64,000 nt of DNA, taken from NCBI GenBank assembly GCA_963817915.1, contig CAWFQL010000006.1, positions 64,001-128,000 on the forward strand. Reading direction: 5' to 3'. Source of the DNA: an uncultured candidate division Zixibacteria bacterium (lineage in GTDB: Bacteria; Zixibacteria; MSB-5A5; UBA10806). How positions within the stretch are numbered: the first letter of the stretch is position 1; each line of letters starts with the position of its first letter. Position numbers and translations under genes: made by a program. The notes beneath the pieces are model-generated. The model had not been told where the DNA came from and made no database searches. It saw only the letters and a list, made by a program, of their open reading frames with translations. Shown here piece after piece: positions 1 to 64,000 of this stretch.

Positions 1-83
1 AGGTCATGAGGGGCTGGAAGTTGCGCCAGGGCAGCTCCCGCAAATAATAATACGAGAGCAGTTGCTATTACGATAATCCTCAT
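1..83 (-). CDS. Secreted protein, N-terminal part only (runs off the window)
   Basis: Read manually: ATG at 83 after GGAGG (90-94); MRIIVIATALVLLFAGAALAQLPAPHD is a typical signal peptide. Confidence 0.7.
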   Translation of the reverse strand, partial: MRIIVIATALVLLFAGAALAQLPAPHD

Positions 84-231
84 TTTTTGCCTCCATTTTT
101 GAAGGTTAGAGGTGCTTAAAATCACGACAAATCAATTTCTGATAAATTATGATATATTTGAAAAATATTGTCAAGGGAAATATTGATGAAATTGGTCATT
201 TTTAATTTTTTTCGGCTTATATTAATAAAAA

Positions 232-994
232 CTAAAACTTATACCCCAATCCGAATTTCAGCGAAATACCGCTGAGGTTGACATCCATGCGATCCTGTAC
301 AACGCCGTGGTCAATTCGCCATTCACCGGAAACTCGCATATATCGGAATTCGCTATTCAAAAATATCCTGGAGCCTAATGGCGTTTCAAATCCCGCAAGT
401 ATATGAGTTTCGACAGCATAATCTCTGGCATATTTTGCCAGGGGAACTCTCGGACTTCGCTGGTAATAGTTGTCAAGAAAAGCTCCGGTTACAAAGGCCG
501 CCTTCCATGTCGCGATATAGACCCCCGTGCCGATTCCGAAGTACGGCATTAATTTCGAACCCGAATTTCTATGATGATAAATAATGCTGAAATCTACTGG
601 AATAATTTCTAAACCATTTTTGTAATATTGGTATCCATTTGATGTCATAATATGATCGTTTCTGAAACCTGATTCAATCCTCATTTCGAAATTCGAAATA
701 TAATAGCCTAGATATCCGCCAATGACGTACGATCCGCTCGTTCTATCCGAGTTTCCAAAATAAATATACTTCTCTTCATTTTGATTATTCAGCGGGGCGA
801 ACATGCCGCCCTGCATGCCGAACGTAAAATGAGCTTGCGCCGGAAGCCGCGAATATTGTCGCAATTATTAATATCATTGAGCAGTAAAGTAAAACCCTGT
901 TTGCCGTGTTGGCAGGTCTCCGTACCTGCCACGGCCAGGCATCTGGTCGGGTGCGGAGACCCGACCACACACTATTATTCTTATTATTTCTCAT
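232..994 (-). CDS. Outer-membrane beta-barrel protein (OmpW/OmpA-like), paralog 7; +1 frameshift near 841 and in-frame REP insertion in the signal peptide
   Basis: ORF 232-864 has the family motifs (AQAHFTFGMQGG...P, PYFGIG, terminal FGLGYKF). The signal peptide lies in ORF 785-994, and one extra G separates the frames relative to the paralog at 1006-1701. Confidence 0.7.
902..970. repeat. REP-like doublet (GGCAGGTCTCCGnACCTGCC + GTCGGGTnnGGAGACCCGAC)
   Basis: Two hairpins; same element at 5446-5511, 27768-27832, 27884-27948, 29832-29897, 29985-30050. Confidence 0.85.
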
Positions 995-1005
995 CTTATC
1001 CCCTC

Positions 1006-1701
1006 TCAGAAATTATATCCAAATCCGAATTTTATTGATGTTCCGCCGAGGCCATTCTTATTTCGATCTTGATAGGCGGTGCCATTCCAAACATCATTTT
1101 TTGTCAGCCAACTTTTATATATATGAGAATGTTTCAATTCGCCGCTGAAGTAGAATTTTGAACTAATCGGCATTTGAAAACCCGCAATAAAATTGGCTCC
1201 GACGGGATAGGAAATGCTTTTGGTTTTCCAGTTTGTGCCGTCGATATCGCTACGCTCTCGTTTCCAGGACGCTTGATTGATACCTGCCCCAACTCCAACA
1301 TAAGGCTCAATATTCTTATTTCGAATTCTTATATGATAGATAGCATTGAAGTCGAGCGTGATAACCTTAAATTCGTCCTCGGTATAATTGTAGATTGTAT
1401 TGACACTACTGGAAACAGTATTTTTCATTCCGCTTCCGATCCTTAATTCAAAAGCCGAAATACGATATCCCAAAAATCCCGCAATTTCATAGGTATTGCC
1501 GAATACATTCCGTGATTCCAACGGGGGCAGATTGGGAGGTATAACCCATTGGTTAACCGGCCTTTGGTCAACCTTTTGATTGTTTGGGGCAAAAATTCCG
1601 CCCTGCAAGCCGAATGTAAAATGAGCCTGTGCGGAATTCGCGAATAGGAGTGAGACTAGCATAAACGCCAAGCAATAAAAAAATATCCTCTTATTTTTCA
1701 T
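1006..1701 (-). CDS. Outer-membrane beta-barrel protein, paralog 6
   Basis: Signal peptide, FGLQGG.F.P, PYVGVG, terminal aromatic beta-signal FGFGYNF. Confidence 0.85.
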   Translation of the reverse strand: MKNKRIFFYCLAFMLVSLLFANSAQAHFTFGLQGGIFAPNNQKVDQRPVNQWVIPPNLPPLESRNVFGNTYEIAGFLGYRISAFELRIGSGMKNTVSSSVNTIYNYTEDEFKVITLDFNAIYHIRIRNKNIEPYVGVGAGINQASWKRERSDIDGTNWKTKSISYPVGANFIAGFQMPISSKFYFSGELKHSHIYKSWLTKNDVWNGTAYQDRNKNGLGGTSIKFGFGYNF

Positions 1702-1714
1702 CTATAAACTCCCT

Positions 1715-2389
1715 TTAGAAACGGCGTCCCAATCCTAATCTCAATGATGCTCCGCCGATGCTGATATTATTGGCCCGTTCACGAATGATGTTATCAGCTA
1801 TTTCTAATTTCCAATCGCTTGAAATATAACTATATCCAAATTCGCTGCTGAGATAGAAATTGTGGTTGAGAGGAAATTCACACCCCGCCAGGAAATGAAT
1901 ACCTATCGGATAAGTGGTACCTTTCAAAATAGTAGCGCCTTCGTAATATTGGTCAAGGAAGTCCCGCGATTCTGCTTTCCAATTCGCCACATTGAGTCCA
2001 GTACCAAAGCCAAGATAGGGCCGATAGTTTTTATTCTGTAATTTCATATGATAGATAAAACTGAGATCAAAAGAGACTACTTGAAGAATATTTCTTTGAA
2101 AATTCGTATATGAATTTCTCAGCTTCTTTTCCGTAACACTTTGCCTTGTGGCCGATTTAATTCTAATCTCAAAATCATTAATATAATATCCGCAATATCC
2201 CCCAAGTTCAAATGCTCTTCCAAACCCTCCGGTCCAACTTTCGACTTGATCCTGAATTGGCCAATTTTGCGGCATAAACATCCCGCCCTGCAAGCCGACT
2301 TCGAAGCGGCTGGGACCGGCAATGGCGAATGATGGCAAAGACGCAATTATTGCCGCACAGAATAATAATGATGCTATTCGTTTCATCAT
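1715..2389 (-). CDS. Outer-membrane beta-barrel protein, paralog 5
   Basis: Start moved to MMKRIASLL after AAGGAG; GLQGGMFMP, PYLGFG, terminal LGLGRRF. Confidence 0.85.
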   Translation of the reverse strand: MMKRIASLLFCAAIIASLPSFAIAGPSRFEVGLQGGMFMPQNWPIQDQVESWTGGFGRAFELGGYCGYYINDFEIRIKSATRQSVTEKKLRNSYTNFQRNILQVVSFDLSFIYHMKLQNKNYRPYLGFGTGLNVANWKAESRDFLDQYYEGATILKGTTYPIGIHFLAGCEFPLNHNFYLSSEFGYSYISSDWKLEIADNIIRERANNISIGGASLRLGLGRRF

Positions 2390-3174
2390 ACTCCTTGAAT
2401 CAGAACCTGTATCCAATCCCGAATCGCATTGAGGTGCCGCCAATAGTAATTTTTATTCGATCTCGAACGGTATATAGGTCACCGCCCCATGGAGCAGGTT
2501 GAACCGTATATTTTATCTGCCAGTTTGCCGATACTCTGGTAAATTTAATATCTCCACTCAAAAATATTTTGGAAACCAAATTCCATTCGGCTCCGGCAAT
2601 TAAATGAGCCCCAATCGCCTTGTCCTCGTACGATTGGGCTGCCACTGGGTCAATGACCTGTAAAAAATCGCCATGGGGATCATTTTGCAAACTTTTGATA
2701 ATCCCGGTATTCCATTTTACCCAATAGATCCCTGCCCCGATTCCGATATAAGGCTCAATCTTCCCGATAAAATATTTGGAGTGGTAAATCGCGCTCAACT
2801 CAAAAGGAATAATTTTAAAAGTATTTAGTGATCGAGTATTATTCCATATTTCCGCCTGGAATTTATCTCTCCTGTATCCCGACTCTAATCGCATTTCTAT
2901 ATCAGAAAAATAATATCCAAGATAACCGCTGATATCATCTGTACTTCCCAAACCGTTCCAGTTTCCGAAAATAGATAGCTGATTATCGGCCTGGTCATTT
3001 TGCGGCATAAACATCCCGCCCTGCAAGCCGATTACGAAGCGGCTCGGGCCGGAAATCGCTAATGATGGCATAGACGCAATTATTGCCGCACAAATTAATA
3101 ATGATGCTATCCGTTTCATCATACCTCTTGAATCAGAACCTGTATCCAATCCCGAATCGCATTGAGGTGCCGCC
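2264..3174. repeat. 178-bp near-identical direct repeat (2264-2441 and 2997-3174) spanning two gene-gene junctions of the barrel array
   Basis: Manual alignment from ATTTTGCGGCATAAACATCCCGCCCTGCAAGCCGA to GAATCGCATTGAGGTGCCGCC. Confidence 0.9.
2400..3122 (-). CDS. Outer-membrane beta-barrel protein, paralog 4
   Basis: Start MMKRIASLL; same motifs; terminal FGIGYRF. Confidence 0.85.
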   Translation of the reverse strand: MMKRIASLLICAAIIASMPSLAISGPSRFVIGLQGGMFMPQNDQADNQLSIFGNWNGLGSTDDISGYLGYYFSDIEMRLESGYRRDKFQAEIWNNTRSLNTFKIIPFELSAIYHSKYFIGKIEPYIGIGAGIYWVKWNTGIIKSLQNDPHGDFLQVIDPVAAQSYEDKAIGAHLIAGAEWNLVSKIFLSGDIKFTRVSANWQIKYTVQPAPWGGDLYTVRDRIKITIGGTSMRFGIGYRF

Positions 3175-3858
3175 GAGACTGACTCGAATCGGCTTTCCGT
3201 AATCGTCTATTTTGCCATTATCGTCTTTGAAACTCCAGCTGCTCGAAATATAACTATACTTGATTTCGCCGCTGAAGTAAAGCCTCTGATTTACCGGAAC
3301 CTCGCATCCCGCTCTAATATGGACTCCCAATGGCTGGGAATTGCCTTTTACCTTTTGATTTATAAAGTCTTCAGCGTGCGGATATGAAGGATCGTTGATA
3401 TCCCCGTAATTTGGATTCGCATATGATAAATTATGTTGCCACGACGCAAAATTTATCCCGGTTCCGAATCCGAGATAAGGAATAATTTTGTTATTTGAAG
3501 TATTAAAGTGGCAAATAAGGCTGAGATCGATCGAAGTTACCTGAAGTCTATCCTTTCCATCACGCACAAATGAATTAAAATGAGAGTAATCAGATTTAGA
3601 ATTGGCCCATTTCTGAGCGGCCTCTAATCTTAATTCAAAATCGGAAATATTATAGCCAAGATAACCATCCAATTCATATGATCTACCGAAACCGCTCCAA
3701 TAATCCAGATAACCTGACATCCCTTGAATTGCCCAGTTCTTCGGCGAAAATAGACCACCTTGCAATCCGAATGTATAATTACCTGGCTTCGAATTCGCGA
3801 ATGAGGGAAGGATAATAACTATCGTCAAACAATATATTAATAATTTGCTTCTTTTCAT
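3133..3858 (-). CDS. Outer-membrane beta-barrel protein, paralog 3
   Basis: Start MKRSKLL after GGAGAAGG; FGLQGG, PYLGFG, terminal FGIGYRF. Confidence 0.85.
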   Translation of the reverse strand: MKRSKLLIYCLTIVIILPSFANSKPGNYTFGLQGGLFSPKNWAIQGMSGYLDYWSGFGRSYELDGYLGYNISDFELRLEAAQKWANSKSDYSHFNSFVRDGKDRLQVTSIDLSLICHFNTSNNKIIPYLGFGTGINFASWQHNLSYANPNYGDINDPSYPHAEDFINQKVKGNSQPLGVHIRAGCEVPVNQRLYFSGEIKYSYISSSWSFKDDNGKIDDYGKPIRVSLGGTSMRFGIGYRF

Positions 3859-3871
3859 TCCTTCTCCAATA

Positions 3872-4510
3872 TCAGAGCTTATACCCAATCCCAAATTTCA
3901 ATGATGTGCCGCCCAAGCCGAAAACTTTTCCGCCATCGTAGCTATGAGTGCTATCTCTGAATCTTATATAGCTATAACAAAGCTCGCCACTAAAAAATAA
4001 GCTCTTGTTCATGCTGATATCAAAACCACCCAAAATGTGGAAACCTTTCGGAAAATGCGATTTGGCCGCCGTCAAATTACGCCACATGTCCTGCTGATTT
4101 CCATCGGGAATAATTCCGCTGACGCCCAATCCTAAATAGGGGACCCATTTTGGATTCATCATTCGAAAATGATAAATTGCGCTTAAATTCAATGTAATTA
4201 ATTGATAATGTCCTTCACCACTTAGGCGATACCCAAATTGGTTATAAAGCCTAACAAAGGTATCATCCTTTCTCAGGAATGCTGACGCCCTTACCTCTAT
4301 GTCACTTTCCCTGCATCCAAAATATAGTCCATACTCATAAGTGCCGCTGAAATCTTGCCCAAGATTGGAATAATCTGACGCGGCCCAATTCGGCGGAGCA
4401 AAAAAGCCGCCTTGAACTCCAAATGTGAACGATCGATCCCCGGCGATTACAGTCGAAGCAAGGAATAAAATCGGAAACAAAAGCCAATATATCGGTTTGA
4501 CTAATTTCAT
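3872..4510 (-). CDS. Outer-membrane beta-barrel protein, paralog 2
   Basis: Signal peptide, FGVQGG, PYLGLG, terminal FGIGYKL. Confidence 0.85.
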   Translation of the reverse strand: MKLVKPIYWLLFPILFLASTVIAGDRSFTFGVQGGFFAPPNWAASDYSNLGQDFSGTYEYGLYFGCRESDIEVRASAFLRKDDTFVRLYNQFGYRLSGEGHYQLITLNLSAIYHFRMMNPKWVPYLGLGVSGIIPDGNQQDMWRNLTAAKSHFPKGFHILGGFDISMNKSLFFSGELCYSYIRFRDSTHSYDGGKVFGLGGTSLKFGIGYKL

Positions 4511-4523
4511 TTATTTTCCCTTC

Positions 4524-5198
4524 TCAGAATCTTCGTCCAATCCCGATTTTCAGAGATGTGCCTCCCAGGCTGACATTATCCAATTTTTTCAATATGGAGC
4601 CGGATGAATATCGAGAATTGAATTTCCAGGTAGTGGAAACATAGCTGTATTTGATTTCTCCATTTATAAATACATTGTCATTAATCGGAAATTCGATTCC
4701 TCCGAGAAAATGAATATCCAAGGGGTATGAAGTACTCTTTGTAGAATTATTATCATAATAATAATCGTGATATTTGGGCTTCCATTGAGCGAAATTGATA
4801 CCGGTTCCAATGCCTAAATAGGGGGCTACTTTCGAGTATTGATATTTTATATGATATATATAGCTAAAATCAAAAGAGACTACCAGAAGATCATTCCTAT
4901 CTATTTTAGGTCCCCATGGTATCTCTGTTGAGAAAATAGATCGACTCTGCCTCGTGCCAATTTCGAACCTTAATTCTGAATCGGAAAAATAATGGCCCAT
5001 ATACATTGCGAAATCGAAGGCGCTGGTATAGCCTGTCCAGACGCCAGGATATCTCAGCTCTCCCTGCATTGGCCAATTTTGAGGCATAAAAATTCCGGCC
5101 TGCAAACCGAAAGTATTTCGGTTATTATTTGCGCTGGCGCCAAATGTCAGCAATATCATGAGCGCGAGAGTCCCCGTTATAACCTTAAATGCCTTCAT
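4524..5198 (-). CDS. Outer-membrane beta-barrel protein, paralog 1 (first in operon)
   Basis: Signal peptide, FGLQAG.FMP, PYLGIG, terminal IGIGRRF. Confidence 0.85.
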   Translation of the reverse strand: MKAFKVITGTLALMILLTFGASANNNRNTFGLQAGIFMPQNWPMQGELRYPGVWTGYTSAFDFAMYMGHYFSDSELRFEIGTRQSRSIFSTEIPWGPKIDRNDLLVVSFDFSYIYHIKYQYSKVAPYLGIGTGINFAQWKPKYHDYYYDNNSTKSTSYPLDIHFLGGIEFPINDNVFINGEIKYSYVSTTWKFNSRYSSGSILKKLDNVSLGGTSLKIGIGRRF

Positions 5199-5276
5199 TT
5201 AATCTCCCCGCGAAATGGCATTGCCGGACAAGTTCACAGAATCATTTGCAAAATACAACTATGATAAAGATATGTT

Positions 5277-5837
5277 AATACGTAAAAGTATGTCAATAAT
5301 AATTTTCCGTTATGCGCCGGGAAAGGGTTCCCGACGCCGCGGGGAATACGTAAAAGTATGTCAATAATAATTTATGCAATTGTCGTCATTGCGAACGACT
5401 GAAAGGAGCGAAGATTCCGTGTCAAGCACGGAATGACAAGCAGTTGTGGTGGCAGGTCTCCGAACCTGCCACACCATGGTAAAGTCGTCGGGTGCGGAGA
5501 CCCGACGACACTTTAATAATTTCTACAATTGTTGTCATTGCGAGCTACTGAATTTTAATTATGCGTCATTGCGAGGAGTTCGCCACGGCGAACGACGAAG
5601 CAATCTGTGGGTGGCTCTTTTCAGATTGCTTCGTCCGGCAGCTGCCGGACTCGCAATGGCCACTTTTTTTAGAGTGCGGTCGGGTCGCCTGACCCGACCG
5701 CTTAACTATGAAAAGTCGTCATGTCAAGCGACCTGACGACACTCCCGACAAAAAAAGTAGGGGTTTGATTAATCAAACCCCTACAAAAAATACTAGCTAA
5801 ATATTAATTGCGTGTCACAGCTTGCTGTGACCGCAAT
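5277..5837. repeat. Intergenic cluster of REP/MITE-like palindromes from several families
   Basis: Hairpins at about 5309-5335, 5413-5437, 5446-5511, 5565-5661 (GTCATTGCGAGG...GAAGCAATCT...AGATTGCTTCG...CTCGCAATG), 5678-5700, 5757-5784, 5808-5837; 29-bp direct repeat 5277-5305/5345-5373. Confidence 0.8.
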
Positions 5838-5841
5838 GCAT

Positions 5842-7131
5842 CTACGCCTTGGGCGCGTTGGCGGCTTGGGCCTTGAGCCATTTTGTCGTAACGGATTTTG
5901 GCCGTTCGATAGGCGCGCCGGTCGCGCGATCGACTATCAATTGAGCGCATAACCCCATCGCTCTCGAAACCGAGAACAACACGGTGTAATACGAGAACTC
6001 AGTCATGCCAAAATGATACAACAATCCGCCGGATGCCGCGTCAACATTCGGCCACGGGTCCTTGGCCTTGCCCTGTTCGCGAAGAACATCGGGAACAATA
6101 TTGAAGACCTTATCGACAATCTGGAAGATCGGATCATCCGCCATTACCTTCCTGCCGAATGCGCGGAAAGCATCGAATCTGGGATCTGTTATACGAAGCA
6201 CGGCGTGGCCGTAGCCCGGAATAACCTTGCCAGAGCTCAATGTATCCCACGCGAATTTGCGAAGCTCCTCGTCACTCGGTACACCTTTGAATTTCTCATG
6301 TACCATCAACACCCAGCCGAGACATTCCTGATTGGCCAATCCGTGCAATGGGCCCGCGAGACCGTTGAGGCCGGCGGAAACCGCGTAATACGGATCGGAT
6401 AAGGCGCTGCCGACGCAATGCGCCGTATGGGCGGAAACATTGCCGCTCTCGTGATCGCTATGCAAAACCATATACAATCTCATCAGGTTGGCGAAATTGC
6501 CGGTCTTATCTTTGATTCCCAGCATATGAGCATAATTGGCGGCCCAATCCAGATTCTTTTTGGGAGCGATTTTCGGACCTTTTTTGAATCTCATTCTATA
6601 GATGCCCGCCGCGATACCCGGTAATCTGGCCAACATATTGAGCGAATCCTCCAATGTCGGATTCCAATAATCGACCTTCTTCATGCCTTCATCGTATTTC
6701 TTGCGAAACGCCGATTCTTTTTCCATCACCAAAATAGCAGTGCTAAACATGACCATCGGGTGAGAATCCTTGGGCATCGCCGCCAAGACCTTCCATACAT
6801 AAGCAGGCACTTTGGCCCGTTTCTGGAATTCTTTTTGGATCGCCGCAGTCTCCGCCTTATCGGGAAGCTCGCCCGTGCAAAGCAGATAAAAAACCTCTTC
6901 GGGCAATTTATCGACTAACTGCGCCACCGGGATACCCCTTATCAAAAGACCCTTATCGGGCGGGACTTCCGAAGTATCGCAAACCAGCGATTTCACGCCT
7001 CTGGCGCCGCCGTATGCCGCACCCAGTGTGACATCGCCGATCTTCAATTCACCAAATTGCTTATTGAGTGTTGAAATTTCCTCTCTCCAAGCCGGAATTA
7101 GCGATGCTAATTTCTGCTCTAAACCTGCCAT
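5842..7131 (-). CDS. gltA: Citrate (Si)-synthase, eukaryote-like type
   Basis: SDHESGNVSAH, GLAGPLHGLANQE, PGYGHAVLR and WPNVDA motifs. Confidence 0.95.
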   Translation of the reverse strand: MAGLEQKLASLIPAWREEISTLNKQFGELKIGDVTLGAAYGGARGVKSLVCDTSEVPPDKGLLIRGIPVAQLVDKLPEEVFYLLCTGELPDKAETAAIQKEFQKRAKVPAYVWKVLAAMPKDSHPMVMFSTAILVMEKESAFRKKYDEGMKKVDYWNPTLEDSLNMLARLPGIAAGIYRMRFKKGPKIAPKKNLDWAANYAHMLGIKDKTGNFANLMRLYMVLHSDHESGNVSAHTAHCVGSALSDPYYAVSAGLNGLAGPLHGLANQECLGWVLMVHEKFKGVPSDEELRKFAWDTLSSGKVIPGYGHAVLRITDPRFDAFRAFGRKVMADDPIFQIVDKVFNIVPDVLREQGKAKDPWPNVDAASGGLLYHFGMTEFSYYTVLFSVSRAMGLCAQLIVDRATGAPIERPKSVTTKWLKAQAANAPKA

Positions 7132-7350
7132 ATGGAATCTCCTCTCAAACTGATTATTGATTCTGAGACGGTGATGATTATCACCGTTTTATCGTTATTT
7201 GTTTCCACGCAATCCAAATCTAAATCCACTCATCGCTCCTAAACTAACGCGTACTGTTCGATACATATAATTATCATGGGATACGATGTCAATGAAAAAA
7301 GAAAATTAGAATAGTTGCTAATAAGGTAAAGAGATTTGGCCAAAAAGAGT

Positions 7351-7480
7351 GCAGTCGGGTCGCCTGACCCGACTGCTCAATTGGTAAAGTCGTCGGGTGG
7401 GGCCACCCGACGACACTTTATTATCTATTTGCGGGCAATGCTATTAATTGGGGGTAGGCCCGAACCCCTGCGGTTCGGGC
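7351..7480. repeat. REP-like palindromes (GTCGGGTCGCCTGACCCGAC family; CCGAACCCCTGCGGTTCGG)
   Basis: Related copies at about 5678, 35699, 36684, 44989; the second type recurs at 51931-51949. Confidence 0.75.
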
Positions 7481-7531
7481 TCTTCAAAGGCGGAACCATC
7501 CGCCCGCGGCGGATTCCGCTCTACAGCTATG

Positions 7532-7924
7532 CTATTGATTGGGCTTGGAGGCGGGAGCCATCGAAGTCTCCCCTGATTTTCTCGATACCGCCGCACGGGC
7601 TGCTCGGTCGGCGACCTCTTTGCCTACCCCGGTGATCTCGATAATCTTGTCAACAGCCCTATCGAGCCAGACCGACCAATGGGAATTGGGGAATTTCAGC
7701 TTGAAATAATCGGTGACATCATCGGCTATAACCAGAATATACTCAGCGACTTCCCTGTTTTGCTTGACCTGCAGTAACGGCAGGATTTCCTTCTTAATCA
7801 GAAATCCGAGATAGACCATTAAAATTGCCCCTAAAGCCGCCAGCGATTTTTCAGTCAATAGGCCGCCAAGCCATGAAAATATGCTGGCGTTCAAATGGGT
7901 CGGATAAAATGCGAATAAAAACAT
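7532..7924 (-). CDS. Small membrane protein, holin-like; last gene of the head operon
   Basis: Hydrophobic segment followed by an amphipathic tail (AVDKIIEITGV..ADRAARAAV) reminiscent of LL-H-type holins; position at the end of a phage-like operon. Confidence 0.5.
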   Translation of the reverse strand: MFLFAFYPTHLNASIFSWLGGLLTEKSLAALGAILMVYLGFLIKKEILPLLQVKQNREVAEYILVIADDVTDYFKLKFPNSHWSVWLDRAVDKIIEITGVGKEVADRAARAAVSRKSGETSMAPASKPNQ

Positions 7925-7948
7925 GATAAATCTCCTTATGGTTTGAAA

Positions 7949-9412
7949 TTATTGTAATTGCCAACTTGATAAATCTGGCACGGCCACTTTCGATTTGTAG
8001 ATCACTCCCGATGGATATTCGATCGTGAAGAGATATTTGGACGAGGTTTTAGAAAGTAGAGAATTGGGGATTAAATCGATTTGCCAGTAACCATGAATAT
8101 CTGTCTGGGTAGTTTTCTTGAATGGCGTGATTATAACATCATCGTATTTGACCGGCTGATATTCCGATGGTATCTCGACAGTTACAACGATATTTGCCAG
8201 GCTATCGCCAACTATATCATATACTCGGCCATAAACACGGCACAGGTTCGGCGATGGTGGATCGCCGGGATTGAAATCCGTAATCCAGAGGATATCAGTC
8301 CCTCCACCGCTAACAACGTTGATAGTATCCAGATCGGTTTGGATGTAATTATTTGCCCGCAATGCCACTACATAGCTGCCGGGATCGAGCTCGGTTATTA
8401 GCCGTCCATTTGAATCTGTCTGAAGGCCGGGCACCTTTGTGGAAGTCTGAGCGAGATTTCTGACAGTAACAGAAACGCCTTCAAGCGCGGTGGTATCATT
8501 ATCAAAAACATAAAGAGTCTCGGCCTCGCTTCCGCTGCCGCTAATTGAAAGCGCCGCGATATCATCCTTGATATTTTGGTTATCGCCGTTCCCACCGGCA
8601 TAGGCCCCAATTTTAGAATGCAGATCGATTGACGACCCTTTCCATCCGAGCGAAGCCATTATTGAGTCAACCCTGGATGTCAATGATGGCGGGATCGTGG
8701 CCGTGCCGCCGTGATTATCGAGCATGGTTTTGAAATTCGGCTTCACATCCAAGGAATCTAAGCTCGCTGAATCTGGATTCGACAAAACGGCGTTCCTGGC
8801 GTCGAATGTCAATTTGTCGGTTTTCGTTTTTATTGCTGTAAGATCTGAATTGGAATTGATGTTGACGTTGTTAATTACTCCGCCGACATTGCCGGTTGTC
8901 ATAAAGACCTGTGAGTCAGCAAGCGAATAACCAGATTTGTCATAAACATATTTCGATCTGAGATAAGACGCTCCGGTCGATCCGCTGTCCGATGTCGCCA
9001 GAAAATCCTCTATCGGATCGGAATTGACATAATAGCTGCCATAATGCATTTGATGGGTGTCGGTGCCGTTATTGTTATCTACCAATAACGCCCACCAGGT
9101 GTAAGCCCCAAGGTCGCCATTGGAATTTGACGCCTTAAGGCGATATTCAAACATCAATGTTCGTGGATAAGTTGAATTCAGATCATAGCCGGAAGCCCCC
9201 GTGAGCGTATCGATATTAAAATCGGTTCCGCCGTAAGCCTGAACAATATAGGCCGTATCCCATGTCGTATACTGCCGCCCAGAGCTGTCGATAAGGCAGA
9301 ATTGTATAACGAGGGTATCGTTTTTCTCGCCCGAGCCATTATCGAAAATAAGCCCTGCCCTGGCTGAACAAGCTGAAAGCCAGATTATAATTGTAATCAA
9401 TAATTTATTCAT
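7949..9412 (-). CDS. Signal-peptide-bearing virion-accessory-like protein with C-terminal Ig/prealbumin-like domains
   Basis: MNKLLITIIIWLSACSARAG signal; AIKTKTDKLTF segment of the kind seen in phage fibre proteins; two beta-sandwich repeats (TDSNGRL, TDIHGYWQIDL). Confidence 0.55.
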   Translation of the reverse strand: MNKLLITIIIWLSACSARAGLIFDNGSGEKNDTLVIQFCLIDSSGRQYTTWDTAYIVQAYGGTDFNIDTLTGASGYDLNSTYPRTLMFEYRLKASNSNGDLGAYTWWALLVDNNNGTDTHQMHYGSYYVNSDPIEDFLATSDSGSTGASYLRSKYVYDKSGYSLADSQVFMTTGNVGGVINNVNINSNSDLTAIKTKTDKLTFDARNAVLSNPDSASLDSLDVKPNFKTMLDNHGGTATIPPSLTSRVDSIMASLGWKGSSIDLHSKIGAYAGGNGDNQNIKDDIAALSISGSGSEAETLYVFDNDTTALEGVSVTVRNLAQTSTKVPGLQTDSNGRLITELDPGSYVVALRANNYIQTDLDTINVVSGGGTDILWITDFNPGDPPSPNLCRVYGRVYDIVGDSLANIVVTVEIPSEYQPVKYDDVIITPFKKTTQTDIHGYWQIDLIPNSLLSKTSSKYLFTIEYPSGVIYKSKVAVPDLSSWQLQ

Positions 9413-10658
9413 TGAAATCTCCTATTACTAATTTCCTCCTTCTGAATCCTGAGCAAGTGGCAGATGAATATTTCATATAGATGCTATATTTCCTATTGCC
9501 CCCGGCGCCTGTGCCCATCGTAATATCGAAAGGAAGGGGGTCTGCAATATCTGTCTGGCTCGAGTCCGAGCCTGCGGTTCCGTTATCATAATAAAGATAA
9601 AGATTCAAATCTTTGGTGGAGCATTGGAGTGTGAGCCAGATTGTATCCTGACAAACCAGAGACTTACTAACCAATGAAAACCCCTGCCATGATGCCGATG
9701 TATTTGAAATAGTCCTCACCCCAGAACTGTCGGCAAAAGTCGCATTTACAGATCCGCCTTTATAGGCTGCGGCTGAAGCGCTGGGGTATGGAGTAGAGCT
9801 TGCCCGCACGTAAGCGAAAATCGAATCTGCGATAGCTGTCTCAGGCAGAATAAACCGGCTTGCCATTTTACCATCCGCCTTGAAGCTCTGAGAAGATGCG
9901 CCTGCTGATGTATAACCGACTGTAGGGTCGATCGTAACAGGAAAAACTGCCTGATTCAAAAAGCCGGCGGGGACATCAATGGAAAGGATGTTATTGGATA
10001 TTTTCAGATCGCACCAGGCGGAATTTCCAATTGAGTCGAATGCCTTCGGCCTGTAGATGTGAAAGGCTTTTGCATAAATCTTACGATCTTCTGAATTTGA
10101 GGTCGAATAGGCCGCATAACTCCCCACTACGCTATCGGGTCGATTGGCTCCACGAGCTATTTCGTATAGAGTCAGCGGCGGCTGATAAAATAATTCCATG
10201 TTGGACACATCAATTGGAAAATTAAATGAATTGCAGCCTGGGAGCGAATTTAAAACGATTTCCCATTCAAATTCGACAGATGATTTCCAATACCATCGAT
10301 AATAGCCGCCATTAAATTTCGAAATGATCGTGTCTAACGACACATTTAGCTGCTCCAATACTGAATTTAATGCGGGCAGAGTCTGTAGTGGCTTTGCAGT
10401 GAATTCGTGCGGCAATTTTATTTCGAAAAACGAATTATCCGGCCCATTGATGGAAAATAATTGCGGCGCCGATGATGATGCGTCATTGATTGATATGGAC
10501 ATTCCTTTTACTGAATCGCCATATGAATAACAATTTCTATCACCTTCAGATGTTTTTTGCCAATGATTGCTTAGCGGACTTTCCACACCTGCGTAAAGAT
10601 GTGCACTTCGAATGAGGATTAGGCTGACAACACCAATAACAAGTCTGTTTAATTGCAC
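9405..10658 (-). CDS. Signal-peptide-bearing phage-structural-like protein
   Basis: Likely GTG start at 10658 after GAAGGAG; hydrophobic N-terminus; RPDSVVGSYA..KAFHIYRPKA.D...W..L..FPVTIDPT resembles phage-associated proteins. Confidence 0.55.
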   Translation of the reverse strand: MQLNRLVIGVVSLILIRSAHLYAGVESPLSNHWQKTSEGDRNCYSYGDSVKGMSISINDASSSAPQLFSINGPDNSFFEIKLPHEFTAKPLQTLPALNSVLEQLNVSLDTIISKFNGGYYRWYWKSSVEFEWEIVLNSLPGCNSFNFPIDVSNMELFYQPPLTLYEIARGANRPDSVVGSYAAYSTSNSEDRKIYAKAFHIYRPKAFDSIGNSAWCDLKISNNILSIDVPAGFLNQAVFPVTIDPTVGYTSAGASSQSFKADGKMASRFILPETAIADSIFAYVRASSTPYPSASAAAYKGGSVNATFADSSGVRTISNTSASWQGFSLVSKSLVCQDTIWLTLQCSTKDLNLYLYYDNGTAGSDSSQTDIADPLPFDITMGTGAGGNRKYSIYMKYSSATCSGFRRRKLVIGDFNE

Positions 10659-10671
10659 GTTATTATCTCCT

Positions 10672-11496
10672 TCACGCGGAAGCCGGGCTATTGAATGATC
10701 CCAGGCGGCCGGCAAATTTGGAGAGGATATTGTACGCTTCTTTCTTGTACATGTCGGAGAGAGCGGTCCAGGATCGTGCCTCGTTGCCGCCATCGGTCTT
10801 GCCTCTCGATGGCGAAATAGATTCCATGGCGCGGATTCTGCAGATAATCGCGACCGACATGTAAGTCTCTGCGGTAACAAGCAGTCGGTCAGCCGATTCC
10901 CGATAAACCTCATCGATAAACGAGAGCACCTGATCATTGGCCTCGGCAATCGCGTTTTCAATAGAAGCATCATCAAGATTTCCATATTCGGTTGTGTAAT
11001 CGACCTGAACCCATTGGCCGGATTCTATCGCTCCGCCCGAACGGCGCTTAAGTGTTCCTGCCTGATATTCTATGTCATAATCGCTTCCGCGCTGGTAAAT
11101 TCGGTAGTTAAGATACCAGACGACTATCGATCCAGCCGCCGGAATTGAGCCTGATGCGATTCGCATAATCGTCCCCTGAATGTAGTCGATTTGAAAATCG
11201 ATATTTTCGATATAGATTTTCGAAAGAGAGCTATTATTGGCGGCGACCACCGTATTTGGAATAATCTGATTATGCGACAGCGCAACAGAATCGGATGAAG
11301 CAAAACTGATATTCTCTTCATTCGGTTCATTCTGCTCTCTGGCCTTGACTCGTTCAGATTCCGGCAAAATCATCCGCTTTTCCAGTTGGCTGGAGTCATT
11401 GGCATTCAATTGGATTTTTTCATCATAAATTTTGGCGGAACCGATATGATGGTCGAGGATATGTTTTTTGACTATTTCCTTGGTTGTAAATGGCAT
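10672..11496 (-). CDS. Head-closure/adaptor-like protein with repeated beta insert
   Basis: N-terminal MPFTTKEIVK and C-terminal DDASIENAIAEANDQV..LLVTAETYMSVAII resemble gp6/gp15-type adaptors; YxxxxDYxIxYxxGTI repeats in the middle. Confidence 0.5.
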   Translation of the reverse strand: MPFTTKEIVKKHILDHHIGSAKIYDEKIQLNANDSSQLEKRMILPESERVKAREQNEPNEENISFASSDSVALSHNQIIPNTVVAANNSSLSKIYIENIDFQIDYIQGTIMRIASGSIPAAGSIVVWYLNYRIYQRGSDYDIEYQAGTLKRRSGGAIESGQWVQVDYTTEYGNLDDASIENAIAEANDQVLSFIDEVYRESADRLLVTAETYMSVAIICRIRAMESISPSRGKTDGGNEARSWTALSDMYKKEAYNILSKFAGRLGSFNSPASA

Positions 11497-11867
11497 CAGT
11501 TCATCTCCAATATTAAGAGGTCAACAAGCGAATTGGATGGTTCTTCTTTCTTGCGAGCGATACGGAATGAGGTAGGTCCGACAGCGCCGAGGATAAAAGC
11601 CCCGATCTGATTTTTGGGAATAATAATTACGAGGGGTTTATTGATTGTCGTTGGCAACTGATTGCCGCGATGGTCTAGCAGGTCGGCAAAATCAACGATT
11701 TGGGAATTGCCGCCGGAATATTCATGCATGAATACGACTCGATTCTCCCCAGATTTATATTCAGTCAGCATCAGGTCGCCATCGAGAGAACCGGCGTCAC
11801 CCCATACGGTATAGTCCCTGATCAACCATTTGCGGTTGCCGGTAAGATAGTCCAATGTTATATTCAT
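11496..11867 (-). CDS. Hypothetical protein in head operon
   Basis: Overlapping start/stop with both neighbours (translational coupling). Confidence 0.7.
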   Translation of the reverse strand: MNITLDYLTGNRKWLIRDYTVWGDAGSLDGDLMLTEYKSGENRVVFMHEYSGGNSQIVDFADLLDHRGNQLPTTINKPLVIIIPKNQIGAFILGAVGPTSFRIARKKEEPSNSLVDLLILEMN

Positions 11868-13303
11868 ACGCCCTCCCTCACCAGAACAAGATCATCGGCC
11901 TTAACTCCAGCGACGATCTGAGAGCCGACCGGTTCAGCGGAAAATCCCAATGTCACGCGCGCCCGCACCCAATAATTATTGGAGTCATCGACCATTCCGA
12001 TCTGCCAATCTGACGGTGTCGATTCGCCATCCTGCCAGAAATAGACAAGAGCATCTAGCGAATCGAAATTGTAGCTTCCGGAAGATGGAATAAATTCCAC
12101 CCAATTCGAGCCGTTAAAATATTCCCAGACTACTGTCCCCGAGACTCCCGCGGTCGAAAGCAGAATGGCCGCGCTGAAGAATTTCGATTGTTTTCCGAAA
12201 TAGATACAATCGTCAATCGAATCGATTAGCGCGGATGATTCGGAGTGAAAAATATCAGCCAGAGTCGGGTTGGCGGCAACGGATGACCTATCTTGGAATT
12301 TTGTCGTACCGAGATTATTGTATAGGATTATCTTATCGAATGCGCCTATCGCGGGAGTATAGTTTGAAAGCGAAAATGATTCGCCGGATTTACCCGCGTA
12401 TCTGGGGATATAATAATTTTCCGCGATAAGCCTGGCATAGAAAATATGCGGAATATTATTCACATATCCGATTTGGGGCGATCTTGCCTGGACAGTCTCG
12501 ACTTCATATAGCCCACTCCAAAAGGAACCGTCATTCTCCTTGAAATAAACCTTATTTTCACCTGAGACTATAAAAACAACGCCAAGTTTCTTTTCAGGGC
12601 TCGGCGCGATATCAAAATCATCATCGATATAATTAGCGCTGTGGATTGCGGTTTCCGCTCCCCATGTAGGACCGGAAAGATCGCAGATTCGATAATTCAA
12701 ATCGGATCTATTGACACAATAAACGGCGTATAGCTTTGACGATATCTGGCAGGCGCCGACATAAGCGTTGACAGCGTAGCCCGAGGAAAGCGCGGTGCCA
12801 AGATCGGCGTCGCCAGTACCCCAGGTCGCGCCATCATCCGTTGACGATTTGACTCGTACATAATAATTGGAATCGAGCGAGGTTCGATGATTAACGAAAA
12901 AACACCAGAGCTTGCTATCGCTGTCTTTGATGACTGTTGGATTGTAGTTGTTATCGACAGCGACTACATTCACTTCGGAACCTGCTGTCCAAACCCCTGC
13001 ACCAAACAACAGCTTCACGAATTTAATTTTCCGGTCGGTATTGGTATAAACCAGATAGATATTGCCTGCCGCATCCATATGCGCCCCGAATGGCGAATCA
13101 TAAACGTCGGTAACAATGGCCTGCGGCGATGACCATGATTGATAGGGGTAGTCGGAATAGACGAGAGCGATCGCAGTCGCCGAGCTCATATACAATGCCG
13201 CAGTCCTCCCCTTGAATACACCCGATGGTATTCGAAGGAGCTTCCGTTGGCAGGGCGACCCGGTAGGCCGGGTCGCTGTCGATGTTGTCAAAAGCTTATG
13301 CAT
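11864..13303 (-). CDS. Beta-propeller (BNR/Asp-box) protein with C-terminal beta domain; candidate receptor-binding/spike protein
   Basis: Asp-box SSTDDGATW; W-spaced blades; VVWEYFNGSNW..YWVRARV tail; directly downstream of the capsid gene. Confidence 0.6.
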   Translation of the reverse strand: MHKLLTTSTATRPTGSPCQRKLLRIPSGVFKGRTAALYMSSATAIALVYSDYPYQSWSSPQAIVTDVYDSPFGAHMDAAGNIYLVYTNTDRKIKFVKLLFGAGVWTAGSEVNVVAVDNNYNPTVIKDSDSKLWCFFVNHRTSLDSNYYVRVKSSTDDGATWGTGDADLGTALSSGYAVNAYVGACQISSKLYAVYCVNRSDLNYRICDLSGPTWGAETAIHSANYIDDDFDIAPSPEKKLGVVFIVSGENKVYFKENDGSFWSGLYEVETVQARSPQIGYVNNIPHIFYARLIAENYYIPRYAGKSGESFSLSNYTPAIGAFDKIILYNNLGTTKFQDRSSVAANPTLADIFHSESSALIDSIDDCIYFGKQSKFFSAAILLSTAGVSGTVVWEYFNGSNWVEFIPSSGSYNFDSLDALVYFWQDGESTPSDWQIGMVDDSNNYWVRARVTLGFSAEPVGSQIVAGVKADDLVLVREGV

Positions 13304-13315
13304 CTATTCTGCTTT

Positions 13316-14422
13316 CTACCAGACCGAATCCAGTATCAATGATGCTTCTTTGATGAATTTGGCGTAGGAGAGGGATTCTGATATAACCGCCTCCTCGATT
13401 TTCTGCTCGATAACCTTATCGTATTCAATCATCAATGGCTGGCTGATGACCTCCTCGATCGCGAATCGATTGTCGAGGCCGATCACGTAATCGGTCGGAA
13501 CTTCGTCGCAACGAATCAATGATGCCCCGAGCGGAGATGTTATCTCGCCATTGGTCTGGAAATTGAATCCGATCAACGGATCCTTGAATTCGGCCAAAGT
13601 CAGAATGCTTCTGATTTTGTCTTTATGGCAGATCAGGATATTGGGTTGATATGGATAGAATTCGCTCCAGAATCTGACCAGGTCATCATAATCAAGAACA
13701 CTGGTGACATCGGTATTGATTACCTGGGCGGAGTTGGAATTGCCGTCGCCGTTGATAATAGTATTGACAATCATGGCGATCTTGTCAGATTGCAGACGAT
13801 AACCGATGTACCACAAAAGCACTTTGAATTGCGCCATCGAACGATAGCGAAGCGCCTTGTAGGATACCTTCAACGTCAACCCGTAATCCTGGATCGTGAT
13901 CGTATTGTTTTGTTCGGTGACATTGACCGATGGAATCATGGCCGCCTCGCCGACCGGCCTGAGCGACAGAGCCTTATCCCCGACACCATAGCCGACATGG
14001 ATCGGTGAATAACGAGACGATGATACATTGGAGCTCGATGACAAGAGCCGTCCCAATTCAGGGCGCATCTCCATGCCTCGTCTGATTTCGCGAAGCATGA
14101 ATTCAGGCATTAATGCCGGCGCGCCGCGATAAAATAACTCGACTGTAACGGGGTTCTTGCCGCCGGTGCGAAGCCCCTTCATTGCTAATTGCCGTTCGAA
14201 AGCGTCGAGCGGCGAGCCGGCCGGGCTGGGATCGAATTCGGGCAGTTCCAGAAGCTCAGTAAGCGATATTCCGCGAGCCTGGGCTTCGAGATATGTATCG
14301 CGTGTGACATCTATCTTCTTCGCGCGAGAGAAATCGACCGATTTCCCTCCGCTGTTTTTGGATTCGCCGGCTGTAGCCATGGCGATATTGAAATCAGATG
14401 ATAACAGTTTTTCAAATTCCAT
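13316..14422 (-). CDS. Phage major capsid protein (HK97 fold)
   Basis: LDAFERQL..GLR....VELFY....LMPEF..REIRRGM, YGLTLKVSYKALR, IINGDGN, IGLDNRFAIEEV; 368 aa; follows protease and decoration genes. Confidence 0.85.
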   Translation of the reverse strand: MEFEKLLSSDFNIAMATAGESKNSGGKSVDFSRAKKIDVTRDTYLEAQARGISLTELLELPEFDPSPAGSPLDAFERQLAMKGLRTGGKNPVTVELFYRGAPALMPEFMLREIRRGMEMRPELGRLLSSSSNVSSSRYSPIHVGYGVGDKALSLRPVGEAAMIPSVNVTEQNNTITIQDYGLTLKVSYKALRYRSMAQFKVLLWYIGYRLQSDKIAMIVNTIINGDGNSNSAQVINTDVTSVLDYDDLVRFWSEFYPYQPNILICHKDKIRSILTLAEFKDPLIGFNFQTNGEITSPLGASLIRCDEVPTDYVIGLDNRFAIEEVISQPLMIEYDKVIEQKIEEAVISESLSYAKFIKEASLILDSVW

Positions 14423-14456
14423 TATTTTCTCCTTAATGGTTTAAAATTGATATTGA

Positions 14457-14879
14457 TTAATTGAGGATAAGAGTCACATCCGATGTACCATTGACGTCGA
14501 TAACAGTCCCGCGGGCGACATTGCCGCCTGCCGGATCATAACCGGCCAAAACGGGCGCCTGCCTGACAGCACCCGTGCCGCTGACAACCACACGATTGCC
14601 AATTGCGGGTGTAGTAGCCGCTGAAGGCAACTTACAAATTCCACCGATTTGTACAGTGGCTACTCGCTTCCCGTTATCAGCATCGGTGAGTGAAAGATCG
14701 ATAAGCTTGCCCAACAACATTCCGCCGCTGGCTCCTAGCCCGACTTCGTAATTGGCTATGATGGTCACAGCCTTTCCGATATCGGTATCCCTGAGGTCAT
14801 CGACCCCCGCGGTCTGGTGCACCTTGAATGTCGCGGTTAAAAATCCGATTGTTTCCAGGTTTTGATCTCTTACTGCCAT
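14457..14879 (-). CDS. Capsid decoration/cement-like protein
   Basis: 140 aa, Gly/Val-rich (DIGKAVTI...LLGKL...ATVQIGG...GTVIDV), canonical position just upstream of the capsid gene. Confidence 0.7.
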   Translation of the reverse strand: MAVRDQNLETIGFLTATFKVHQTAGVDDLRDTDIGKAVTIIANYEVGLGASGGMLLGKLIDLSLTDADNGKRVATVQIGGICKLPSAATTPAIGNRVVVSGTGAVRQAPVLAGYDPAGGNVARGTVIDVNGTSDVTLILN

Positions 14880-14917
14880 GAATTCTCCTTTTCTGTTATA
14901 AATTTAGGGTGATATTT

Positions 14918-15163
14918 TTAGCGATAATCTTCTACTGCCAGCAAGGGCAGACGAATTGAACTTTCAGATCCTTTGGTTATCCCTCTGGACTTTTCTTTGG
15001 TCAATTCGGGTCTGAATGATTTTTCTTTTATGTCATTCAGAATGGCAGGCAGAGAATCTAATTTAGATATTATCGCATCCATGTCGAGCTTGCCAGATGA
15101 AAAGCCGTCGGTCAATCCACTTTTGATTTCATTTAGCCTCGTTAAGATTTCATCAAATTCCAA
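14918..15163 (-). CDS. Short coiled-coil protein, possible minimal scaffold
   Basis: Amphipathic helix; lies between protease and decoration genes; RBS AAAGGAG. Confidence 0.45.
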   Translation of the reverse strand: MEFDEILTRLNEIKSGLTDGFSSGKLDMDAIISKLDSLPAILNDIKEKSFRPELTKEKSRGITKGSESSIRLPLLAVEDYR

Positions 15164-15194
15164 TCGATACTCCTTTCATTTGAATAGTTTTTGT

Positions 15195-15500
15195 TCAGTG
15201 ATTTGCTTCGCTTTTTAGAATCGCCTTGTCTTCTTTTGCCAGCACAGTCTCGATAGCAGTCAGCTTACCGATAACCTCATTCTTGAATGTCGAAAGGTCT
15301 TCCTTGGTGGCGAATCGTTCATTGATGACAGATTCCAATCTTGCCAGTCTGACATTCATTTCAGTCACATAACGTTCTTCTGCTTTCCCGGCGAGCTCGA
15401 CCCGCAATCCGGTGTAAATCGCGAAATATCCCGACAAGGCCGCGGCCAGCGAAATCGCCAATGTTATCAAATACTTTATCAATGAGTCTTTCTCGGGCAT
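15195..15500 (-). CDS. Single-TM coiled-coil protein (phage membrane protein-like)
   Basis: TM segment LITLAISLAAALSGYFAIY then coiled coil with ATKEDL. Confidence 0.6.
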   Translation of the reverse strand: MPEKDSLIKYLITLAISLAAALSGYFAIYTGLRVELAGKAEERYVTEMNVRLARLESVINERFATKEDLSTFKNEVIGKLTAIETVLAKEDKAILKSEANH

Positions 15501-15515
15501 ATAAGCCTCACTTCG

Positions 15516-16334
15516 TTAATTAGACTTAATAATCAGGAATGATTCGCTGTTATAATTTGCTATGGCGGCTTGATAGTTTGGTGGATATGCTATCAGCTTC
15601 GCGGTTTTGTTTTCGGCTTTCAGCGGTAGAATGCGAACCAACCTTTTCGATAAATAGGTGAGCGGAATTTCGACAAATCTTGAAATACCGTCGATTTCAA
15701 TTTCGATCTTGTTATCATCCTCGCGAGATAATTTGTCGGTTATGAATGTGCCCTTGACCGAGCCGCGATAGACTAATGATGTTTCCAATACTTGCGTAAT
15801 ACCATTATAGATGAAATGCGCTTTCTCGGCGGATTGGCCTGACGAATAATCGATATCATGCGGGCAACCGCGCATATCCTGGCCGCAGATTGAGCATTCG
15901 GGGAAATTATATGAGAATGATATCGAGCATTCCTTGAGAACACCGGAATCGATTTTGGTCAATAGATCGTCGGGCTCATCGGCTTTAGTTGTCGGCCAAT
16001 AGAAATAGGCTTTGAGCCATTGAACACCATTTTTCTCTTCGATCTCTGCATGAAATGTGCGTGCCAAAGGCGCCTGCGAATGATCATGACCGACTAATAC
16101 GGGCGTATCAATAATCAGGCTTTTCAATTTCGATAAATCCTCTTTTCGAAATCGGCCGCCATGGGAATTGACAAGATTATTGACAACATACATGGCGCGG
16201 ATATTGACATTTTTCGGAGCTACGAATCGCGGCGGCTTGATATTATCGTTAATCAATGACGCCAGATAATTGAGTCTGACATTCGGGCTATCCAATGTGA
16301 GCTCACAAGTAAGCATTTCAGTTAATTTTTCCAT
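15516..16334 (-). CDS. Prohead (capsid maturation) protease
   Basis: Start MEKLTE after GGAGGA; PVLVGHDH, IDSGVLKECSISF, CSICGQDMRGCPH, LETSLV match HK97-type prohead proteases with a Cys/His insert. Confidence 0.75.
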   Translation of the reverse strand: MEKLTEMLTCELTLDSPNVRLNYLASLINDNIKPPRFVAPKNVNIRAMYVVNNLVNSHGGRFRKEDLSKLKSLIIDTPVLVGHDHSQAPLARTFHAEIEEKNGVQWLKAYFYWPTTKADEPDDLLTKIDSGVLKECSISFSYNFPECSICGQDMRGCPHDIDYSSGQSAEKAHFIYNGITQVLETSLVYRGSVKGTFITDKLSREDDNKIEIEIDGISRFVEIPLTYLSKRLVRILPLKAENKTAKLIAYPPNYQAAIANYNSESFLIIKSN

Positions 16335-16372
16335 TAATCCTCCATTCTCCACCTCTCGGGGGTTTTCAAACC

Positions 16373-16419
16373 AAATGCTCATTGAACCAGTTTATGAGAG
16401 TGATAAGGATGAATCCCGA
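16373..16419 (-). promoter_or_regulatory. Upstream element shared with the portal-terminase locus
   Basis: TCGGGATTCATC-N20-GTTCAATGAGCATTT; the last 15 bp are identical at 51074-51088. Confidence 0.75.
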
Positions 16420-16421
16420 CC

Positions 16422-16545
16422 ATGCAATATGCGCATGAAATTGCATAAATAATTGACAAATAGTCAGGCAGCCGATGTCCATCATATTAAATATCAATGA
16501 GTTATGTGACTGTAAAAAAGAACTTACATCGGCACGGATATTGCA
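16422..16545 (+). promoter_or_regulatory. Sigma54-type promoter with IHF site and candidate enhancer
   Basis: CGGCACGGATATTGCA (16530-16545) fits the -24/-12 consensus; TATCAATGAGTTA (16492-16504) fits IHF WATCAANNNNTTR; inverted repeat ATGCAAT-N11-ATTGCAT (16422-16446). Confidence 0.7.
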
Positions 16546-16555
16546 TTTTCTATGG

Positions 16556-16710
16556 TTTGCATGGGTGTTTAGATTTTAGATAGATTTCTCCGCTTAGTGC
16601 CCTCCCCGCCAAGCGAGAAACGCGCCAGTCCTAAGAGGAACGGTCCCCAATACGTTCCAATTGAAGGCCGGTCTTTCACTCCCTCCTTGAGATCGGTCTT
16701 CTTTTTTTTT
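16556..16710 (+). ncRNA. Candidate sigma54-dependent small RNA
   Basis: Lies between the sigma54-type promoter and a 12-bp stem (16663-16701) plus T9; no credible ORF; loop contains CCCTCCTT. Confidence 0.5.
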
Positions 16711-16757
16711 CGCATATATTTTTTCGATACCGCATCGTCGACATTCTCCATAAAGCC

Positions 16758-16992
16758 TGTCATTCCGGCCCCCGAGCCCGTCAAGGGCCGGGCCGTTGAC
16801 GGCCGGAATCCATCTTCTCTTGTGAGTGGCAGAAGCTCAAATTTATTCCGTTATCTGCCAAAGATTATCTAATTGCCCGATTTCCTTTTGGGATTATCTT
16901 ACGCGTCAAGCCTTGCCCGCCAAACAAACGGCGGATATACCCTGACCACAAAAAAAGCGGGATGCGGTCACGGCAAGCCGCGACTCGCAGGA
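16758..16992. repeat. REP-like palindromes (GTCATTCCGGC...GCCGGAATCC; GCGGTCACG...GACTCGCAGGA)
   Basis: Inverted repeats; the second type recurs at 51182-51210. Confidence 0.65.
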
Positions 16993-17148
16993 TTGGGACA
17001 GAGAATAATGATTGCGAAAATCTACATCTTAGTATATAATTATATTATATTAAGTATTATTGAAGGAGCCTGAGATGGCGGAAATCCGAATAGCTGGAAT
17101 TAGAATATTGCGTCATTCGCGATTCGCCTGAGATTAGCGAGGGAAGAA

Positions 17149-19272
17149 ATGAAGAAATTTTATTTCAATTTGATTGTGCTTGTAATCTTGGCCAATGCTG
17201 TATTGACGCCTTTGCCAGCTTCCGCCCAGAATGTTGAATATATCGGCTCAACTCTGTGGGCCGGAGTCAATGATGTTAAGGCAGTTGGCAATTACGCTTA
17301 TTGCGCTTTTGCGAATGGCTTAATGGTGCTTGACATCTCAAATCCAGATTCTCCTTCATACTTGAGTCAATGTTATCTTCACGGAGAAGGTGAGGGAATC
17401 GATATCTCCGGAAATTATGCTTACGTGGCGGATGGGTATTCCGGCCTTCAAATAATAGACATAACCGAACTGGCTAATCCAGTATTTGTAGGGCGCTACG
17501 ATACGCCGGGCTCCGCTATGGGAGTCTTCGTCAGGAATGATTACGCTTATGTGGCAGATAGTTCTTCAGGCCTTCAAATAGTAAACATATCCGATCCGGC
17601 TAATCCGGTTTTGGCAGGAAGTTATGATACGCCTCATTGCGCTTTTGGAGTAGATGTCTCGGGCAACTATGCTTATGTAGCGGATGGGAGTACCGGCCTC
17701 CAAGTGATAAACATTGCTGACCCGGCCAACCCCTTATTGGCAGGAAATTGTCATACGTACGACTGGGTTTACGCGGTTTTTGTCCAAGGGGATTACGCTT
17801 ATGTCGCTGAATCGGAAGCTGGAATTCGAGTGATTAGCATAGCCGATCCGACCAACCCATTTGTCGTCGGGAGTTATGATACGTGGGGCTATGTAAATGA
17901 CATTTTTGTTCTTGGCAATTACGCCTATTTGGCGGCCAGATCAACTGGCCTTGAAGTGCTCAACATCTCCGATCCCGCCAATCCATTGCTGGTCGGGAGC
18001 TATGTTACGCAAGGCTATGCCAACGAAGTTTATGTCCAGAACAATAGCGCTTATGTTGTTGATGAATATTATGGCCTTCAAGTGATAAATATATCCGACC
18101 CGGCAATTCCTGAGTTGGCTGGCAGTTATGTCACGGCAGGCCGTTCCAATGGGGTTTTTGCTTTGGGGGAATATGCCTACGTTGCAAAAGGCGATGCAGG
18201 TCTGCAGGTGATAAATATTTCCAATCCTGTCAATCCAGTGTTAACCGGAAGTTTTGTTACTCCAAGTAATGCTCTGGCGGTTTTTGTCCAGGGCAATTAT
18301 GCTTATGTTGCTGATTATATCTCTGGACTTCAGGTAATAAACGTGGCCGACCCAGCTAATCCGATACGGGTTGGAATCTTTGACCCGTCTGGCGGTTGTC
18401 TTGATGCTTTTGTGCAAGGCAATTATGCATATCTCGCGGATGAATCTTCCGGTCTTCAGATCGTCAACATTACCGATCCGAACCATCCCGCATTAGTTGG
18501 TAGTTTTGACATGCCTGGCATGGCCGAGGCAGTCTTTGTCTCTGACATTTATGCATATGTAGTTGCCAGTTATAGTGGTTTGGAAATTCTCAACATCTCT
18601 AATCCGGCCAATCCGTTATTAATAGGGACATTTGCTACCCCTCGTGACGCCGTTGATGTTTTTGTGGCCGGTAATAATGCTTACCTAGCCGAGGAATTCG
18701 GCGGAATACAAATTGTAAATATTTCTAATCCGGCTAATCCCATATTGGCCGGAAGCATTAGTCCGCCGGGCTATGCCTATGGAGTAGTTGTCGATGGCAA
18801 TTACGCTTATGTAGCGGATTGGACTACTGGTATCCAAGTGATCAATATATCCAACCCGGCCCATCCAGTGCTGGCCGGAGGTTATGATACGCCCGGCTAT
18901 ACTGGAGAGGTTTTTATCATGGGCGATTATATTTATGCAGCGGATTTGACCTCGTTAATGATTCTTGTAAATAGCACGACCGGAATTGATGATGCCGAGG
19001 AAATACCAAATAGATTTTCTCTTTCTCAGAATTACCCCAACCCCTTTAACGCCCAAACTGTGATTCAATATTCATTGCCAACCCAATCGGAAGTCTCAAT
19101 CGACATCTTCGATATACTTGGACGCATTGTTAAGAATATTGCCGAAGGGATGAAACCAGCGGGTGATCATCAAGCGATATGGGATGCTGGAGATCAGGCA
19201 TCTGGGATATATTTCTATAGAATTAAGGCCGGGGATAAGGTCGAGACGAGAAAAATGACGCTGCTAAAGTAG
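17149..19272 (+). CDS. LVIVD-repeat secreted protein with T9SS/FlgD-type C-terminal sorting domain
   Basis: About 13 repeats of GNYAYVAD...GLQIINISDP.NP.L.G.Y.T; C-terminal QNYPNPFN...SGIYFY...KMTLLK. Confidence 0.92.
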   Translation: MKKFYFNLIVLVILANAVLTPLPASAQNVEYIGSTLWAGVNDVKAVGNYAYCAFANGLMVLDISNPDSPSYLSQCYLHGEGEGIDISGNYAYVADGYSGLQIIDITELANPVFVGRYDTPGSAMGVFVRNDYAYVADSSSGLQIVNISDPANPVLAGSYDTPHCAFGVDVSGNYAYVADGSTGLQVINIADPANPLLAGNCHTYDWVYAVFVQGDYAYVAESEAGIRVISIADPTNPFVVGSYDTWGYVNDIFVLGNYAYLAARSTGLEVLNISDPANPLLVGSYVTQGYANEVYVQNNSAYVVDEYYGLQVINISDPAIPELAGSYVTAGRSNGVFALGEYAYVAKGDAGLQVINISNPVNPVLTGSFVTPSNALAVFVQGNYAYVADYISGLQVINVADPANPIRVGIFDPSGGCLDAFVQGNYAYLADESSGLQIVNITDPNHPALVGSFDMPGMAEAVFVSDIYAYVVASYSGLEILNISNPANPLLIGTFATPRDAVDVFVAGNNAYLAEEFGGIQIVNISNPANPILAGSISPPGYAYGVVVDGNYAYVADWTTGIQVINISNPAHPVLAGGYDTPGYTGEVFIMGDYIYAADLTSLMILVNSTTGIDDAEEIPNRFSLSQNYPNPFNAQTVIQYSLPTQSEVSIDIFDILGRIVKNIAEGMKPAGDHQAIWDAGDQASGIYFYRIKAGDKVETRKMTLLK

Positions 19273-19283
19273 GGAGAGAGAAA

Positions 19284-20918
19284 TTGAGAACTATTATATT
19301 ATTGGCTGCGTTCACGTTGGTCTCTACGGTACAAACATTGAGATCGCAAGAACAAATTTCCCTCCTGCCTAATGGCGGTCATTATATAGCAAATAAAATC
19401 ATAGTCACCAATAAATATGGCACGGCTAACTATGCTATCGGAAAGAATATATCGGGTTTCGCAACGACGGGGATAGCATCGATCGATAAATTATGCAGTG
19501 AAATTGGAGTAATCGCTATCGAACCTTTCTATCCAGGCCGCCTTACCAAGCCTAACCTTAAACGGGAACTTGCCAGGATTTATATTTTCACGTTGAAGGA
19601 TGGCATTGATGCTCAAAATATCTTGGGTAGATTTGGTGACGATCCTAATATCGAATTCGCGGATTTGTATGCTGTTCCGGAAGTCTGCTATATTCCCAAT
19701 GACCCGCGTTTCGCCGAGCAGTGGTTTTTGTCGCGCATCCAAGCAGATGATTGCTGGGATATAGTCAGGGGCGACGCCACGCGTTCTGCTGTAATTGGAA
19801 TCGATGATACGGGAGTATATTGGGACCATCCCGATCTTTTCGCCAATATCTGGGTCAACGCGGCTGAAGATGTCAACCATAACGGAATATTTGACCCAGG
19901 CGACAATGATAATATTGACGCTGACAGCAATGGTTATATCGATGACGTAATCGGCTGGGATTTTGGAAACCACGATAATAATCCAAGAGAGGACACCCCC
20001 ATTCATGGCACTATGATTGCCGGATGCGCGTCCGAAGTGACAGATAATGATATCGGCGGCGCCGGGATCGGCTTTTCCGCAAGGTTGATGTGCGTGAAAG
20101 GATCAAATTCGCAGGGTGATCTCGTAGCTGTTTACCTGGGCATTATATATGCGGCTGAGAATGGCGTTAATGTTATAAATTGTTCCTGGGGTTCACCCAA
20201 TTATGTCGGTGCTTACCAGGCGATTATTAACGCCGCATATCAGGATGGAGTTTTTATCGTGGCCGCGGGAGGCGGCACCTCCAATTTAATCTACCCTGCT
20301 GCCTATGACCATGTATTGGCTGTTACCGCTTCTGATCAATATGACCATCTCCTTCCAGGGTTTGGATTCGGATACTGGGTTGATGTTGCCGCGCCGGGCG
20401 AAGCCATTCTCTCGACCTGGGGGCAATCAGGTTATCAATTCACTTCAGGATCGTCATCTTCATCCGCCATTACTTCCGGATTAGCCGGGCTGATCAAGGC
20501 TTGGCATCCTTCGTATAATCCCGATCAGCTGGATACGTTGATTAGGATTTCGGCAGATTCTATCGGTAATCAAAACCCGAACTACCCGAATGCGATTCGT
20601 ATCAACGCCTTCAATTGGCTCAACTTCACAAAAATTGAAGATGCCAAGATTCCCGAAAATTTTTCATTTTCCCAGAACTACCCTAATCCTTTCAACGCCC
20701 AGACCATGATTCAATACTCGCTGTCGGAGCAGGCTGATGTTTCAATCGATATCTTTGATATACTTGGACGTAATGTTGTGAATATTGCCGAAGGATTAAT
20801 GCCGGCAGGAAAGCATCTAGCGGTTTGGGATGCAAGTGAGCAGGCATCGGGAATATATTTCTACAGAATCAAGGCCGGGGATAAGATTGAGACAAAGAAG
20901 ATGGTTTTGATGAAATGA
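19284..20918 (+). CDS. Subtilisin-like S8 peptidase with C-terminal sorting domain (atypical active-site motifs)
   Basis: DDTG, HGT, INCSWG, VDVAAPG; usual GTSMA reads GSSSS and AAGN reads AGGG; QNYPNPFN tail. Confidence 0.88.
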   Translation: MRTIILLAAFTLVSTVQTLRSQEQISLLPNGGHYIANKIIVTNKYGTANYAIGKNISGFATTGIASIDKLCSEIGVIAIEPFYPGRLTKPNLKRELARIYIFTLKDGIDAQNILGRFGDDPNIEFADLYAVPEVCYIPNDPRFAEQWFLSRIQADDCWDIVRGDATRSAVIGIDDTGVYWDHPDLFANIWVNAAEDVNHNGIFDPGDNDNIDADSNGYIDDVIGWDFGNHDNNPREDTPIHGTMIAGCASEVTDNDIGGAGIGFSARLMCVKGSNSQGDLVAVYLGIIYAAENGVNVINCSWGSPNYVGAYQAIINAAYQDGVFIVAAGGGTSNLIYPAAYDHVLAVTASDQYDHLLPGFGFGYWVDVAAPGEAILSTWGQSGYQFTSGSSSSSAITSGLAGLIKAWHPSYNPDQLDTLIRISADSIGNQNPNYPNAIRINAFNWLNFTKIEDAKIPENFSFSQNYPNPFNAQTMIQYSLSEQADVSIDIFDILGRNVVNIAEGLMPAGKHLAVWDASEQASGIYFYRIKAGDKIETKKMVLMK

Positions 20919-21073
20919 TCGTTTTTCCCGAAATAGAATAATCGATCCTGCATTTTAAGGACAAGATAGATTCCGCATCAAGTGCGGAATGACAGAATGT
21001 AAAGATATGCAGCGGTCAAAGGGTACCCCGCCTCAGGAGGACGAGACATTACTCGCTGGAAACAAGCCAGCCC

Positions 21074-21793
21074 TTATTTCCCCAGTACATAAATCACCCA
21101 CGGCGCAATCTTAGTTTCATTCACCCACTGAAATGGTTCAGCATCATTGGCCAACGGCTTGAACATCTCGAGCAATTTTAGGCCGGATTTTTGATAGACC
21201 TCGCGGTAAGCATCATCGAACCAAACTATATCCTCCACGGGCCTGCGATCATCGACATCGGTCATAATGATTTTCACGATGTCACCAGATTTGGCATTTC
21301 TATTTTCAGGAAAGTCTTCTGTAGTAAATGACGCCCACTCATTAACATAAATATCAGGCGAAGAAACCAAATTGACGATTATGCCGTCTTTATCCAAAAG
21401 CTTCTTGATACCGGAAAATAATTCGATTTTCTTTCCCGACGTCGGGATATTATCAAAAGTAAAAGCACTCAATACCATGCCATAATGATTACCATCGAGG
21501 AAGCTGACACTATTCGCGGACATCAAACGGTAGTCTCCATACGGATCAATTTCCTCCGCTTTGGATATCATTTCCGGAGAGATATCAATGCCAATGACCT
21601 GAAACCCCAAATTTCGCAGAAATCGGGTTGAGCGGCCAGCTCCGCAGCCAAAATCGATCGCCGTTTTGCCCTTAACATAATTGGAGATAATTTCGGGCAG
21701 ATCACGATAAGCCAGATAATATGTGCCGGGGAATTCCAGCTTGGAATAGGCATCGGCGCGCCTGGAATCCTCGTAAATATTTTCGAATTGCAT
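21074..21793 (-). CDS. Class I SAM-dependent methyltransferase
   Basis: AIDFGCGAG, GIDISPEM motifs. Confidence 0.88.
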   Translation of the reverse strand: MQFENIYEDSRRADAYSKLEFPGTYYLAYRDLPEIISNYVKGKTAIDFGCGAGRSTRFLRNLGFQVIGIDISPEMISKAEEIDPYGDYRLMSANSVSFLDGNHYGMVLSAFTFDNIPTSGKKIELFSGIKKLLDKDGIIVNLVSSPDIYVNEWASFTTEDFPENRNAKSGDIVKIIMTDVDDRRPVEDIVWFDDAYREVYQKSGLKLLEMFKPLANDAEPFQWVNETKIAPWVIYVLGK

Positions 21794-21937
21794 AAGATTA
21801 TTATAACTTAATGAATTATAATCGTCAATAGCTCCAGTTAACTTCTCCGATTTATGTTGACAACAAATCGAAACATGGATAAATTATGCTTGTTAAATAT
21901 GTAAATGCCTCTGTTACTTGAAAAAGGAAGATAAATT

Positions 21938-23539
21938 ATGAAAAGCGCTATCGCAGTAATAGTTGCATTTTTTGTCTTAACTTGCGCTTCAATGGGAACT
22001 GAATTACAAGGCGATTTAACTGGCACGCTACTGCGGGCCAACAGTCCCTATCAGGTTATTGGTAATATCAATGTGCCTCGATACGCAGCATTGATTATCG
22101 AGCCCGGAGTTGTATTTGATTTTCAAGGTTATTATGAGTTCGTTATCAATCAGGAGGCCACCCTCACTGCCATTGGCAATGAAACTGATTCCATAATCTT
22201 TACGTGCGATACATTGGTAAATATAAACAGATGGCGCGGAATTCGATTTGATCGATCATACTATACATCGGTTCTCCAATATGGCCGTGTTGAATACTCC
22301 AAGGATACTGGCATTGAATGCTACTACACACATCATAAAATCGCAAATTGCACAATCCGATATAATGCCGGCATTGGCGGTGAATTCGATGGCGGCGGGA
22401 TACGATGTGACTATTTTGCTACTCCCATTATCATCGATAATATAATTACAATGAATACCGCGTATAATGGAGGGGGAATTTGTCTGAATACTTACAGTGC
22501 ACCCATCATAAATAATAATATTATCAGCAATAATACTGCCGAAGCCGGCGGTGGAATTTTCGCGACTGGCGGCGAAAATAGCGAAATCATAAACAATCAA
22601 TTCGATCATAATTCAGCCAGAAACGGAGGTGGAATTTATCTATCATTTCAAGGAATATTTTTAGTCGAAAGCAATGTATTTTTAGGTAATCACGCGGACA
22701 GCGGGGGCGGCGGGTTGTATTCAAAAAGATGCGTTAAAATTACGGTAGATAACAATCTCCTTACTGATAATCACGCCGATTCTTCAGGCGGGGCCGCATA
22801 TTTTGATTTTTGCGATTCAGTTCGATTTTTCAATAATTTGGTGGTCGAAAATTCCGCCTATTTAAATGGGGCTATTGGAATCGGTCCGCCATGCCCGGTA
22901 AAGATGTTTAATAATACTATTTGCAACAATATCCAGACCGATCAAGAATCAAGCGCGATCTACTGCGATTCATGTAGACTTGTAAATAATATAATCTGGA
23001 ATAACGGGGCGCACGAGATAGGCGGCAATGCAATTGTCAGATACTCCGATATTCAGGGCGGTTATCCTGGCGACGGTAATATAAACACCGATCCGATGTT
23101 CCGCGATACGGTCAACAGTGATTATCATTTGATGTCAACTGCGTGCGGCGATTTGTACGATTCGCCATGCATCGATACAGGCAGCCGAGTGGTTTTGGAC
23201 GACGCACTCAATTGTGATCGAGGATTAGGTACCGAAGCATCTGATATGGGGGCTTATGGAGGTGGTATTTATCCTCGTTCTTATATCGAAGGTGATGTCA
23301 ATGGATCTTATTCGTTTAATGGACTTGATGTCACCTACTTGGTAAATTACTTCAGGGGCGGGGCTCCACCGCTATTTAGTTGTGAATGCGGGTCGAATCC
23401 TCATTTTTACGCAACCGCCGATGTCAATGGCAGCTGTACGGTAAATGGCCTCGATGTCACATATATGGTAGGCTATTTCTTCGATCCTCATAGATTTCCT
23501 CCCAGATCTTGCGACGATTGCCCGGCAACGGAATATTAA
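21938..23539 (+). CDS. Secreted right-handed beta-helix protein with C-terminal dockerin-like domain
   Basis: N.A..GGGI repeats; GNINTDPMF, SPCIDTG, DMGAYGG; duplicated GDVNGS..NGLDVTY.V.YF. Confidence 0.85.
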   Translation: MKSAIAVIVAFFVLTCASMGTELQGDLTGTLLRANSPYQVIGNINVPRYAALIIEPGVVFDFQGYYEFVINQEATLTAIGNETDSIIFTCDTLVNINRWRGIRFDRSYYTSVLQYGRVEYSKDTGIECYYTHHKIANCTIRYNAGIGGEFDGGGIRCDYFATPIIIDNIITMNTAYNGGGICLNTYSAPIINNNIISNNTAEAGGGIFATGGENSEIINNQFDHNSARNGGGIYLSFQGIFLVESNVFLGNHADSGGGGLYSKRCVKITVDNNLLTDNHADSSGGAAYFDFCDSVRFFNNLVVENSAYLNGAIGIGPPCPVKMFNNTICNNIQTDQESSAIYCDSCRLVNNIIWNNGAHEIGGNAIVRYSDIQGGYPGDGNINTDPMFRDTVNSDYHLMSTACGDLYDSPCIDTGSRVVLDDALNCDRGLGTEASDMGAYGGGIYPRSYIEGDVNGSYSFNGLDVTYLVNYFRGGAPPLFSCECGSNPHFYATADVNGSCTVNGLDVTYMVGYFFDPHRFPPRSCDDCPATEY

Positions 23540-23600
23540 AATTCAAAGGCCAGTTCGGCAGGAGTCTTCGACTCCTTCCCTACACATGCAAGTAATAAAT

Positions 23601-23633
23601 AAAAAGGGGCGTCAGTGCATGATGACGCCCCCT
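23601..23633. terminator. Intrinsic terminator between convergent genes
   Basis: AAAAAGGGGCGTCA-loop-TGACGCCCC. Confidence 0.7.
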
Positions 23634-23648
23634 TAGAACGATGGATCG

Positions 23649-26255
23649 TCAGAGGGGATTTGACGAAGCATCATCAAGATCAAATGAAAGCCTATAGGCG
23701 CCGCGGCCATTGGATAGAATAGTCAGCCCGGAATCAATTTCATCAATCTGACACCTGAGCTTACTGATATATTTTGTCTGATTGAATCCCGGTTCGAGAA
23801 TTTCTTTGTCGACCCAAGGCTTTTTGTCGATAAATCCGCTCCAGAGCCTCTGCAAAAATTGATATAATTTCGGTTGAAGATAGATCGATTTGCCATTTAT
23901 TAGAACTTCGGAGAGCATTTTCTTTGTTGATCCGGTGAAGACAAGTGATGGCTTGATCGCCTTGACGCATTCTGATTCAAAATGATTTTCAGATGATTTA
24001 GGTTTTGCAGTTTCTTTGAATCCGCCGTTTTTGATATCTTTTTCGCGCCATTTCCTGATAATTTCCTGAACAGGCGTCGGAACGATACTGTTCAATGCCA
24101 CAAATTCGATATTGCGCAGATCGTTTTCGTCGCGTATTCCAAAGTCGTATAGCCGTCGAATAAATTCCCTATCGATTTTCAAAGCCTTCGCCAATGGCAG
24201 CCGAGATTCGTCAACACCTAATCGCAATCGTTCAGCAAATTTCCCCAGTTCTGACGATAAATCATCGCTGAAGCGATTTAAATCGGAAAACGATCTGCCG
24301 AGTTTATCGATAGCGCTTACCAGCCAGGCCAGATTCAGGGCATCTCGTTTGAGCCGCCCCGCGCCCTTGCGGAAAAATATCTCTATATCACGTGTTGGCA
24401 TACCTGAAATCCATTCGGTAATAAAAAGCAATACGCCAAGCCGCCCATTCTCACTTGGATTGTCGAAATTATGGAGTGACGTCCTGAGTATTTTGGAATC
24501 ATCAATTGTCTTTGCGCCCCAGAATTCATTCAAACGCGAGGCCAGATACTCCCCTGATGACTCATCCAGATAATAACCGCCGGAAGATTCCGCCCATTCG
24601 ATAAGGTCTGTAGAAAAGAAGAGCCACTCGAGCGCGGAATTTATCCCACACCCGGCGATAGCCTCTTTGATTTTGATAGCTGATATAACTGACAATGACG
24701 ATGAACTGGCTGCCTTGCCGAAATTCGTAAGCTCGATCTTCCCCCAGCTTTGGAACAACGAAAGCCCGCCTTTTTCAAGGATCGATACGGCTTCTTCAAT
24801 ATTATTGGAAAGATCTTCGCCGATATTTCCGCAGTAAGAGGCATAAAGCGTTCTGCAGATATTCGCGATATTTTCAGGCTTTTGAGCCGCCCCGCATGAT
24901 ACCAAATGTAATATAAAATCAGTTAATTGATCATTACTGAATCCCGAGCAAGGATCGTCGGTCTTCCCATATATATATTTATCCCAGAGAATCTCATGTT
25001 CATAAGGTGATTCGGCGGTCATTATCGCGCGACCGTACTTCTCCCCCGTTCCCAATCGTCCGGCCCGTCCAGCGGCCTGGTGATAATCGATACTTGTTAA
25101 TGGTACCAGATGCTCGCGGCAATTGGATGACTTCTCGCCGGAGTATTTCATGGCATCGATAAAAACATTTTTGGCCGGAAGATTCACTCCCCAGGCCAAT
25201 GTTGAAGTTGAAGCCAGCATCTTAATGTCACCATTTCGAAACCCCTGCTCGACCAACTGCCTTTGATGCTGATCGAGATCGGCGTTATGGAACGCGACCC
25301 CGTGGGTGAGGCAGCGCTCCAATTTATCATTCTGTATAGATGGCGGAATGTCGGAAATCATTTTAAGAGATTCGGACGCGGCAGGGAGATTCATGTTTAC
25401 GGCCAAATAATAGGCCATATTTTCCGATGATTTGCGCGAATTCGTGAAAATTAGTATTTGTTCGTTCTGGTCCGAAAGATGTTTGATAGCGCAAAGGCTC
25501 TGGGCATTGAATGGACCCTCGGATTCGGTATCGATTTGAGCCAGCCAATGCTCATCACCCTCGCAAAGATCATTGAATCCTCTGAAATGAAATGTCCCTC
25601 GATGAAGAACTCCTAATCTGAGATCGACTGGTCGTCTGTTCTCTTCTATTAATGGCAGATTCAACCATTTGGATATTCTTTCCGGCGATGATCCGCTGCC
25701 AATCAATATGATAATTTGCGCCTGGGGGTTGAATATCCTGATTTTTAGAATTGCCAGTTCCAATTCGATCCCCCGTTTTGGATCTGATATCAACTGGAAT
25801 TCATCAAATATGAATACCGAGGTATTCCTGATAAGCGAAATATCACATGACGTTAATGCGTTGAATTTTTCATATATGAGAATACCAAGATCGAAATCGC
25901 CCTTACCTATCTTAGAGTCATCATCGGTATGATCTCTCGTAGAAAGTCGAATTTTAACGCCCAGCGGCGCATATCTTGGTCGGAAAAGCCGGTATTTTTC
26001 CTCGGCGATTGCCTTTAAAGGTAGTAAGAAGATCGCTTTTTGCCGTTTAACAGCCCTCGACATCGCGGCCATTTCGCCGCAGAATGTTTTGCCCGATGTC
26101 CCCGGCCCGCTGATGACAAGGCTCTTGCCGTCAATAAGCCCAAATCGCATAACGGCTTCAGCTTGTATCGGCAAGAGAGAGCTGATACCGTCATCGAACC
26201 ATCGCCTGACAAGTTGGCCAGTCAGGCCGTGTCTTTCCAGTGTTTCTATTTTCAT
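23649..26255 (-). CDS. Ski2/Hel308-like SF2 helicase with C-terminal winged-helix domain
   Basis: GPGTSGKT, LPLKAIAEEK, DEFQ, HGVAFHNADL, STSTLAWGVNLPA, QAAGRAGR; C-terminal YISKLR...GRGAYRL wHTH-like. Confidence 0.88.
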   Translation of the reverse strand: MKIETLERHGLTGQLVRRWFDDGISSLLPIQAEAVMRFGLIDGKSLVISGPGTSGKTFCGEMAAMSRAVKRQKAIFLLPLKAIAEEKYRLFRPRYAPLGVKIRLSTRDHTDDDSKIGKGDFDLGILIYEKFNALTSCDISLIRNTSVFIFDEFQLISDPKRGIELELAILKIRIFNPQAQIIILIGSGSSPERISKWLNLPLIEENRRPVDLRLGVLHRGTFHFRGFNDLCEGDEHWLAQIDTESEGPFNAQSLCAIKHLSDQNEQILIFTNSRKSSENMAYYLAVNMNLPAASESLKMISDIPPSIQNDKLERCLTHGVAFHNADLDQHQRQLVEQGFRNGDIKMLASTSTLAWGVNLPAKNVFIDAMKYSGEKSSNCREHLVPLTSIDYHQAAGRAGRLGTGEKYGRAIMTAESPYEHEILWDKYIYGKTDDPCSGFSNDQLTDFILHLVSCGAAQKPENIANICRTLYASYCGNIGEDLSNNIEEAVSILEKGGLSLFQSWGKIELTNFGKAASSSSLSVISAIKIKEAIAGCGINSALEWLFFSTDLIEWAESSGGYYLDESSGEYLASRLNEFWGAKTIDDSKILRTSLHNFDNPSENGRLGVLLFITEWISGMPTRDIEIFFRKGAGRLKRDALNLAWLVSAIDKLGRSFSDLNRFSDDLSSELGKFAERLRLGVDESRLPLAKALKIDREFIRRLYDFGIRDENDLRNIEFVALNSIVPTPVQEIIRKWREKDIKNGGFKETAKPKSSENHFESECVKAIKPSLVFTGSTKKMLSEVLINGKSIYLQPKLYQFLQRLWSGFIDKKPWVDKEILEPGFNQTKYISKLRCQIDEIDSGLTILSNGRGAYRLSFDLDDASSNPL

Positions 26256-26274
26256 TGATTACGATATTTGAAAA

Positions 26275-26469
26275 CTAAGCGCATGCGCTCCAACCGCATA
26301 CCGGACATGAAAAGCATCCACCATCGGTGCCCACGCGATTGAAACAGCTCGGGCAATAGATTACGTAACAGCCGACACACACCATTAAGTCACCATCGTA
26401 CACAAGGTTGCCACCGCAATGACAATGCTTTTGAGCGGCGAAGAGGTCATATTCCATCTTTCTGGTCAT
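26275..26469 (-). CDS. Small multi-CxxC zinc-ribbon protein
   Basis: CHCGG, CVGC, CPSC, CPVCGWSAC; RBS AAGGAGG; co-oriented upstream of the helicase. Confidence 0.75.
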   Translation of the reverse strand: MTRKMEYDLFAAQKHCHCGGNLVYDGDLMVCVGCYVIYCPSCFNRVGTDGGCFSCPVCGWSACA

Positions 26470-26498
26470 CTTGCCTCCTTTATTAGGTTATCGACCAA

Positions 26499-26539
26499 AT
26501 ACTGCACTTAATTATACTGCACATTTGAATAGTTGTCAA
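26499..26539 (-). promoter_or_regulatory. Consensus sigma70 promoter overlapped by a 9-bp direct repeat
   Basis: TTGACA-17-TATAAT (26539-26511); GTGCAGTAT twice (26514-26522, 26499-26507). Confidence 0.75.
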
Positions 26540-26690
26540 GGTGTTTTTTGATTTTTTAATATTTTTTTCTATCACGATCATTATTTGTGGAATCTGCGGC
26601 TAGGTATTTTTGTTTAGCGTTTTTAATATAACTGGAGATTTTAGTAAGTTTTTCTTGACATAGAAAATTATGCACATTATATTAGACTGT

Positions 26691-26891
26691 ATGAAATTGA
26701 TTGCTAAAATACGGCCACACAGGCGTAAGACGGGGCTGACTCAGGCTGACTTGGCAACCGAGGTCGGTGTATCGCGCCAGACCATTATCTCGATCGAAAA
26801 AGGCACATGCGTGCCATCTACATATCTGGCGCTCAAACTTTCTCGCGCTCTTAAAAGACCTGTGGAAGAGCTATTCACGATTGAAGAATAA
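26691..26891 (+). CDS. XRE-family HTH transcriptional regulator
   Basis: LTQADLATEVGVSRQTIISIEKG...PS..LALKL; TTGACA-17-TATATT ends 7 nt before the ATG. Confidence 0.9.
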   Translation: MKLIAKIRPHRRKTGLTQADLATEVGVSRQTIISIEKGTCVPSTYLALKLSRALKRPVEELFTIEE

Positions 26892-26910
26892 AAACTTAAG
26901 AGGAGGACCG

Positions 26911-27663
26911 ATGATTAAAACGCTTATTAGAGCGTTAGCGGTTGTGTTAGTTTTTTCATTTTTGACCGCTTCTGCCGATGAAAATTGCGCATCCAAATGT
27001 GCCGCCGCCAAGGCCGGAGCATGTGCAACTGCAAAAAAGACCGCAGATACCAAAGATACCAAAGCTTCATGCTGCCCGTCGTCCGCAAAAGCTCAGACTA
27101 TTGGCATGACCATGAATACCGATGAAATTAAGACTGACGATAAAGCGGCCCAGGTAACTACTCAGGGCGCGGCCACAGCCACAGCAGTTGAACCGGCAAA
27201 AGAAGAAGCCAAGGCAGTCAAGGCCAGCGATGCAACCGCTACAGCCAAAGCAGCCGATGCCACTTGCCCGGACGTAAAGGGTCAATCGACATTAGAGAAT
27301 TTCCACAATGTGCTTCACAAGATGCACACTGCTTATAAAGATAAGAAATACGACGAGATCCGCGGCTTGATGCCGGCTATGATCGAAAAATCAGATCCTT
27401 TCAAGACCTATGTTTGCCCGATGTCCGGCGGCAAATGCTCGGCTGAATGTCTGAAAAATTTCGAAACCAAGAAGACAGCCTTCCTGACCTCTATCGAAGG
27501 TCTTAATAAGGCTTGCGGAACCAAGGATAACGCGGCGGTTGATGCCGAATTCATGAAGGTGCATGAATCGTATGTGACATTCGCCTCCACATGCAACCCA
27601 GCGGCCGAGACTTCAAAAGAAGCTCCCGCTACCGAAACCAAAAAGGCGACCGAGACCAAGTAA
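26911..27663 (+). CDS. Secreted Cys/His-rich protein
   Basis: Start MIKTLIR after AGGAGG; signal peptide; many Cys; FHNVLHKMH helical domain. Confidence 0.75.
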   Translation: MIKTLIRALAVVLVFSFLTASADENCASKCAAAKAGACATAKKTADTKDTKASCCPSSAKAQTIGMTMNTDEIKTDDKAAQVTTQGAATATAVEPAKEEAKAVKASDATATAKAADATCPDVKGQSTLENFHNVLHKMHTAYKDKKYDEIRGLMPAMIEKSDPFKTYVCPMSGGKCSAECLKNFETKKTAFLTSIEGLNKACGTKDNAAVDAEFMKVHESYVTFASTCNPAAETSKEAPATETKKATETK

Positions 27664-27684
27664 ATCATTTTAGATAGTTATATG

Positions 27685-30096
27685 AAAGGCAGCGAATCGA
27701 GCGCTGCCTTTTTTTATTGCCATATATAGACGCGAAATCTTTTCTGCGTGTCGAAGTTTACTTTCCAGTGGTGGCAGGTCTCCGCACCTGCCACAAGACC
27801 CGGCTATCATCGGGTATGGAGACCCGACGACACATGCAATCTTGCTATAAATTGAATTCAGATTCTCTATATCTTCTTTTCCAGTGGTGGCAGGTCTCCG
27901 CACCTGCCACACGACCCGGCTATCGTCGGGTACGGAGACCCGACGACACGAGCAATATATTGTCAAAATCTGATTTTTTTCATTATTTTAAAAATAGGAG
28001 TTTTTTTGAGATTTTGCCCTGGGGCGTCTCAACATGTGCGAAGTAGATCCCAGAAGATACTCTTCGTCCAAAGTTGTCGGTGGCGTCCCAGGTTGTTTTT
28101 CCCTCCTTGTCTAAGTCCCCAATTGACCTTACAAGACGACCCGAGATATCATATATTCTTATTGCCGCATCACCTCCTTTATAATTCTGTATAGATATTT
28201 TAACATTGGAATTGAATGGATTTGGATATGCGCTCAATGATATTCGATCCGGAACAGGATTGCGTTCGGCTATTCCTGTTACTCCGTCGTCACGCATGTA
28301 TTTCGCGTATTCAGTAAGGTGAACCGAATCGGTCCAAACTCTTTCTTCCCAGACAAGATGAATCCTGTCATCAAATTTCACCATCCGAGGCCCATTATGA
28401 CTCGATCCAGTGCTTAATATTTGATCACCGCCCCAGGTAAAACCACCATCCCAGCTTTCACGATAATGGAGCCGCGAATTGCGGGTCAGATTGGCGGACG
28501 ACCAAATTACTCCTACGTAATTGCCATCCACAGCCAGCGTTACTCCCACTTCACCGAGATAATCGTCATCCAGCCTGATAGGCTCCTCCCATGTTTGGCC
28601 AAAATCATGGCTTATCCTAACCCAGATGCCGCCAGTACTGAAATAGGGCGAACCCCAATAATCCATCCAGCAGACAGCGATATTGCCATAATCATCAGCA
28701 GCTAACTCCGGACATTGACCCCAAATATCATCATATAGCAAGCCGATATGCTGAGGCTGATTCCAGCTTGTTCCATGATCGGCGCTGTTTATATAGTAAA
28801 CGCTCAGGTTATTATTAAAACTATACGTAAAGGCGATACTCGCGACACCGGCCTTATAGGCAAGAGAGGGAGGATATGCCTGGGGCGTCTCGGCTATTGG
28901 CCCCGCATTATACCAATGACGGCCCATATCAAAGCTCCGAGAACATGATAAATGACCCCAGGCTTGCTCGAAGCTGACAAACACCGTGTCACCATGACCA
29001 GCGATATTGCTTTGCATCACATCGGTCTCGGGCCGCGCCATTCGTATCCGAGCTGTTATTGGCCAGGTCTGGCCATAATCGCTGCTGGCCTTGAAATAAA
29101 TAAATGTGTTAAAATCCTCTCTATGTCGTCCAAGCCAAACAGTATAAACTTTATTACCTTCGCTTAAAATATTATAATAATCTTGCGAAACATTCAATGA
29201 GGTATCAGAAAAATCCGCCGCAAAATGCCATGAATCTCCCCCATCCGTGCTCTTATAATAATCTAACATAAGATCGGGTTTTTGCATTAAGACATGCAAA
29301 ATGCTGTCGCTGACAGCCACCATCGGATGCCAATAATGCCGTGAGGAATCACCTATAAACGCTTCCTCACCCCAATCGACGACTACCGGCCAGCCAGGCT
29401 GAGTAGGAGCGCCATTATCTGCATAAATTGCATGAGGGTTGGCATAGAGGATATTATTGCCGATATGGCGATGGGGCCTGTCGGTCTCAGGAGCCTTTTG
29501 GGAATAGGCCAAATCCGCGAAGACAAATAACAATATACAATACAGCAATACTGCATATTTCATTCTGATTTGCATCAACCCCCTTTTACCATTACGCTTC
29601 CGCAATAGCATCAAATGCCCCGCTTTCCAAGATTTTAAATGAACTGGAATCAATATAAATTACAATTGTGTTATGTCAAGGCCATTATGTTGGGCGGCAG
29701 TCATCTTTGACTGCCCCAAATGTTGCCGCCGATGGGGCAGCTACGGACAGCCGACATCCAATATCCAGGTAGAGACTTGCTATAGCAAGTCTCTACGATA
29801 AATTTTTCTGCGTGTCGAAGTTTACTTTCCAGTGGTGGCAGGTCTCCGCACCTGCCACAAGACCCGGCTATCATCGGGTATGGAGACCCGACGACACGAG
29901 CAAAGGCAGCGAATCGAGCGCTGCCTTTTTTTATTGCCATATATAGACGCGAAATCTTTTCTGCGTGTCGAAGTTTACTTTCCAGTGGTGGCAGGTCTCC
30001 GCACCTGCCACAAGACCCGGCTATCATCGGGTATGGAGACCCGACGACACATGCAATCTTGCTATAAATTGAATTCAGATTCTCTATATCTTCTTT
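27685..30096. repeat. About 195-bp direct repeat (27685-27879 and 29902-30096) flanking a secreted-protein gene, plus extra REP doublets
   Basis: Each copy = terminator AAAGGCAGCG..CGCTGCCTTT + REP doublet + the last codons of the 30084-30707 gene. Confidence 0.9.
27983..29575 (-). CDS. BNR/Asp-box (sialidase-like) beta-propeller with T9SS/FlgD C-terminal domain
   Basis: Asp boxes STDGGDSW, SSDYGQTW, SADHGTSW, SHDFGQTW, SWDGGFTW; AYPNPFN...SSGIYF tail; start probably 29575 or 29563. Confidence 0.85.
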   Translation of the reverse strand: MQIRMKYAVLLYCILLFVFADLAYSQKAPETDRPHRHIGNNILYANPHAIYADNGAPTQPGWPVVVDWGEEAFIGDSSRHYWHPMVAVSDSILHVLMQKPDLMLDYYKSTDGGDSWHFAADFSDTSLNVSQDYYNILSEGNKVYTVWLGRHREDFNTFIYFKASSDYGQTWPITARIRMARPETDVMQSNIAGHGDTVFVSFEQAWGHLSCSRSFDMGRHWYNAGPIAETPQAYPPSLAYKAGVASIAFTYSFNNNLSVYYINSADHGTSWNQPQHIGLLYDDIWGQCPELAADDYGNIAVCWMDYWGSPYFSTGGIWVRISHDFGQTWEEPIRLDDDYLGEVGVTLAVDGNYVGVIWSSANLTRNSRLHYRESWDGGFTWGGDQILSTGSSHNGPRMVKFDDRIHLVWEERVWTDSVHLTEYAKYMRDDGVTGIAERNPVPDRISLSAYPNPFNSNVKISIQNYKGGDAAIRIYDISGRLVRSIGDLDKEGKTTWDATDNFGRRVSSGIYFAHVETPQGKISKKLLFLK

Positions 30097-30707
30097 GCCA
30101 CAATAAATTGTTGTTGTCCTTTTTGACTCAAACATTCCGTTTCAACAATTTCAAAATTTCCATTAGCTATTGAATTTTCTAAATCAGATATTTTAAATGA
30201 CTTTATATCTGGAACTAATCCAATTTTATTTCCAAGTGATAGTAATATATTTAGGAATGCCGTCTCTCCTAAGCAAGGTGTCGCGGAGATAAGCAACCCG
30301 CCAGGCGTTAATAATTCATTCATCCGCATTATGACTTTTGGTGTATCTTCTACTAAATGCAGGATATAAAAACCTAAAATCACATCAAATGAACCTTTTT
30401 CTAATTTCTTATCGAATATTGTTAATTGTTCAAAATCTGTATTACTTATATTGGCTGCATTTATTTTTGCGGCTTCGATCATTTTGGAAGAGATATCGAT
30501 GCCATGAACCTTTTTCACCTTGTCCGCAATCTCAATAGCCATTCTGCCTGTCGCGCATCCAAAATCTAACACAACATTATTTACATCGAGGTGCTTTTGG
30601 GTCATTTCAATAATCTTGAGATAGGTTGGTTCATCTGATCTTTCTTCGCGATCAAAATAATTCGCCTTTTTATCCCAGAACTCTTCTGATTTATTAATTT
30701 TTTGCAT
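30084..30707 (-). CDS. Class I SAM-dependent methyltransferase
   Basis: VLDFGCATG, GIDISSKMI, LLTPGGLL. Confidence 0.88.
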   Translation of the reverse strand: MQKINKSEEFWDKKANYFDREERSDEPTYLKIIEMTQKHLDVNNVVLDFGCATGRMAIEIADKVKKVHGIDISSKMIEAAKINAANISNTDFEQLTIFDKKLEKGSFDVILGFYILHLVEDTPKVIMRMNELLTPGGLLISATPCLGETAFLNILLSLGNKIGLVPDIKSFKISDLENSIANGNFEIVETECLSQKGQQQFIVAKKI

Positions 30708-30857
30708 CCTCTTTGTCTTGTTAATTATTTGTCATTATTAATATATTTCTGTTTTTGCGAGCGATTGGTGATGGAATGACGGACAGGTCGCGCCCCGACA
30801 TTTTATGCCGTTACGCGACCTGCTCGATCAGGATTATTGCCTAAAGCAATGCATAAA

Positions 30858-31772
30858 CTATTCTTTGAATTTCTCGATGGCTGTAGCGGCGACCCAATAT
30901 ATGCTGTTCCCCTGCGCGGTGTGGCGGGTAAAGAACAGATATTTTCCATCGGAAGATAGGTGAGCTCCGTACTCATCATTCGTGGTATTGTACTCAGCGC
31001 CCAAATTGATTGGCGTCCCCCACGCACCGGCGCTATCGACAAAACTCACGAAGAGATCGGCGCTAACACCGTTCCGGCATGAATAAAAAATTAGATAATG
31101 CCCATCAGGAGCAATGCACGGATCACCATCGTAGGCTCGAATATTAATTGGAGCACCCAATAATTCTACAATTAGTGTTTGCGTTGTATCGGTATATGCT
31201 TTGTAAATCTGCATAACCCCGGAACGATTAGAGCAGAAATACATAGTCCCATCGGTCATAGTGCAGCCGCGAAATTCATTACGATTACTGTTAATTGGAG
31301 ATGGCAGTGCAACAGGTACCCCCCATCCGCTATCGCCATGGACTACGTTCCAGAGATCCTTGGATCCGGTTGCTTCTATCCCCGTGAATGTGAGGGTATC
31401 GCCATCGCTCGAAAAGACCGGTTCGTTTGAATAGACGAAATCCGATGTGAAAGGTGCTCCAATAATTGGAGTCCAGACGCCATTCTCGAGTTTGGAATAG
31501 TATAGAGTTGCGCCAGAATAGTCTGCGGTTCCAACTGAAAAGAAAAACTGAGTTCCATCTGGAGATAAGGCAGTGGCTTCTACCCACACACCCGCCGAAT
31601 CCAGCAGATCAGGGGCAAAAACAATCGGCGTTTCGTTAGGTGGTGTCAGCCCCAGATATTTTGGTGCATCTGGAATTACGTCATCTTTCGGTTTTGTTGA
31701 TTCGTGAGCGCACGAACTCATGAAAGTTAGCAGGAACAGGCACATCCAGGCGGCTGCAAGTTTTCTTTGCAT
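30858..31772 (-). CDS. PD40/TolB-like beta-propeller lipoprotein, paralog 3
   Basis: Lipobox MSSC; YLGLTPP, SPDG, PINLG, SSDGKYLFFTR. Confidence 0.85.
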   Translation of the reverse strand: MQRKLAAAWMCLFLLTFMSSCAHESTKPKDDVIPDAPKYLGLTPPNETPIVFAPDLLDSAGVWVEATALSPDGTQFFFSVGTADYSGATLYYSKLENGVWTPIIGAPFTSDFVYSNEPVFSSDGDTLTFTGIEATGSKDLWNVVHGDSGWGVPVALPSPINSNRNEFRGCTMTDGTMYFCSNRSGVMQIYKAYTDTTQTLIVELLGAPINIRAYDGDPCIAPDGHYLIFYSCRNGVSADLFVSFVDSAGAWGTPINLGAEYNTTNDEYGAHLSSDGKYLFFTRHTAQGNSIYWVAATAIEKFKE

Positions 31773-32016
31773 ATCCTCTTTCTCCTAAGACTTGTTGTCA
31801 CTAATCCCCTCTCAACCGCTGGACAATATCCAACTAAGTGAAGTCGAGCACCTTGAACTTCGAATACGGATTACAATTCCATTTTGTTTCAATTATAAAT
31901 TAATGTGAGTAAAATTAGGCCATCAGCCGTCATTGGAGATTCCTAATTGAAATTCACCGGCGGCAGTCGTTGGCGACTGCCGGCCGTGTGAATTAGCATT
32001 TTATTTATCGGGGATT

Positions 32017-32955
32017 CTATTTTTCACGATTCGGGGCAAAATTGGCTTGCTTTAAGCTGTCGATAAAGCTCGAACGCACCCAATATAACTTAAACACATA
32101 CATATTATTTGCTATGGCAAAAAAGTAGTATTTGCCATCGGGACTTACGTTCGATCCATATTCAAGCCCCGCTGTATTTATCTCCATTCCAAGATTCACG
32201 GGTTCGGTCCATTGACCGCCTGTATTATAACTGATATATTGATCCCCCATGCCGAGACCGCCCGAGCGGATCGAAGTAAATATAAGGTAGCTTTCATCAG
32301 GAGCAATGTAAGGATCGTATGCCCCGTCGGAACCCTCAACATGCGAATTTATAAGCGAATCCAATAATTCGACCGTGGAATAACTTCCATTGTCATACGG
32401 AGATCGATAGATATTGTAAGCGCCGCCGCGATTGGAGCAAAAATAGAGTTTTCCGTTCGATGTCACTGTCGGGTGATATTGTTCTGCTTCCACATTGATA
32501 GGCGAACCAAGCATTTCGGGAGTCGCCCATGATTGATTGAGGCGCTTCGATGTCCAGATGGAAGCGTACCGGACGAAATATATCGTATTTCCGTCGGGAG
32601 AGAAAAAAGGTTCTTTTTCCTGCTGATTTGCCACAATGAAATTTGCCGTATCAAAATTGGCCCAAATGCCGTTATCATATTTCGAATACAGAATCGAGCA
32701 TCTATTATTGGTTCTAATTCCGACCAGGCATTCCTTCATGTCCGGGGAAAAACTTACTTTTTGGTAACTTCTGCCCGGTATAGAATCATTGATAGGAGCA
32801 AAAACGATGGCCGTATCGCCCGGCGACGTTAGCCCTAAATACGTGGGTGGATCTGGAATTACTTCATCCTTTGGCTTTGTCGATTCGTGCGCGCATGAAT
32901 TTGCGAAAGCTAAAAGGGATAGGCTCATCCCAATGGCCAATAGCTTTTTTTGCAT
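32017..32955 (-). CDS. PD40/TolB-like lipoprotein, paralog 2
   Basis: Start MQKKLL; lipobox ANSC; FSPDG, PYIAPDESYLIF, SPDGKYYFF. Confidence 0.85.
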   Translation of the reverse strand: MQKKLLAIGMSLSLLAFANSCAHESTKPKDEVIPDPPTYLGLTSPGDTAIVFAPINDSIPGRSYQKVSFSPDMKECLVGIRTNNRCSILYSKYDNGIWANFDTANFIVANQQEKEPFFSPDGNTIYFVRYASIWTSKRLNQSWATPEMLGSPINVEAEQYHPTVTSNGKLYFCSNRGGAYNIYRSPYDNGSYSTVELLDSLINSHVEGSDGAYDPYIAPDESYLIFTSIRSGGLGMGDQYISYNTGGQWTEPVNLGMEINTAGLEYGSNVSPDGKYYFFAIANNMYVFKLYWVRSSFIDSLKQANFAPNREK

Positions 32956-33248
32956 GTCCTTTTTCTCCTTAGGGAATAATTTGTATCTCATCTCGCTTCC
33001 CTATCGCCGGATGTCTTTAGTCAGTCGAAGCAAGTTACTTTGCCGTTCCAATACGGAATAAGGAATTCCATTTTGTTACATATACTTATATTTAAGCCGT
33101 ATTATGATAACGGCCACCCCCCTAATGCAGTGAGTGAAATTTATTGGCCGGCCTGTCGAAACAGAATATAGCCCAAATCTTGAAGTGATTTGGGTGCAAG
33201 TTCCTAATACCGCAGCGGTTTTGAGCTACAAACCGCTTAATACACAAA

Positions 33249-34163
33249 CTATTCTTTGAATTTCTCGAGTGCCGAAGCGGCGACCCAAAATATACTGTTC
33301 GCCTGCGCAGTGTGGCGAGTAAAGAACAGATATTTGCCATCGGCGGACAAATGGGCTCCAAACTCATCGTTCGGGCTATTGAATGCGGGCCCTAAATTGA
33401 CTGGTGTTCCCCATCCTCCGTTCCCATTGCTGAAACTCACGTAGAGATCTGCGCTACGACCATCCCGGCCGGAATTGAAAATAAGAAAATGCCCATCAGG
33501 AGCAATGCAGGGTCCGCCATCGTAAGCTCGCACATTGATTGGAGCGCCCAACAATACTGCCTGCCACGATTGGGTTGTATCTTTATATGTTTTGTATATC
33601 TGCATTATTCCAGAACGACTGGAGGCAATATACATAGTCCCGTCGGTCATAGCGCTGAAGCGATGTTCGTTACCATCACTATTAATTGGAGGAGGCAATG
33701 CAACTGGTACACCCCATGCTCCATTGGTATAGGACACGTTCCAGAGATCCCACGTCCCTATTGCTTTTTTCCCCGCAAATGTGAGATTGGCACCATCATC
33801 CGAAAAGACAGGTTCATTTGAATAAATGAAACCCGACGTGAAGGGGGCTTCTACAAAGGGAGTCCATACATCCGCCTGGAATTTCGAATAATATAGTTTT
33901 GGGCCTGAATAGTCAGCGGTACCGATCGAAAAGAAAAATTGAGTTCCATCCGGAGATAAAGCCGTGGCTTCTACCCAGACACCCGCCGAATCCAGCAACT
34001 CAGGAGCAAAAACGATCGGAGTTTCACCAGGCGGCGTTAGCCCTAAATATGTTGGCGAATCCGGCACTACTACATCAGTTGGTTTAGTTGATTCGTGCGC
34101 GCATGAATTTGCGAAAGCTAAAAGGGATAGGCTCATCCCAATGGCCAATAGCTTTTTTTGCAT
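33249..34163 (-). CDS. PD40/TolB-like lipoprotein, paralog 1
   Basis: Lipobox ANSC; close paralog of 30858-31772. Confidence 0.85.
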   Translation of the reverse strand: MQKKLLAIGMSLSLLAFANSCAHESTKPTDVVVPDSPTYLGLTPPGETPIVFAPELLDSAGVWVEATALSPDGTQFFFSIGTADYSGPKLYYSKFQADVWTPFVEAPFTSGFIYSNEPVFSDDGANLTFAGKKAIGTWDLWNVSYTNGAWGVPVALPPPINSDGNEHRFSAMTDGTMYIASSRSGIMQIYKTYKDTTQSWQAVLLGAPINVRAYDGGPCIAPDGHFLIFNSGRDGRSADLYVSFSNGNGGWGTPVNLGPAFNSPNDEFGAHLSADGKYLFFTRHTAQANSIFWVAASALEKFKE

Positions 34164-34448
34164 GTCCTTTTTCTCCTTAGGAATTTTTTTTCTTCAATCT
34201 CGCTTCTCAACTGTCTGGTGTCATCCGGCTTGCTGAATACGAGTAACCTGCCATCCTAATACGGAAAGGAAATCCATTTTGTTACATTTACTTATATTAT
34301 GGCAAATTATGATGGCAAGTACCCCCCAGCCGCCATCGATTAAAATTTACAGGAGCCGGTTACAGCGACAGACTCAACGCCGTATCCTATTGCCGCGTAG
34401 AGACTTGCCACGACAAGTCTCTAACCAAAAATACTCGGAATATTTTTC

Positions 34449-34521
34449 TTGCATTTTCTGCAACATTATCATATTATTCAGCGTATACTGATTTGTAAGA
34501 ATTATCAGCCGATACTGATAA
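34449..34521 (+). promoter_or_regulatory. Promoter and two operator-like palindromes of the AbrB-arsM operon
   Basis: TTGCAT-17-TATTAT; TCAG-CGTATA-CTGA (34478-34491) and TTATCAG-CCGATA-CTGATAA (34502-34521). Confidence 0.6.
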
Positions 34522-34540
34522 GAAGAAAAAGGGAGCAAAT

Positions 34541-34840
34541 ATGACAAAAAAACAAAGCAAAAAAGGATGCTGCGACACCGGGGCAACGTCGCAGGATTGC
34601 TGCAAGGTGGAATATGTGGTCACTGTCGATGAACGGGGCCAGATGGTTCTGCCTAAGGAAGTGCGGGACAGCGCCGGCATCAAACCCGGTGACAAGCTCG
34701 CGGTTATTACTGTTAAGAGCGGCGGAAATATCTGCTGCATATCATTGATGAAAACCGATAACCTGGCCGGAATGGTAAAGGATATTCTCGGCCCGGTATT
34801 CAATACTATTACAAAGAACGAACCCAAAAAAGGAGAATAG
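34541..34840 (+). CDS. AbrB/SpoVT-family protein with CC pairs (resembles the 'HgcAB-associated' HgcC-like proteins)
   Basis: [23 protein letters not shown]...IKPGDKLAV...CCISL. Confidence 0.8.
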
Positions 34841-34842
34841 CC

Positions 34843-35682
34843 ATGGATAAGAAGGATATCAAACAGGCAGTCAAAGATCGTTACGGTAATATCGCCAAGA
34901 CCGATGGCGGCTGCTGCAGCGGAACTACAAGCTGCGGATGCGGCCCTGAATCATTCACCGATGTCAGCAAGATGGTCGGCTATACTGATAAGGATATCAA
35001 CGCTGTGCCTGAGGGCGCCAATCTCGGCCTGGGATGCGGCAATCCGGTGGCGCTGGCCAGTCTCAAGGAAGGCGAAACAGTGCTCGATCTTGGGAGCGGC
35101 GCGGGATTCGATTGTTTCCTCGCGGCCAATAAGGTCGGCAAAAAAGGCCGTGTAATCGGAGTCGACATGACTCCCGAGATGATCAAGAAGGCGCGTGCCA
35201 ACGCTGCCAAAGGCGGCTATGCCAATGTCGAATTCAGACAGGGCGAAATCGAAAAACTGCCCGTGGAAAATGATTCGATCGATATTATTATTTCAAACTG
35301 CGTAATAAATCTATCCACAGAAAAAGACAAGGTCTTCGGAGAAGCGTTCAGAGTGCTGAAGCCGGGCGGCAGGCTGATGGTATCCGATATCGTGCTTTTG
35401 GCTCCCCTACCCGAATATATCAAGAACAATATCATCGCGTATGTCGGCTGTCTGGCAGGAGCTGATTTGAAAGATGATTATCTTGCGTCTATCCGCAAAG
35501 CAGGATTTGAAGATATTTCTGTCGCCAAGCAAGATGCCTACTCTATCGAGTTTATGGCCAATGAATATTCAAAGTCGGAGAATTTCAGTTCAGAATTAAA
35601 AGCAAAAATCGATACGATTCCCGATAAGGACTACGAAATCGCCAGCATCAAAGTCTCGGCTAGAAAGCCAAAGAAGTATTAA
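34843..35682 (+). CDS. arsM: Arsenite S-adenosylmethionine methyltransferase
   Basis: [37 protein letters not shown]. Confidence 0.92.
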
Positions 35683-35794
35683 ATAGGATCGCTGTTGTGT
35701 CGGGACGCCTGACCCGACACAACATTTAATATGATTATAAACCAAACATTCAGCTAAATATCACAGCACCCCAATAACCAGGAGGATTAGTAAG

Positions 35795-36622
35795 ATGAAG
35801 AAGACAATTGTAATCTCGACAATCATGATCCTGACTTTGGCGGCAGTATCGATTGCGGTCAATCTCCCCAAAACCCAAATATCCAGTATTCTCGAATACA
35901 AGACGCCATTGGCGTTGACTGAGTCCCAAATTAAGAAATTGCAAATTATTGAAATAACCACTCAGCAAAAGCTCCAGGACTCCAAATCGCAGGCCGATAT
36001 CAGAATGGGCGAGATCGAAAAATTCACATCAAATTGGAAAGATATGAATAGTCTCGCGGTACAGGGACTGGTGAAAGAGTATTATGATTATATGACCAAT
36101 TATAAGCTCATTGAATTGGAGGCTATCGTAAAGGCTCGCGCTTTATTAAGCAAAAACCAGATAGGCAAACTTCAGGAGTTAGGCGCAACCGAATCGATGA
36201 CAAATCAAAGCGAAACCGGCATTAAATGCACTACTGTATCAGCTACGGATTGCTGTGCAAAACCGCAATCCAATTGCTGTCCTAGTCCAGGACCGAATTG
36301 CTGCCCGAAATCGGCTGAAATAAGCAATCCGAAAACTATGGCGACTCCCATTACTGCCGGATTTGTAAGCAGCGCTGCGTCGAGAGTGGATTGCAGTCCG
36401 AAATTGGATGCGAATTGCTGCCCGCCCCCGGGACCGAATTGCTGTCCGAATTCAGCTGAAATAAGCAGTCCGAAAACTATCGCGACTCCCATAACTGCCG
36501 GATTTGTAAGCAACGCCGCGTCGAGAGTGGATTGCGGCCCGAAACCAGATGCGAATTGCTGCCCGCCCTCGGGAACGAATTGCTGCCCGAAAGCCGCCGC
36601 GACAAGCTGCCAGATACCATGA
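35795..36622 (+). CDS. Secreted Spy/CpxP-like helical protein with Cys-rich repeated tail
   Basis: Signal peptide; LALTESQIKKL and LLSKNQ motifs; 18 Cys in the tail. Confidence 0.7.
   Translation: MKKTIVISTIMILTLAAVSIAVNLPKTQISSILEYKTPLALTESQIKKLQIIEITTQQKLQDSKSQADIRMGEIEKFTSNWKDMNSLAVQGLVKEYYDYMTNYKLIELEAIVKARALLSKNQIGKLQELGATESMTNQSETGIKCTTVSATDCCAKPQSNCCPSPGPNCCPKSAEISNPKTMATPITAGFVSSAASRVDCSPKLDANCCPPPGPNCCPNSAEISSPKTIATPITAGFVSNAASRVDCGPKPDANCCPPSGTNCCPKAAATSCQIP
36248..36592 (+). repeat. 141-bp (47-aa) intragenic tandem repeat, about 2.4 copies
   Basis: GPNCCP/GTNCCP recurs at about 36291, 36432 and 36573. Confidence 0.9.
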
Positions 36623-36750
36623 TTTGATTGTAAATGTAGGGCAGGAGTCGAAGACTCCTGCCAAATAGATATTAAAAGGTGCTGTCGGGTCGCCTGACCC
36701 GACAGCCCTTGCCATTTATAAACGTCGCGTGAACCCACCGGCCACCACAA

Positions 36751-38520
36751 TCAATTATTATCGATCCGAATATTCCTGAATCTCTTCCGTCTATCGTATG
36801 GAGTAATATCAACAATTTCGCCGGCCCTGAATCTTTTTGTCATATTGAGCCAGAATTCCAATGTAAATAAATCGCCGTGAACCGATTTAAAGATTCCCTT
36901 CAGCAAATAAGGGATTCCCAGGAAATGATCTATTTCATCTATAAAAAAGTCATACGGCGCGGATGATATCCATTCCTCATCGCCCCGCATGTCATTGTAT
37001 TCATCGCGCGACCAGGGTTTAATTCGAAAATTAGCGTCTTCAAGAGGAATTACATCATCGTAATCATACAAAACAACCTTTCCCCGCTTGGTAACTCCGT
37101 AATTCCAGTTATTGAAAAGATCGCAGAGGAAAATTCCTGTTGCCGTAAGGTCCTTGAAGAAATATCCAAAATCGAGAACAATATTGCGAATCATTTCGGG
37201 GTCTTTTTCCTCATCCAAAAAGATTGGTAACGGCACAACCTTTCTCTGCAAGTACGCGTGTCGGATAATGACATATTCATCTTCAAACGACACAGCTTCT
37301 TTAGCGGCGATTCGAAATTCTTTCAATAGCTCTTTCGAGAATCGTTTCTTCTTGAATTTGAGATTTTCGAATTCCTGTGTATCGACTATTCGTCCGACAC
37401 GATCCCGCTTACAGACGAAATTATATTGATTGATTACTTCCGATCGTTCGATTGATTTGGTAGTGATATCATCGGTCCTGATAAAACAGGGCCGATCCTT
37501 TATTATCTTGAATATCGCTCCATAATCCGGCAGTGTGAATGCTATCATTACCGAGCCTTCTTTCCCGGGAGCGATTACGAACTGCTCCTTGGACGTATGC
37601 ACAAATCGATGCAGGTCTCGATAAAATTCTGTTTTGCCGTGGCGATTATAGCCGATTGAAATATAAAGCTCTGCAACGGGCTTTTTGGGAAGAATCGATT
37701 TAATAAAATCAATTAAGGCATCATGCCTGCTGAATTCCACCCTGAAATAAGAATGGGCAAATCCGAAGACCACGCTGACATCAGCCTCATCGAGCAGAAC
37801 CGTATCCACATAAATCCCCGAGTCACCATTATATAATGGCAATACGAACGGGAAGTAATGAGAATCGGCTTGAATCCTGCCGACCAGGTAAGCGGCTTTA
37901 TTTCGGAAAAACGGGGTCTTGATCACCTCGATAACGAATGAATTATCATTGTGGATAATCGGCCAGAGATAGAGATTCAATTCTCGGGCTACGAATTCGG
38001 AATCCCTGACTATATCCTCATATTCGACTTTGAATTTAAAATCGAGAATTATCTTTCTAATAAGCTCAGTGGTGGATTTCTCATGAACATATCGATTAAA
38101 GATCGGTTCTAATGGCAATACCACTGGAGGCGGATCCTCGAGATGGAAAAACTCCACTTCCCTGTCTATGCCTACTGTCGAAAGTAGTTTTCTGGTAACC
38201 GAATTGAAGAATGTTTCCGCCAGCTCAAAATCATGTCGACGCGCAATAAGGTCTTCGAAATTCTGCTTGGCCGCTATTAATATATTTCGAGCATTACCAT
38301 GCTTATTAATAATTTGATTAATTTCAAATGAGACGCGGGCAAGAGTTCTATCATAAAGCTCGGACCTATGGACTGTATCCTTATATCCGCCCTTCCATTC
38401 CTTCTTTTCAAATCTGATCTTTGCCTTGCGAGTAATTTCAAGAAATTCGATCGTATAAGAATCGAATGCTTCTCGTATAAGTTCGGCAACTTTTCCCGCT
38501 ATTGATTCGCTCGATCCCAT
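36751..38520 (-). CDS. aceK: Isocitrate dehydrogenase kinase/phosphatase
   Basis: ELAETFFNSVTR, FFRNKAAYLVGR, HGKTEFYRDL, APGKEGSVM, DRVGRIVDTQEF, NYGVT..GKVVLYDYD. Confidence 0.93.
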   Translation of the reverse strand: MGSSESIAGKVAELIREAFDSYTIEFLEITRKAKIRFEKKEWKGGYKDTVHRSELYDRTLARVSFEINQIINKHGNARNILIAAKQNFEDLIARRHDFELAETFFNSVTRKLLSTVGIDREVEFFHLEDPPPVVLPLEPIFNRYVHEKSTTELIRKIILDFKFKVEYEDIVRDSEFVARELNLYLWPIIHNDNSFVIEVIKTPFFRNKAAYLVGRIQADSHYFPFVLPLYNGDSGIYVDTVLLDEADVSVVFGFAHSYFRVEFSRHDALIDFIKSILPKKPVAELYISIGYNRHGKTEFYRDLHRFVHTSKEQFVIAPGKEGSVMIAFTLPDYGAIFKIIKDRPCFIRTDDITTKSIERSEVINQYNFVCKRDRVGRIVDTQEFENLKFKKKRFSKELLKEFRIAAKEAVSFEDEYVIIRHAYLQRKVVPLPIFLDEEKDPEMIRNIVLDFGYFFKDLTATGIFLCDLFNNWNYGVTKRGKVVLYDYDDVIPLEDANFRIKPWSRDEYNDMRGDEEWISSAPYDFFIDEIDHFLGIPYLLKGIFKSVHGDLFTLEFWLNMTKRFRAGEIVDITPYDRRKRFRNIRIDNN

Positions 38521-38669
38521 TACCACCCCACAGTCGCAAAACAAAGATAAATTACAAAGTCACTACAATTATTGTACTGTTTGATATGAAATTCAACAAG
38601 AATTATTTAAATCTCGACTATGCCATCGGGGCATTCGACATCAACGGTAGTTTTATATAGACAATCTTA

Positions 38670-39013
38670 TGTAGGTCGGTGTTCCGAATCCGCCGCAGGC
38701 GGATGAGAAACCCGACAATATAAGCAAGCCGTTGGGTTTTCGTCCGAGCCGGATTCAAACTCTGATCTACTAAGAACCTTCCCTACTCGTGATGATGAGC
38801 GGTCTTTCCAATATGGCTCTTATGGCGGAAAAAGAAATAATTGTAGGTCGGCGTTCCGAATCCGCCACAGGCGGATGAGAAACCCGACAATATAAGCAAG
38901 CTGTCGGGTTTTCGTCCGAGGCGGACTCAAACTCCGACCTACTAAGACTATGCCTTACTCGTGATGATGAGCGGTCATTCCAATATGGCTCTTATGGCGG
39001 AAAAAGAAATAAT
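38670..39013. repeat. 172-bp diverged tandem duplication of a REP-like element plus the MFS gene 3' end
   Basis: 38670-38841 versus 38842-39013, with several substitutions. Confidence 0.9.
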
Positions 39014-40199
39014 CGGCGGTAGTGGCAATTGTATACAGCCCGACTGTCGTAAGCATCACCTGAGTGAATCCGTAATGCTCGATTATAATCCCACCGAGAT
39101 TGGCGGATACCATCCAGGATGAATTCCAGGCAAGCGACAAAACCGAATTTGCCCCGGCTCGTTGCTCATCCGGCACAAGCTCCATGGCAAAATTGCTATA
39201 CATCGGCGCCGCCATATTCATCAAACTTCCGCGCATGAAAAACGCGATAGTCGAAAGAGTCAGATTCTGCGAAAACGCGAGGATAACAAAAAATGGAATC
39301 GATAAAAACTGAGTGATCACCACTGTTTTAAGAAGCCCGATCCGTTTGGCCAACGCCGGACCGATCAGGAATCCGACCGCTGTAAATATCGCGCCGATTG
39401 AGAAGATTCGCCCGATAGCGGCCGACTCCAAATTAAACCGCTTAAGAAAATAGAGATTCAGAAATGGTATCACCAGACCGGCCCCCATCCCCACGATGAA
39501 ATGGGGAATCATCAGCTTTGACATCGTCTTCCAGTCCCTCGCGCCGAAATATTCTGATATCCGAAATTTGCCTTTTTTTATAGGTTCATCGGATTTGATC
39601 ATCAGATAAAAAATCAGCGAGGTTAGAGCCAGCGCCGCGCCGCCTATCAAGGTATACCTGTAACCGAAAACAAGCGATACTCCACGCCGTGCCAATTCTG
39701 TCGGTATAAAGCCACCGGCCAACGACCCTATAAACCCGGAAATCGTATTCAGGGCCATATTCACTCCGAAAAGATATGGCCGTTCTTTCGGCGAGGAGTT
39801 GCGCATAAAAAATGGCGACCCCGCCACCATGAAGACCGCGCCCATCGCCCCGGTGATTCCGTATAAAATGCGCATCGAATCCGCCTGAGTCGACATGGCC
39901 ATTCCCATTCCGGAAAATGCCGTAACTGTCGCCGCCAGCATTAGTATCTGTTTTACCCGAACATGATCTACAATTATCGCGGCCGGGACAACGACCAGAA
40001 CAGTTCCAATTGAGGATGCTGAAATGATACTGCCGATTTTGCCTTCTTGAAATCCGAGCTGTTTGAGATAGAGATTCAGCAGCAGCCAAAAAACAGATGA
40101 CCCGAACCCCATAAAGAATGACGCCATCAGAAAAAGCCTGGCATTTCTCGAAAAAAGCTTAAGGTGATTGATGTAATCCTGAACATGGGTTTTAATCAT
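38955..40199 (-). CDS. MFS transporter
   Basis: About 12 hydrophobic segments; PFLNLYF..RFNL, ELVPDEQRA. Confidence 0.88.
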   Translation of the reverse strand: MIKTHVQDYINHLKLFSRNARLFLMASFFMGFGSSVFWLLLNLYLKQLGFQEGKIGSIISASSIGTVLVVVPAAIIVDHVRVKQILMLAATVTAFSGMGMAMSTQADSMRILYGITGAMGAVFMVAGSPFFMRNSSPKERPYLFGVNMALNTISGFIGSLAGGFIPTELARRGVSLVFGYRYTLIGGAALALTSLIFYLMIKSDEPIKKGKFRISEYFGARDWKTMSKLMIPHFIVGMGAGLVIPFLNLYFLKRFNLESAAIGRIFSIGAIFTAVGFLIGPALAKRIGLLKTVVITQFLSIPFFVILAFSQNLTLSTIAFFMRGSLMNMAAPMYSNFAMELVPDEQRAGANSVLSLAWNSSWMVSANLGGIIIEHYGFTQVMLTTVGLYTIATTADYFFFRHKSHIGMTAHHHE

Positions 40200-40409
40200 C
40201 TTGTAATTCTACCAAAATAATCCTGAATAATCAATTTATGTTGAGCGATTTTAAAAAATCATATAATCGATCACATAAATCATATTTTCAAATATTCGAG
40301 AAACAAATTTTTGTTGCACAATGTTGTTATTCAATGCAAAATATGCCTGGTTTGTTTGTTTTTGTAATCGACAGCTTTAATTCGATAATATTCAACTCAA
40401 GGAGGACTA

Positions 40410-41300
40410 ATGAGGAAATTCTTATCAGTGTCTTGCGCGGCGTTAATCGCGATATCGATCGCAGGGTATGGCAATCTATCTGCCGAGCCATGGAAAAAAA
40501 CGTTAGACTTGGGGCTTAATCTGACCCAGAACGCCTATTCCAATAGCTGGACCGGCGGAGAAATCGGCAATGCCACCTGGGTCGCCAATGCCAACGGAAT
40601 ATTCGAAAAGCAGATTTCGCCCAAATTCAATTTCAAGAACAGTTCTAAATTGCAATTCGGTCAAACAATTTCGCAGGATAAGGAAACCAAAGACTGGCAT
40701 CATCCGGTAAAATCGACCGATAAGATCGATATTGAAAATCTCGGTAGATTGACTCTTCATGCATTCGTCGATCCTTATGTGGCATTCAGAATCGAAACCC
40801 AATTTCTCGACGCTTCCGTGAATAAAGTAAATCGATACCTGAATCCGCTCCTGCTTACAGAATCAGCCGGTGTATCCAAAACAATTTATGCCAAAGATAA
40901 AAACCAGGCCCTTACTCGTTTGGGATTCTCCGTCCGCCAGAATATCGACAGAATTGTGGTAGACACATTGGCAAAAACATTAAGAACCAAGATTGCTACC
41001 GATGGCGGTATTGAATCGGTCTCCGACGCCCAATTCGCGCTTTCTACGAATCTATCTTATGTCGGCAAATTATCTCTGTTCAAGGCTCTCTTTAATTCCA
41101 AGAATGATTTATATGTCGGCACGCCGCAGGAAAATTATTGGAAAGCTGTTCATGTTAACTTTGAGAATTCGGTTGTAGCAAGTGTCGCCAAAAATGTCAT
41201 GGTCTCACTATATGTCCAATTGCTCTACGATAAACAAATCTCCTTGAAGGGACGGTTTAAACAGACATTGGCCCTGGGAGTCACGTATAAATTAATATAA
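40410..41300 (+). CDS. DUF3078-like outer-membrane beta-barrel protein
   Basis: Signal peptide; LTQNAYSNSWTGGE, KSTDKID, terminal LGVTYKLI. Confidence 0.75.
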   Translation: MRKFLSVSCAALIAISIAGYGNLSAEPWKKTLDLGLNLTQNAYSNSWTGGEIGNATWVANANGIFEKQISPKFNFKNSSKLQFGQTISQDKETKDWHHPVKSTDKIDIENLGRLTLHAFVDPYVAFRIETQFLDASVNKVNRYLNPLLLTESAGVSKTIYAKDKNQALTRLGFSVRQNIDRIVVDTLAKTLRTKIATDGGIESVSDAQFALSTNLSYVGKLSLFKALFNSKNDLYVGTPQENYWKAVHVNFENSVVASVAKNVMVSLYVQLLYDKQISLKGRFKQTLALGVTYKLI

Positions 41301-41369
41301 GAAACTGAATAGTATCCGAGATTGAAGCAAAAACAGGTTACATTGATTAAAATTAGGTGAGGAGCGATT

Positions 41370-41810
41370 ATGTTTAAGGAATTTAAAGAATTTGCCATGC
41401 GGGGCAATGTCCTTGATATGGCGATAGGTATTATCATCGGAGCGGCGTTTGGCAAGATCATAACATCATTGGTTAACGATATCCTTATGCCTCCTCTCGG
41501 ACTGGCTATCGGCAATGTTAATTTCCCCGATCTTTTTATTAATCTTTCCAAAGAGCATTATGAGACATTATCGGGTGCCAAAAGCGCCGGTGCCGCAACA
41601 ATCAACTATGGGCTTTTTGTAAATACAATAATCGATTTCATTCTGGTTGCCTTCGCGCTATTCCTAATGATTAAGCAGTTCAACCGGTTTCAAAAGAAAC
41701 CGGCCAAGGTCGAAGTACCGACCACCAAGGAATGCCCTCATTGCTATTCCAGCATTCCGATTAAAGCCACCAAATGCGCTCATTGCACATCGGAGCTAAA
41801 GACTGCCTGA
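41370..41810 (+). CDS. mscL: Large-conductance mechanosensitive channel with C-terminal zinc ribbon
   Basis: [33 protein letters not shown]...CAHC tail. Confidence 0.95.
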
Positions 41811-41993
41811 CACAGTGGCAATGATCTGTACAAAAATAGTTTTTTTAAAATAGGAAATTAATTCCTTATTTCATTTGACCGAACAATTGAAAAATAATAT
41901 TCTTTAACCGGAAGATGCCCGCATTTATTCATTAGAAGGAAACTGATTACCGGGCAAATCAATTTTTTTAGCAAGCGCAGCAAGGAAGTTTAA

Positions 41994-42560
41994 ATGAGTG
42001 ATTGCAGCTTTGTATTTCATTACGTCTGTACGCATGAAGAAGCAAAAGAGTTGATTACGAAACATGACAGGTTTTGGGTATCCGATTGCGGATGCCGTGA
42101 GAAAAAGGAATCATGCGGATTTTCAAGAAAAGATATCTGTCTGATTTTCAGAGACGATATCGGGTCAAGCGGCAAAAATATGAAACCGGTATCGCGAGCG
42201 CAGGTTATAGATATAATCCTGGAAGCCGAACATAATAATCTGGTTACCCGGCCATATCGCAACCAGGATAATCCCTCGGTGACCGACGGAATCTGCTTTT
42301 GCTGTAAAGACTGCTGCGATTATTTTCTTAATCCCGATGAAAATAAATGCGATAAGGGCCAAACTATCGAAAAAACCGATATGGCCAAATGCTCTCAATG
42401 CGGCGATTGTGTCGAAGTATGTTATTTCAATGCCCGTAAAATGATCGACGATGAATTGAATGTCAATCGCGACAACTGCTATGGCTGCGGTGTCTGTGTC
42501 GATAATTGCCCTGAGGAATGCATTGCAATGATACCGGCAAATGCTATTGCAAGTCGATAA
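41994..42560 (+). CDS. 4Fe-4S dicluster-binding protein
   Basis: CSQCGDCVEVC and CYGCGVCVDNCP; upstream CGCR and ICFCCKDCC. Confidence 0.88.
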   Translation: MSDCSFVFHYVCTHEEAKELITKHDRFWVSDCGCREKKESCGFSRKDICLIFRDDIGSSGKNMKPVSRAQVIDIILEAEHNNLVTRPYRNQDNPSVTDGICFCCKDCCDYFLNPDENKCDKGQTIEKTDMAKCSQCGDCVEVCYFNARKMIDDELNVNRDNCYGCGVCVDNCPEECIAMIPANAIASR

Positions 42561-42600
42561 TTCCAGATGAGGTTTACCTAAATATAAAAGGAGAACATCG

Positions 42601-42798
42601 ATGGAACCAAAAGTGATTTTTATTATTATTCTGATAGTTCTGGCCGCGATTGTCATGATCCAGAATACTGACCCGGTCAATATCAAATTGCTTCTTTGGA
42701 CTATCAGCATGTCTCGCGTTCTATTGATTTTGATCTGTCTTCTGCTCGGTATCGGTATTGGATATGTTATGGCGAAATTGAAAGGGAGCTCATCGTAA
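42601..42798 (+). CDS. LapA/DUF1049-like small membrane protein
   Basis: TM-QNT.PV.IKLL.W-TM pattern. Confidence 0.75.
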   Translation: MEPKVIFIIILIVLAAIVMIQNTDPVNIKLLLWTISMSRVLLILICLLLGIGIGYVMAKLKGSSS

Positions 42799-42889
42799 TA
42801 TTCATGTTCTTCATCTCCCCAATCGACGGCATCGACGGCATTAAACGAAAACTATCAAAACGCCGATAAAATATTTAGGGTTAATAATC

Positions 42890-43396
42890 ATGGATCAGAA
42901 TATTAGAAAACAGCTTCGAAATCTCCCTTTGTCATCCCTGGAAAAATCTCTCGAATTTGTTAGCGTAATCGGATTGATTCTGGGTATTACTCTCTTATCG
43001 ATATCTTGGTCAGCGCTGCCGGAATCCATGCCGCGCCATTTCAATTTCGCGGGCAGTCCGGATGCCTGGGGCGGAAAAAATATTGAACTTATATTCCCAA
43101 TTATAAGTCTTATTATTTATGCCGGCATCACCATCATGAGCCGATTTCCTCATATTATCAATTACCCGTACCCCCTCACCGCCGAGAATTCCCAAAGACA
43201 GGCATTAATAGGCAGATCATTTTTGTATTGGCTAAAGACAGAAATAATCTGGATATTTCTGTATATTGAATGGGCTACCATTCAGGTTGCGGCCGGCAAG
43301 AGCCAGGGCTTGGGGCTTGGTTTCATGCCAGTATTCCTAATCATTATTTTTGGATCTATCGCTTTATATCTCCGCAAAGCCTACAAAGCCAAATAG
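42890..43396 (+). CDS. DUF1648/SdpI-like membrane protein
   Basis: LPESMPRHFNFAGSPDAWGGK. Confidence 0.8.
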   Translation: MDQNIRKQLRNLPLSSLEKSLEFVSVIGLILGITLLSISWSALPESMPRHFNFAGSPDAWGGKNIELIFPIISLIIYAGITIMSRFPHIINYPYPLTAENSQRQALIGRSFLYWLKTEIIWIFLYIEWATIQVAAGKSQGLGLGFMPVFLIIIFGSIALYLRKAYKAK

Positions 43397-43514
43397 AATC
43401 TGAGATAAACATTAATATATTTCGATTTGGCGGTTTGCCAGGAACCCTCCGATATTCTCTTTCGTTTAATATATTGATTATGAATGTCATTAACGAAATA
43501 CCGAGGAGGATATC

Positions 43515-43916
43515 ATGAAAAAGTTAGTGGCCACGATGATGGGGATTGTGCTGCTCTTGGCGGCTGCCAATGTTTATGCCTGTAATGGCGGATCGGCATG
43601 CGTAAAGAAGACTGATGTTAAGAAAAGCGCGTCGATAAACAAGTCTAACAAGGTATTCGCCGGTGTTGATATCTATTCCAAGAATAGAATCGATAACTCA
43701 GCGCCTAGCATATCTCCAGGACAGAAATCCAAATCATTCAATAAGAATTCCAATTCAGCCAAACCTATTCCGGGACCGGTAAAGCCGATATTCAAAGGCA
43801 TTGTCCCGTCGTTATTGCCATATTTCTTGGCTCAGAACGAAGCGGAAATTCAGGCCGAGTTCGCCAGCGTCAACGCTTGGAATTGGAAAGCACCCCAGGA
43901 ATTCGTACAAGAATAA
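43515..43916 (+). CDS. Hypothetical secreted protein
   Basis: RBS GAGGAGG, signal peptide, terminator at 43943-43975. Confidence 0.65.
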   Translation: MKKLVATMMGIVLLLAAANVYACNGGSACVKKTDVKKSASINKSNKVFAGVDIYSKNRIDNSAPSISPGQKSKSFNKNSNSAKPIPGPVKPIFKGIVPSLLPYFLAQNEAEIQAEFASVNAWNWKAPQEFVQE

Positions 43917-44018
43917 GCGCACCACCTCATATATTTGCCCAGGGCCGGATTCAATTATTGAATCCGGCTTTCTTTATTATAAATTGCGTAACACCTCCTA
44001 TTATGCTATGCTGAAATT

Positions 44019-44950
44019 GTGGAGAAAAAATACAAATATGATTTAGCGCTGGTGCTGGGCGCTGGCGGCGCGCGCGGACTGGCCCATATCGGAGTCCTCA
44101 AGGTCTTAAAACGAGAAGGCGTCAAGGTCGATCTAATTGTTGGAGCATCTATTGGCGCTGTAATCGGCGGCATGTACGCCCAATGTCTCGACCCCGATAT
44201 TGTCGAGAAAAAGATGCTATCATATATTGAAGGCTTCGGAATCAAAACCAAATGGCTGAATTTTCTGGACGATTCCGATCCCAGAGAACGGCATTTCATG
44301 TTCAGGGATTTAAGCGACTATGTGAAACTTCAGCTTGCAGGTCTCAAAGCCTTGACAACCGCATCACTGGAGGAGGAAGAAGTGCTGTCGGTGCCGCTTA
44401 CTCATTTTCTCGACGATGACATCATTGAAAATTGCAAAATGCCGTTTGCGGCTATCGCGTTGGATTTGGAAAATGGACAAACAGTTGCCCTTACCGAGGG
44501 CTCAATTCTGGACGCTGTATATGCGTCATCGGCGGTGCAGGGTGTCTTCCCTCCGCTGGTCCGTGATGGTTCGATGCTGATCGATGGCGGCGCGGTTGCG
44601 GTCGTACCGGTAGAGGAAGCGAAGAATTTAGGCGCAAGGCAGGTTATTGCAGTCGACGTCTTCCTTGATATTGGCCGAGAAACCAAATTCAATAATAGCC
44701 TTCAGGTCATGATCAGAACCGATATCCTTTGCCAGGACAGGCTCCGCAAGATGGAATTGAAGAATGGCTGAATGTGTTATTACGCCCAATGTCAAAACCA
44801 TCCATTGGGCCAATTTCACCCGCGCCGGGATTGTATTAAACGAGGCGAAATCGCTGCCGAGTTTGCGGTGGCGAACATGAAGAAGTATTCCACATCCGAT
44901 CCTTGGTGGCTCGATCTCTCCTCAGCCCGCTTAAATGAAATAGAAGATTA
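44019..44950 (+). CDS. Patatin-like phospholipase (frameshifts near 44765 and 44830; 3' end approximate)
   Basis: LGAGGARG, GASIG, DGG; plausible continuation (ECVITPNV..IHWANF) in other frames. Confidence 0.8.
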
Positions 44951-45245
44951 ACCAAATGTACTATAGGCTGGAGTGTTTAAAGTGCTGTAGGGTCGCCTGA
45001 CCCGACAGCTTAATTCGAATTCAAATAACCCTTTACCACGTCGTCAGGAATCCCTTCCTGACAATATCAGGTGCGTTGTTCAATTGCGTGTCAAAGCTTG
45101 CTTTGACCGCAATTGCTTCTCAGCGTCGTTAAGCAACTCTTCCTGCCGACAGCATGCGATCCAAAGTCAGCCCCTCAAAATCAAAAAGCCCCGCGCGATT
45201 CGGGGCTTTTTATTTTCTTGAAATCAACGGCAAACTCAGAAGAGG

Positions 45246-45431
45246 CTAATATTCATCTTCCTCGTAATTTTCGTCTTCAAAATCCTCTTCCAATTCATCC
45301 ATCTCATCTTCAGAATCGAGTCCGAAACGCTCTTCAGAATCAGCGTCGGCGCACTCTTTACTGCAGTACATCTCACCATCGCGACGATACGCCTTGCCGC
45401 TGAAATCTATGCCGCAGTAAGCGCATTCCAT
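45246..45431 (-). CDS. Small zinc-finger (CxxC...YCSxxC) protein with acidic tail
   Basis: RBS AGGAGG; CAYCG..YCSKEC; D/E-rich C-terminus; terminator at 45184-45215. Confidence 0.7.
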   Translation of the reverse strand: MECAYCGIDFSGKAYRRDGEMYCSKECADADSEERFGLDSEDEMDELEEDFEDENYEEDEY

Positions 45432-45970
45432 AACAATTCCTCCTGAAACTTCAATTTATTTAATAAATTAGACTTTTCTTCATTTTGCTGCCAGCTAAAC
45501 CATATGCCCTGATATTCTTCGTCATAATGAGCGCAAAGTTTATCTAATTTTATGATACTTTTCGGAAATTTTCCGGCTACCTCCTGATCCTCGCCACCTT
45601 TCAACATGGCATGACAGTTTTTTGTTCCAGTATATTTTTAATCCGCAAAAAATCACTCATAGATATCCAAGTTCGTATCATTCAAATGGTTCCGTAAACA
45701 AATTAGCCCTCAGACCGTTATTTACCCCTCTAAAATCCGCAATTAGGGTCTGAGGCTCCAATTGTCAATATATTTTTTAATAAATCTGGCAATTTTGATT
45801 CCGTCGGAATAATGCCCGGATTGGCAAGGCGGGGCGCGCCAAATCATAGGGAGAAAAATATAAGCCGATTTTTCAGATTTATATTGACATTGATATTCAT
45901 TATCGCAATGATAATCAGGAAAATGTCGTGCCCGTTTGCGGCACAGAGGTAAACAAAAAAAGGAGTGGAT

Positions 45971-46357
45971 ATGAACAGGATAGTACATTGGGAACTGCAG
46001 ACGACAGATCCCCAGAAAGCCAAAAATTTCTATGAGCCGTTATTTGGCTGGAAACTCGATTACATGAAGGACATGAATTATGTCGTTGTAAAAACAGAAG
46101 ACCGGCCCGACGGCGTTGGCCCTGACGGTGTCATGGGCGTGGGCGGCGGCATGACTATTGTCAAACAAGTACAGCCATCAGGAACTATCCTTTATGTAGG
46201 AGTCGATGAGATCGATACTACCCTCAAGAAGGCCGAGAAATTGGGCGCCAAGGTAGTGACTCCAAAAAGCCCTATACCCACAGTTGGCTTTTTCGGAATG
46301 CTACTCGATCCGGAAGGCAATAAGATCGGCCTTTTTACCCCGGAAAAGAAGTCGTAA
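45971..46357 (+). CDS. VOC/glyoxalase-family protein
   Basis: VHWEL..TDPQKAKNFY..LFGW, DPEGNKIGL. Confidence 0.9.
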   Translation: MNRIVHWELQTTDPQKAKNFYEPLFGWKLDYMKDMNYVVVKTEDRPDGVGPDGVMGVGGGMTIVKQVQPSGTILYVGVDEIDTTLKKAEKLGAKVVTPKSPIPTVGFFGMLLDPEGNKIGLFTPEKKS

Positions 46358-46502
46358 TGTCATTTTCAAATCCGCGATTAGGGGGCGATAATAGATCGCC
46401 CCTTTTTATTTAATAACTAAAACGGGATAAAAACCCAAAAGGAATGCACCGATCCCTCACTTTACCCTTGCTTCAATTCAATGCCCATACTAAAATCGTC
46501 CC

Positions 46503-47718
46503 ATGAATTTTAGATCGACATGGGAATGGTTTCCCAGGCTTTTCAATACTCGCTGGTATTTCTCCCTGATTATTATCTTCGTCATGCTTCAGATTTTTCT
46601 ATTTGGCGAATTTCATAATCATCGATTCCTGCAAAATGACTTCAAGGTATACTACCGTGCAGCCGAGCGAATAGTTCAGGGCGAAAACCTGTATCGAGGC
46701 GATATCGATGGGTTTTACAAATACAAATACTCGCCGACAGCGTCTATATACTTTATACCATTTGCGGCCTTCCCGGTCGAGGTGGCCAAGATCCTATACT
46801 GGCTGTTTCTATCGACCGTCATCTGTTTCGGCTTCTATCTGGGCATAAAGATAATACTTCCGGATTTTCTCAGTCTGCCGCCATCGAAAGTTAATAGCAT
46901 TATTTTAATTTCCGCCCTGATTCTTGGCGTCTGCATCGAACGAGAAATCCATTTGGGGCAGGTCAACCACATCCTGCTGGTGCTTTATATGTCAGTATTC
47001 TATCTCCATAGCAAAGGCAAAATTAATGACGTCGTCGTTGATACTGGCGGCCACGATATTTTTCAAACCTTTCGGATTTATTTTCATCCCCTACTATTTG
47101 GTACGACGCCAATTCAAGATGGTCGGATTTTTCACGCTATTTCTAATCGTGCTGGCAATAGCTCCCGCGATATTCTTCGGATTCAGCAATCTGCAGGGGC
47201 AGTATCAGAATTGGTTCTTTGAAATCTCGGCCGAGCTCGCCAAAAAACAGACTCTGCTTGAGAATGCCAATCATTCAATATTTTCAATTCTGGCCAGGTA
47301 TACACCGCTAAGACTGATCGATTTCACCCCGGAGCTGACCAAAATATATCAGTTGATAGTAACCTCGCTCATCGGGATATTTTTTCTTTTTCTCTATTTC
47401 AAGGGGAAGGATATCGAGAGAAGATTCGTCCTGGAATCAGCGTTTATCATGGGGCTGATTCCGGCGCTGTCATATACCAGCTACAACGCCTACGGCTTCA
47501 TGGAATTGGCGGTTCTTCTAATTGTGATTAATTATAGGCAACTGCCGAAGTGGACTCGCATCGTGGCGATTGTCGGTTTTGTTTTTTCCGCTATTAATAT
47601 GTTCGATCTCGTGGGACGGAAAAATTGGGTGATTCTGAATGATATCTCGCTGATCGCAGTCGGAGCTTTAATTCTGATGATAGTCTTATCGATAATTCGT
47701 TTTCGCAAAATTGCATAA
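46503..47718 (+). CDS. GT87/DUF2029-like membrane glycosyltransferase (frameshift near 47020)
   Basis: DFKVYY.AA, YKYSP, GQVN in ORF 46503-47222; FKP and NHSI continue in ORF 46924-47718. Confidence 0.8.
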
Positions 47719-47728
47719 TTAGATTTTA

Positions 47729-49072
47729 TTAGAATCTCCCCACCGATGGCCGTATTATCGGGGCTTCGGATCCTCGCTGCCTTACCTGCCATAGAGCTAA
47801 TGCCAACGCGCAGACTCCATCGCCGACATTGGTATAGGATTTATCCATAGCGCGGATTTCATCGGTCAGGCTCCAGCTACCGCCATTGTCATCTGGGCAC
47901 TCAATGTGATTCCAGACAACTTCGCCCGCGAATATCGCCCGTTCGAAATTGGCCAAAAGCAGATCTCGATTGCCGCCTCCAAAATTAAAACCGATCGCCC
48001 CGATATCATCCAATTCCGAGAGAACAACATCGCCCAGGCCGGTGGAATCTATGATGGTCACGCCGCCATACTTATTATGAATATCCTTGATCATCTTAAT
48101 TGTAGTCGGCCATTCCCGCTGCATACGGATTATATTCATCACTTGGAACGGCTTGCTTGTGGCGTCAATAGTGATGCCAACCGTGTGCGTTACTTTTCGT
48201 GCTAAATCCCAGCCGTGGATAAAGAAATTATCCGAGCCGATGATAATTTTATCGTTCTGATTTTTCTCAATCAGACATCTTTCAATCACTTCTTCTGGGA
48301 ATAATCTCCCCTCGAATGACGCGAACCGCCCATAGAGATGCTGCTGAGCCCGTGCCTGCGATATATTTCCCTTCAGTTGGTCGAGATATTGGCGCGAAAG
48401 ATATGGATTTTCGAATGTTGCCCCTTGATGGAGATACCCTCGTCGCTCCTTTTCGATTGCCTGGCACCGTTTGAAAAACCAATTGAGGCCGTTCGGGGTC
48501 GATGAAAAATCAAGCGTCCCTCCCCTGTCGGCCAGACGCATTTTGATAACACCATCCACCACCCACTCGCCAAACGGCTCATACGCCGCCTCATCGAAAT
48601 TGATATAATCGAAATCATGGCCCAGCAGATATTCCCCTCGGTTATTGGTAGAGCGAGCCCATAACTCCGAGCCATTCTTGAATTCTATATGGGGAAATGG
48701 CGTTTGTTTGATAGAATGCACGAGCGCCATAAGATGATTCGACCTGCCAAGTAGATCTATGACCTTAAGAAATATTATCGATGACTGATCCTGCGTGATG
48801 GAAACATTGGCACAACGATAATACCCCGGCTTGTCGAATTTGGTAGGGCGGATTTGAAAGATTGCCCTGTGAATCAGCTTGACCGCCTGAATTTGTGATT
48901 TCCCCCAACGGTTGCCGGTCACAAGCGCATTTTCGACACCTGTAGAATTATTCAGCCATTTCGCCTGGCCCTCATGAGGATTTATTTTCAGAAATGATTT
49001 TGCAAAATAAACAATATCATTCACCGCCCGCCGCCAACTGCGGCAGGTAATTTCATCAGGTTTATCTATCAT
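47729..49072 (-). CDS. Phage terminase large subunit
   Basis: PHEGQ, Walker A GNRWGKS, Walker B INFDEAA, motif III SSTPNG, ENPYL; nuclease acidic residues in GWDLAR, IDSTGLGD, DGVCALALA. Confidence 0.92.
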   Translation of the reverse strand: MIDKPDEITCRSWRRAVNDIVYFAKSFLKINPHEGQAKWLNNSTGVENALVTGNRWGKSQIQAVKLIHRAIFQIRPTKFDKPGYYRCANVSITQDQSSIIFLKVIDLLGRSNHLMALVHSIKQTPFPHIEFKNGSELWARSTNNRGEYLLGHDFDYINFDEAAYEPFGEWVVDGVIKMRLADRGGTLDFSSTPNGLNWFFKRCQAIEKERRGYLHQGATFENPYLSRQYLDQLKGNISQARAQQHLYGRFASFEGRLFPEEVIERCLIEKNQNDKIIIGSDNFFIHGWDLARKVTHTVGITIDATSKPFQVMNIIRMQREWPTTIKMIKDIHNKYGGVTIIDSTGLGDVVLSELDDIGAIGFNFGGGNRDLLLANFERAIFAGEVVWNHIECPDDNGGSWSLTDEIRAMDKSYTNVGDGVCALALALWQVRQRGSEAPIIRPSVGRF

Positions 49073-49110
49073 TTTAAATCAAACACCAAAATGAGTGACT
49101 TTTGGCATTG

Positions 49111-49719
49111 TTATTGGCTATTGGCCACCGGTTTTGATATTGAATTTGTCATATTCTCGCGCGCCAATTCCTCTTTTCTGATTTCCGAAAGAATTTCCAA
49201 AAGCAGCTTTTCATTTTGCGAGCCCTCGGAAATTTTCTGTTTGATCTCAATCGCTTTGAATGCCGAATCGATCTTGAGTTCGATTTCGCCATCAACCAGT
49301 TTTTTATAAACCATATCGCGAACAGTATCGAGTAATAGCTGATCGCTGATAACGAGCGGCTGGATAATTTTTTTATTAGCGTTAATAGCGTCGTCAGGAA
49401 CCCTTTCCTGACGATTAACCTGCATCTTTGCATCTTCAGGAATCCTTTCCTGACGACCAACTAGTGTCTTCTTCGCATCGCTGCTACCAATGCCGCCGGT
49501 GCTTTTGGGTTCGACAGGCCTAATAGTCTTTTCAGCTTTAGTCTTGCAGTCCTCTTGCTTAATATGATTTGCCCTATGCTTCGCCAATGAGAACCGACTG
49601 ATCGGCACTCCATTGCTCTTGGCCCATTGAATAACACCATCGACTTTGCCAGGCATGTCCCTTTTTTCTATTTCATTTCTCAATGACGAGGCGCATATGG
49701 CGCATGTTTCGATCGGCAT
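49111..49719 (-). CDS. Putative terminase small subunit (CxxC...HxxxH zinc finger/HTH plus oligomerisation helices)
   Basis: Between portal and TerL; CAICAS...SLAKHRANH; C-terminal helical pair. Confidence 0.65.
   Translation of the reverse strand: MPIETCAICASSLRNEIEKRDMPGKVDGVIQWAKSNGVPISRFSLAKHRANHIKQEDCKTKAEKTIRPVEPKSTGGIGSSDAKKTLVGRQERIPEDAKMQVNRQERVPDDAINANKKIIQPLVISDQLLLDTVRDMVYKKLVDGEIELKIDSAFKAIEIKQKISEGSQNEKLLLEILSEIRKEELARENMTNSISKPVANSQ
49390..49457. repeat. Two REP-like palindromes embedded in-frame in the TerS linker
   Basis: TCAGGAA(C/T)CCTTTCCTGACGA twice, 45 bp apart; intergenic relatives at 45039-45063, about 5309-5335 and about 58728. Confidence 0.7.
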
Positions 49720-49720
49720 A

Positions 49721-51010
49721 TCAGCTTTCCTCCTCGGCTACGAAAATCCGTTCGCGGGCTTCTTCTTTGGTCAGCAGGCCTGCCTTGAAAAGCTCCATGA
49801 CTCGTTCAGCGGCTTCGTGTTCACTGCGATATTTCTCGAATATATTATCGATCCCGTTATTGTCGAAACGGACTTCAGCCCTGATGTCGTGTCCCTCATG
49901 CTTGAGATAGTTATTGATGAGCCATTCGAAAAATCTGATGGCCAGTTTTTGAACCGAGACTATTTGTCTTAATACCAGTTCATATTTGAACCCCGCCCAG
50001 GTTTGAGTAGTGCCAAATGAGTACCCGAGCATGAATGGATCGAGATGAACTCCGGCGCAGATATCCTCTACCAGAGCCCGATGAGATAGATACCACGCGC
50101 TCGTGGCAGGAGTCGCGCCGCTGCCGGGGCCAATAGTCTTGATTTCGATATCATCCCAGGTCACCGCGGAATCCGAGGGCTTGATGCCGGAAAAGAGTTT
50201 GACCGTATCGTCGAAATAGTCATTGGCCCTATCTATATAATTTGGCTCCGATTCGCCCATCCTGCGTTCCGGCTTCTTGATAAGCACATGCATGCGATTA
50301 TATCCGGCCTTCTCCTGCGATTTCTGCATATCATCGAGTAGCTTCTGCTCCAAGCGGCTTACAAAACCAATTGATTGCAATATGCTCTTGCCGCGCGGAT
50401 CCGAAACATCGTCATCAAGCGGGATATAAATAAAACTCGATTGGTCGGCGAGAATCTTCTCATTATAGGAATCTATATAGATTTTCAATTCATCTTCATT
50501 TTCGAAGACCAACTTACGCAAATCGACTGCCGAGAATCCGTTGATACCGCCCGATTCCGAAAGATCTATATTCCCCGCGAAGGCGCCATCCACAAAGAGG
50601 CTATTGAAGAAAAGATCGGATAATCTTTGCAGGCCCCCGGTTTTATAATATTGATTCGGCGCCAATTTATTATTGAGCTCGTCAATTGCATCACGCAATT
50701 TCGCCTTGTTTCTCTCGGTGATATTTTCCGCCAGATGAATTTCCATCGGGCTTGAGCACAGCCTGACCCATACCCATATCGCGCCGTTGATGACAGGAAT
50801 ATTCTCACGCAAAAAGCGATACAAAGTCACCCGCTCATTGTAGCTATAATCATCAGGGAAACTTATCATCGCTTGTTTGTTAGCCAGACCGGCGCCGGGC
50901 CTGGTGCGGGCATGATGGTGCGGTTTATTGGCAGGCGCGCGTTGCGACAAAGCCGTCGATGGAATTTGCTTAGATTTACCTGTTTTTTTGAAAAATGGTA
51001 TCTTGATCAT
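49721..51010 (-). CDS. Phage portal protein
   Basis: LYRFLRENIPVINGAI..WVRL, DPRGKSIL, IEIKTIG, ICAGVHLDPFMLG.S.GTT; heads the operon with TerS and TerL. Confidence 0.82.
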   Translation of the reverse strand: MIKIPFFKKTGKSKQIPSTALSQRAPANKPHHHARTRPGAGLANKQAMISFPDDYSYNERVTLYRFLRENIPVINGAIWVWVRLCSSPMEIHLAENITERNKAKLRDAIDELNNKLAPNQYYKTGGLQRLSDLFFNSLFVDGAFAGNIDLSESGGINGFSAVDLRKLVFENEDELKIYIDSYNEKILADQSSFIYIPLDDDVSDPRGKSILQSIGFVSRLEQKLLDDMQKSQEKAGYNRMHVLIKKPERRMGESEPNYIDRANDYFDDTVKLFSGIKPSDSAVTWDDIEIKTIGPGSGATPATSAWYLSHRALVEDICAGVHLDPFMLGYSFGTTQTWAGFKYELVLRQIVSVQKLAIRFFEWLINNYLKHEGHDIRAEVRFDNNGIDNIFEKYRSEHEAAERVMELFKAGLLTKEEARERIFVAEEES

Positions 51011-51073
51011 CGCCTCTCCTTTGGCAAGAAAACGTTTCGACTAGTCATTCCACCTTTAGGCTATTTTAATAAT

Positions 51074-51120
51074 AAATGCTCATTGAACTCTTTTTGAGAT
51101 TTATCCCGCATAAAATCCGA
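51074..51120 (-). promoter_or_regulatory. Upstream element shared with the capsid operon
   Basis: TCGGATTTTATG-N20-GTTCAATGAGCATTT, collinear with 16373-16419. Confidence 0.75.
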
Positions 51121-51302
51121 TTTGTTTAGTGAACCCGCGGCGAGTCAGGGCTTGCCCTGACCGCCCCCGACTAATTAAGATGCGGTCACGTCAAGACGTG
51201 ACTCGCAGGAATAAGGTTTCTGATTCATTCGGCGATTGACCGTCAATGAATAATCTCGTAATATTTCAACCAATGCATCTAAACCATTTCAGGAGGATTA
51301 TT

Positions 51303-51875
51303 GTGAAAAAATTTAATTGGACGAAAGAATCACTTATGTTCTTATTGGCAATAGCCGCGATCTTTTTATTTACATCTTACCCCGCTAAAGCCGATTCAAC
51401 ATCCACAAATAACTTCATGAGCGTAACCAGTTTCAACCAGATCAAATATCTTCTCGGCGAATGGGTTGGCGAAGGCGGCGGTGATCCCGGACAGGGAGTT
51501 GGAGGATTCTCTTTCAACATGGATTTGCAGGGAAAGATAATGACCCGGAAAAATTACGCCGAATATCCGTCAACAAAAGATAAACCGGCATATAGGCATG
51601 ATGATTTTATGGTCTTATACCAGGAGAATACTTCATCACCCATGAAGGCTATTTACTGGGATAACGAGGGTCATGTGATTAATTATGCTATTGAGATTTC
51701 GAGCGATCAAAAATCAATAATCTTCACCAGTGACAAATCGGCGAATACCCCCCAATTCCGACTAACCTATGTTAAATCCGACGACAAAAATATAGGGATT
51801 GTTTTCGAAATTGCCCCGCCAAATATGCCTGATGAATTTTCGAGATACTTAGAGGCATCCGCGCACAGGAAATAA
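51303..51875 (+). CDS. Hypothetical secreted beta-rich protein
   Basis: GTG after AGGAGG; signal peptide; LLGEWVGEG, YWDNEGHVINY. Confidence 0.7.
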   Translation: MKKFNWTKESLMFLLAIAAIFLFTSYPAKADSTSTNNFMSVTSFNQIKYLLGEWVGEGGGDPGQGVGGFSFNMDLQGKIMTRKNYAEYPSTKDKPAYRHDDFMVLYQENTSSPMKAIYWDNEGHVINYAIEISSDQKSIIFTSDKSANTPQFRLTYVKSDDKNIGIVFEIAPPNMPDEFSRYLEASAHRK

Positions 51876-51888
51876 GATTTCCAAAGAA

Positions 51889-51916
51889 GTAGAGACGCAA
51901 GATTTTGCGTCTCTAC
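51889..51916. repeat. GTAG-type REP (GTAGAGACG...CGTCTCTAC)
   Basis: Relatives at 29768-29797 and 34397-34423. Confidence 0.75.
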
Positions 51917-52068
51917 AAGATATTGTAATTCCGAACCCCTGCGGTTCGGACTCTTTATTATCAACTCTATACAGGCAGAAGGAACCACGAGGATTCTCTC
52001 TATCAACCATCATTTTTCCTGATCGGGGAACATATTTTGACATTTGGCGATTTTTAATAGTAATTGAT

Positions 52069-52914
52069 ATGAATACAAATAAGAAAATATTAGAAATGCC
52101 TCCGAAAAGTGAAGCCGAAAACCGGGGAGAAAATCGCGGCAAGTTCGCGTTAATCACCGGCGCGTCGAGTGGAATCGGATATGAGCTAACGCAGCTTTTC
52201 GCTCGAGATGGGTATGGCGTAGTAATGGTCGCCAGAGATGAAAAACGGCTTTTGGGGGCCGCGGCAAAGATAATGGAATCATCTAATGTGCCTATCAAAA
52301 CCATCGCAATAGATTTGGCCTTGCCGGGAGCCCCGTTTCAACTCTATCAGGACCTCAAGCGCGATAATTATAATATTGAATATCTTGTCAATAATGCCGG
52401 ATTTGGGGGATCGGGCAAATTCGCCGAAACCGACTGGGATTATGAAAATATGATGATTCAGGTCAATATTGTGGCTTTGTCGCAATTGACCAAATTATTC
52501 TTAAAAGATATGGCTGCTCGAAATTCCGGCAGGATCATGAATCTGGCGTCGATAGCAGGATTTCAGGCGGGACCATTGATGTCGGTCTACTACGCGACCA
52601 AATCATATGTACTTTTATTTTCAGAAGCACTGGCCAATGAGATGAAAGGTACTGGAATTTCTATCACGGCGCTTTGTCCCGGGCCGACACGTACCGAATT
52701 CCAGTCTACTGCCGGTGTCGAAAAAGCACGGCTATTCAGAAGCATAATGGTGATGTCGGCAGAGAAGGTGGCGAAAATCGGCTACAAAGGTATGATGGCC
52801 GGCAAAACAGTTGTTATCCCCGGTATACTGAATAAGATAATGATTGAATCGGAACGGATTTCGCCAAGAAAAATGGTTACTTCAATATCCAGATTTCTGA
52901 CTGAAAAAAGATAG
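52069..52914 (+). CDS. Short-chain dehydrogenase/reductase
   Basis: TGASSGIG, LVNNAG, YYATK, LCPGPT. Confidence 0.92.
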   Translation: MNTNKKILEMPPKSEAENRGENRGKFALITGASSGIGYELTQLFARDGYGVVMVARDEKRLLGAAAKIMESSNVPIKTIAIDLALPGAPFQLYQDLKRDNYNIEYLVNNAGFGGSGKFAETDWDYENMMIQVNIVALSQLTKLFLKDMAARNSGRIMNLASIAGFQAGPLMSVYYATKSYVLLFSEALANEMKGTGISITALCPGPTRTEFQSTAGVEKARLFRSIMVMSAEKVAKIGYKGMMAGKTVVIPGILNKIMIESERISPRKMVTSISRFLTEKR

Positions 52915-53001
52915 ATATCTGATATAGTTGCCAACGGGTTTCGCGGTACTGCCGGAAAATAATGGTTGACCCTTAAGACGTTGAAAAGTTACATTTAAGC
53001 A

Positions 53002-53364
53002 ATGAAACACGATTATGATAATAGACTTTTGCCGTCAAGAGTAAGAATAATTGAAGAGCGTATCAAGGCGGCGGATATGGAATTTTCGCAATTCCATTGG
53101 CATAAATTTGATCATTACGACAAAATCCCGGCCACGAACGAAAACGCTCATTATATCTGCTCATTGCTTTCATATGATCACTCATCGCCGAAATTCTATT
53201 TTAAATTTTTCCTGCGAAATATCGGGTATGAACCGGAATTTGCCCCAGGTCCCGGAAATAATGATATAATTCAATTTTCCAATAGCCTGAATTGGGAGAC
53301 AACTCTCGAAGTTTTCGATTCCTGGCTTAAATTGATCCGGGAGCGAGTGCAGCAATCGTCATGA
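53002..53364 (+). CDS. Hypothetical protein
   Basis: 120-aa ORF between co-oriented genes; promoter-like TTGACC-18-TACATT 6 nt upstream. Confidence 0.6.
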   Translation: MKHDYDNRLLPSRVRIIEERIKAADMEFSQFHWHKFDHYDKIPATNENAHYICSLLSYDHSSPKFYFKFFLRNIGYEPEFAPGPGNNDIIQFSNSLNWETTLEVFDSWLKLIRERVQQSS

Positions 53365-53401
53365 GCTATCATTTCCAACAAGATTAATTTCCTGACAAAG
53401 C

Positions 53402-53962
53402 ATGATTCTATTTTCTAAAGCTTATAATGTAATATGTATAGTATGGATCCTATTCGAAATCGCTTTTGCCATTTTTCGCCGTTCAGCGGGCTCAACAGAA
53501 GATAAGGGTACATTAGCCCTCTTATGGATTACCATTGTGGTCTCCACAGCTATTGGTAATACTATTCCGTATTCGCTAATAGGTTATTGGGGAATTCCCA
53601 TTTATATCCGCTGGCTTGGTTTGGCGTTGATACCTGCGGGAATAATCATTCGCATTATAGCAATACGCACTCTGGGAAAGTATTTTACCACCAACGTCGC
53701 GACATCCACCGATCAGAAGGTAATCGATATTGGCATTTACAAGCATATCCGACACCCGGCGTACTCAGGGAGCCTGATAAGCTTTCTGGGAATGGGCTTG
53801 GCATTATCAAATTGGCTTAGTTTATTGATTATATTTGTGCCCGTTGCGCTCGCGTTTATTTATAGAATTCGGATCGAGGAAAAGGCGCTTATTAACACCC
53901 TTGGACAGCCTTATATTGAATATATGGGAAGAACGGCCAGACTGATACCTTACATAATATAA
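53402..53962 (+). CDS. Isoprenylcysteine carboxylmethyltransferase (ICMT/STE14) family
   Basis: TLGKYFT, GIYKHIRHPAYSG, RIRIEEKAL. Confidence 0.9.
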   Translation: MILFSKAYNVICIVWILFEIAFAIFRRSAGSTEDKGTLALLWITIVVSTAIGNTIPYSLIGYWGIPIYIRWLGLALIPAGIIIRIIAIRTLGKYFTTNVATSTDQKVIDIGIYKHIRHPAYSGSLISFLGMGLALSNWLSLLIIFVPVALAFIYRIRIEEKALINTLGQPYIEYMGRTARLIPYII

Positions 53963-54013
53963 AAAAACCCCTATCGTAATAATAGGGGCTCAAATTCTTT
54001 ACGTATGTATTTT

Positions 54014-54223
54014 TTAGTTCGTCTTTAAAACGTTTTGGGCCTGTAAACCCTTAGGTCCCTCCACTAATTCAAATTGAACGTTATCCCCTTCCAACAATGA
54101 CTTGAACCCATCGCCCTTGATCGAAGTGTAATGAACAAAAACATCATTACCATTTTCATTGAGAGTGATGAACCCGTATCCCTTCTTACTATTAAACCAC
54201 TTCACTTTACCAATTGAAATCAA
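54014..54223 (-). CDS. Cold-shock protein
   Basis: [21 protein letters not shown]; promoter TTGACT-17-TATACT at 54354-54326 gives a 5' UTR of about 95 nt. Confidence 0.95.
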
Positions 54224-54579
54224 TGGGATACCTCCTGTTAATAATTGATGTTAAACTCTTAAAAAAAGAAAACCTCATTTGCTGGAAGTCCTTTGGGTGA
54301 GGCCACTACGCCAAGCCTCAATTTTAGTATAATCATACGGTATGGCCGAGTCAAGTAAAATCTGTGATAAAATCTATTGTACCGCAACACCTTGCATCCA
54401 TATGTATGGTATGACCATTCTATATATTGTGGTTTAAGATACATTGGTCAGCGGATGAATTCTTCATTTTATGCCCGTGACAATAATAAGTAAAATCAGG
54501 AAATGAATTTCGGATGAATATCAAGTGATAACCGTTGCCGGATTTTCGGAGCATATTTCTATCCAAAAAAGGAGAAAAT

Positions 54580-55077
54580 GTGCCGAAAATCAAAGGATTC
54601 GATCCTCAGGTAATTGATACAATAGAGATAGAACAATCTAAGTTGACTGACCCGGTCCTGGTTGATACGGTCAGCAATGCCATGAACAGACTTGATCCTG
54701 GATCACAACAATTGATTTATGAAATATTTTATCAAGGCCATTCACTATCTGGCATAGCCAGTCGGGATGGTATTCCACTCAATGAGTTGAACCGTCGCTT
54801 TTACGAAATCAAAAGGCAATTAAAGATGATTCTGGGTGATTTCGTCAAAAATCGATGGGGGCTGAATGTAACCGGCACCTGTAGAATCTGCAGCCATCCC
54901 CGAAAAGAAGCAATCGACAGAGTAATTTTGGCTAAGAATGATTCGGAATCTTGGGGACAAATTTGCAAAAATTTGGAATCAATAACTGGAGAAAAATTCT
55001 ATCCGCCTCAAATCCTGAAAGCACACTTAAAACATATTTCCAGCGTTAACAACGGAGGGAACAGTAATGGCAAATGA
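54580..55077 (+). CDS. Sigma70-region-4-like HTH fused to a CxxC...HxxH zinc-finger domain; candidate regulator
   Basis: GTG after AAAGGAG; AMNRL....QQLIYEIFYQGHSLSGIA..GI.....RR; CRICSHPRKEAID...LKAHLKH. Confidence 0.65.
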   Translation: MPKIKGFDPQVIDTIEIEQSKLTDPVLVDTVSNAMNRLDPGSQQLIYEIFYQGHSLSGIASRDGIPLNELNRRFYEIKRQLKMILGDFVKNRWGLNVTGTCRICSHPRKEAIDRVILAKNDSESWGQICKNLESITGEKFYPPQILKAHLKHISSVNNGGNSNGK

Positions 55078-55300
55078 TCATCGACATGTGCAGATTAGAT
55101 TGACAAGAGAGATGAAGCAGGATCTGGAGAATTTATCAAAACGTTACGAGATGACCATTTCGGATGCTATCAGAACAATCATCTATTTCGGCCTGCCGGT
55201 ATTTACATCGCTCATGGATGTCCAGATGGAATTAGCCCGGCGTATCGCCGCCAACCTTAAAAAAGACGCCCGAAAGGAAAGCTCAGTCCAGGGTAGTTGA
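55067..55300 (+). CDS. Ribbon-helix-helix (CopG-like) protein
   Basis: HVQIRLTREMKQDLENLSKRYEMTISDAIR. Confidence 0.75.
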   Translation: MANDHRHVQIRLTREMKQDLENLSKRYEMTISDAIRTIIYFGLPVFTSLMDVQMELARRIAANLKKDARKESSVQGS

Positions 55301-55876
55301 AAGTATCATGATCGCCCCGGCGTGTTCCATTTCATCCATTGCCTTGATGGAATCGCCGGGGTGCACATCGACTCCTCGGATAGCATCGGCCACGACCAAC
55401 GTTTCGAAACCGTTCTTTAAGGCATCGAGGGCGGTGGCTTTGACACAATAATCAGTCGCCAGGCCGCAAATAAATACTCGCTTTATATTTGATTTCTTCA
55501 AAATTTCGGAGAGCCGGGTACCCTGAAATCCGGAATAAGCCTCTTCATTGGCTGCTGTAGCTTTCAAGACATTCCTGAATTTTTCCGTAGTAAGCTTGTG
55601 ATGGTATTCGGCGCCATGGCTTTTAGCGACACAATGGACCGGCCAAACCCCGCCAAATTCTTTGAAGGAAACATGATTCGGCGGATGCCAATCCCGCGTG
55701 GCATAGATGATATCGAAATAGGGATTAATTCTATTTATCACTCCGACAACTCTGTCGCCATCGCGGACAGCCAGCGAACCTCCCGGGCAGAAATCATTCT
55801 GGACATCGACAACGAGCAAGGCATCCCGTTCTTTATTTATTTTAATTCTTACCATACCTATTTTGCTAACTGCCAT
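55283..55876 (-). CDS. pncA: Nicotinamidase/pyrazinamidase
   Basis: VVDVQNDFCPGGSL, DWHP..H.SF, WPVHCV, YSGF, GLATDYCV; exact start uncertain. Confidence 0.92.
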   Translation of the reverse strand: MAVSKIGMVRIKINKERDALLVVDVQNDFCPGGSLAVRDGDRVVGVINRINPYFDIIYATRDWHPPNHVSFKEFGGVWPVHCVAKSHGAEYHHKLTTEKFRNVLKATAANEEAYSGFQGTRLSEILKKSNIKRVFICGLATDYCVKATALDALKNGFETLVVADAIRGVDVHPGDSIKAMDEMEHAGAIMILSTTLD

Positions 55877-56086
55877 ATCCGAGTCTATGTTCCATTTGAT
55901 AGAGAGGGAATTAGTGAAAAACACCTTATTGGGCCCGTTTAATCAAATTATAATAGAATGCGAACATATTCTTAACATATCTCGCCTGTTCGCTAATATT
56001 TAATCAATTGCGGTAAAGTTTCTTGCTAAGCAAAAGGGTCGGCTTGGAGCCGACCCTTTGGACTATTTTGTTTTTAGAATATTGTT

Positions 56087-57271
56087 TTATGGCTTTTGGG
56101 GGTTAACCAGCTTTTCGAATCTATCCAATTGCTTTGGATAATAATCGCTGGTTGAATCTTGGGCGATGGCCTGCTTGGTTAGCTCGACAGCAACATTGGG
56201 CTTGCCGAGGGCATTGGCGATCTCGGCGTTTGTATCGAGACATTGTGCTTTATCATTGCCCGCCTCGGCCAAACCAACCGATTTCTTTGAAAGCGTTTCA
56301 GCTTCGGGCAAATTGACTTTATTTGCAAAGCACCACCAGGCGAATTCGTTTAGCTGCAGGGCATTTTCCGTCCAGCCATCCGGCATGGAGCCTTTTTTAT
56401 AAGTGACTGCCTTGGTTGTGTCTTTATTGATGAAAAGGGCTTCATAGATCATCATCTCATTATGGCCCTGTTTCATTTCAGGTTTTGTCGTATCTGATGT
56501 TGCCTGCAGGCCGCCTTTGATATACCCGGGCAAGAGCTCCAATTGATTCTTGTCTACGACCAAAGTAATCATTCTCTGGCATGCTTCGTAGACTTCCGAT
56601 GGAGTTTCGTTTTTCGATCTGACGACATTATCGGCCGCGGCCTTTACATCCTCGAATGTGTAGATATTTTTTAAATAACCATCGGCGACTACTTCGAAAA
56701 TTTCATCGGTATAATCAAATGACGGATCACTATTGAGTTTTTGGGATTCGGTGTAATATTCCACTGCTTTCTTGAAATCCCCGAATGCCGAATACCAGCG
56801 GCCTAATGCGGAAGCATCAGCAACATCCGGCTTGGATTTCATCCTGGAAACCATTTCATCAATAGTAGCCTGATCCTTGATGGCGTCTGTAAAGGTTTTC
56901 AGAAAGAATGATTTTTCATATCCGAGCCAGCGATCAAGGGGCTCACCTTTACTATTAAATAAAATGAACGACGGATAGGCGTTGACCTTCCATTTCTTGG
57001 CCAATTCCTTGCCGTCCCCTTTTTCAGCGTCTATGCGAAACAGCACGACCGATTCAAGAGATTTGATTAATTCTTTGTCGGATTCCGCCTCACGGGCGAA
57101 TCTTTTGCATGCCCCTCACCAAACCGCATAAAATTCGGCCAAAATCGGCTTATTAAGTTTGGCTGCTTGTGCCTTGGCATCATCGAATGACATGACCTGC
57201 GCGGGTTGGGCTGACAAAATCTGAGCAAGCCCGACCACCATCAAAATGGCGGTTATCACATATTTTTTCAT
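56087..57271 (-). CDS. Secreted thioredoxin-fold/TPR-like protein with in-frame UGA (candidate selenoprotein, W-U-G-A-C)
   Basis: ATG at 57271 with RBS; signal peptide; KPILAEFYAVW-TGA-GACKRF in frame with the 319-aa ORF; hairpin at 57081-57102. Confidence 0.8.
57081..57102 (-). promoter_or_regulatory. Candidate bacterial SECIS element
   Basis: GAUUCGCC-CGUGA-GGCG(G)AAUC stem starting 13 nt after the UGA, with G in a small apical loop. Confidence 0.6.
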
Positions 57272-57444
57272 ACCCTTCTCCTTCCCTTAATTTCAATTCT
57301 ACATTTTAACCTAAGATTAGTTCAAATTGACTCTATAGGTCAATCTTATAATTATTGAATTATTCACAAGCCCCGAAAGTTCCCTATTTTTGTCCACGTT
57401 ATGAAAAATCAACTGGAAAGTGCTCCCGAAAAGCGATGAGCTAA

Positions 57445-58665
57445 TTATTCTACGATCGACAATCTAGCATTCGGCCTGTATTCTCGGCCCACCTTGGCGA
57501 GCGGCTTGCCATTGAGACGGACGGCATCAGCGGTGAAATCAAAACGGCCGGATAGTATCCAGCTACCAACCGCGTAGATATCGACCGGCACGCCGAGCTT
57601 CTCGAAATGTCGAATTCGTTCGGGATGGAAGCCGCCGGAAACAATTATTTTGACATGCCGGAATCCCTCGGAATCAAGCGCCTCGCGGACCTTCTCGACC
57701 AGCCGCGGAGCGACGCCATGCAATTCGGTTTCGGGTATGCCGATTTCATTCTGCAGTGATTTATCAATCAGTTTTTCGGCCGTATCGAGCCGAACTCCCC
57801 AGAGCTTTTCGCCAAGCCCGCGGGCTGATTCCAGCGAGGTTTTGACACAATCGTTATCGAAATCTACTAACGAAATTGCATTCGTATCGGGATAATATTT
57901 GTTGAATCGTTCGGCCGATAGCGCGGTATCGCCGCCGTATGCGACTATCATGGCGTGCGGAATTGTCCCGAGACCTCGTTCGCCAAACCAGGCGGCCATG
58001 GCGTCGGTGGCGACACCCTTGGCCCCGCCGATATACGACGCGTAGCCATCGCCCCCCTGATTGCTGAAATGATCGAATCTGTCCGCGAAGAAAAGTACTT
58101 GTTTGCCATTGGCGGCCTCGACCACCGCGCGGGTGTTGGTGGCGACTTTGGATCGTCGGGCAAGCACACCGAGATAGAGCGATTCCAGATGAGCGAAAAG
58201 CGAGTAATCGCCCTCGATTGTTATGGCAGTTTCCCATGACGACAACAGGTCGCCATCGTAAAGCGATTTGATTTCGATTTCGCCGTATTTATCGATCCAG
58301 AGCTCATCAAGCGCGCGCGAAATTTCCATCTTCTCTTTGGTCATGGCGAGATAGCTGTCGTAATCGCCTTTGTATAAGGCCTGTCGAACCTGGGGTTTTA
58401 TTTCGATATAGCGATCGAATAATTTCGATGCCTTTTCGTAATCGGCATAAAGACCGGTTGCGCTTTTGAAAATCGCTATAACCTCATCAGTGCCGCAGAT
58501 TGTGACATTATCCTGCTTCTGGAAAATCTGATGAGTGACATTGGCATGCCGATTGTCCTGTTCGAGTATCCGTTTGGCGCGCCAGAAATAGACTGCCGAA
58601 CGATATCCTCGTCTGATCTCCTGCACCGGCAGATCGAAGACCGATGGATCGAGCCTTGCTTTCAT
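57445..58665 (-). CDS. Nicotinate/quinolinate phosphoribosyltransferase family (NAPRTase-like)
   Basis: GTIPHAMI, LVDFDNDC, GVRLDT, KIIVSGGF; near pncA. Confidence 0.85.
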   Translation of the reverse strand: MKARLDPSVFDLPVQEIRRGYRSAVYFWRAKRILEQDNRHANVTHQIFQKQDNVTICGTDEVIAIFKSATGLYADYEKASKLFDRYIEIKPQVRQALYKGDYDSYLAMTKEKMEISRALDELWIDKYGEIEIKSLYDGDLLSSWETAITIEGDYSLFAHLESLYLGVLARRSKVATNTRAVVEAANGKQVLFFADRFDHFSNQGGDGYASYIGGAKGVATDAMAAWFGERGLGTIPHAMIVAYGGDTALSAERFNKYYPDTNAISLVDFDNDCVKTSLESARGLGEKLWGVRLDTAEKLIDKSLQNEIGIPETELHGVAPRLVEKVREALDSEGFRHVKIIVSGGFHPERIRHFEKLGVPVDIYAVGSWILSGRFDFTADAVRLNGKPLAKVGREYRPNARLSIVE

Positions 58666-58775
58666 GGGAAAATTATAGTGGGTATAGAAGAGGGTGTCAA
58701 GATTAAGAGGGATTTTGCTAATGGAGAATCGTCAGGAAAGGATTCTTAAAGACGCCATAAATATGGAAATATCGC

Positions 58776-59427
58776 TTACTTTCTTAATGATTCAATTGTC
58801 GCTTTGTAATCTTTAGATCCGAAAATATATTCGCCGGCGACTATTATTCGGGCGCCATTGCTTATTGCGGCTTTGACTGTCTTGTCGTTGAGACCGCCAT
58901 CGACCTCAATAGCATATTTGAAGTTACTCTCGGCTTTCATTTGGGCGGCTTGGGAGATTTTGGAGAGCATCGGTTCGATAAACTGCTGGCCGCCGAACCC
59001 CGGATAGACAGTCATAATCAATAAGACATCGGCGAGATCGAGATAATCCGAAATCGTGTCCAATGACGTATCGGGTTTGATACTAATCCCGAATGATTTC
59101 CCCGCGCTTTTTACTATCTCATGGAGTGACGGAATAGTCGCCTTTACTTCAGAATGAATCGTGATATTGTCGGCCCCTGCCGACGCGAATTTCTCGATGA
59201 ATGATTGCGGGGAATCGATCATCAGGTGCACATCCAACGGCAATTTTGTAATTTTGCGAATATGCTGAACGAGACGTGGGCCGTAAGTAAGATTGGGAAC
59301 GAAATGCCCGTCCATGATATCGACATGAATCCAATCGGCTCCGGCCTTTTCGATAGCCTTTATTTCGACGTTCGAGATTGAGCGGATCGGCGGAAAGAAT
59401 CGATGGTGCGACTATTATCCCATTCAT
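58776..59427 (-). CDS. rpe: Ribulose-phosphate 3-epimerase (frameshift near 59368)
   Basis: IVAPSILSAD in one frame; ADWIHVDIMDGHFVPNLT, DVHLMI, MTVYPGFGGQ, EVDGG in the next. Confidence 0.92.
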
Positions 59428-59431
59428 TATC

Positions 59432-60196
59432 TTATTCCAGTGCTGAAACAGTCAGATTGATTACGGTCCATTTATCGGCCATCGTGCCCTCGGGAATCGA
59501 TTGCCCAACTACAGTCTCAGGCAGTAACCGTTCATTAACCTGATAGCTTATTTCGCCGATCAAAAGATAATTTTCTTCGGCGAGGCTTTTGGCTTCATCG
59601 AGATCAAGTCCAATAAAATCCGGCACCTTGATTGTCATGGTCGATGCCAATCTATTTACTACCAATTGCACGGCGGCATTGAGGCGCATAACAGTCCCCG
59701 ACGGCGGCAACGATGTAATAATCACGCCATCCGGTCTCGTCGTATCCTCAACCCATGAGACACTACCCTGCTGGAGGCCCTCTTTTTGAAGCATGAAGCG
59801 CGCTTCTCTTAAAGTATATCCATTCAATTCGGGCACTGTCGCCGATGCCGAGCCTTTGCTGATTATCACCATCACCTTTCGGCCTTTTTTGACTACCGCA
59901 CCCGCCTCGGGTATCTGGTTTATAATCGCGCCTTTGGGCATAGATGAATCGAATTCCTCGCTGCCCAATGTCATATCGAGATTGGCTTCCTTAAGCTTGG
60001 CCTCAGCCGCCTGTAGCGAAAGATTGGTTACCGATGGCACTTGAGTCTCTGACCCTTCCCTGACCACGACCGGCATCACGAAAGCATCCAATATTATGGC
60101 AATGATAATCATGCCGCCGATAAACACCCCGGCGGTGATTAATAGCCCCCGTGTCTTTTCATTTTTTATATCGAATTTCATCATATTAATTTTCAT
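59432..60196 (-). CDS. PASTA-domain membrane protein
   Basis: TM segment then three VP...G..L.EA...L PASTA repeats. Confidence 0.9.
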   Translation of the reverse strand: MKINMMKFDIKNEKTRGLLITAGVFIGGMIIIAIILDAFVMPVVVREGSETQVPSVTNLSLQAAEAKLKEANLDMTLGSEEFDSSMPKGAIINQIPEAGAVVKKGRKVMVIISKGSASATVPELNGYTLREARFMLQKEGLQQGSVSWVEDTTRPDGVIITSLPPSGTVMRLNAAVQLVVNRLASTMTIKVPDFIGLDLDEAKSLAEENYLLIGEISYQVNERLLPETVVGQSIPEGTMADKWTVINLTVSALE

Positions 60197-61530
60197 TTTT
60201 TCCTCATCAATGCGAACCCGCCGCTTCCAATGCCATGTTTATGCTGCCAGCTTCTATATAATCCAGTAGATACTTTAAACGGCTGAAGAAAGGGAGCGTT
60301 CCCATCCGCAAGATAAAATTCGGAATTAGATTTGATGAATGAATTGACAACATTCTCGATTTCTTCGCTTTCGGTAGTGCATGTTGAATACACGAGGCTG
60401 CCGCCATCGGCCAGAAAAGTAGCGGCCTTATCAAGCAGTTTTTTTTGAATTTTCGCGAGTCGTTGAATATCATGCTCTGTTTTTGACCATTTCAAGTCCG
60501 CATTGTGTGTCAACGTGCCCAGACCGCTGCATGGCACATCAAGCAATATATATTTAAATTTTTCCTTCGGCGCAATTTGTAAAAGATCCACGGCGACAAT
60601 TTCTATATTGGTCAAGCCGGTACGTCTTATATTTTGGGCGATCTGATCTACTCGTTTCTTATCCGAATCCAACGATATCACTTTGCCTGACGGCCCGACT
60701 TTATCGGCGAATGATATAGTCTTCCCACCCGGGGCCGAGCATAGATCAAGCACTGTCGCCCCGATCGGCGGATTCAATAAGTGAACAGGGATCCCCTGAG
60801 ATTCGTCTTGAATAATGGAATTACCATTCTTAAATAGATTCGATTTCAATAACTCGGAGATATTATTGGATGAAAAGTAATCGGGCAAATATCGCCCGCT
60901 ATTTAAAATGACGTTCTCGGATTTCAGCATATTCGCGGCATCATTCATGCTGATTTTGCCGGTGAGAATCTTCATCGAAGTGGTCGGCCGTTCATTATAG
61001 GCGCGCAATAGCTGTTCGGTTTCATCGAATCCAAATCGGGCCAGCCAGCGATTGACCATCCATTCGGGAAATGAATAGATTGTCGAAAGATATCCGGCCG
61101 GATCTTTTGACCTTTCGGGGTATTTGATTTTATCCGGCGCGCGAAGGTAAGACCTGAGTACAGCGTTGACAAAACCCGCTTCTTTGATAGATGTCGATTC
61201 CTTGGCAATTGCCACGGTCTCATCCACAGCGGCGAATTGAGGTATCCTTGACATTTCGGTTAACTGATAAAGCCCCATTCGCAAAGCCGCGCTGATTTCG
61301 GGCTTCTGTCTTGGATTAGTATTGTTGATAAATTGAATAGCGATATGATCCAGTTTTTTTTGATAGCGTATCACTCCCAATGTCAATTCCCAGGCCAAAC
61401 CTTTGTCTTGATCTGAAATATCGTTTGGCATTAATTCGACCAAGATTTCCGAAGGGTCTTTATGGAATTTTATGTAGCTGACCAGGGCTTGCCAGGCGAT
61501 TTTGCGAGATATGGTGGGCTGTAAACTCAC
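60193..61530 (-). CDS. rsmB: 16S rRNA m5C967 methyltransferase
   Basis: NusB-like N-terminus (FVNAVLR), IQDES, VLDLCSAPGGK, DVPCSG, YSTCT. Confidence 0.92.
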   Translation of the reverse strand: MSLQPTISRKIAWQALVSYIKFHKDPSEILVELMPNDISDQDKGLAWELTLGVIRYQKKLDHIAIQFINNTNPRQKPEISAALRMGLYQLTEMSRIPQFAAVDETVAIAKESTSIKEAGFVNAVLRSYLRAPDKIKYPERSKDPAGYLSTIYSFPEWMVNRWLARFGFDETEQLLRAYNERPTTSMKILTGKISMNDAANMLKSENVILNSGRYLPDYFSSNNISELLKSNLFKNGNSIIQDESQGIPVHLLNPPIGATVLDLCSAPGGKTISFADKVGPSGKVISLDSDKKRVDQIAQNIRRTGLTNIEIVAVDLLQIAPKEKFKYILLDVPCSGLGTLTHNADLKWSKTEHDIQRLAKIQKKLLDKAATFLADGGSLVYSTCTTESEEIENVVNSFIKSNSEFYLADGNAPFLQPFKVSTGLYRSWQHKHGIGSGGFALMRKK

Positions 61531-64000
61531 ACGAGCTCCAGCGGTTCTATCAATCGGAAACCTGACTTATAGTATTGACCCTTGCGATGAATGGGCAGAG
61601 GTTTTACTTGTTCAATTTCCAAGCCAAGTCCAAACACAAGTATCTCCTCAGGTTTGATATGGCCTTCGGTTGTCTGCCAGAGACCCGCAATGATTACCTT
61701 ACCGTCTATATCCAAGCTTTCGATAAATGGTCCGGCATCGACTTCCTTTTCGACATTTTCTTTTTTGCGTTTGACCGGCAGGCTTTTCCGTTCGACAATT
61801 TCCTTAAGCGAATCAGGATTAAATATGAAATTGTCTATTTCGGGAATCTCGTATACTGCGAAATTCAATTGTTTGCTCAACGATGCCACGTTGGCGAAAT
61901 AATGTTTATAGCCGACAATATTCAAACCTATTGGAAATGTATTCTGCAAATTATCTATGAACTCTTCCCTGCAGGGTTGGGTCGTCTGAATATCCAGGTA
62001 TTCGGCATCGGAGGTATACCCCAATGGCAATGGTGTCCCAAATGATACTTTCATATGAGGATTGAATCCCTCACTAAAGGCAATAGGGATTCCGCTGCGA
62101 TTAATCGCGCGTGTCAATGTCCTGATCATGTCCAGATGTGAATAGAATCTTATTCCATTATCGCGGCTGTATTTGATTCTTATTTTGTAAGTTCCAGGAG
62201 GCGCGGTCGATTGTTTGGGAACCCGTTTTGCCCGTCTTCCATATTCGGAACTTTCGGAGGAATTTACCGCTGACTTTTCGTCAGCATTATCAAAGACACT
62301 GGAAGCTGGAATTGCCTCTTTGGATTTCTGATTTTCTTTTTTCAGATAATCTTTTGAGATGCCGTTATCAATATGATCCCATGCGAGCGGCGCATTTTCA
62401 ACAATCGGCTGCGATCTCTTCTCGCATTCAACTCCGGTTTCCGCGAATGATTGATACCATCTTTCGGCATTGAACCATTCAGTCCAGCCTTCGAGACGCG
62501 AACCTTTGTTGTAGGCGGTAAGGATCGCGTTTGATAGACGTCTATCGCCGCGACTAAAGACTGATTCAATCAATGAAAGATCGAGATCGCCATATTTGAT
62601 ATTGATATTGGGCTTTCGGACGCCTTTGATTATTTTTTGAATCTTTCTATTGATTTCATCATTGCTACAACGTCGTTCCCACTGCCAGGGAGTATGGGGC
62701 TTGGGATTGAATGATGACAAAGTAACATTGACGCTGCATTTCCCCTGCTGATTGAAGGCCATGTATGATGTCTTCCGCAAAATCGCAATAATGCCATCGA
62801 GATCGTCGTCGGTCTCCCCCGGCAACCCGATCATGAAATACAGCTTGAATGTTTGCCAACCGGCATCCATAGCTAGTCTGATGGCAGTGTATATCTCTTC
62901 ATCGGATATCTTTTTGCCGAGCGAATATCGAAGCCGTTCGGTGCCGGCCTCGGGCGCCAATGTGAGACCTGATTTTCTGGTCGCGGACAATGTCTCCAAC
63001 AATGACGGCGATATTGTTTCCGGCCTCAGAGATGGCAAGCCGAGCCCAATTCTCTTTTCGATAAATTTCGGACTGAGCCTCGCCAATAGATCATTCAGAC
63101 GATTATAGTCAGTCGATGAAAGCGAAAGCAGGGTTACATCATCATAGCCGGTACTGTCTAAGCACGCGAACACTGATGACGCCACGATCATCCGGCGTTC
63201 GCTGGCGGCGCGGACGATATTGATATCCCGCCTGGCAGAAACGACAGCCGCGCACACAGCCGCGCATGATTTCGCAAGAGAGATGGTCTTGGGTAATTTC
63301 CACAAATGGCACGATAGGCTTATCCGTATAATATTCGCTTTTTAATTCGGCAACACTGCTCGTTTTGATTTTGTCAGGTGCGAATTCATTCAATTTTTCA
63401 AGTGAAATAAATTGTCCGTCATTATCATATTTAGGAGAATAATAACCTGGGATGTACATGCCGCCGATCTTTGAAAGCATTTCCAATTTTTGTTTGCGGC
63501 CGTAATTCTTGGCCTTTGCCTCTTTTAGCTTATCGATAATTTCATGGATCGCTTCCTCACCATCCCCGATCAGGATGGCATCGATAAAATCAGCCACCGG
63601 CTCGGGATTCAGTGTTGACGGTCCTCCGGCGATAATCAATGGATGGCTGTCATCGCGATCGCTTGACTTCAAAGGTATCCCCGCAAGATTGAGCATGTTG
63701 ATTACAGTGACATAGCACATCTCGTAAGTGATATGGAAGCCAACAATATCAAATTGCGCTACGGGCGTGGATGATTCCAATGAAAACAGCGGGACATTTT
63801 TTTCAATCATCCGCTTTTCCATATCGGGCCAAACAGCGAAAACTCGTTCGGCGAAAGCATCATCGCGGCGGTTGATAATATTATATAGAATCTGCATGCC
63901 GAGATATGACATACCGATTTCGTACATATCAGGGAAACAGAGCGCAACCTTGAAGGTCTTGTCGTCATGTGTTTTATGAATGGAATTCAGTTCATTGCCA
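61527..64000 (-). CDS. B12-binding radical SAM protein fused to a DUF2344-type domain (5' part outside the window; frameshift near 63187)
   Basis: FPDMYEIGMS, CVRGCRFC, LAPEAGTERLR, FKLYFMIGLP, PKPHTPWQW; C-terminal SHLD...FSEGFNPH. Confidence 0.88.

What the first reader, a model, noticed from the sequence alone, without database searches (positions are those of the whole stretch)
7532..55300. Dispersed, co-regulated phage head and packaging genes: candidate new gene-transfer-agent-like system
Seen: the capsid operon (protease, small TM protein, short scaffold-like protein, decoration, major capsid, propeller, adaptor, two accessory proteins, holin-like; 7532-16334) and the packaging operon (portal, TerS, TerL; 47729-51010) are 31 kb apart and separated by ordinary host genes. 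Both have intact reading frames, and TerL keeps Walker A/B and nuclease acidic residues. Host genes abut them closely (TerL ends 11 bp from a host glycosyltransferase; gltA follows the holin-like gene). No integrase, att-like repeat, replication, repressor, tail tube or tape measure gene is visible. Known: in prophages TerS-TerL-portal-protease-capsid are normally contiguous, while multi-locus organisation without replication genes is typical of GTAs (RcGTA, BaGTA, VSH-1). Inference: a domesticated tail-less or short-tailed DNA-packaging particle in a lineage for which I know of no described GTA.
Basis: partly seen in the sequence, partly recalled or inferred. Interest (0 to 1): 0.95.

Follow-up and report, generated by a model that had tools for sequence, protein, structure and literature searches.

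The report
Split inherited phage-head genes in Zixibacteria
This bacterium carries an intact, virus-derived set of capsid and DNA-packaging genes that its whole phylum (Zixibacteria) passes from parent to offspring, here broken into two pieces that keep the same control sequence, so it looks like an undescribed gene-transfer-agent-like particle and not a prophage.

Summary
The window (a Zixibacteria MAG) has a head operon (7532-16334, minus strand) and a portal/TerL operon (47729-51010, minus strand), separated by 31 kb of ordinary genes. All frames are intact.

- **Distribution:** the capsid gene is found in 255 of 285 Zixibacteria species genomes, mostly as one match per genome.
- **Inheritance:** its tree shares 17 of 20 splits with rpoB.
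- **Selection:** dN/dS is 0.03-0.22, like the flanking host genes.
- **Absent:** no integrase, tRNA, att repeat, replication gene, tape measure or sheath.

So the set is domesticated, and the GTA-like reading is the best one. DNA transfer itself is untested.

- Dispersal is derived. In most relatives the ~13-gene set is contiguous; here the 3.3-kb packaging module moved.
- "TerS" is unverified.
- The particle is not simply tail-less. It has a gp6-like head-to-tail adaptor and a lectin-like beta-propeller. Two conserved genes carry signal-peptide-like N-termini.

Co-regulation is supported. A ~43-nt element precedes both operons. In two relatives a 20-nt pattern drawn from it occurs only at those two sites.

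The scan found this system before in at least five other Zixibacteria genomes. My searches found no paper describing it.

The parts
51046..51088 (-). ~43-nt conserved upstream element of the packaging operon; its first 15 nt are identical to those of the head operon's element
   Evidence: Its 3' end lies about 20 nt, and its 15-mer 63 nt, upstream of the portal ATG. 28 columns are invariant over 8 sites.
49721..51010 (-). Portal protein (429 aa)
   Evidence: PHROG phrog_3753 7.1e-25. Present in 16 of 16 mapped loci. dN/dS 0.07-0.09.
49111..49719 (-). N-terminal CxxC plus an HTH-like part, and a C-terminal ~65-aa helical domain. Function not established.
   Evidence: The C-terminal domain is homologous to a ~90-105-aa gene that, outside this family, sits after the 123-aa gene. 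No Pfam or PDB hit. phrog_1007 (unknown function) in 7 of 18 members.
47729..49072 (-). Large terminase (447 aa) with ATPase and nuclease motifs intact
   Evidence: PHROG phrog_2 2e-26, Pfam Terminase_6N 7.5e-6. Motif residues invariant in 14 of 14 orthologues. Found in 39 of 41 relatives.
16345..16387 (-). ~43-nt conserved upstream element of the head operon
   Evidence: Its 15-mer lies 38 nt upstream of the ATG at 16334.
15516..16334 (-). Prohead-protease-like protein (272 aa; about 500 aa with a long C-terminal part in other families)
   Evidence: phrog_16951 8.9e-16 (unknown function). Atlas neighbours are viral, with weak Peptidase_S78/S77 leads. Conserved His, Ser, Cys and Glu residues in 30 sequences.
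15195..15500 (-). 101-aa protein with an N-terminal transmembrane segment and a coiled coil
   Evidence: Hydrophobic window 2.49 at residues 11-22. 16 of 16 loci. dN/dS 0.05-0.13.
14918..15163 (-). 81-aa helical, scaffold-like ORF, recognisable only within this family
   Evidence: Hits only in close relatives. Other families have an unrelated ~140-aa gene at this place.
14457..14879 (-). Head decoration protein (140 aa)
   Evidence: phrog_4588 2.1e-7, phrog_122 1.7e-4. dN/dS 0.03-0.10.
13316..14422 (-). Major capsid protein (368 aa)
   Evidence: phrog_3922 5.5e-61. Found in 255 of 285 phylum genomes. dN/dS 0.04-0.05. Tree congruent with rpoB.
11864..13303 (-). 479-aa beta-propeller with a C-terminal beta-sandwich; lectin- or glycan-lyase-like; candidate receptor-binding protein
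11496..11867 (-). 123-aa beta-rich protein; neck or stopper candidate, unassigned
   Evidence: 16 of 16 loci. No PDB profile hit. Atlas neighbours are viral hypotheticals at 0.90-0.91.
10672..11496 (-). Head-to-tail adaptor (gp6-like helices) with an inserted Ig-like beta domain (274 aa)
9405..10658 (-). ~417-aa protein with a signal-peptide-like N-terminus; unknown function
   Evidence: Hydrophobic N-terminus in 8 of 8 members. Only hypothetical homologues. The collection's version of this protein is 417 aa.
7949..9412 (-). 487-aa protein with a signal peptide and lipobox-like LSAC, and a CarboxypepD_reg Ig-like domain
   Evidence: Hydrophobic N-terminus in 15 of 15 members. PF13620 in 12 of 14. 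15 of 16 loci.
7532..7924 (-). 130-aa membrane protein, holin-like; last gene of the set
   Evidence: Transmembrane window 2.46 at residues 28-39. 12 of 16 loci. Weak hit to phrog_11448 of unknown function.

Best explanation
This is a phage head-and-neck gene set that was captured by an ancestor of Zixibacteria and has been kept by the host ever since. It works as a gene-transfer-agent-like (viriform) particle system.

**Shown**
- About 13 genes are conserved across the phylum: portal, TerL, protease-like protein, a membrane coiled-coil protein, decoration protein, capsid protein, propeller, adaptor, the 123-aa protein, the small helical protein, two proteins with signal-peptide-like N-termini, and a small membrane protein.
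- They are usually single copy, co-diverge with rpoB, are under purifying selection like host genes, and lack integration, replication and lysogeny genes.
- The set is read as two units, portal-to-TerL and protease-to-end. In this family each unit is preceded by the same dedicated element. That is why the packaging unit could move 31 kb away in this lineage without loss.

**Inferred**
- Under some host signal both units are switched on together.
- Protease, capsid and decoration proteins build a head on the portal, and TerL fills it with DNA. With no recognisable sequence-specific small terminase in most of the phylum, this is probably host DNA.
- The adaptor and the 123-aa protein close the neck.
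- The lectin-like propeller binds a surface glycan of a recipient cell.
- The small membrane protein and the two exported proteins act in release or at the cell surface.
For: **Phage origin:**

**Phylum-wide and mostly single copy**
- MCP in 37 of 41 and TerL in 39 of 41 relatives.
- MCP in 255 of 285 phylum genomes, 189 of 198 high-quality ones and 118 of 130 genera.
- One match in the own genome.

**Vertical descent**
- MCP and rpoB trees of 23 genomes share 17 of 20 internal splits.
- The topology is identical inside both well-sampled families.
- Mantel r is 0.934, reached by 0 of 9999 permutations.
- MCP identity to this genome tracks citrate synthase identity: Spearman 0.93 over 27 genomes.

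**Selection:** dN/dS is 0.03-0.22 for cluster genes, against 0.03-0.16 for flanking host genes, in 5 close locus pairs.

**No mobility or long-tail genes:**

**TerL motifs invariant:**

**Neck and binding parts:** adaptor, propeller.

**Dedicated shared element**
- The exact 15-mer occurs only twice in the 3.33-Mb genome, before portal and before protease.
- A 20-nt pattern drawn from these sites occurs exactly twice in each of G006 and G003, both times at those two gene starts. It occurs once in G013, upstream of the packaging genes.
- The reversed-pattern control gave 0.

**Base composition:** the two operons do not differ from the rest of the window.
Against: - Nothing shows that particles form, that they hold host DNA or that DNA reaches another cell.
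- No tail tube, tape measure, sheath, nozzle or endolysin was recognised, so the delivery and release steps have no identified parts.
- The small terminase is unidentified.
- Two conserved members have signal-peptide-like N-termini (15 of 15 and 8 of 8). The GTA model does not predict this.
- Head size is unknown, so a ~13-kb contiguous set might fit into its own head in most species.
- 9 of 198 high-quality genomes have no capsid match. One relative's locus has a capsid match that starts at query residue 108, with no protease or decoration gene found in the 10 kb upstream (L055).
- The pattern was derived from the very sites it then recovered, and G001 and G008 had no exact match.
- Related genomes are not independent, so the correlation statistics overstate.
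Confidence: 0.6

Rival explanations
1. The set is domesticated, but the particle serves a purpose other than gene exchange. Examples: packaging or destroying DNA during phage attack (abortive defence), releasing DNA for biofilm, or acting as a surface-bound or killing particle that uses the exported proteins and the lectin-like propeller.
For: - All the evidence for domestication applies equally.
- No tail or delivery device was recognised.
- Two conserved proteins with signal-peptide-like N-termini and two membrane proteins are unexplained by a GTA model.
Against: - An intact portal, a terminase with both ATPase and nuclease motifs, and a neck adaptor point to DNA-filled, closed heads.
- No defence family was found in the 61 window ORFs by Pfam. 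PADLOC was not run.
Confidence: 0.2
2. The set is a chromosomally fixed head-only system that borrows tails. It makes DNA-filled heads with a neck, and these become infectious only when joined to tails of co-infecting phages, as reported for capsid-forming phage-inducible islands (recalled; I saw no paper on this).
For: Head, packaging and adaptor genes are present while tail tube, tape measure and sheath are not found in the cluster or in the genome.
Against: - No integrase, att site, replication or helper-interference genes.
- Strict vertical descent over a whole phylum is unlike mobile satellites.
- A conserved propeller next to the neck genes could itself be the binding device.
Confidence: 0.1
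3. It is an ordinary prophage or its decaying remnant, widespread because the phage is common in Zixibacteria.
For: All recognisable genes are of phage type. The nearest outside relatives are a 33%-identical capsid gene in an Oscillospiraceae MAG and one in an IMG/VR contig.
Against: - Mostly one match per genome in 255 of 285 genomes.
- Tree congruent with rpoB.
- dN/dS 0.03-0.22.
- No integrase, repressor or replication genes.
- The split copy keeps all frames and its control element.
Confidence: 0.03
4. The 31-kb separation is a misassembly of a MAG, and the set is really contiguous.
For: The genome is a 22-contig MAG. Dispersed REP-like repeats lie upstream of both operons.
Against: - Both loci lie inside one 239-kb contig with no N in the window.
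- Each operon has its own copy of the upstream element and its own flanks.
- The sister lineage is split too: G004, and G008 at 20 kb and inverted. An unrelated single-contig genome, G013, is split by 90 kb.
Confidence: 0.03

Closest known systems
RcGTA-type gene transfer agents of Alphaproteobacteria (Rhodogtaviriformidae). I saw passages of PMC9662315. For PMC5026251 on the multi-locus 'genome' I saw only the search listing and the start of the abstract.
   Same: - Phage-derived head and packaging genes fixed in the chromosome.
- No integrase or replication genes.
- Vertical inheritance with host co-divergence and purifying selection.
- Spread over a large clade.
- Parts can lie at several loci under common control.
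   Different: - A different host phylum and an independent origin; no sequence-level link was seen.
- No tail tube, tape measure or other siphovirus-type tail genes.
- Includes a lectin-like propeller, two proteins with signal-peptide-like N-termini and two membrane proteins.
- The split here divides the head and packaging genes themselves, and only in some lineages.
- Packaging and transfer of DNA are not shown.
Other independently domesticated GTAs: BaGTA, VSH-1, Dd1, VTA
   Same: The same logic: a caudovirus structural module exapted by a host lineage.
   Different: Those described have tails (recalled). None is reported from Zixibacteria; the searches found no such paper.
Capsid-forming phage-inducible chromosomal islands (recalled; no paper seen)
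   Same: A compact head, packaging and connector gene set without tail genes.
   Different: Those are mobile, integrase-bearing and helper-dependent, with patchy distribution. This set has no integrase or att site and is inherited vertically across a phylum.
Small terminase of RcGTA (PMC6854486; search listing and start of abstract only)
   Same: A GTA may use a small terminase without strong sequence specificity. The small helical, basic-tailed protein here could play that part.
   Different: No similarity was found. Its gene sits beside TerL only in this family.

Membership tests
Gene transfer agent (viriform), as defined in PMC9662315 (passages seen) | Uses caudoviricete-derived proteins to form caudovirion-like particles | tested here: met
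   The sequence and fold part is met: capsid, portal, TerL and decoration by PHROGs, and the adaptor by fold. Particle images cannot be obtained here.
Gene transfer agent (viriform), as defined in PMC9662315 | Mostly encapsidates random pieces of host DNA | not testable with these tools
   Needs particle DNA. No sequencing run was listed.
Gene transfer agent (viriform), as defined in PMC9662315 | Genome fully endogenised in the host genome, often across several loci | tested here: met
   No integrase, att site, tRNA or replication genes. Two loci in this genome. In relatives, 16 of 20 same-contig genomes are contiguous or within 7.1 kb, and 4 are split.
Gene transfer agent (viriform), as defined in PMC9662315 | Own genome cannot be fully packaged because the head is too small | not testable with these tools
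   Head size is unknown. Here the two loci span 43.5 kb; in most relatives the set is only about 13 kb.
Gene transfer agent (viriform), as defined in PMC9662315 | Mostly vertical inheritance and co-diversification with hosts | tested here: met
   MCP and rpoB trees share 17 of 20 splits over 23 genomes; Mantel r 0.934, 0 of 9999 permutations.
Gene transfer agent (viriform), as defined in PMC9662315 | Encapsidated DNA is delivered to other cells | not testable with these tools
   Needs an experiment.
RcGTA-type head-tail cluster | Siphovirus-type tail genes (tail tube, tape measure, distal tail proteins) in the cluster | tested here: not met
   None among the cluster ORFs by Pfam or PHROGs. PF10145 has no match in the whole genome.
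Integrated temperate prophage | Integrase with att sites; replication and lysogeny modules; patchy, strain-variable presence | tested here: not met
   Integrase hits lie only on other contigs. No att-like repeat. Present in 255 of 285 species genomes and congruent with rpoB.
Capsid-forming PICI / phage satellite | Integrase, replication initiator and helper-dependent mobility | tested here: not met
   No such genes in or beside either locus. Descent is vertical. Helper dependence is not testable.
Encapsulin nanocompartment | HK97-fold shell without portal or terminase, loaded with protein cargo | tested here: not met
   Portal and an intact TerL belong to the conserved set, 16 of 16 loci.

The most novel reading that the evidence does not exclude
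The system may be more than a GTA look-alike: a phylum-wide DNA-particle machine that encodes both the particle and its cell-envelope partners.

- The lectin-like propeller on a tail-less neck would recognise a surface structure.
- The two co-inherited, fast-diverging exported proteins would build or form that structure.
- The membrane coiled-coil protein and the small membrane protein would handle assembly at, and exit through, the envelope without a classical tail or endolysin.
- That would make DNA exchange kin-specific by design.
- One dedicated control element would govern the whole thing, and in this genome six small structured RNAs also carry it.
Probability: 0.15. Interest if true: 0.9.

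Novelty: new variant of a known kind. Interest (0 to 1): 0.75.

Why it matters
Only a handful of gene transfer agents are known (recalled), and those named above are described as tailed (recalled). Here a whole, uncultured phylum that is common in sediments has kept a virus-derived DNA-packaging head for as long as the phylum has existed. The capsid gene diverges about as slowly as citrate synthase, and its tree tracks rpoB.

If the particles carry host DNA, they would be a main route of gene exchange in Zixibacteria. They would also be a source of 'viral' capsid signals and host DNA in sediment viromes.

The split copy in this genome is a natural experiment. It shows that the packaging unit and the head unit are separate, commonly controlled modules. 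It also gives a short, dedicated control element that could be used to find the regulator and the inducing condition.

Tried and rejected
- **Expression or occurrence in public runs:** none was listed for 7532-16400, so no reads were laid.
- **Complex prediction** (adaptor + 123-aa protein + propeller): never ran. Whether the propeller sits on the neck stays open.
- **PDB profile searches:** nothing useful for the protease-like protein, the adaptor by sequence, the 123-aa protein, the 202-aa protein or the 487-aa protein. The ~417-aa protein gave only noise-level haemagglutinin HA1 rows, E 0.009 and worse.
- **Pfam or PHROGs on homologue sets** of the 202-aa, 487-aa and ~417-aa proteins: only CarboxypepD_reg and an unknown-function PHROG.
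- **Rfam:** no family in the window or at the six small-RNA-like loci, apart from two tRNAs.
- **'TerS' label:** rejected as unproven.
- **The 180-aa sigma-70-region-4-like gene at 54535-55077 as 'the regulator':** it is a neighbour of the set in only one other locus, L025, so I do not count it as part of the system.
- **The second shared upstream motif** (a 32-nt hairpin repeat): it is a dispersed repeat with about 40 copies genome-wide and is not specific.
- **Defining the landing site of the moved packaging module:** its neighbours (GT87 and a 209-aa ORF) are missing or scattered in five relatives.
- **Viral contig collection:** only one distant capsid relative, 33% identity.
- **Sialidase activity of the propeller:** only one arginine is invariant, so I read it as a binding or other glycan-active module. 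The catalytic-residue rule is recalled.

Full report
**What is there**

The window is G000:C6:64001-128000, from a 3.33-Mb, 22-contig genome. Titles of related public records place it in Zixibacteria. Two groups of phage-type genes lie on the minus strand.

The packaging group holds three genes:
- Portal, 49721-51010 (phrog_3753, 7.1e-25).
- A 202-aa ORF, 49111-49719.
- TerL, 47729-49072 (phrog_2, 2e-26; Terminase_6N, 7.5e-6).

The head group runs from 16334 to 7532:
- A protease-like protein.
- A 101-aa protein with a transmembrane segment and a coiled coil.
- An 81-aa helical ORF.
- A decoration protein (phrog_4588, 2.1e-7).
- The major capsid protein (phrog_3922, 5.5e-61).
- A 479-aa protein, a 123-aa protein and a 274-aa protein.
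- Proteins of about 417 aa and 487 aa.
- A 130-aa membrane protein.

The 31 kb between the groups holds ordinary genes. GC content does not set the two groups apart. TerL keeps its ATPase and nuclease motifs, invariant in 14 of 14 orthologues. Among the 61 window ORFs no integrase, replication or repressor family appears. There is no tRNA and no att-like repeat. The whole genome has no tape-measure or sheath match, and its integrase matches are all on other contigs.

**It is inherited, not mobile**

- The capsid gene was found in 37 of 41 and TerL in 39 of 41 relatives.
- Across the phylum the capsid gene is in 255 of 285 species genomes: 189 of 198 high-quality ones and 118 of 130 genera, mostly as one match.
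- I built rpoB and capsid trees for the 23 genomes that had both genes full-length. I left out G008, G009, G011, G012, G020, G021 and G022 (fragmentary rpoB or missing or truncated capsid gene) and G027 (no capsid gene).
- The two trees share 17 of 20 internal splits, and the topology is identical inside both well-sampled families. The three disagreements are deep, weakly supported branches. Patristic distances correlate at r = 0.934, reached by 0 of 9999 permutations.
- Capsid identity to this genome tracks citrate synthase identity (Spearman 0.93, 27 genomes) and falls at about the same rate: means 77/68/61% against 78/72/62% at family, order and class level. Kin are not independent, so these statistics overstate.
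- In five close locus pairs dN/dS is 0.04-0.05 for capsid, 0.07-0.09 for portal, 0.09 for TerL and 0.03-0.22 over the whole set. Flanking host genes give 0.03-0.16.

**The split is derived**

Mapping the window's proteins on 45 related loci shows one canonical block of about 13 kb. Its order is portal, TerL, protease, membrane protein, decoration, capsid, propeller, adaptor and 123-aa gene, variable genes, then the small membrane protein.

- Of 20 genomes with capsid and TerL on one contig, 16 have TerL within 7.1 kb upstream on the same strand. Four are split: this one by 31 kb, G008 by 20 kb and inverted, G013 by 90 kb, and G014 by 11 kb and inverted.
- Of 28 assessable loci, 22 have TerL within 10 kb and 6 do not.
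- In G001 an LVIVD-repeat gene sits directly upstream of the portal. Here its homologue sits directly upstream of the protease, so the 3.3-kb packaging unit has moved out.
- This genome's sister in both trees, G004, is also split, as is G008 of the same genus. This suggests one event in their common ancestor. The split in G013 is independent.
- gltA is not a neighbour of the set in relatives.

**Co-regulation**

- The same 15-mer lies upstream of the portal and of the protease. These are its only two exact copies in the genome.
- It opens a ~43-nt element with 28 invariant columns over eight sites.
- Family relatives have the element before both genes even when the block is contiguous.
- A 20-nt pattern drawn from these sites occurs exactly twice in G006 and twice in G003, each time at those two gene starts. 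It occurs once in G013, upstream of the packaging genes, and not at all in G001 or G008. The reversed control gave 0. The pattern was derived from these same sites, which weakens the test. The whole-genome exclusivity is still informative.
- So the set is two transcription units with one dedicated control element.

**Anatomy of the particle**

- *Protease.* The label rests on weak evidence.
- *'TerS'.* The 202-aa protein is unproven as a small terminase. Its conserved C-terminal domain belongs to a ~100-aa gene that, outside this family, follows the 123-aa gene, while portal and TerL there are separated by 0-250 nt with no conserved gene mapped between them. No library recognises it.
- *Exported proteins.* The ~417-aa and 487-aa proteins have signal-peptide-like N-termini in 8 of 8 and 15 of 15 homologues. 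None of 7 capsid and packaging proteins does. This is unexpected for virion parts.

**Reading**

The genomic criteria of the published GTA definition are met: phage-derived proteins, endogenised genome and host co-diversification. The experimental ones cannot be tested here. No paper linking Zixibacteria to such a system was found:
- 'Zixibacteria' + 'gene transfer agent': 0 papers.
- 'Zixibacteria' + 'terminase': 3 papers, 2 of them listed, both community surveys.

This scan has reported the same system in at least five other Zixibacteria genomes, twice as a split-off portal-TerL pair. I re-tested those claims here.

What this window adds:
- The shared control element.
- The fold assignments.
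- The doubt about TerS.
- The exported members.
- The junction that shows how the packaging unit moved.

Noticed in passing
G000 contigs outside the window: C3:134078-134197, C10:50397-50520, C12:579730-579847, C17:79180-79299, C17:206754-206873, C17:502632-502799 (loci L070-L075): Six copies of a ~125-nt non-coding unit with four hairpins, each preceded by the same ~43-nt element as the two capsid operons. RNAalifold gives -40 kcal/mol and 5 pairs with compensatory change. No Rfam family. Not found in 20 relatives by BLAST. Possibly small RNAs of the same regulon, or a mobile unit that captured the promoter.
   Followed up: partly
window 16961-16992 and 51179-51210; about 40 copies genome-wide: A 32-nt hairpin repeat (REP-like) lies upstream of both operons, close to the rearrangement joins. 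It may have mediated the move of the packaging unit.
   Followed up: partly
window 5477-5705 and 7346-7423: gltA (5842-7131) is bracketed by two pairs of 35-42-nt hairpin-like direct repeats at about 90% identity. gltA is not next to the capsid set in relatives, so the downstream flank was rearranged too.
   Followed up: no
window 46503-47718: The GT87 glycosyltransferase convergent with TerL is read in two overlapping frames, each matching half of the family. This is a frameshift, a pseudogene or a sequencing error.
   Followed up: no
window 232-5198: Seven tandem genes, six of them for small outer-membrane beta-barrel proteins (OmpW / OMP_b-brl / Opacity-like).
   Followed up: no
window 30858-34163: Three tandem paralogues with PD40 (WD40-like) repeats.
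   Followed up: no
L055 (a Zixibacteria chromosome record), 10001-10774: The capsid match there starts at query residue 108, and no protease or decoration gene was found in the 10 kb upstream. A genome with two partial matches may be the same one. This looks like a broken copy in one lineage.
   Followed up: no
upstream of the protease gene in L038, L040, L053, L058, L067: In other Zixibacteria families a palindromic TTGCGCAA box, extended to TTTTGCGCAAAA in L053, lies 40-75 nt upstream of the protease start. It may be the counterpart of this family's element. Significance was not tested.
   Followed up: no
protease gene in L036-L067 compared with window 15516-16334: Outside this family the protease-like gene is about 485-626 aa, with a long, poorly conserved C-terminal part (a scaffold fusion?). 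In this family it is about 250-295 aa.
   Followed up: no

Follow-up and report, generated by a model that had tools for sequence, protein, structure and literature searches.

Two distant phage-like operons of an uncultured Zixibacteria bacterium, one encoding head proteins and the other the portal and terminase, are each headed by a copy of a conserved block of ~50 nt, which comparison of sequences identifies as the probable dedicated promoter of a discrete regulon; besides the two operons, this regulon would comprise a lone peptidoglycan hydrolase gene and copies of a structured RNA. Nine discrete sites in the genome, conservation before orthologous genes and the presence of lysins among the targets support the original prediction of a shared promoter or activator site that makes the two loci one regulon. 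Since a common block heads all of them, the scattered genes look like one switchable unit. If the block is, as we infer, a promoter rather than a transcribed leader, its targets would be co-expressed, with particle production and lysis as the presumed outcome: switching on one promoter type would yield a lysin for the cell wall along with capsids and the packaging machinery, which is the logic of a gene transfer agent (GTA) or another domesticated phage-like particle.

The window analysed is a stretch of 64,000 nt (CAWFQL010000006.1, positions 64,001-128,000, forward strand) from assembly GCA_963817915.1 of an uncultured candidate division Zixibacteria bacterium (GTDB Bacteria; Zixibacteria; MSB-5A5; UBA10806), which comprises 3,334,887 bases (3.33 Mb) in 22 contigs and is 93.9% complete. 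The family sample consists of 14 genomes, i.e. this one and 13 relatives. The features discussed are collected in Table 1.

Table 1. Features of the window: coordinates, strand and supporting matches
Feature	Position	Strand	Remarks
Promoter-like block, copy A, before the head operon	16345..16397	-	R1 39.9 bits (genome scan)
First head-operon gene, 272 aa	15516..16334	-	protease/scaffold gene position
Rest of the head operon	7532..15500	-	gene order conserved in 44 related loci
Head operon, upstream part: p101, p81		-	followed by the next two features
Decoration-like protein	14457..14879	-	phrog_4588, 2.1e-7
Major capsid protein (MCP)	13316..14422	-	phrog_3922, 5.5e-61
Head operon after MCP: p479, p123, p274, p526, p487, p130		-	p479 weak BNR; p274 Ig-like; p487 CarboxypepD_reg
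Promoter-like block, copy B, before the portal-p202-terminase operon	51046..51098	-	R1 38.9 bits (genome scan)
Portal protein gene	49721..51010	-	phrog_3753 (portal), 7.1e-25; orthologs 62-68% identical
p202, small-terminase-subunit position	49111..49719	-	between portal and TerL in close relatives
Large terminase subunit (TerL) gene	47729..49072	-	PF03237 Terminase_6N, 7.5e-6, above cut-off; phrog_2, 2e-26
165-aa protein, candidate regulator	54580..55077	+	sigma-70 region-4 domain and C-terminal domain with invariant CxxCxH...HxxH
77-aa RHH-like protein	55067..55300	+	overlaps end of the 165-aa gene; weak RelB/DinJ and Arc/CopG-type matches

The block and its sites in the genome

The 15-mer GTTCAATGAGCATTT is found on the minus strand at 16373-16387 and 51074-51088, at the heads of the two operons, exactly where it had been reported. 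The window contains no further match even with up to two mismatches, and shuffled windows contained on average 0.19 matches (two were reached in 1 of 100 shuffles); in the whole assembly the exact copies are also limited to these two. The distances to the genes are approximately those originally given: the conserved start codon of the first head-operon gene is the ATG at 16334, 38 nt from the 15-mer (an in-frame ATG at 16382 falls within the motif itself and does not occur in the orthologs), and the portal ATG at 51010 is 63 nt away. The 15-mer is the core of the ~50-nt block, AAAAC-n2-GTyCA-n4-nGCATTTGnTTT-n8-CCnAtAaGTGGAAGG, and corresponds to its most conserved stretch, GTyCA-n4-nGCATTT. 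A 47-bp collinear block starting with TCGGnnTTnATnC, 32 nt upstream, had also been proposed; these letters are indeed present, but only 13 of the 32 positions are identical, and we take the extension to be due to chance because it recurs neither at the other seven sites of the genome nor in the orthologous upstream regions compared. The real extension runs not upstream but downstream, towards the genes: 16 of the next 25 positions are identical between the two copies, ending with AGGTGGA, and this part is conserved at 9/9 sites in the genome.

The nine sites precede the head operon, the portal operon, a lone SLT gene and six copies of a structured RNA. They were first found without a weight matrix, by the 15-mer with up to two mismatches and a short two-part pattern. 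A PWM trained on the same nine sites scores them at 52-69 and everything else in the genome at no more than 17.6, and the sequence-only model R1, built from these sites and 13 orthologous ones, returns again exactly nine sites at E <=0.01. As the nine sites were among the training data of either model, part of the sharpness of this gap is built in, and sites of degenerate sequence may be missed. Further sites may exist in view of the completeness of the assembly and its number of contigs. With nine discrete sites and the next best far below them, the block is not a common genome-wide repeat.

The lone gene behind the block at C16:176687 encodes an SLT lytic transglycosylase (PF01464, 1.1e-10, above the cut-off); it lies 35 nt downstream of the block, the 3' end of which overlaps and supplies its ribosome-binding site. 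The expectation that a genome scan would reveal lysis genes is thus borne out here, and also in two relatives, where the block precedes a lone Peptidase_M15_4 gene (4.7e-17 and 1.8e-17) that replaces SLT. That lysins of another family stand behind the same block can hardly be explained otherwise than by function.

As a structured RNA of ~125 nt follows six of the nine copies and would be driven by them, the regulon appears to be wider than the particle genes. Searches of Rfam 15 at E <=0.1 revealed no match for seven loci of this genome apart from two tRNAs, and at E <=1 none for ten loci of relatives, so the RNA behind the block would represent an undescribed family. GGAAGG, at the 3' end of the block, forms part of the first helix of these RNAs, with two compensatory changes in one sequence.

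Promoter type

The tRNA promoters of this genome are of the form TTGACA-n17-TATAAT (e.g. C3:45020, C6:142581, C9:60207, C9:162412), and the block lacks both hexamers at that spacing. Since the housekeeping promoters are canonical, the block appears to be a promoter of another type. A scan with the sigma-70 (sigma-A) consensus (TTGACA, 16-18 nt, TATAAT) identified no site at the block in locus L004 or at block B, and no minus-strand sigma-70-like site lies near the latter; ~95 nt upstream of block A there is a weak sigma-70-like site with 9/12 matches, which is at chance level. At the RNA copy C17:206754, a terminator-like hairpin with a T-run ends directly at the block, and the 500 nt searched contained no sigma-70-like site, which argues that the block must supply its own promoter.

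The block could instead be a transcribed 5' leader, i.e. an RNA operator for a regulator of translation or stability, or a shared processing site, an explanation that we consider improbable. It is favoured by the location of GGAAGG in the first helix of the RNAs, by the overlap with the SLT ribosome-binding site and by the ambiguous -35/-10 register: TATAAG/GATAGG taken as the -10 element puts the start after GGAAGG, whereas the pairing of GGAAGG within the RNA calls for a start further upstream. However, the conserved 5' half of the block shows no conserved pairing (a TTCAA/TTGAA inverted repeat present here is lost in relatives), and no sigma-70-like promoter was found upstream of the RNA copy with the abutting terminator or of the portal copy. 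In addition, the distance to the start codon varies (~20 nt for SLT, 38 and 63 nt for the operons), which fits a promoter better than a translational operator.

Among the known alternative promoters, those of sigma-28 (FliA) have TAAA at -35 and, after n15, GCCGATAA at -10. In its downstream half (CCCGATAG, CCCTATAA) the block has a sequence similar to this -10 element, and the spacing of this sequence from CAGCAT, 14 nt, equals that in the genome's own flagellin promoter, TAAAGT-n14-GTCGAAAA; a FliA/WhiG sigma factor is encoded in the genome (TIGR02479, 269 bits). A sigma-28 promoter was nonetheless ruled out, as the -35 half of the block is (c)AGCATTT, with AGCATTT in 9/9 sites, and not TAAA or TAAAG. 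GTyCA, where the block is most conserved, has no counterpart in sigma-28 promoters, the flagellar genes carry no block, and the nine sites are not among the 92 hits of a scan with TAAA-n14-16-GCCGATAA (up to one mismatch). Sigma-54 promoters, with GG and GC 10 nt apart (TGGCAC-n5-TTGC), were also rejected, because inspection of the alignment showed that the invariant GC is not preceded by a conserved GG at a distance of 10 nt.

Conservation in relatives

R1 detected the block in all 14 family genomes (1-9 copies each), and it is kept in 7/7 related portal loci, in agreement with the expected conservation upstream of orthologs. The 13 relatives contain 45 hits, of which 10 lie before the portal gene (10/13 relatives), 9 directly before the ortholog of the first head-operon gene (9/13) and 2 before Peptidase_M15_4; the remaining hits, sorted by eye, comprise 17 before hairpin-rich, structured-RNA-like sequence and 7 unclear ones. 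In G008 all 9/9 sites read AAAACGCGTTCAAAGTGCATTTTGA, a genome-specific variant common to all targets, which is what one co-evolving reader would produce. The block cores of G006 are far more varied than those of G008, so this concerted evolution is not general.

What had been described as a split system amounts to a single gap of 31 kb in a cluster that several relatives have in one piece. Because both blocks are present also in contiguous clusters (L054, L056), the second block is best regarded as a promoter that already lay within the ancestral cluster, rather than as a product of the split.

The predominance of RNA genes (six of the nine copies) would also be expected if the block were part of a repeated, possibly mobile small-RNA cassette, copies of whose promoter landed before the operons, so that the link to the particle genes would be incidental and gene conversion would account for the shared sequence. 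Only in this lineage are the two operon copies exactly identical, which suggests recent homogenisation; the portal and head copies differ elsewhere, e.g. in L054. Such a cassette is nevertheless very unlikely to be the origin of the pattern: in six genera the block keeps the same two positions before orthologous genes, whereas the RNA bodies vary strongly from genus to genus, two unrelated lysin families carry it, and a non-systematic look beside the RNA copies revealed no transposase or terminal repeats.

A probable domesticated phage-like particle

MCP, decoration protein, portal and TerL were recognised by family (Table 1), at chromosomal loci flanked by host genes (citrate synthase, T9SS cargo). 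The product of the first head-operon gene had been labelled a protease, which no family match supports: the 272-aa protein (orthologs 49-64% identical) exhibits no Pfam family at E <=0.1, no PDB sequence match and similarity only to PHROGs of unknown function (phrog_16951, 8.9e-16). For p202, which is missing in more distant families, neither a Pfam nor a PDB sequence match was found. The six ORFs after MCP gave no tail-family matches beyond the weak Ig-like, BNR and CarboxypepD_reg ones.

Family scans of 31 + 10 ORFs at the two loci and next to them detected no integrase, replication or lysogeny/repressor families. MCP is present in 145 of 151 genomes sampled across the Zixibacteria phylum, with one match per genome except G152 (two fragments) and 52-79% identity, vs <=33% for the best deposited phage, which suggests vertical inheritance and not a prophage. 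Absence of replication, integration and lysogeny modules and vertical single-copy inheritance are among the hallmarks of a gene transfer agent or domesticated particle, next to a complete particle with a tail or other device for delivery and the packaging of host DNA for transfer to other cells; the combination of the first two points to an old, domesticated, GTA-like particle. It is highly improbable that the block is an ordinary repressor operator, of the kind used in prophage lysogeny switches, superimposed on a housekeeping promoter in a prophage that is still active. The presence of phage structural genes and, at a distance of 4 kb, of an RHH-type gene, whose fold phage repressors often have, would fit this, but there are no sigma-A-type hexamers in or beside the block, and both the missing prophage modules and the distribution of MCP speak against it.

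Candidate reader of the block

As a dedicated promoter, the block would depend on an alternative sigma factor, or on an activator resembling one, for its recognition, unlike the housekeeping promoters. Family scans found no sigma-like factor inside the two operons. A plausible candidate binder is the 165-aa protein that had been proposed, whose gene lies at a distance of 3.5 kb from block B. In a profile comparison it matched the sigma-4 domain of the ECF factor SigL (3hug, E 2.9e-7), the AF2 model (pLDDT 79.3) has sigma-4 domains as top fold matches, with weak E-values, and the Cys and His of the zinc-type motif are invariant in an alignment of its orthologs. It is not a full sigma-70 family protein, having region 4 only, without region 2; a PF04542 genome scan reported 13 other genes. 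The gene lies between the two operons in G008 and distant from them in G003, G006 and G013, and the 77-aa RHH gene follows it directly in 12/12 family genomes examined.

SigO-RsoA from Bacillus subtilis is a two-subunit sigma factor made of two small co-transcribed proteins, one with sigma region 4. The candidate pair resembles it in consisting of two small neighbouring genes, one of whose products has sigma region 4, and differs in that the partner is RHH-like instead of sigma region 2 and the sigma-4 protein carries the Cys/His zinc-type motif. We speculate, regarding the full scenario as rather unlikely, that the Zixibacteria keep a GTA-like particle throughout the phylum and that a split or 'appropriating' sigma, lineage-specific and of phage origin, reads its regulon; the universal sigma-4/zinc protein and its RHH partner would give -35 recognition to a host sigma core. 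The RNAs would then not be bystanders but would take part in the particle cycle, as cofactors of packaging or assembly, as cargo, or as a switch that limits lysis to a subpopulation.

Comparison with known systems

Phage late promoters are read by a phage sigma or sigma-like factor (T4 gp55, SPO1 gp34). The block is similar to them in being long and highly conserved, in lacking the host -35/-10 hexamers and in preceding structural and lysis genes; it differs in that its genes are chromosomal, single-copy and phylum-wide, and any reader would now be a host gene.

The regulon of RcGTA from Rhodobacter capsulatus is controlled by the activator GafA (PMC9638019, PMC6363796). This activator is described as acting on three loci, those for the head spike, the tail fibre and lysis, two of which have putative sites (PMC9638019). 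According to the passages on RcGTA considered here, both systems have a domesticated phage-like particle with genes at several loci, and a structural cluster with separate lysis genes, switched on in RcGTA, and presumably here, via promoter-proximal sites of one dedicated factor whose DNA-binding parts are sigma-like. The present system belongs to another phylum and has an unrelated motif, a ~50-nt block with nine sites and a much stricter conservation. Among its putative targets are also multi-copy structured RNAs, which those passages do not describe. Unlike for RcGTA, no tail genes are recognised here, and particle formation and DNA transfer are putative.

Conclusions

Only a few lineages are known to have gene transfer agents, and in fewer still is it understood what links their scattered genes. 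The block provides a sequence-defined, putative nine-member regulon for a capsid system that almost all sampled genomes of this uncultured phylum have kept, in which one promoter would tie together capsid, packaging and lysis genes. It connects a lysin and an RNA family with the particle, which no annotation would have done. A scan with the block could list the parts of the system in any Zixibacteria genome; the block may also serve as bait for the factor that reads it, and could be followed in metatranscriptomes to reveal when particles are made. Should the RNAs turn out to have a function in the cycle, this would be new for such elements.

The block and its nine genomic sites

The minus strand carries the 15-mer GTTCAATGAGCATTT twice, at 16373-16387 and at 51074-51088, and these are its sole matches in the window even if two mismatches are allowed. 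In shuffled windows the mean number of matches was 0.19 and two matches were reached in 1 of 100 shuffles, in agreement with the original prediction that an identical element precedes both phage-like operons. The predicted distances of about 39 and 64 nt also hold: 38 nt separate the first copy of the 15-mer from the conserved ATG (16334) that opens the head operon, and 63 nt separate the second from the portal ATG (51010). The assembly, 22 contigs with 3,334,887 bases in total (the window corresponds to C6:64001-128000), contains no further exact copy; in it the 15-mer matches 5 places with at most one mismatch and 18 with at most two. The similarity had been further proposed to extend upstream to TCGGnnTTnATnC; this extension comprises 13 identities in 32 positions and is absent from the other genomic sites and from the orthologs, and is therefore taken as chance. 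The ORF start listed at 16382 is an ATG within the motif that is missing from the orthologs, whose proteins start at MEKLTE. This ATG (GTTCA-ATG-AGC) is in frame with the head gene in copy A, a 16-codon error for ORF callers, and starts a five-codon mini-ORF in copy B, while the remaining seven genomic sites read ATC or ACC at this position.

Alignment of the near matches revealed a block of ~50 nt common to nine genomic sites and consisting of an A-run ending in C, GTTCAAysAGCATTT, GTTTTGAAAA, CCC, a TATAAG/GATAGG-like hexamer, and GTGGAAGG. The two window copies are identical at 16 of the first 25 positions 3' of the 15-mer. In an alignment of 22 sites (seven genomes), the core never varies at the G of GTyCA, at the CATT of GCATTT or at one T in the next T-run; seven more core positions are conserved at 90% or above, as are three (A6, C39, A51) outside it. 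The 15-mer of the original prediction covers precisely this bipartite core. In a weight matrix the nine sites score 52-69 and the best other genomic place 17.6, a gap that is partly circular, as the matrix was built from the same sites. These had originally been located before the matrix, by searching with the 15-mer by itself and with a short pattern in two parts, and a sequence-only covariance model (our own sites plus 13 orthologous ones) again reported exactly nine places at E ≤0.01. Since the assembly is 93.9% complete, nine is a minimum count.

Genes and RNAs under the block

Two of the nine blocks head the phage-like operons and one precedes a lone gene for an SLT-domain protein (PF01464, 1.1e-10, 41.6 bits, cut-off 21.3; the PHROG endolysin match is weak), in which a simple hydropathy scan found neither a signal peptide nor a membrane segment. 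The expectation that a genome scan would add tail or lysis genes was thus borne out for lysis, with the lone SLT lysin; no tail genes were recognised. The other six blocks each lie 5' of a near-identical sequence of ~125 nt (loci L001, L002 and L004-L007), which folds into four hairpins with 38 predicted pairs, 4 of them with compensatory change, and has no Rfam family match. The six RNA copies are free-standing units: the next ORF of at least 90 aa is convergent at 4 of them, and at a fifth the tRNA genes 3' of the RNA have their own TTGACA/TATTTT promoter. Within the RNA, segment GCGCCACATT can pair alternatively with the upstream near-repeat AATGTGACG or with the downstream AATGTGGCGC, a three-part arrangement that is kept in the relative G001.

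Blocks and associated features in the window, on other contigs (C) of the same genome, and at loci (L) in this genome and relatives (G)
Feature	Location	Strand	Remark
Block, copy A	window 16345..16397	-	5' of the head operon
Block, copy B	window 51046..51098	-	5' of the portal-p202-TerL operon
SLT gene block	C16:176687	+	35 nt 5' of 195-aa SLT lytic transglycosylase-domain protein
RNA copy	C3:134047-134207	-	outside window, own block C3:134197
RNA copy	C10:50391-50550	+	outside window, own block C10:50397
RNA copy	C17:206754-206873	+	outside window, own block C17:206754
RNA copy	C17:502622-502751	+	outside window, own block C17:502632
RNA copy	C17:79139-79309	-	outside window, own block C17:79299
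RNA copy	C12:579697-579856	-	outside window, own block C12:579847
Lone hydrolase under block	L003:1239-1826 (own genome)		SLT transglycosylase
Lone hydrolase under block	L116:1666-2178 (G008)		Peptidase_M15_4
Lone hydrolase under block	L084:1379-1894 (G012)		Peptidase_M15_4
Genus g5 RNA loci	L079, L090, L111, L112, L114, L115 (G008); L122 (G012)		

The covariance model identified the block in every one of the family's 14 genomes, which span six genera, at 1 to 9 places per genome; the 13 relatives together give 45 hits. Sorted partly by eye, 10 of these 45 precede the portal gene (9 by BLAST, 1 by eye), 9 the first head gene's orthologs (49-64% identical), 2 a lone Peptidase_M15_4 gene (4.7e-17 in G008 and 1.8e-17 in G012), and 17 a hairpin-rich sequence without a convincing ORF; the other 7 fit none of these groups clearly and include one 158 nt 5' of a methylmalonyl-CoA mutase gene, one before a family-less 175-aa protein and one that is N-masked. 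The block stands 5' of the portal gene in 7 of 7 related portal loci, and a second block stands 5' of the first head gene wherever that region was fetched, including contiguous clusters. The original prediction of conservation upstream of orthologs is thereby confirmed, and its reading of the two loci as one regulon, supported by this comparative evidence, would extend to the lysin and the RNA family. The SLT gene here and the Peptidase_M15_4 gene in genus g5 occupy an equivalent regulatory position, a case of non-orthologous replacement, and no gene next to either appeared to encode a holin-like membrane protein. Outside the family, inspection by eye found GGAGCGACA and a similar 3' part common to both operon heads of G074, and TGCA-n5-GCATT-like cores in two f2 genomes.

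The block-driven RNA of genus g5 is multi-branched and ~240 nt long, occurs six times in one genome and has GGACAGGTCCCAyCTTGTAAAGGG as a conserved motif on its 3' side. Across seven sequences, 16 of its 64 predicted pairs keep their pairing by two-sided changes, good evidence that the structured RNA is genuine. The block-driven RNAs of relatives have no Rfam match. A BLAST search of 40 relatives with one of our own RNA copies reported the promoter part only, in 3 genomes, and not the RNA body; the RNAs of other genera were located solely via the block. Some block-driven RNAs of genus g3 (G006; L102, L105, L109) are only ~75 nt long and end just 5' of CTTTGACAA, which resembles the -35 element of an ordinary promoter, so that they may stand in tandem with a downstream promoter.

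Probable promoter type

The block is probably a promoter for an alternative sigma factor or a sigma-like activator. The RNA copy C17:206754 is preceded by a terminator-like hairpin whose T-run ends at the block's first base, and a consensus scan there found no sigma-70-like site within 500 nt; the same type of scan found none on the minus strand around the portal block, and a single chance-level one 95 nt upstream of the head block. The abutting terminator and the missing sigma-70-like sites indicate that the block must bring its own promoter, and the variable distance to the start codon (about 20, 38 and 63 nt) fits a promoter as well. A -10 element at TATAAG would place the transcription start 3' of GGAAGG; the pairing of GGAAGG inside the RNAs would instead place it 5'.

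The downstream half of the block (CCCGATAG) and its 14-nt spacing resemble those of a sigma-28 site; the genome has a FliA gene and a flagellin gene preceded by a TAAAGT-n14-GTCGAAAA promoter. The sigma-28 reading was rejected, as the -35 half is different in 9 of 9 sites of this genome. Regions upstream of the tRNA genes carry the textbook TTGACA-n17-TATAAT, which indicates that sigma-A is conventional here and that the block does not fit it; these promoters, together with the matrix gap (52-69 versus 17.6), also led us to reject a generic promoter or a genome-wide repeat. A sigma-54 site was dismissed, since there is no conserved GG 10 nt 5' of the invariant GC.

Candidate reader of the block

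Among the genome's 13 sigma-70-family proteins (RpoD, FliA, a 284-aa group-2-like sigma and some ten ECF sigmas), none has the block upstream of its gene. The 54580-55077 protein is a candidate reader of the block, albeit a rather unlikely one. It is not a full sigma factor: a profile built from 12 family members hits ECF sigma region 4, the part that binds the -35 element (3hug SigL, E 2.9e-7), the top fold matches of the predicted structure (pLDDT 79.3) are sigma-4 domains with weak E-values of at least 0.02, and the C-terminal half has invariant CxxCxH and HxxH motifs. A search for homologous proteins reported the candidate itself as its sole match; in the Atlas it belongs to a Zixibacteria-only cluster, whose next neighbours are phage sigma-4 proteins, at lead level only (0.85). 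Its gene overlaps a gene for an RHH-like protein (77 aa here, 70-77 aa across relatives; both at 54580-55300, plus strand), which follows it directly in 12 of 12 family genomes.

Of the 14 family genomes 12 have the candidate, as do 148 of the 151 sampled across the phylum; among these 151, five have the candidate without a match to the major capsid protein (MCP), two have the MCP without a candidate match and one has neither. Being as universal as the capsid gene, it cannot be discriminated by presence/absence comparison. In this genome its distance to the portal block is 3.5 kb; it lies between the two divergent operons in G008, and 67 kb to ~1 Mb away in G003, G006 and G013, i.e. close to the system in 2 and far from it in 3 of 5 genomes with both on one contig.

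The putative particle gene cluster

Searches with the capsid protein reported 45 loci (54-79% identity), nearly all labelled as Zixibacteria, with some from MAGs labelled Ignavibacteria or Calditrichota. The gene order (TerL)-first head gene-p101-decoration-MCP-p479-p123/p274-p526 is kept in 44 of these loci, and in three related genomes (L054, L056 and L058) portal-p202-TerL immediately precedes the head genes and shares their strand. The window has the portal and head parts in the order and strand of the relatives, with 31 kb of host genes in between (those scanned encode T9SS cargo, a subtilase, a methyltransferase, a helicase, a patatin-like protein and a glyoxalase). The original description as a "split" system is accordingly right for the two parts 31 kb apart in the window; the kept order and strand, with contiguity in three relatives, indicate an ancestrally contiguous cluster that was interrupted. 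PDB sequence searches with the first head gene and p202 gave no match. In more distant families in which the portal was found (L136-L139; G074, G064, G120), portal and TerL are adjacent with no p202 gene between them, and at 525-624 aa the product of the first head gene is much longer. Elsewhere in the window, 232-5198 (minus strand) contains seven consecutive ORFs of 210-253 aa, six of which match outer-membrane barrels of the OMP_b-brl, OmpW or Opacity type, a tandem paralog array.

Searched with the window MCP (13316-14422), 145 of 151 genomes from an even sampling of the phylum gave matches of 52-79% identity, almost always a single one per genome. Deposited phage capsids reach at most 33% identity, and no integration, replication or lysogeny genes were found among the ORFs scanned. 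From these sequence comparisons, the cluster appears to be an old, vertically kept, domesticated head-and-packaging module, nearest in kind to gene transfer agents. Our literature search for Zixibacteria with gene transfer agents found no paper, the one virome preprint that came up is unrelated, and no description of this phylum-wide domesticated capsid system was found.

The closest known case is RcGTA. GafA activates the RcGTA structural cluster and the head-spike, tail-fibre and lysis loci, combines DnaA-like and sigma-like DNA-binding parts, and contacts the omega subunit of RNA polymerase (PMC9638019). The two systems differ in phylum, in the motif, in its sharpness and length, and in the reader, for which there is only a candidate here. 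Their common logic would be that of scattered loci, including lysis genes, under one dedicated promoter signal, which is read from sequence in our case; unlike RcGTA as described in that paper, the Zixibacteria system would also place structured RNAs under the same signal.
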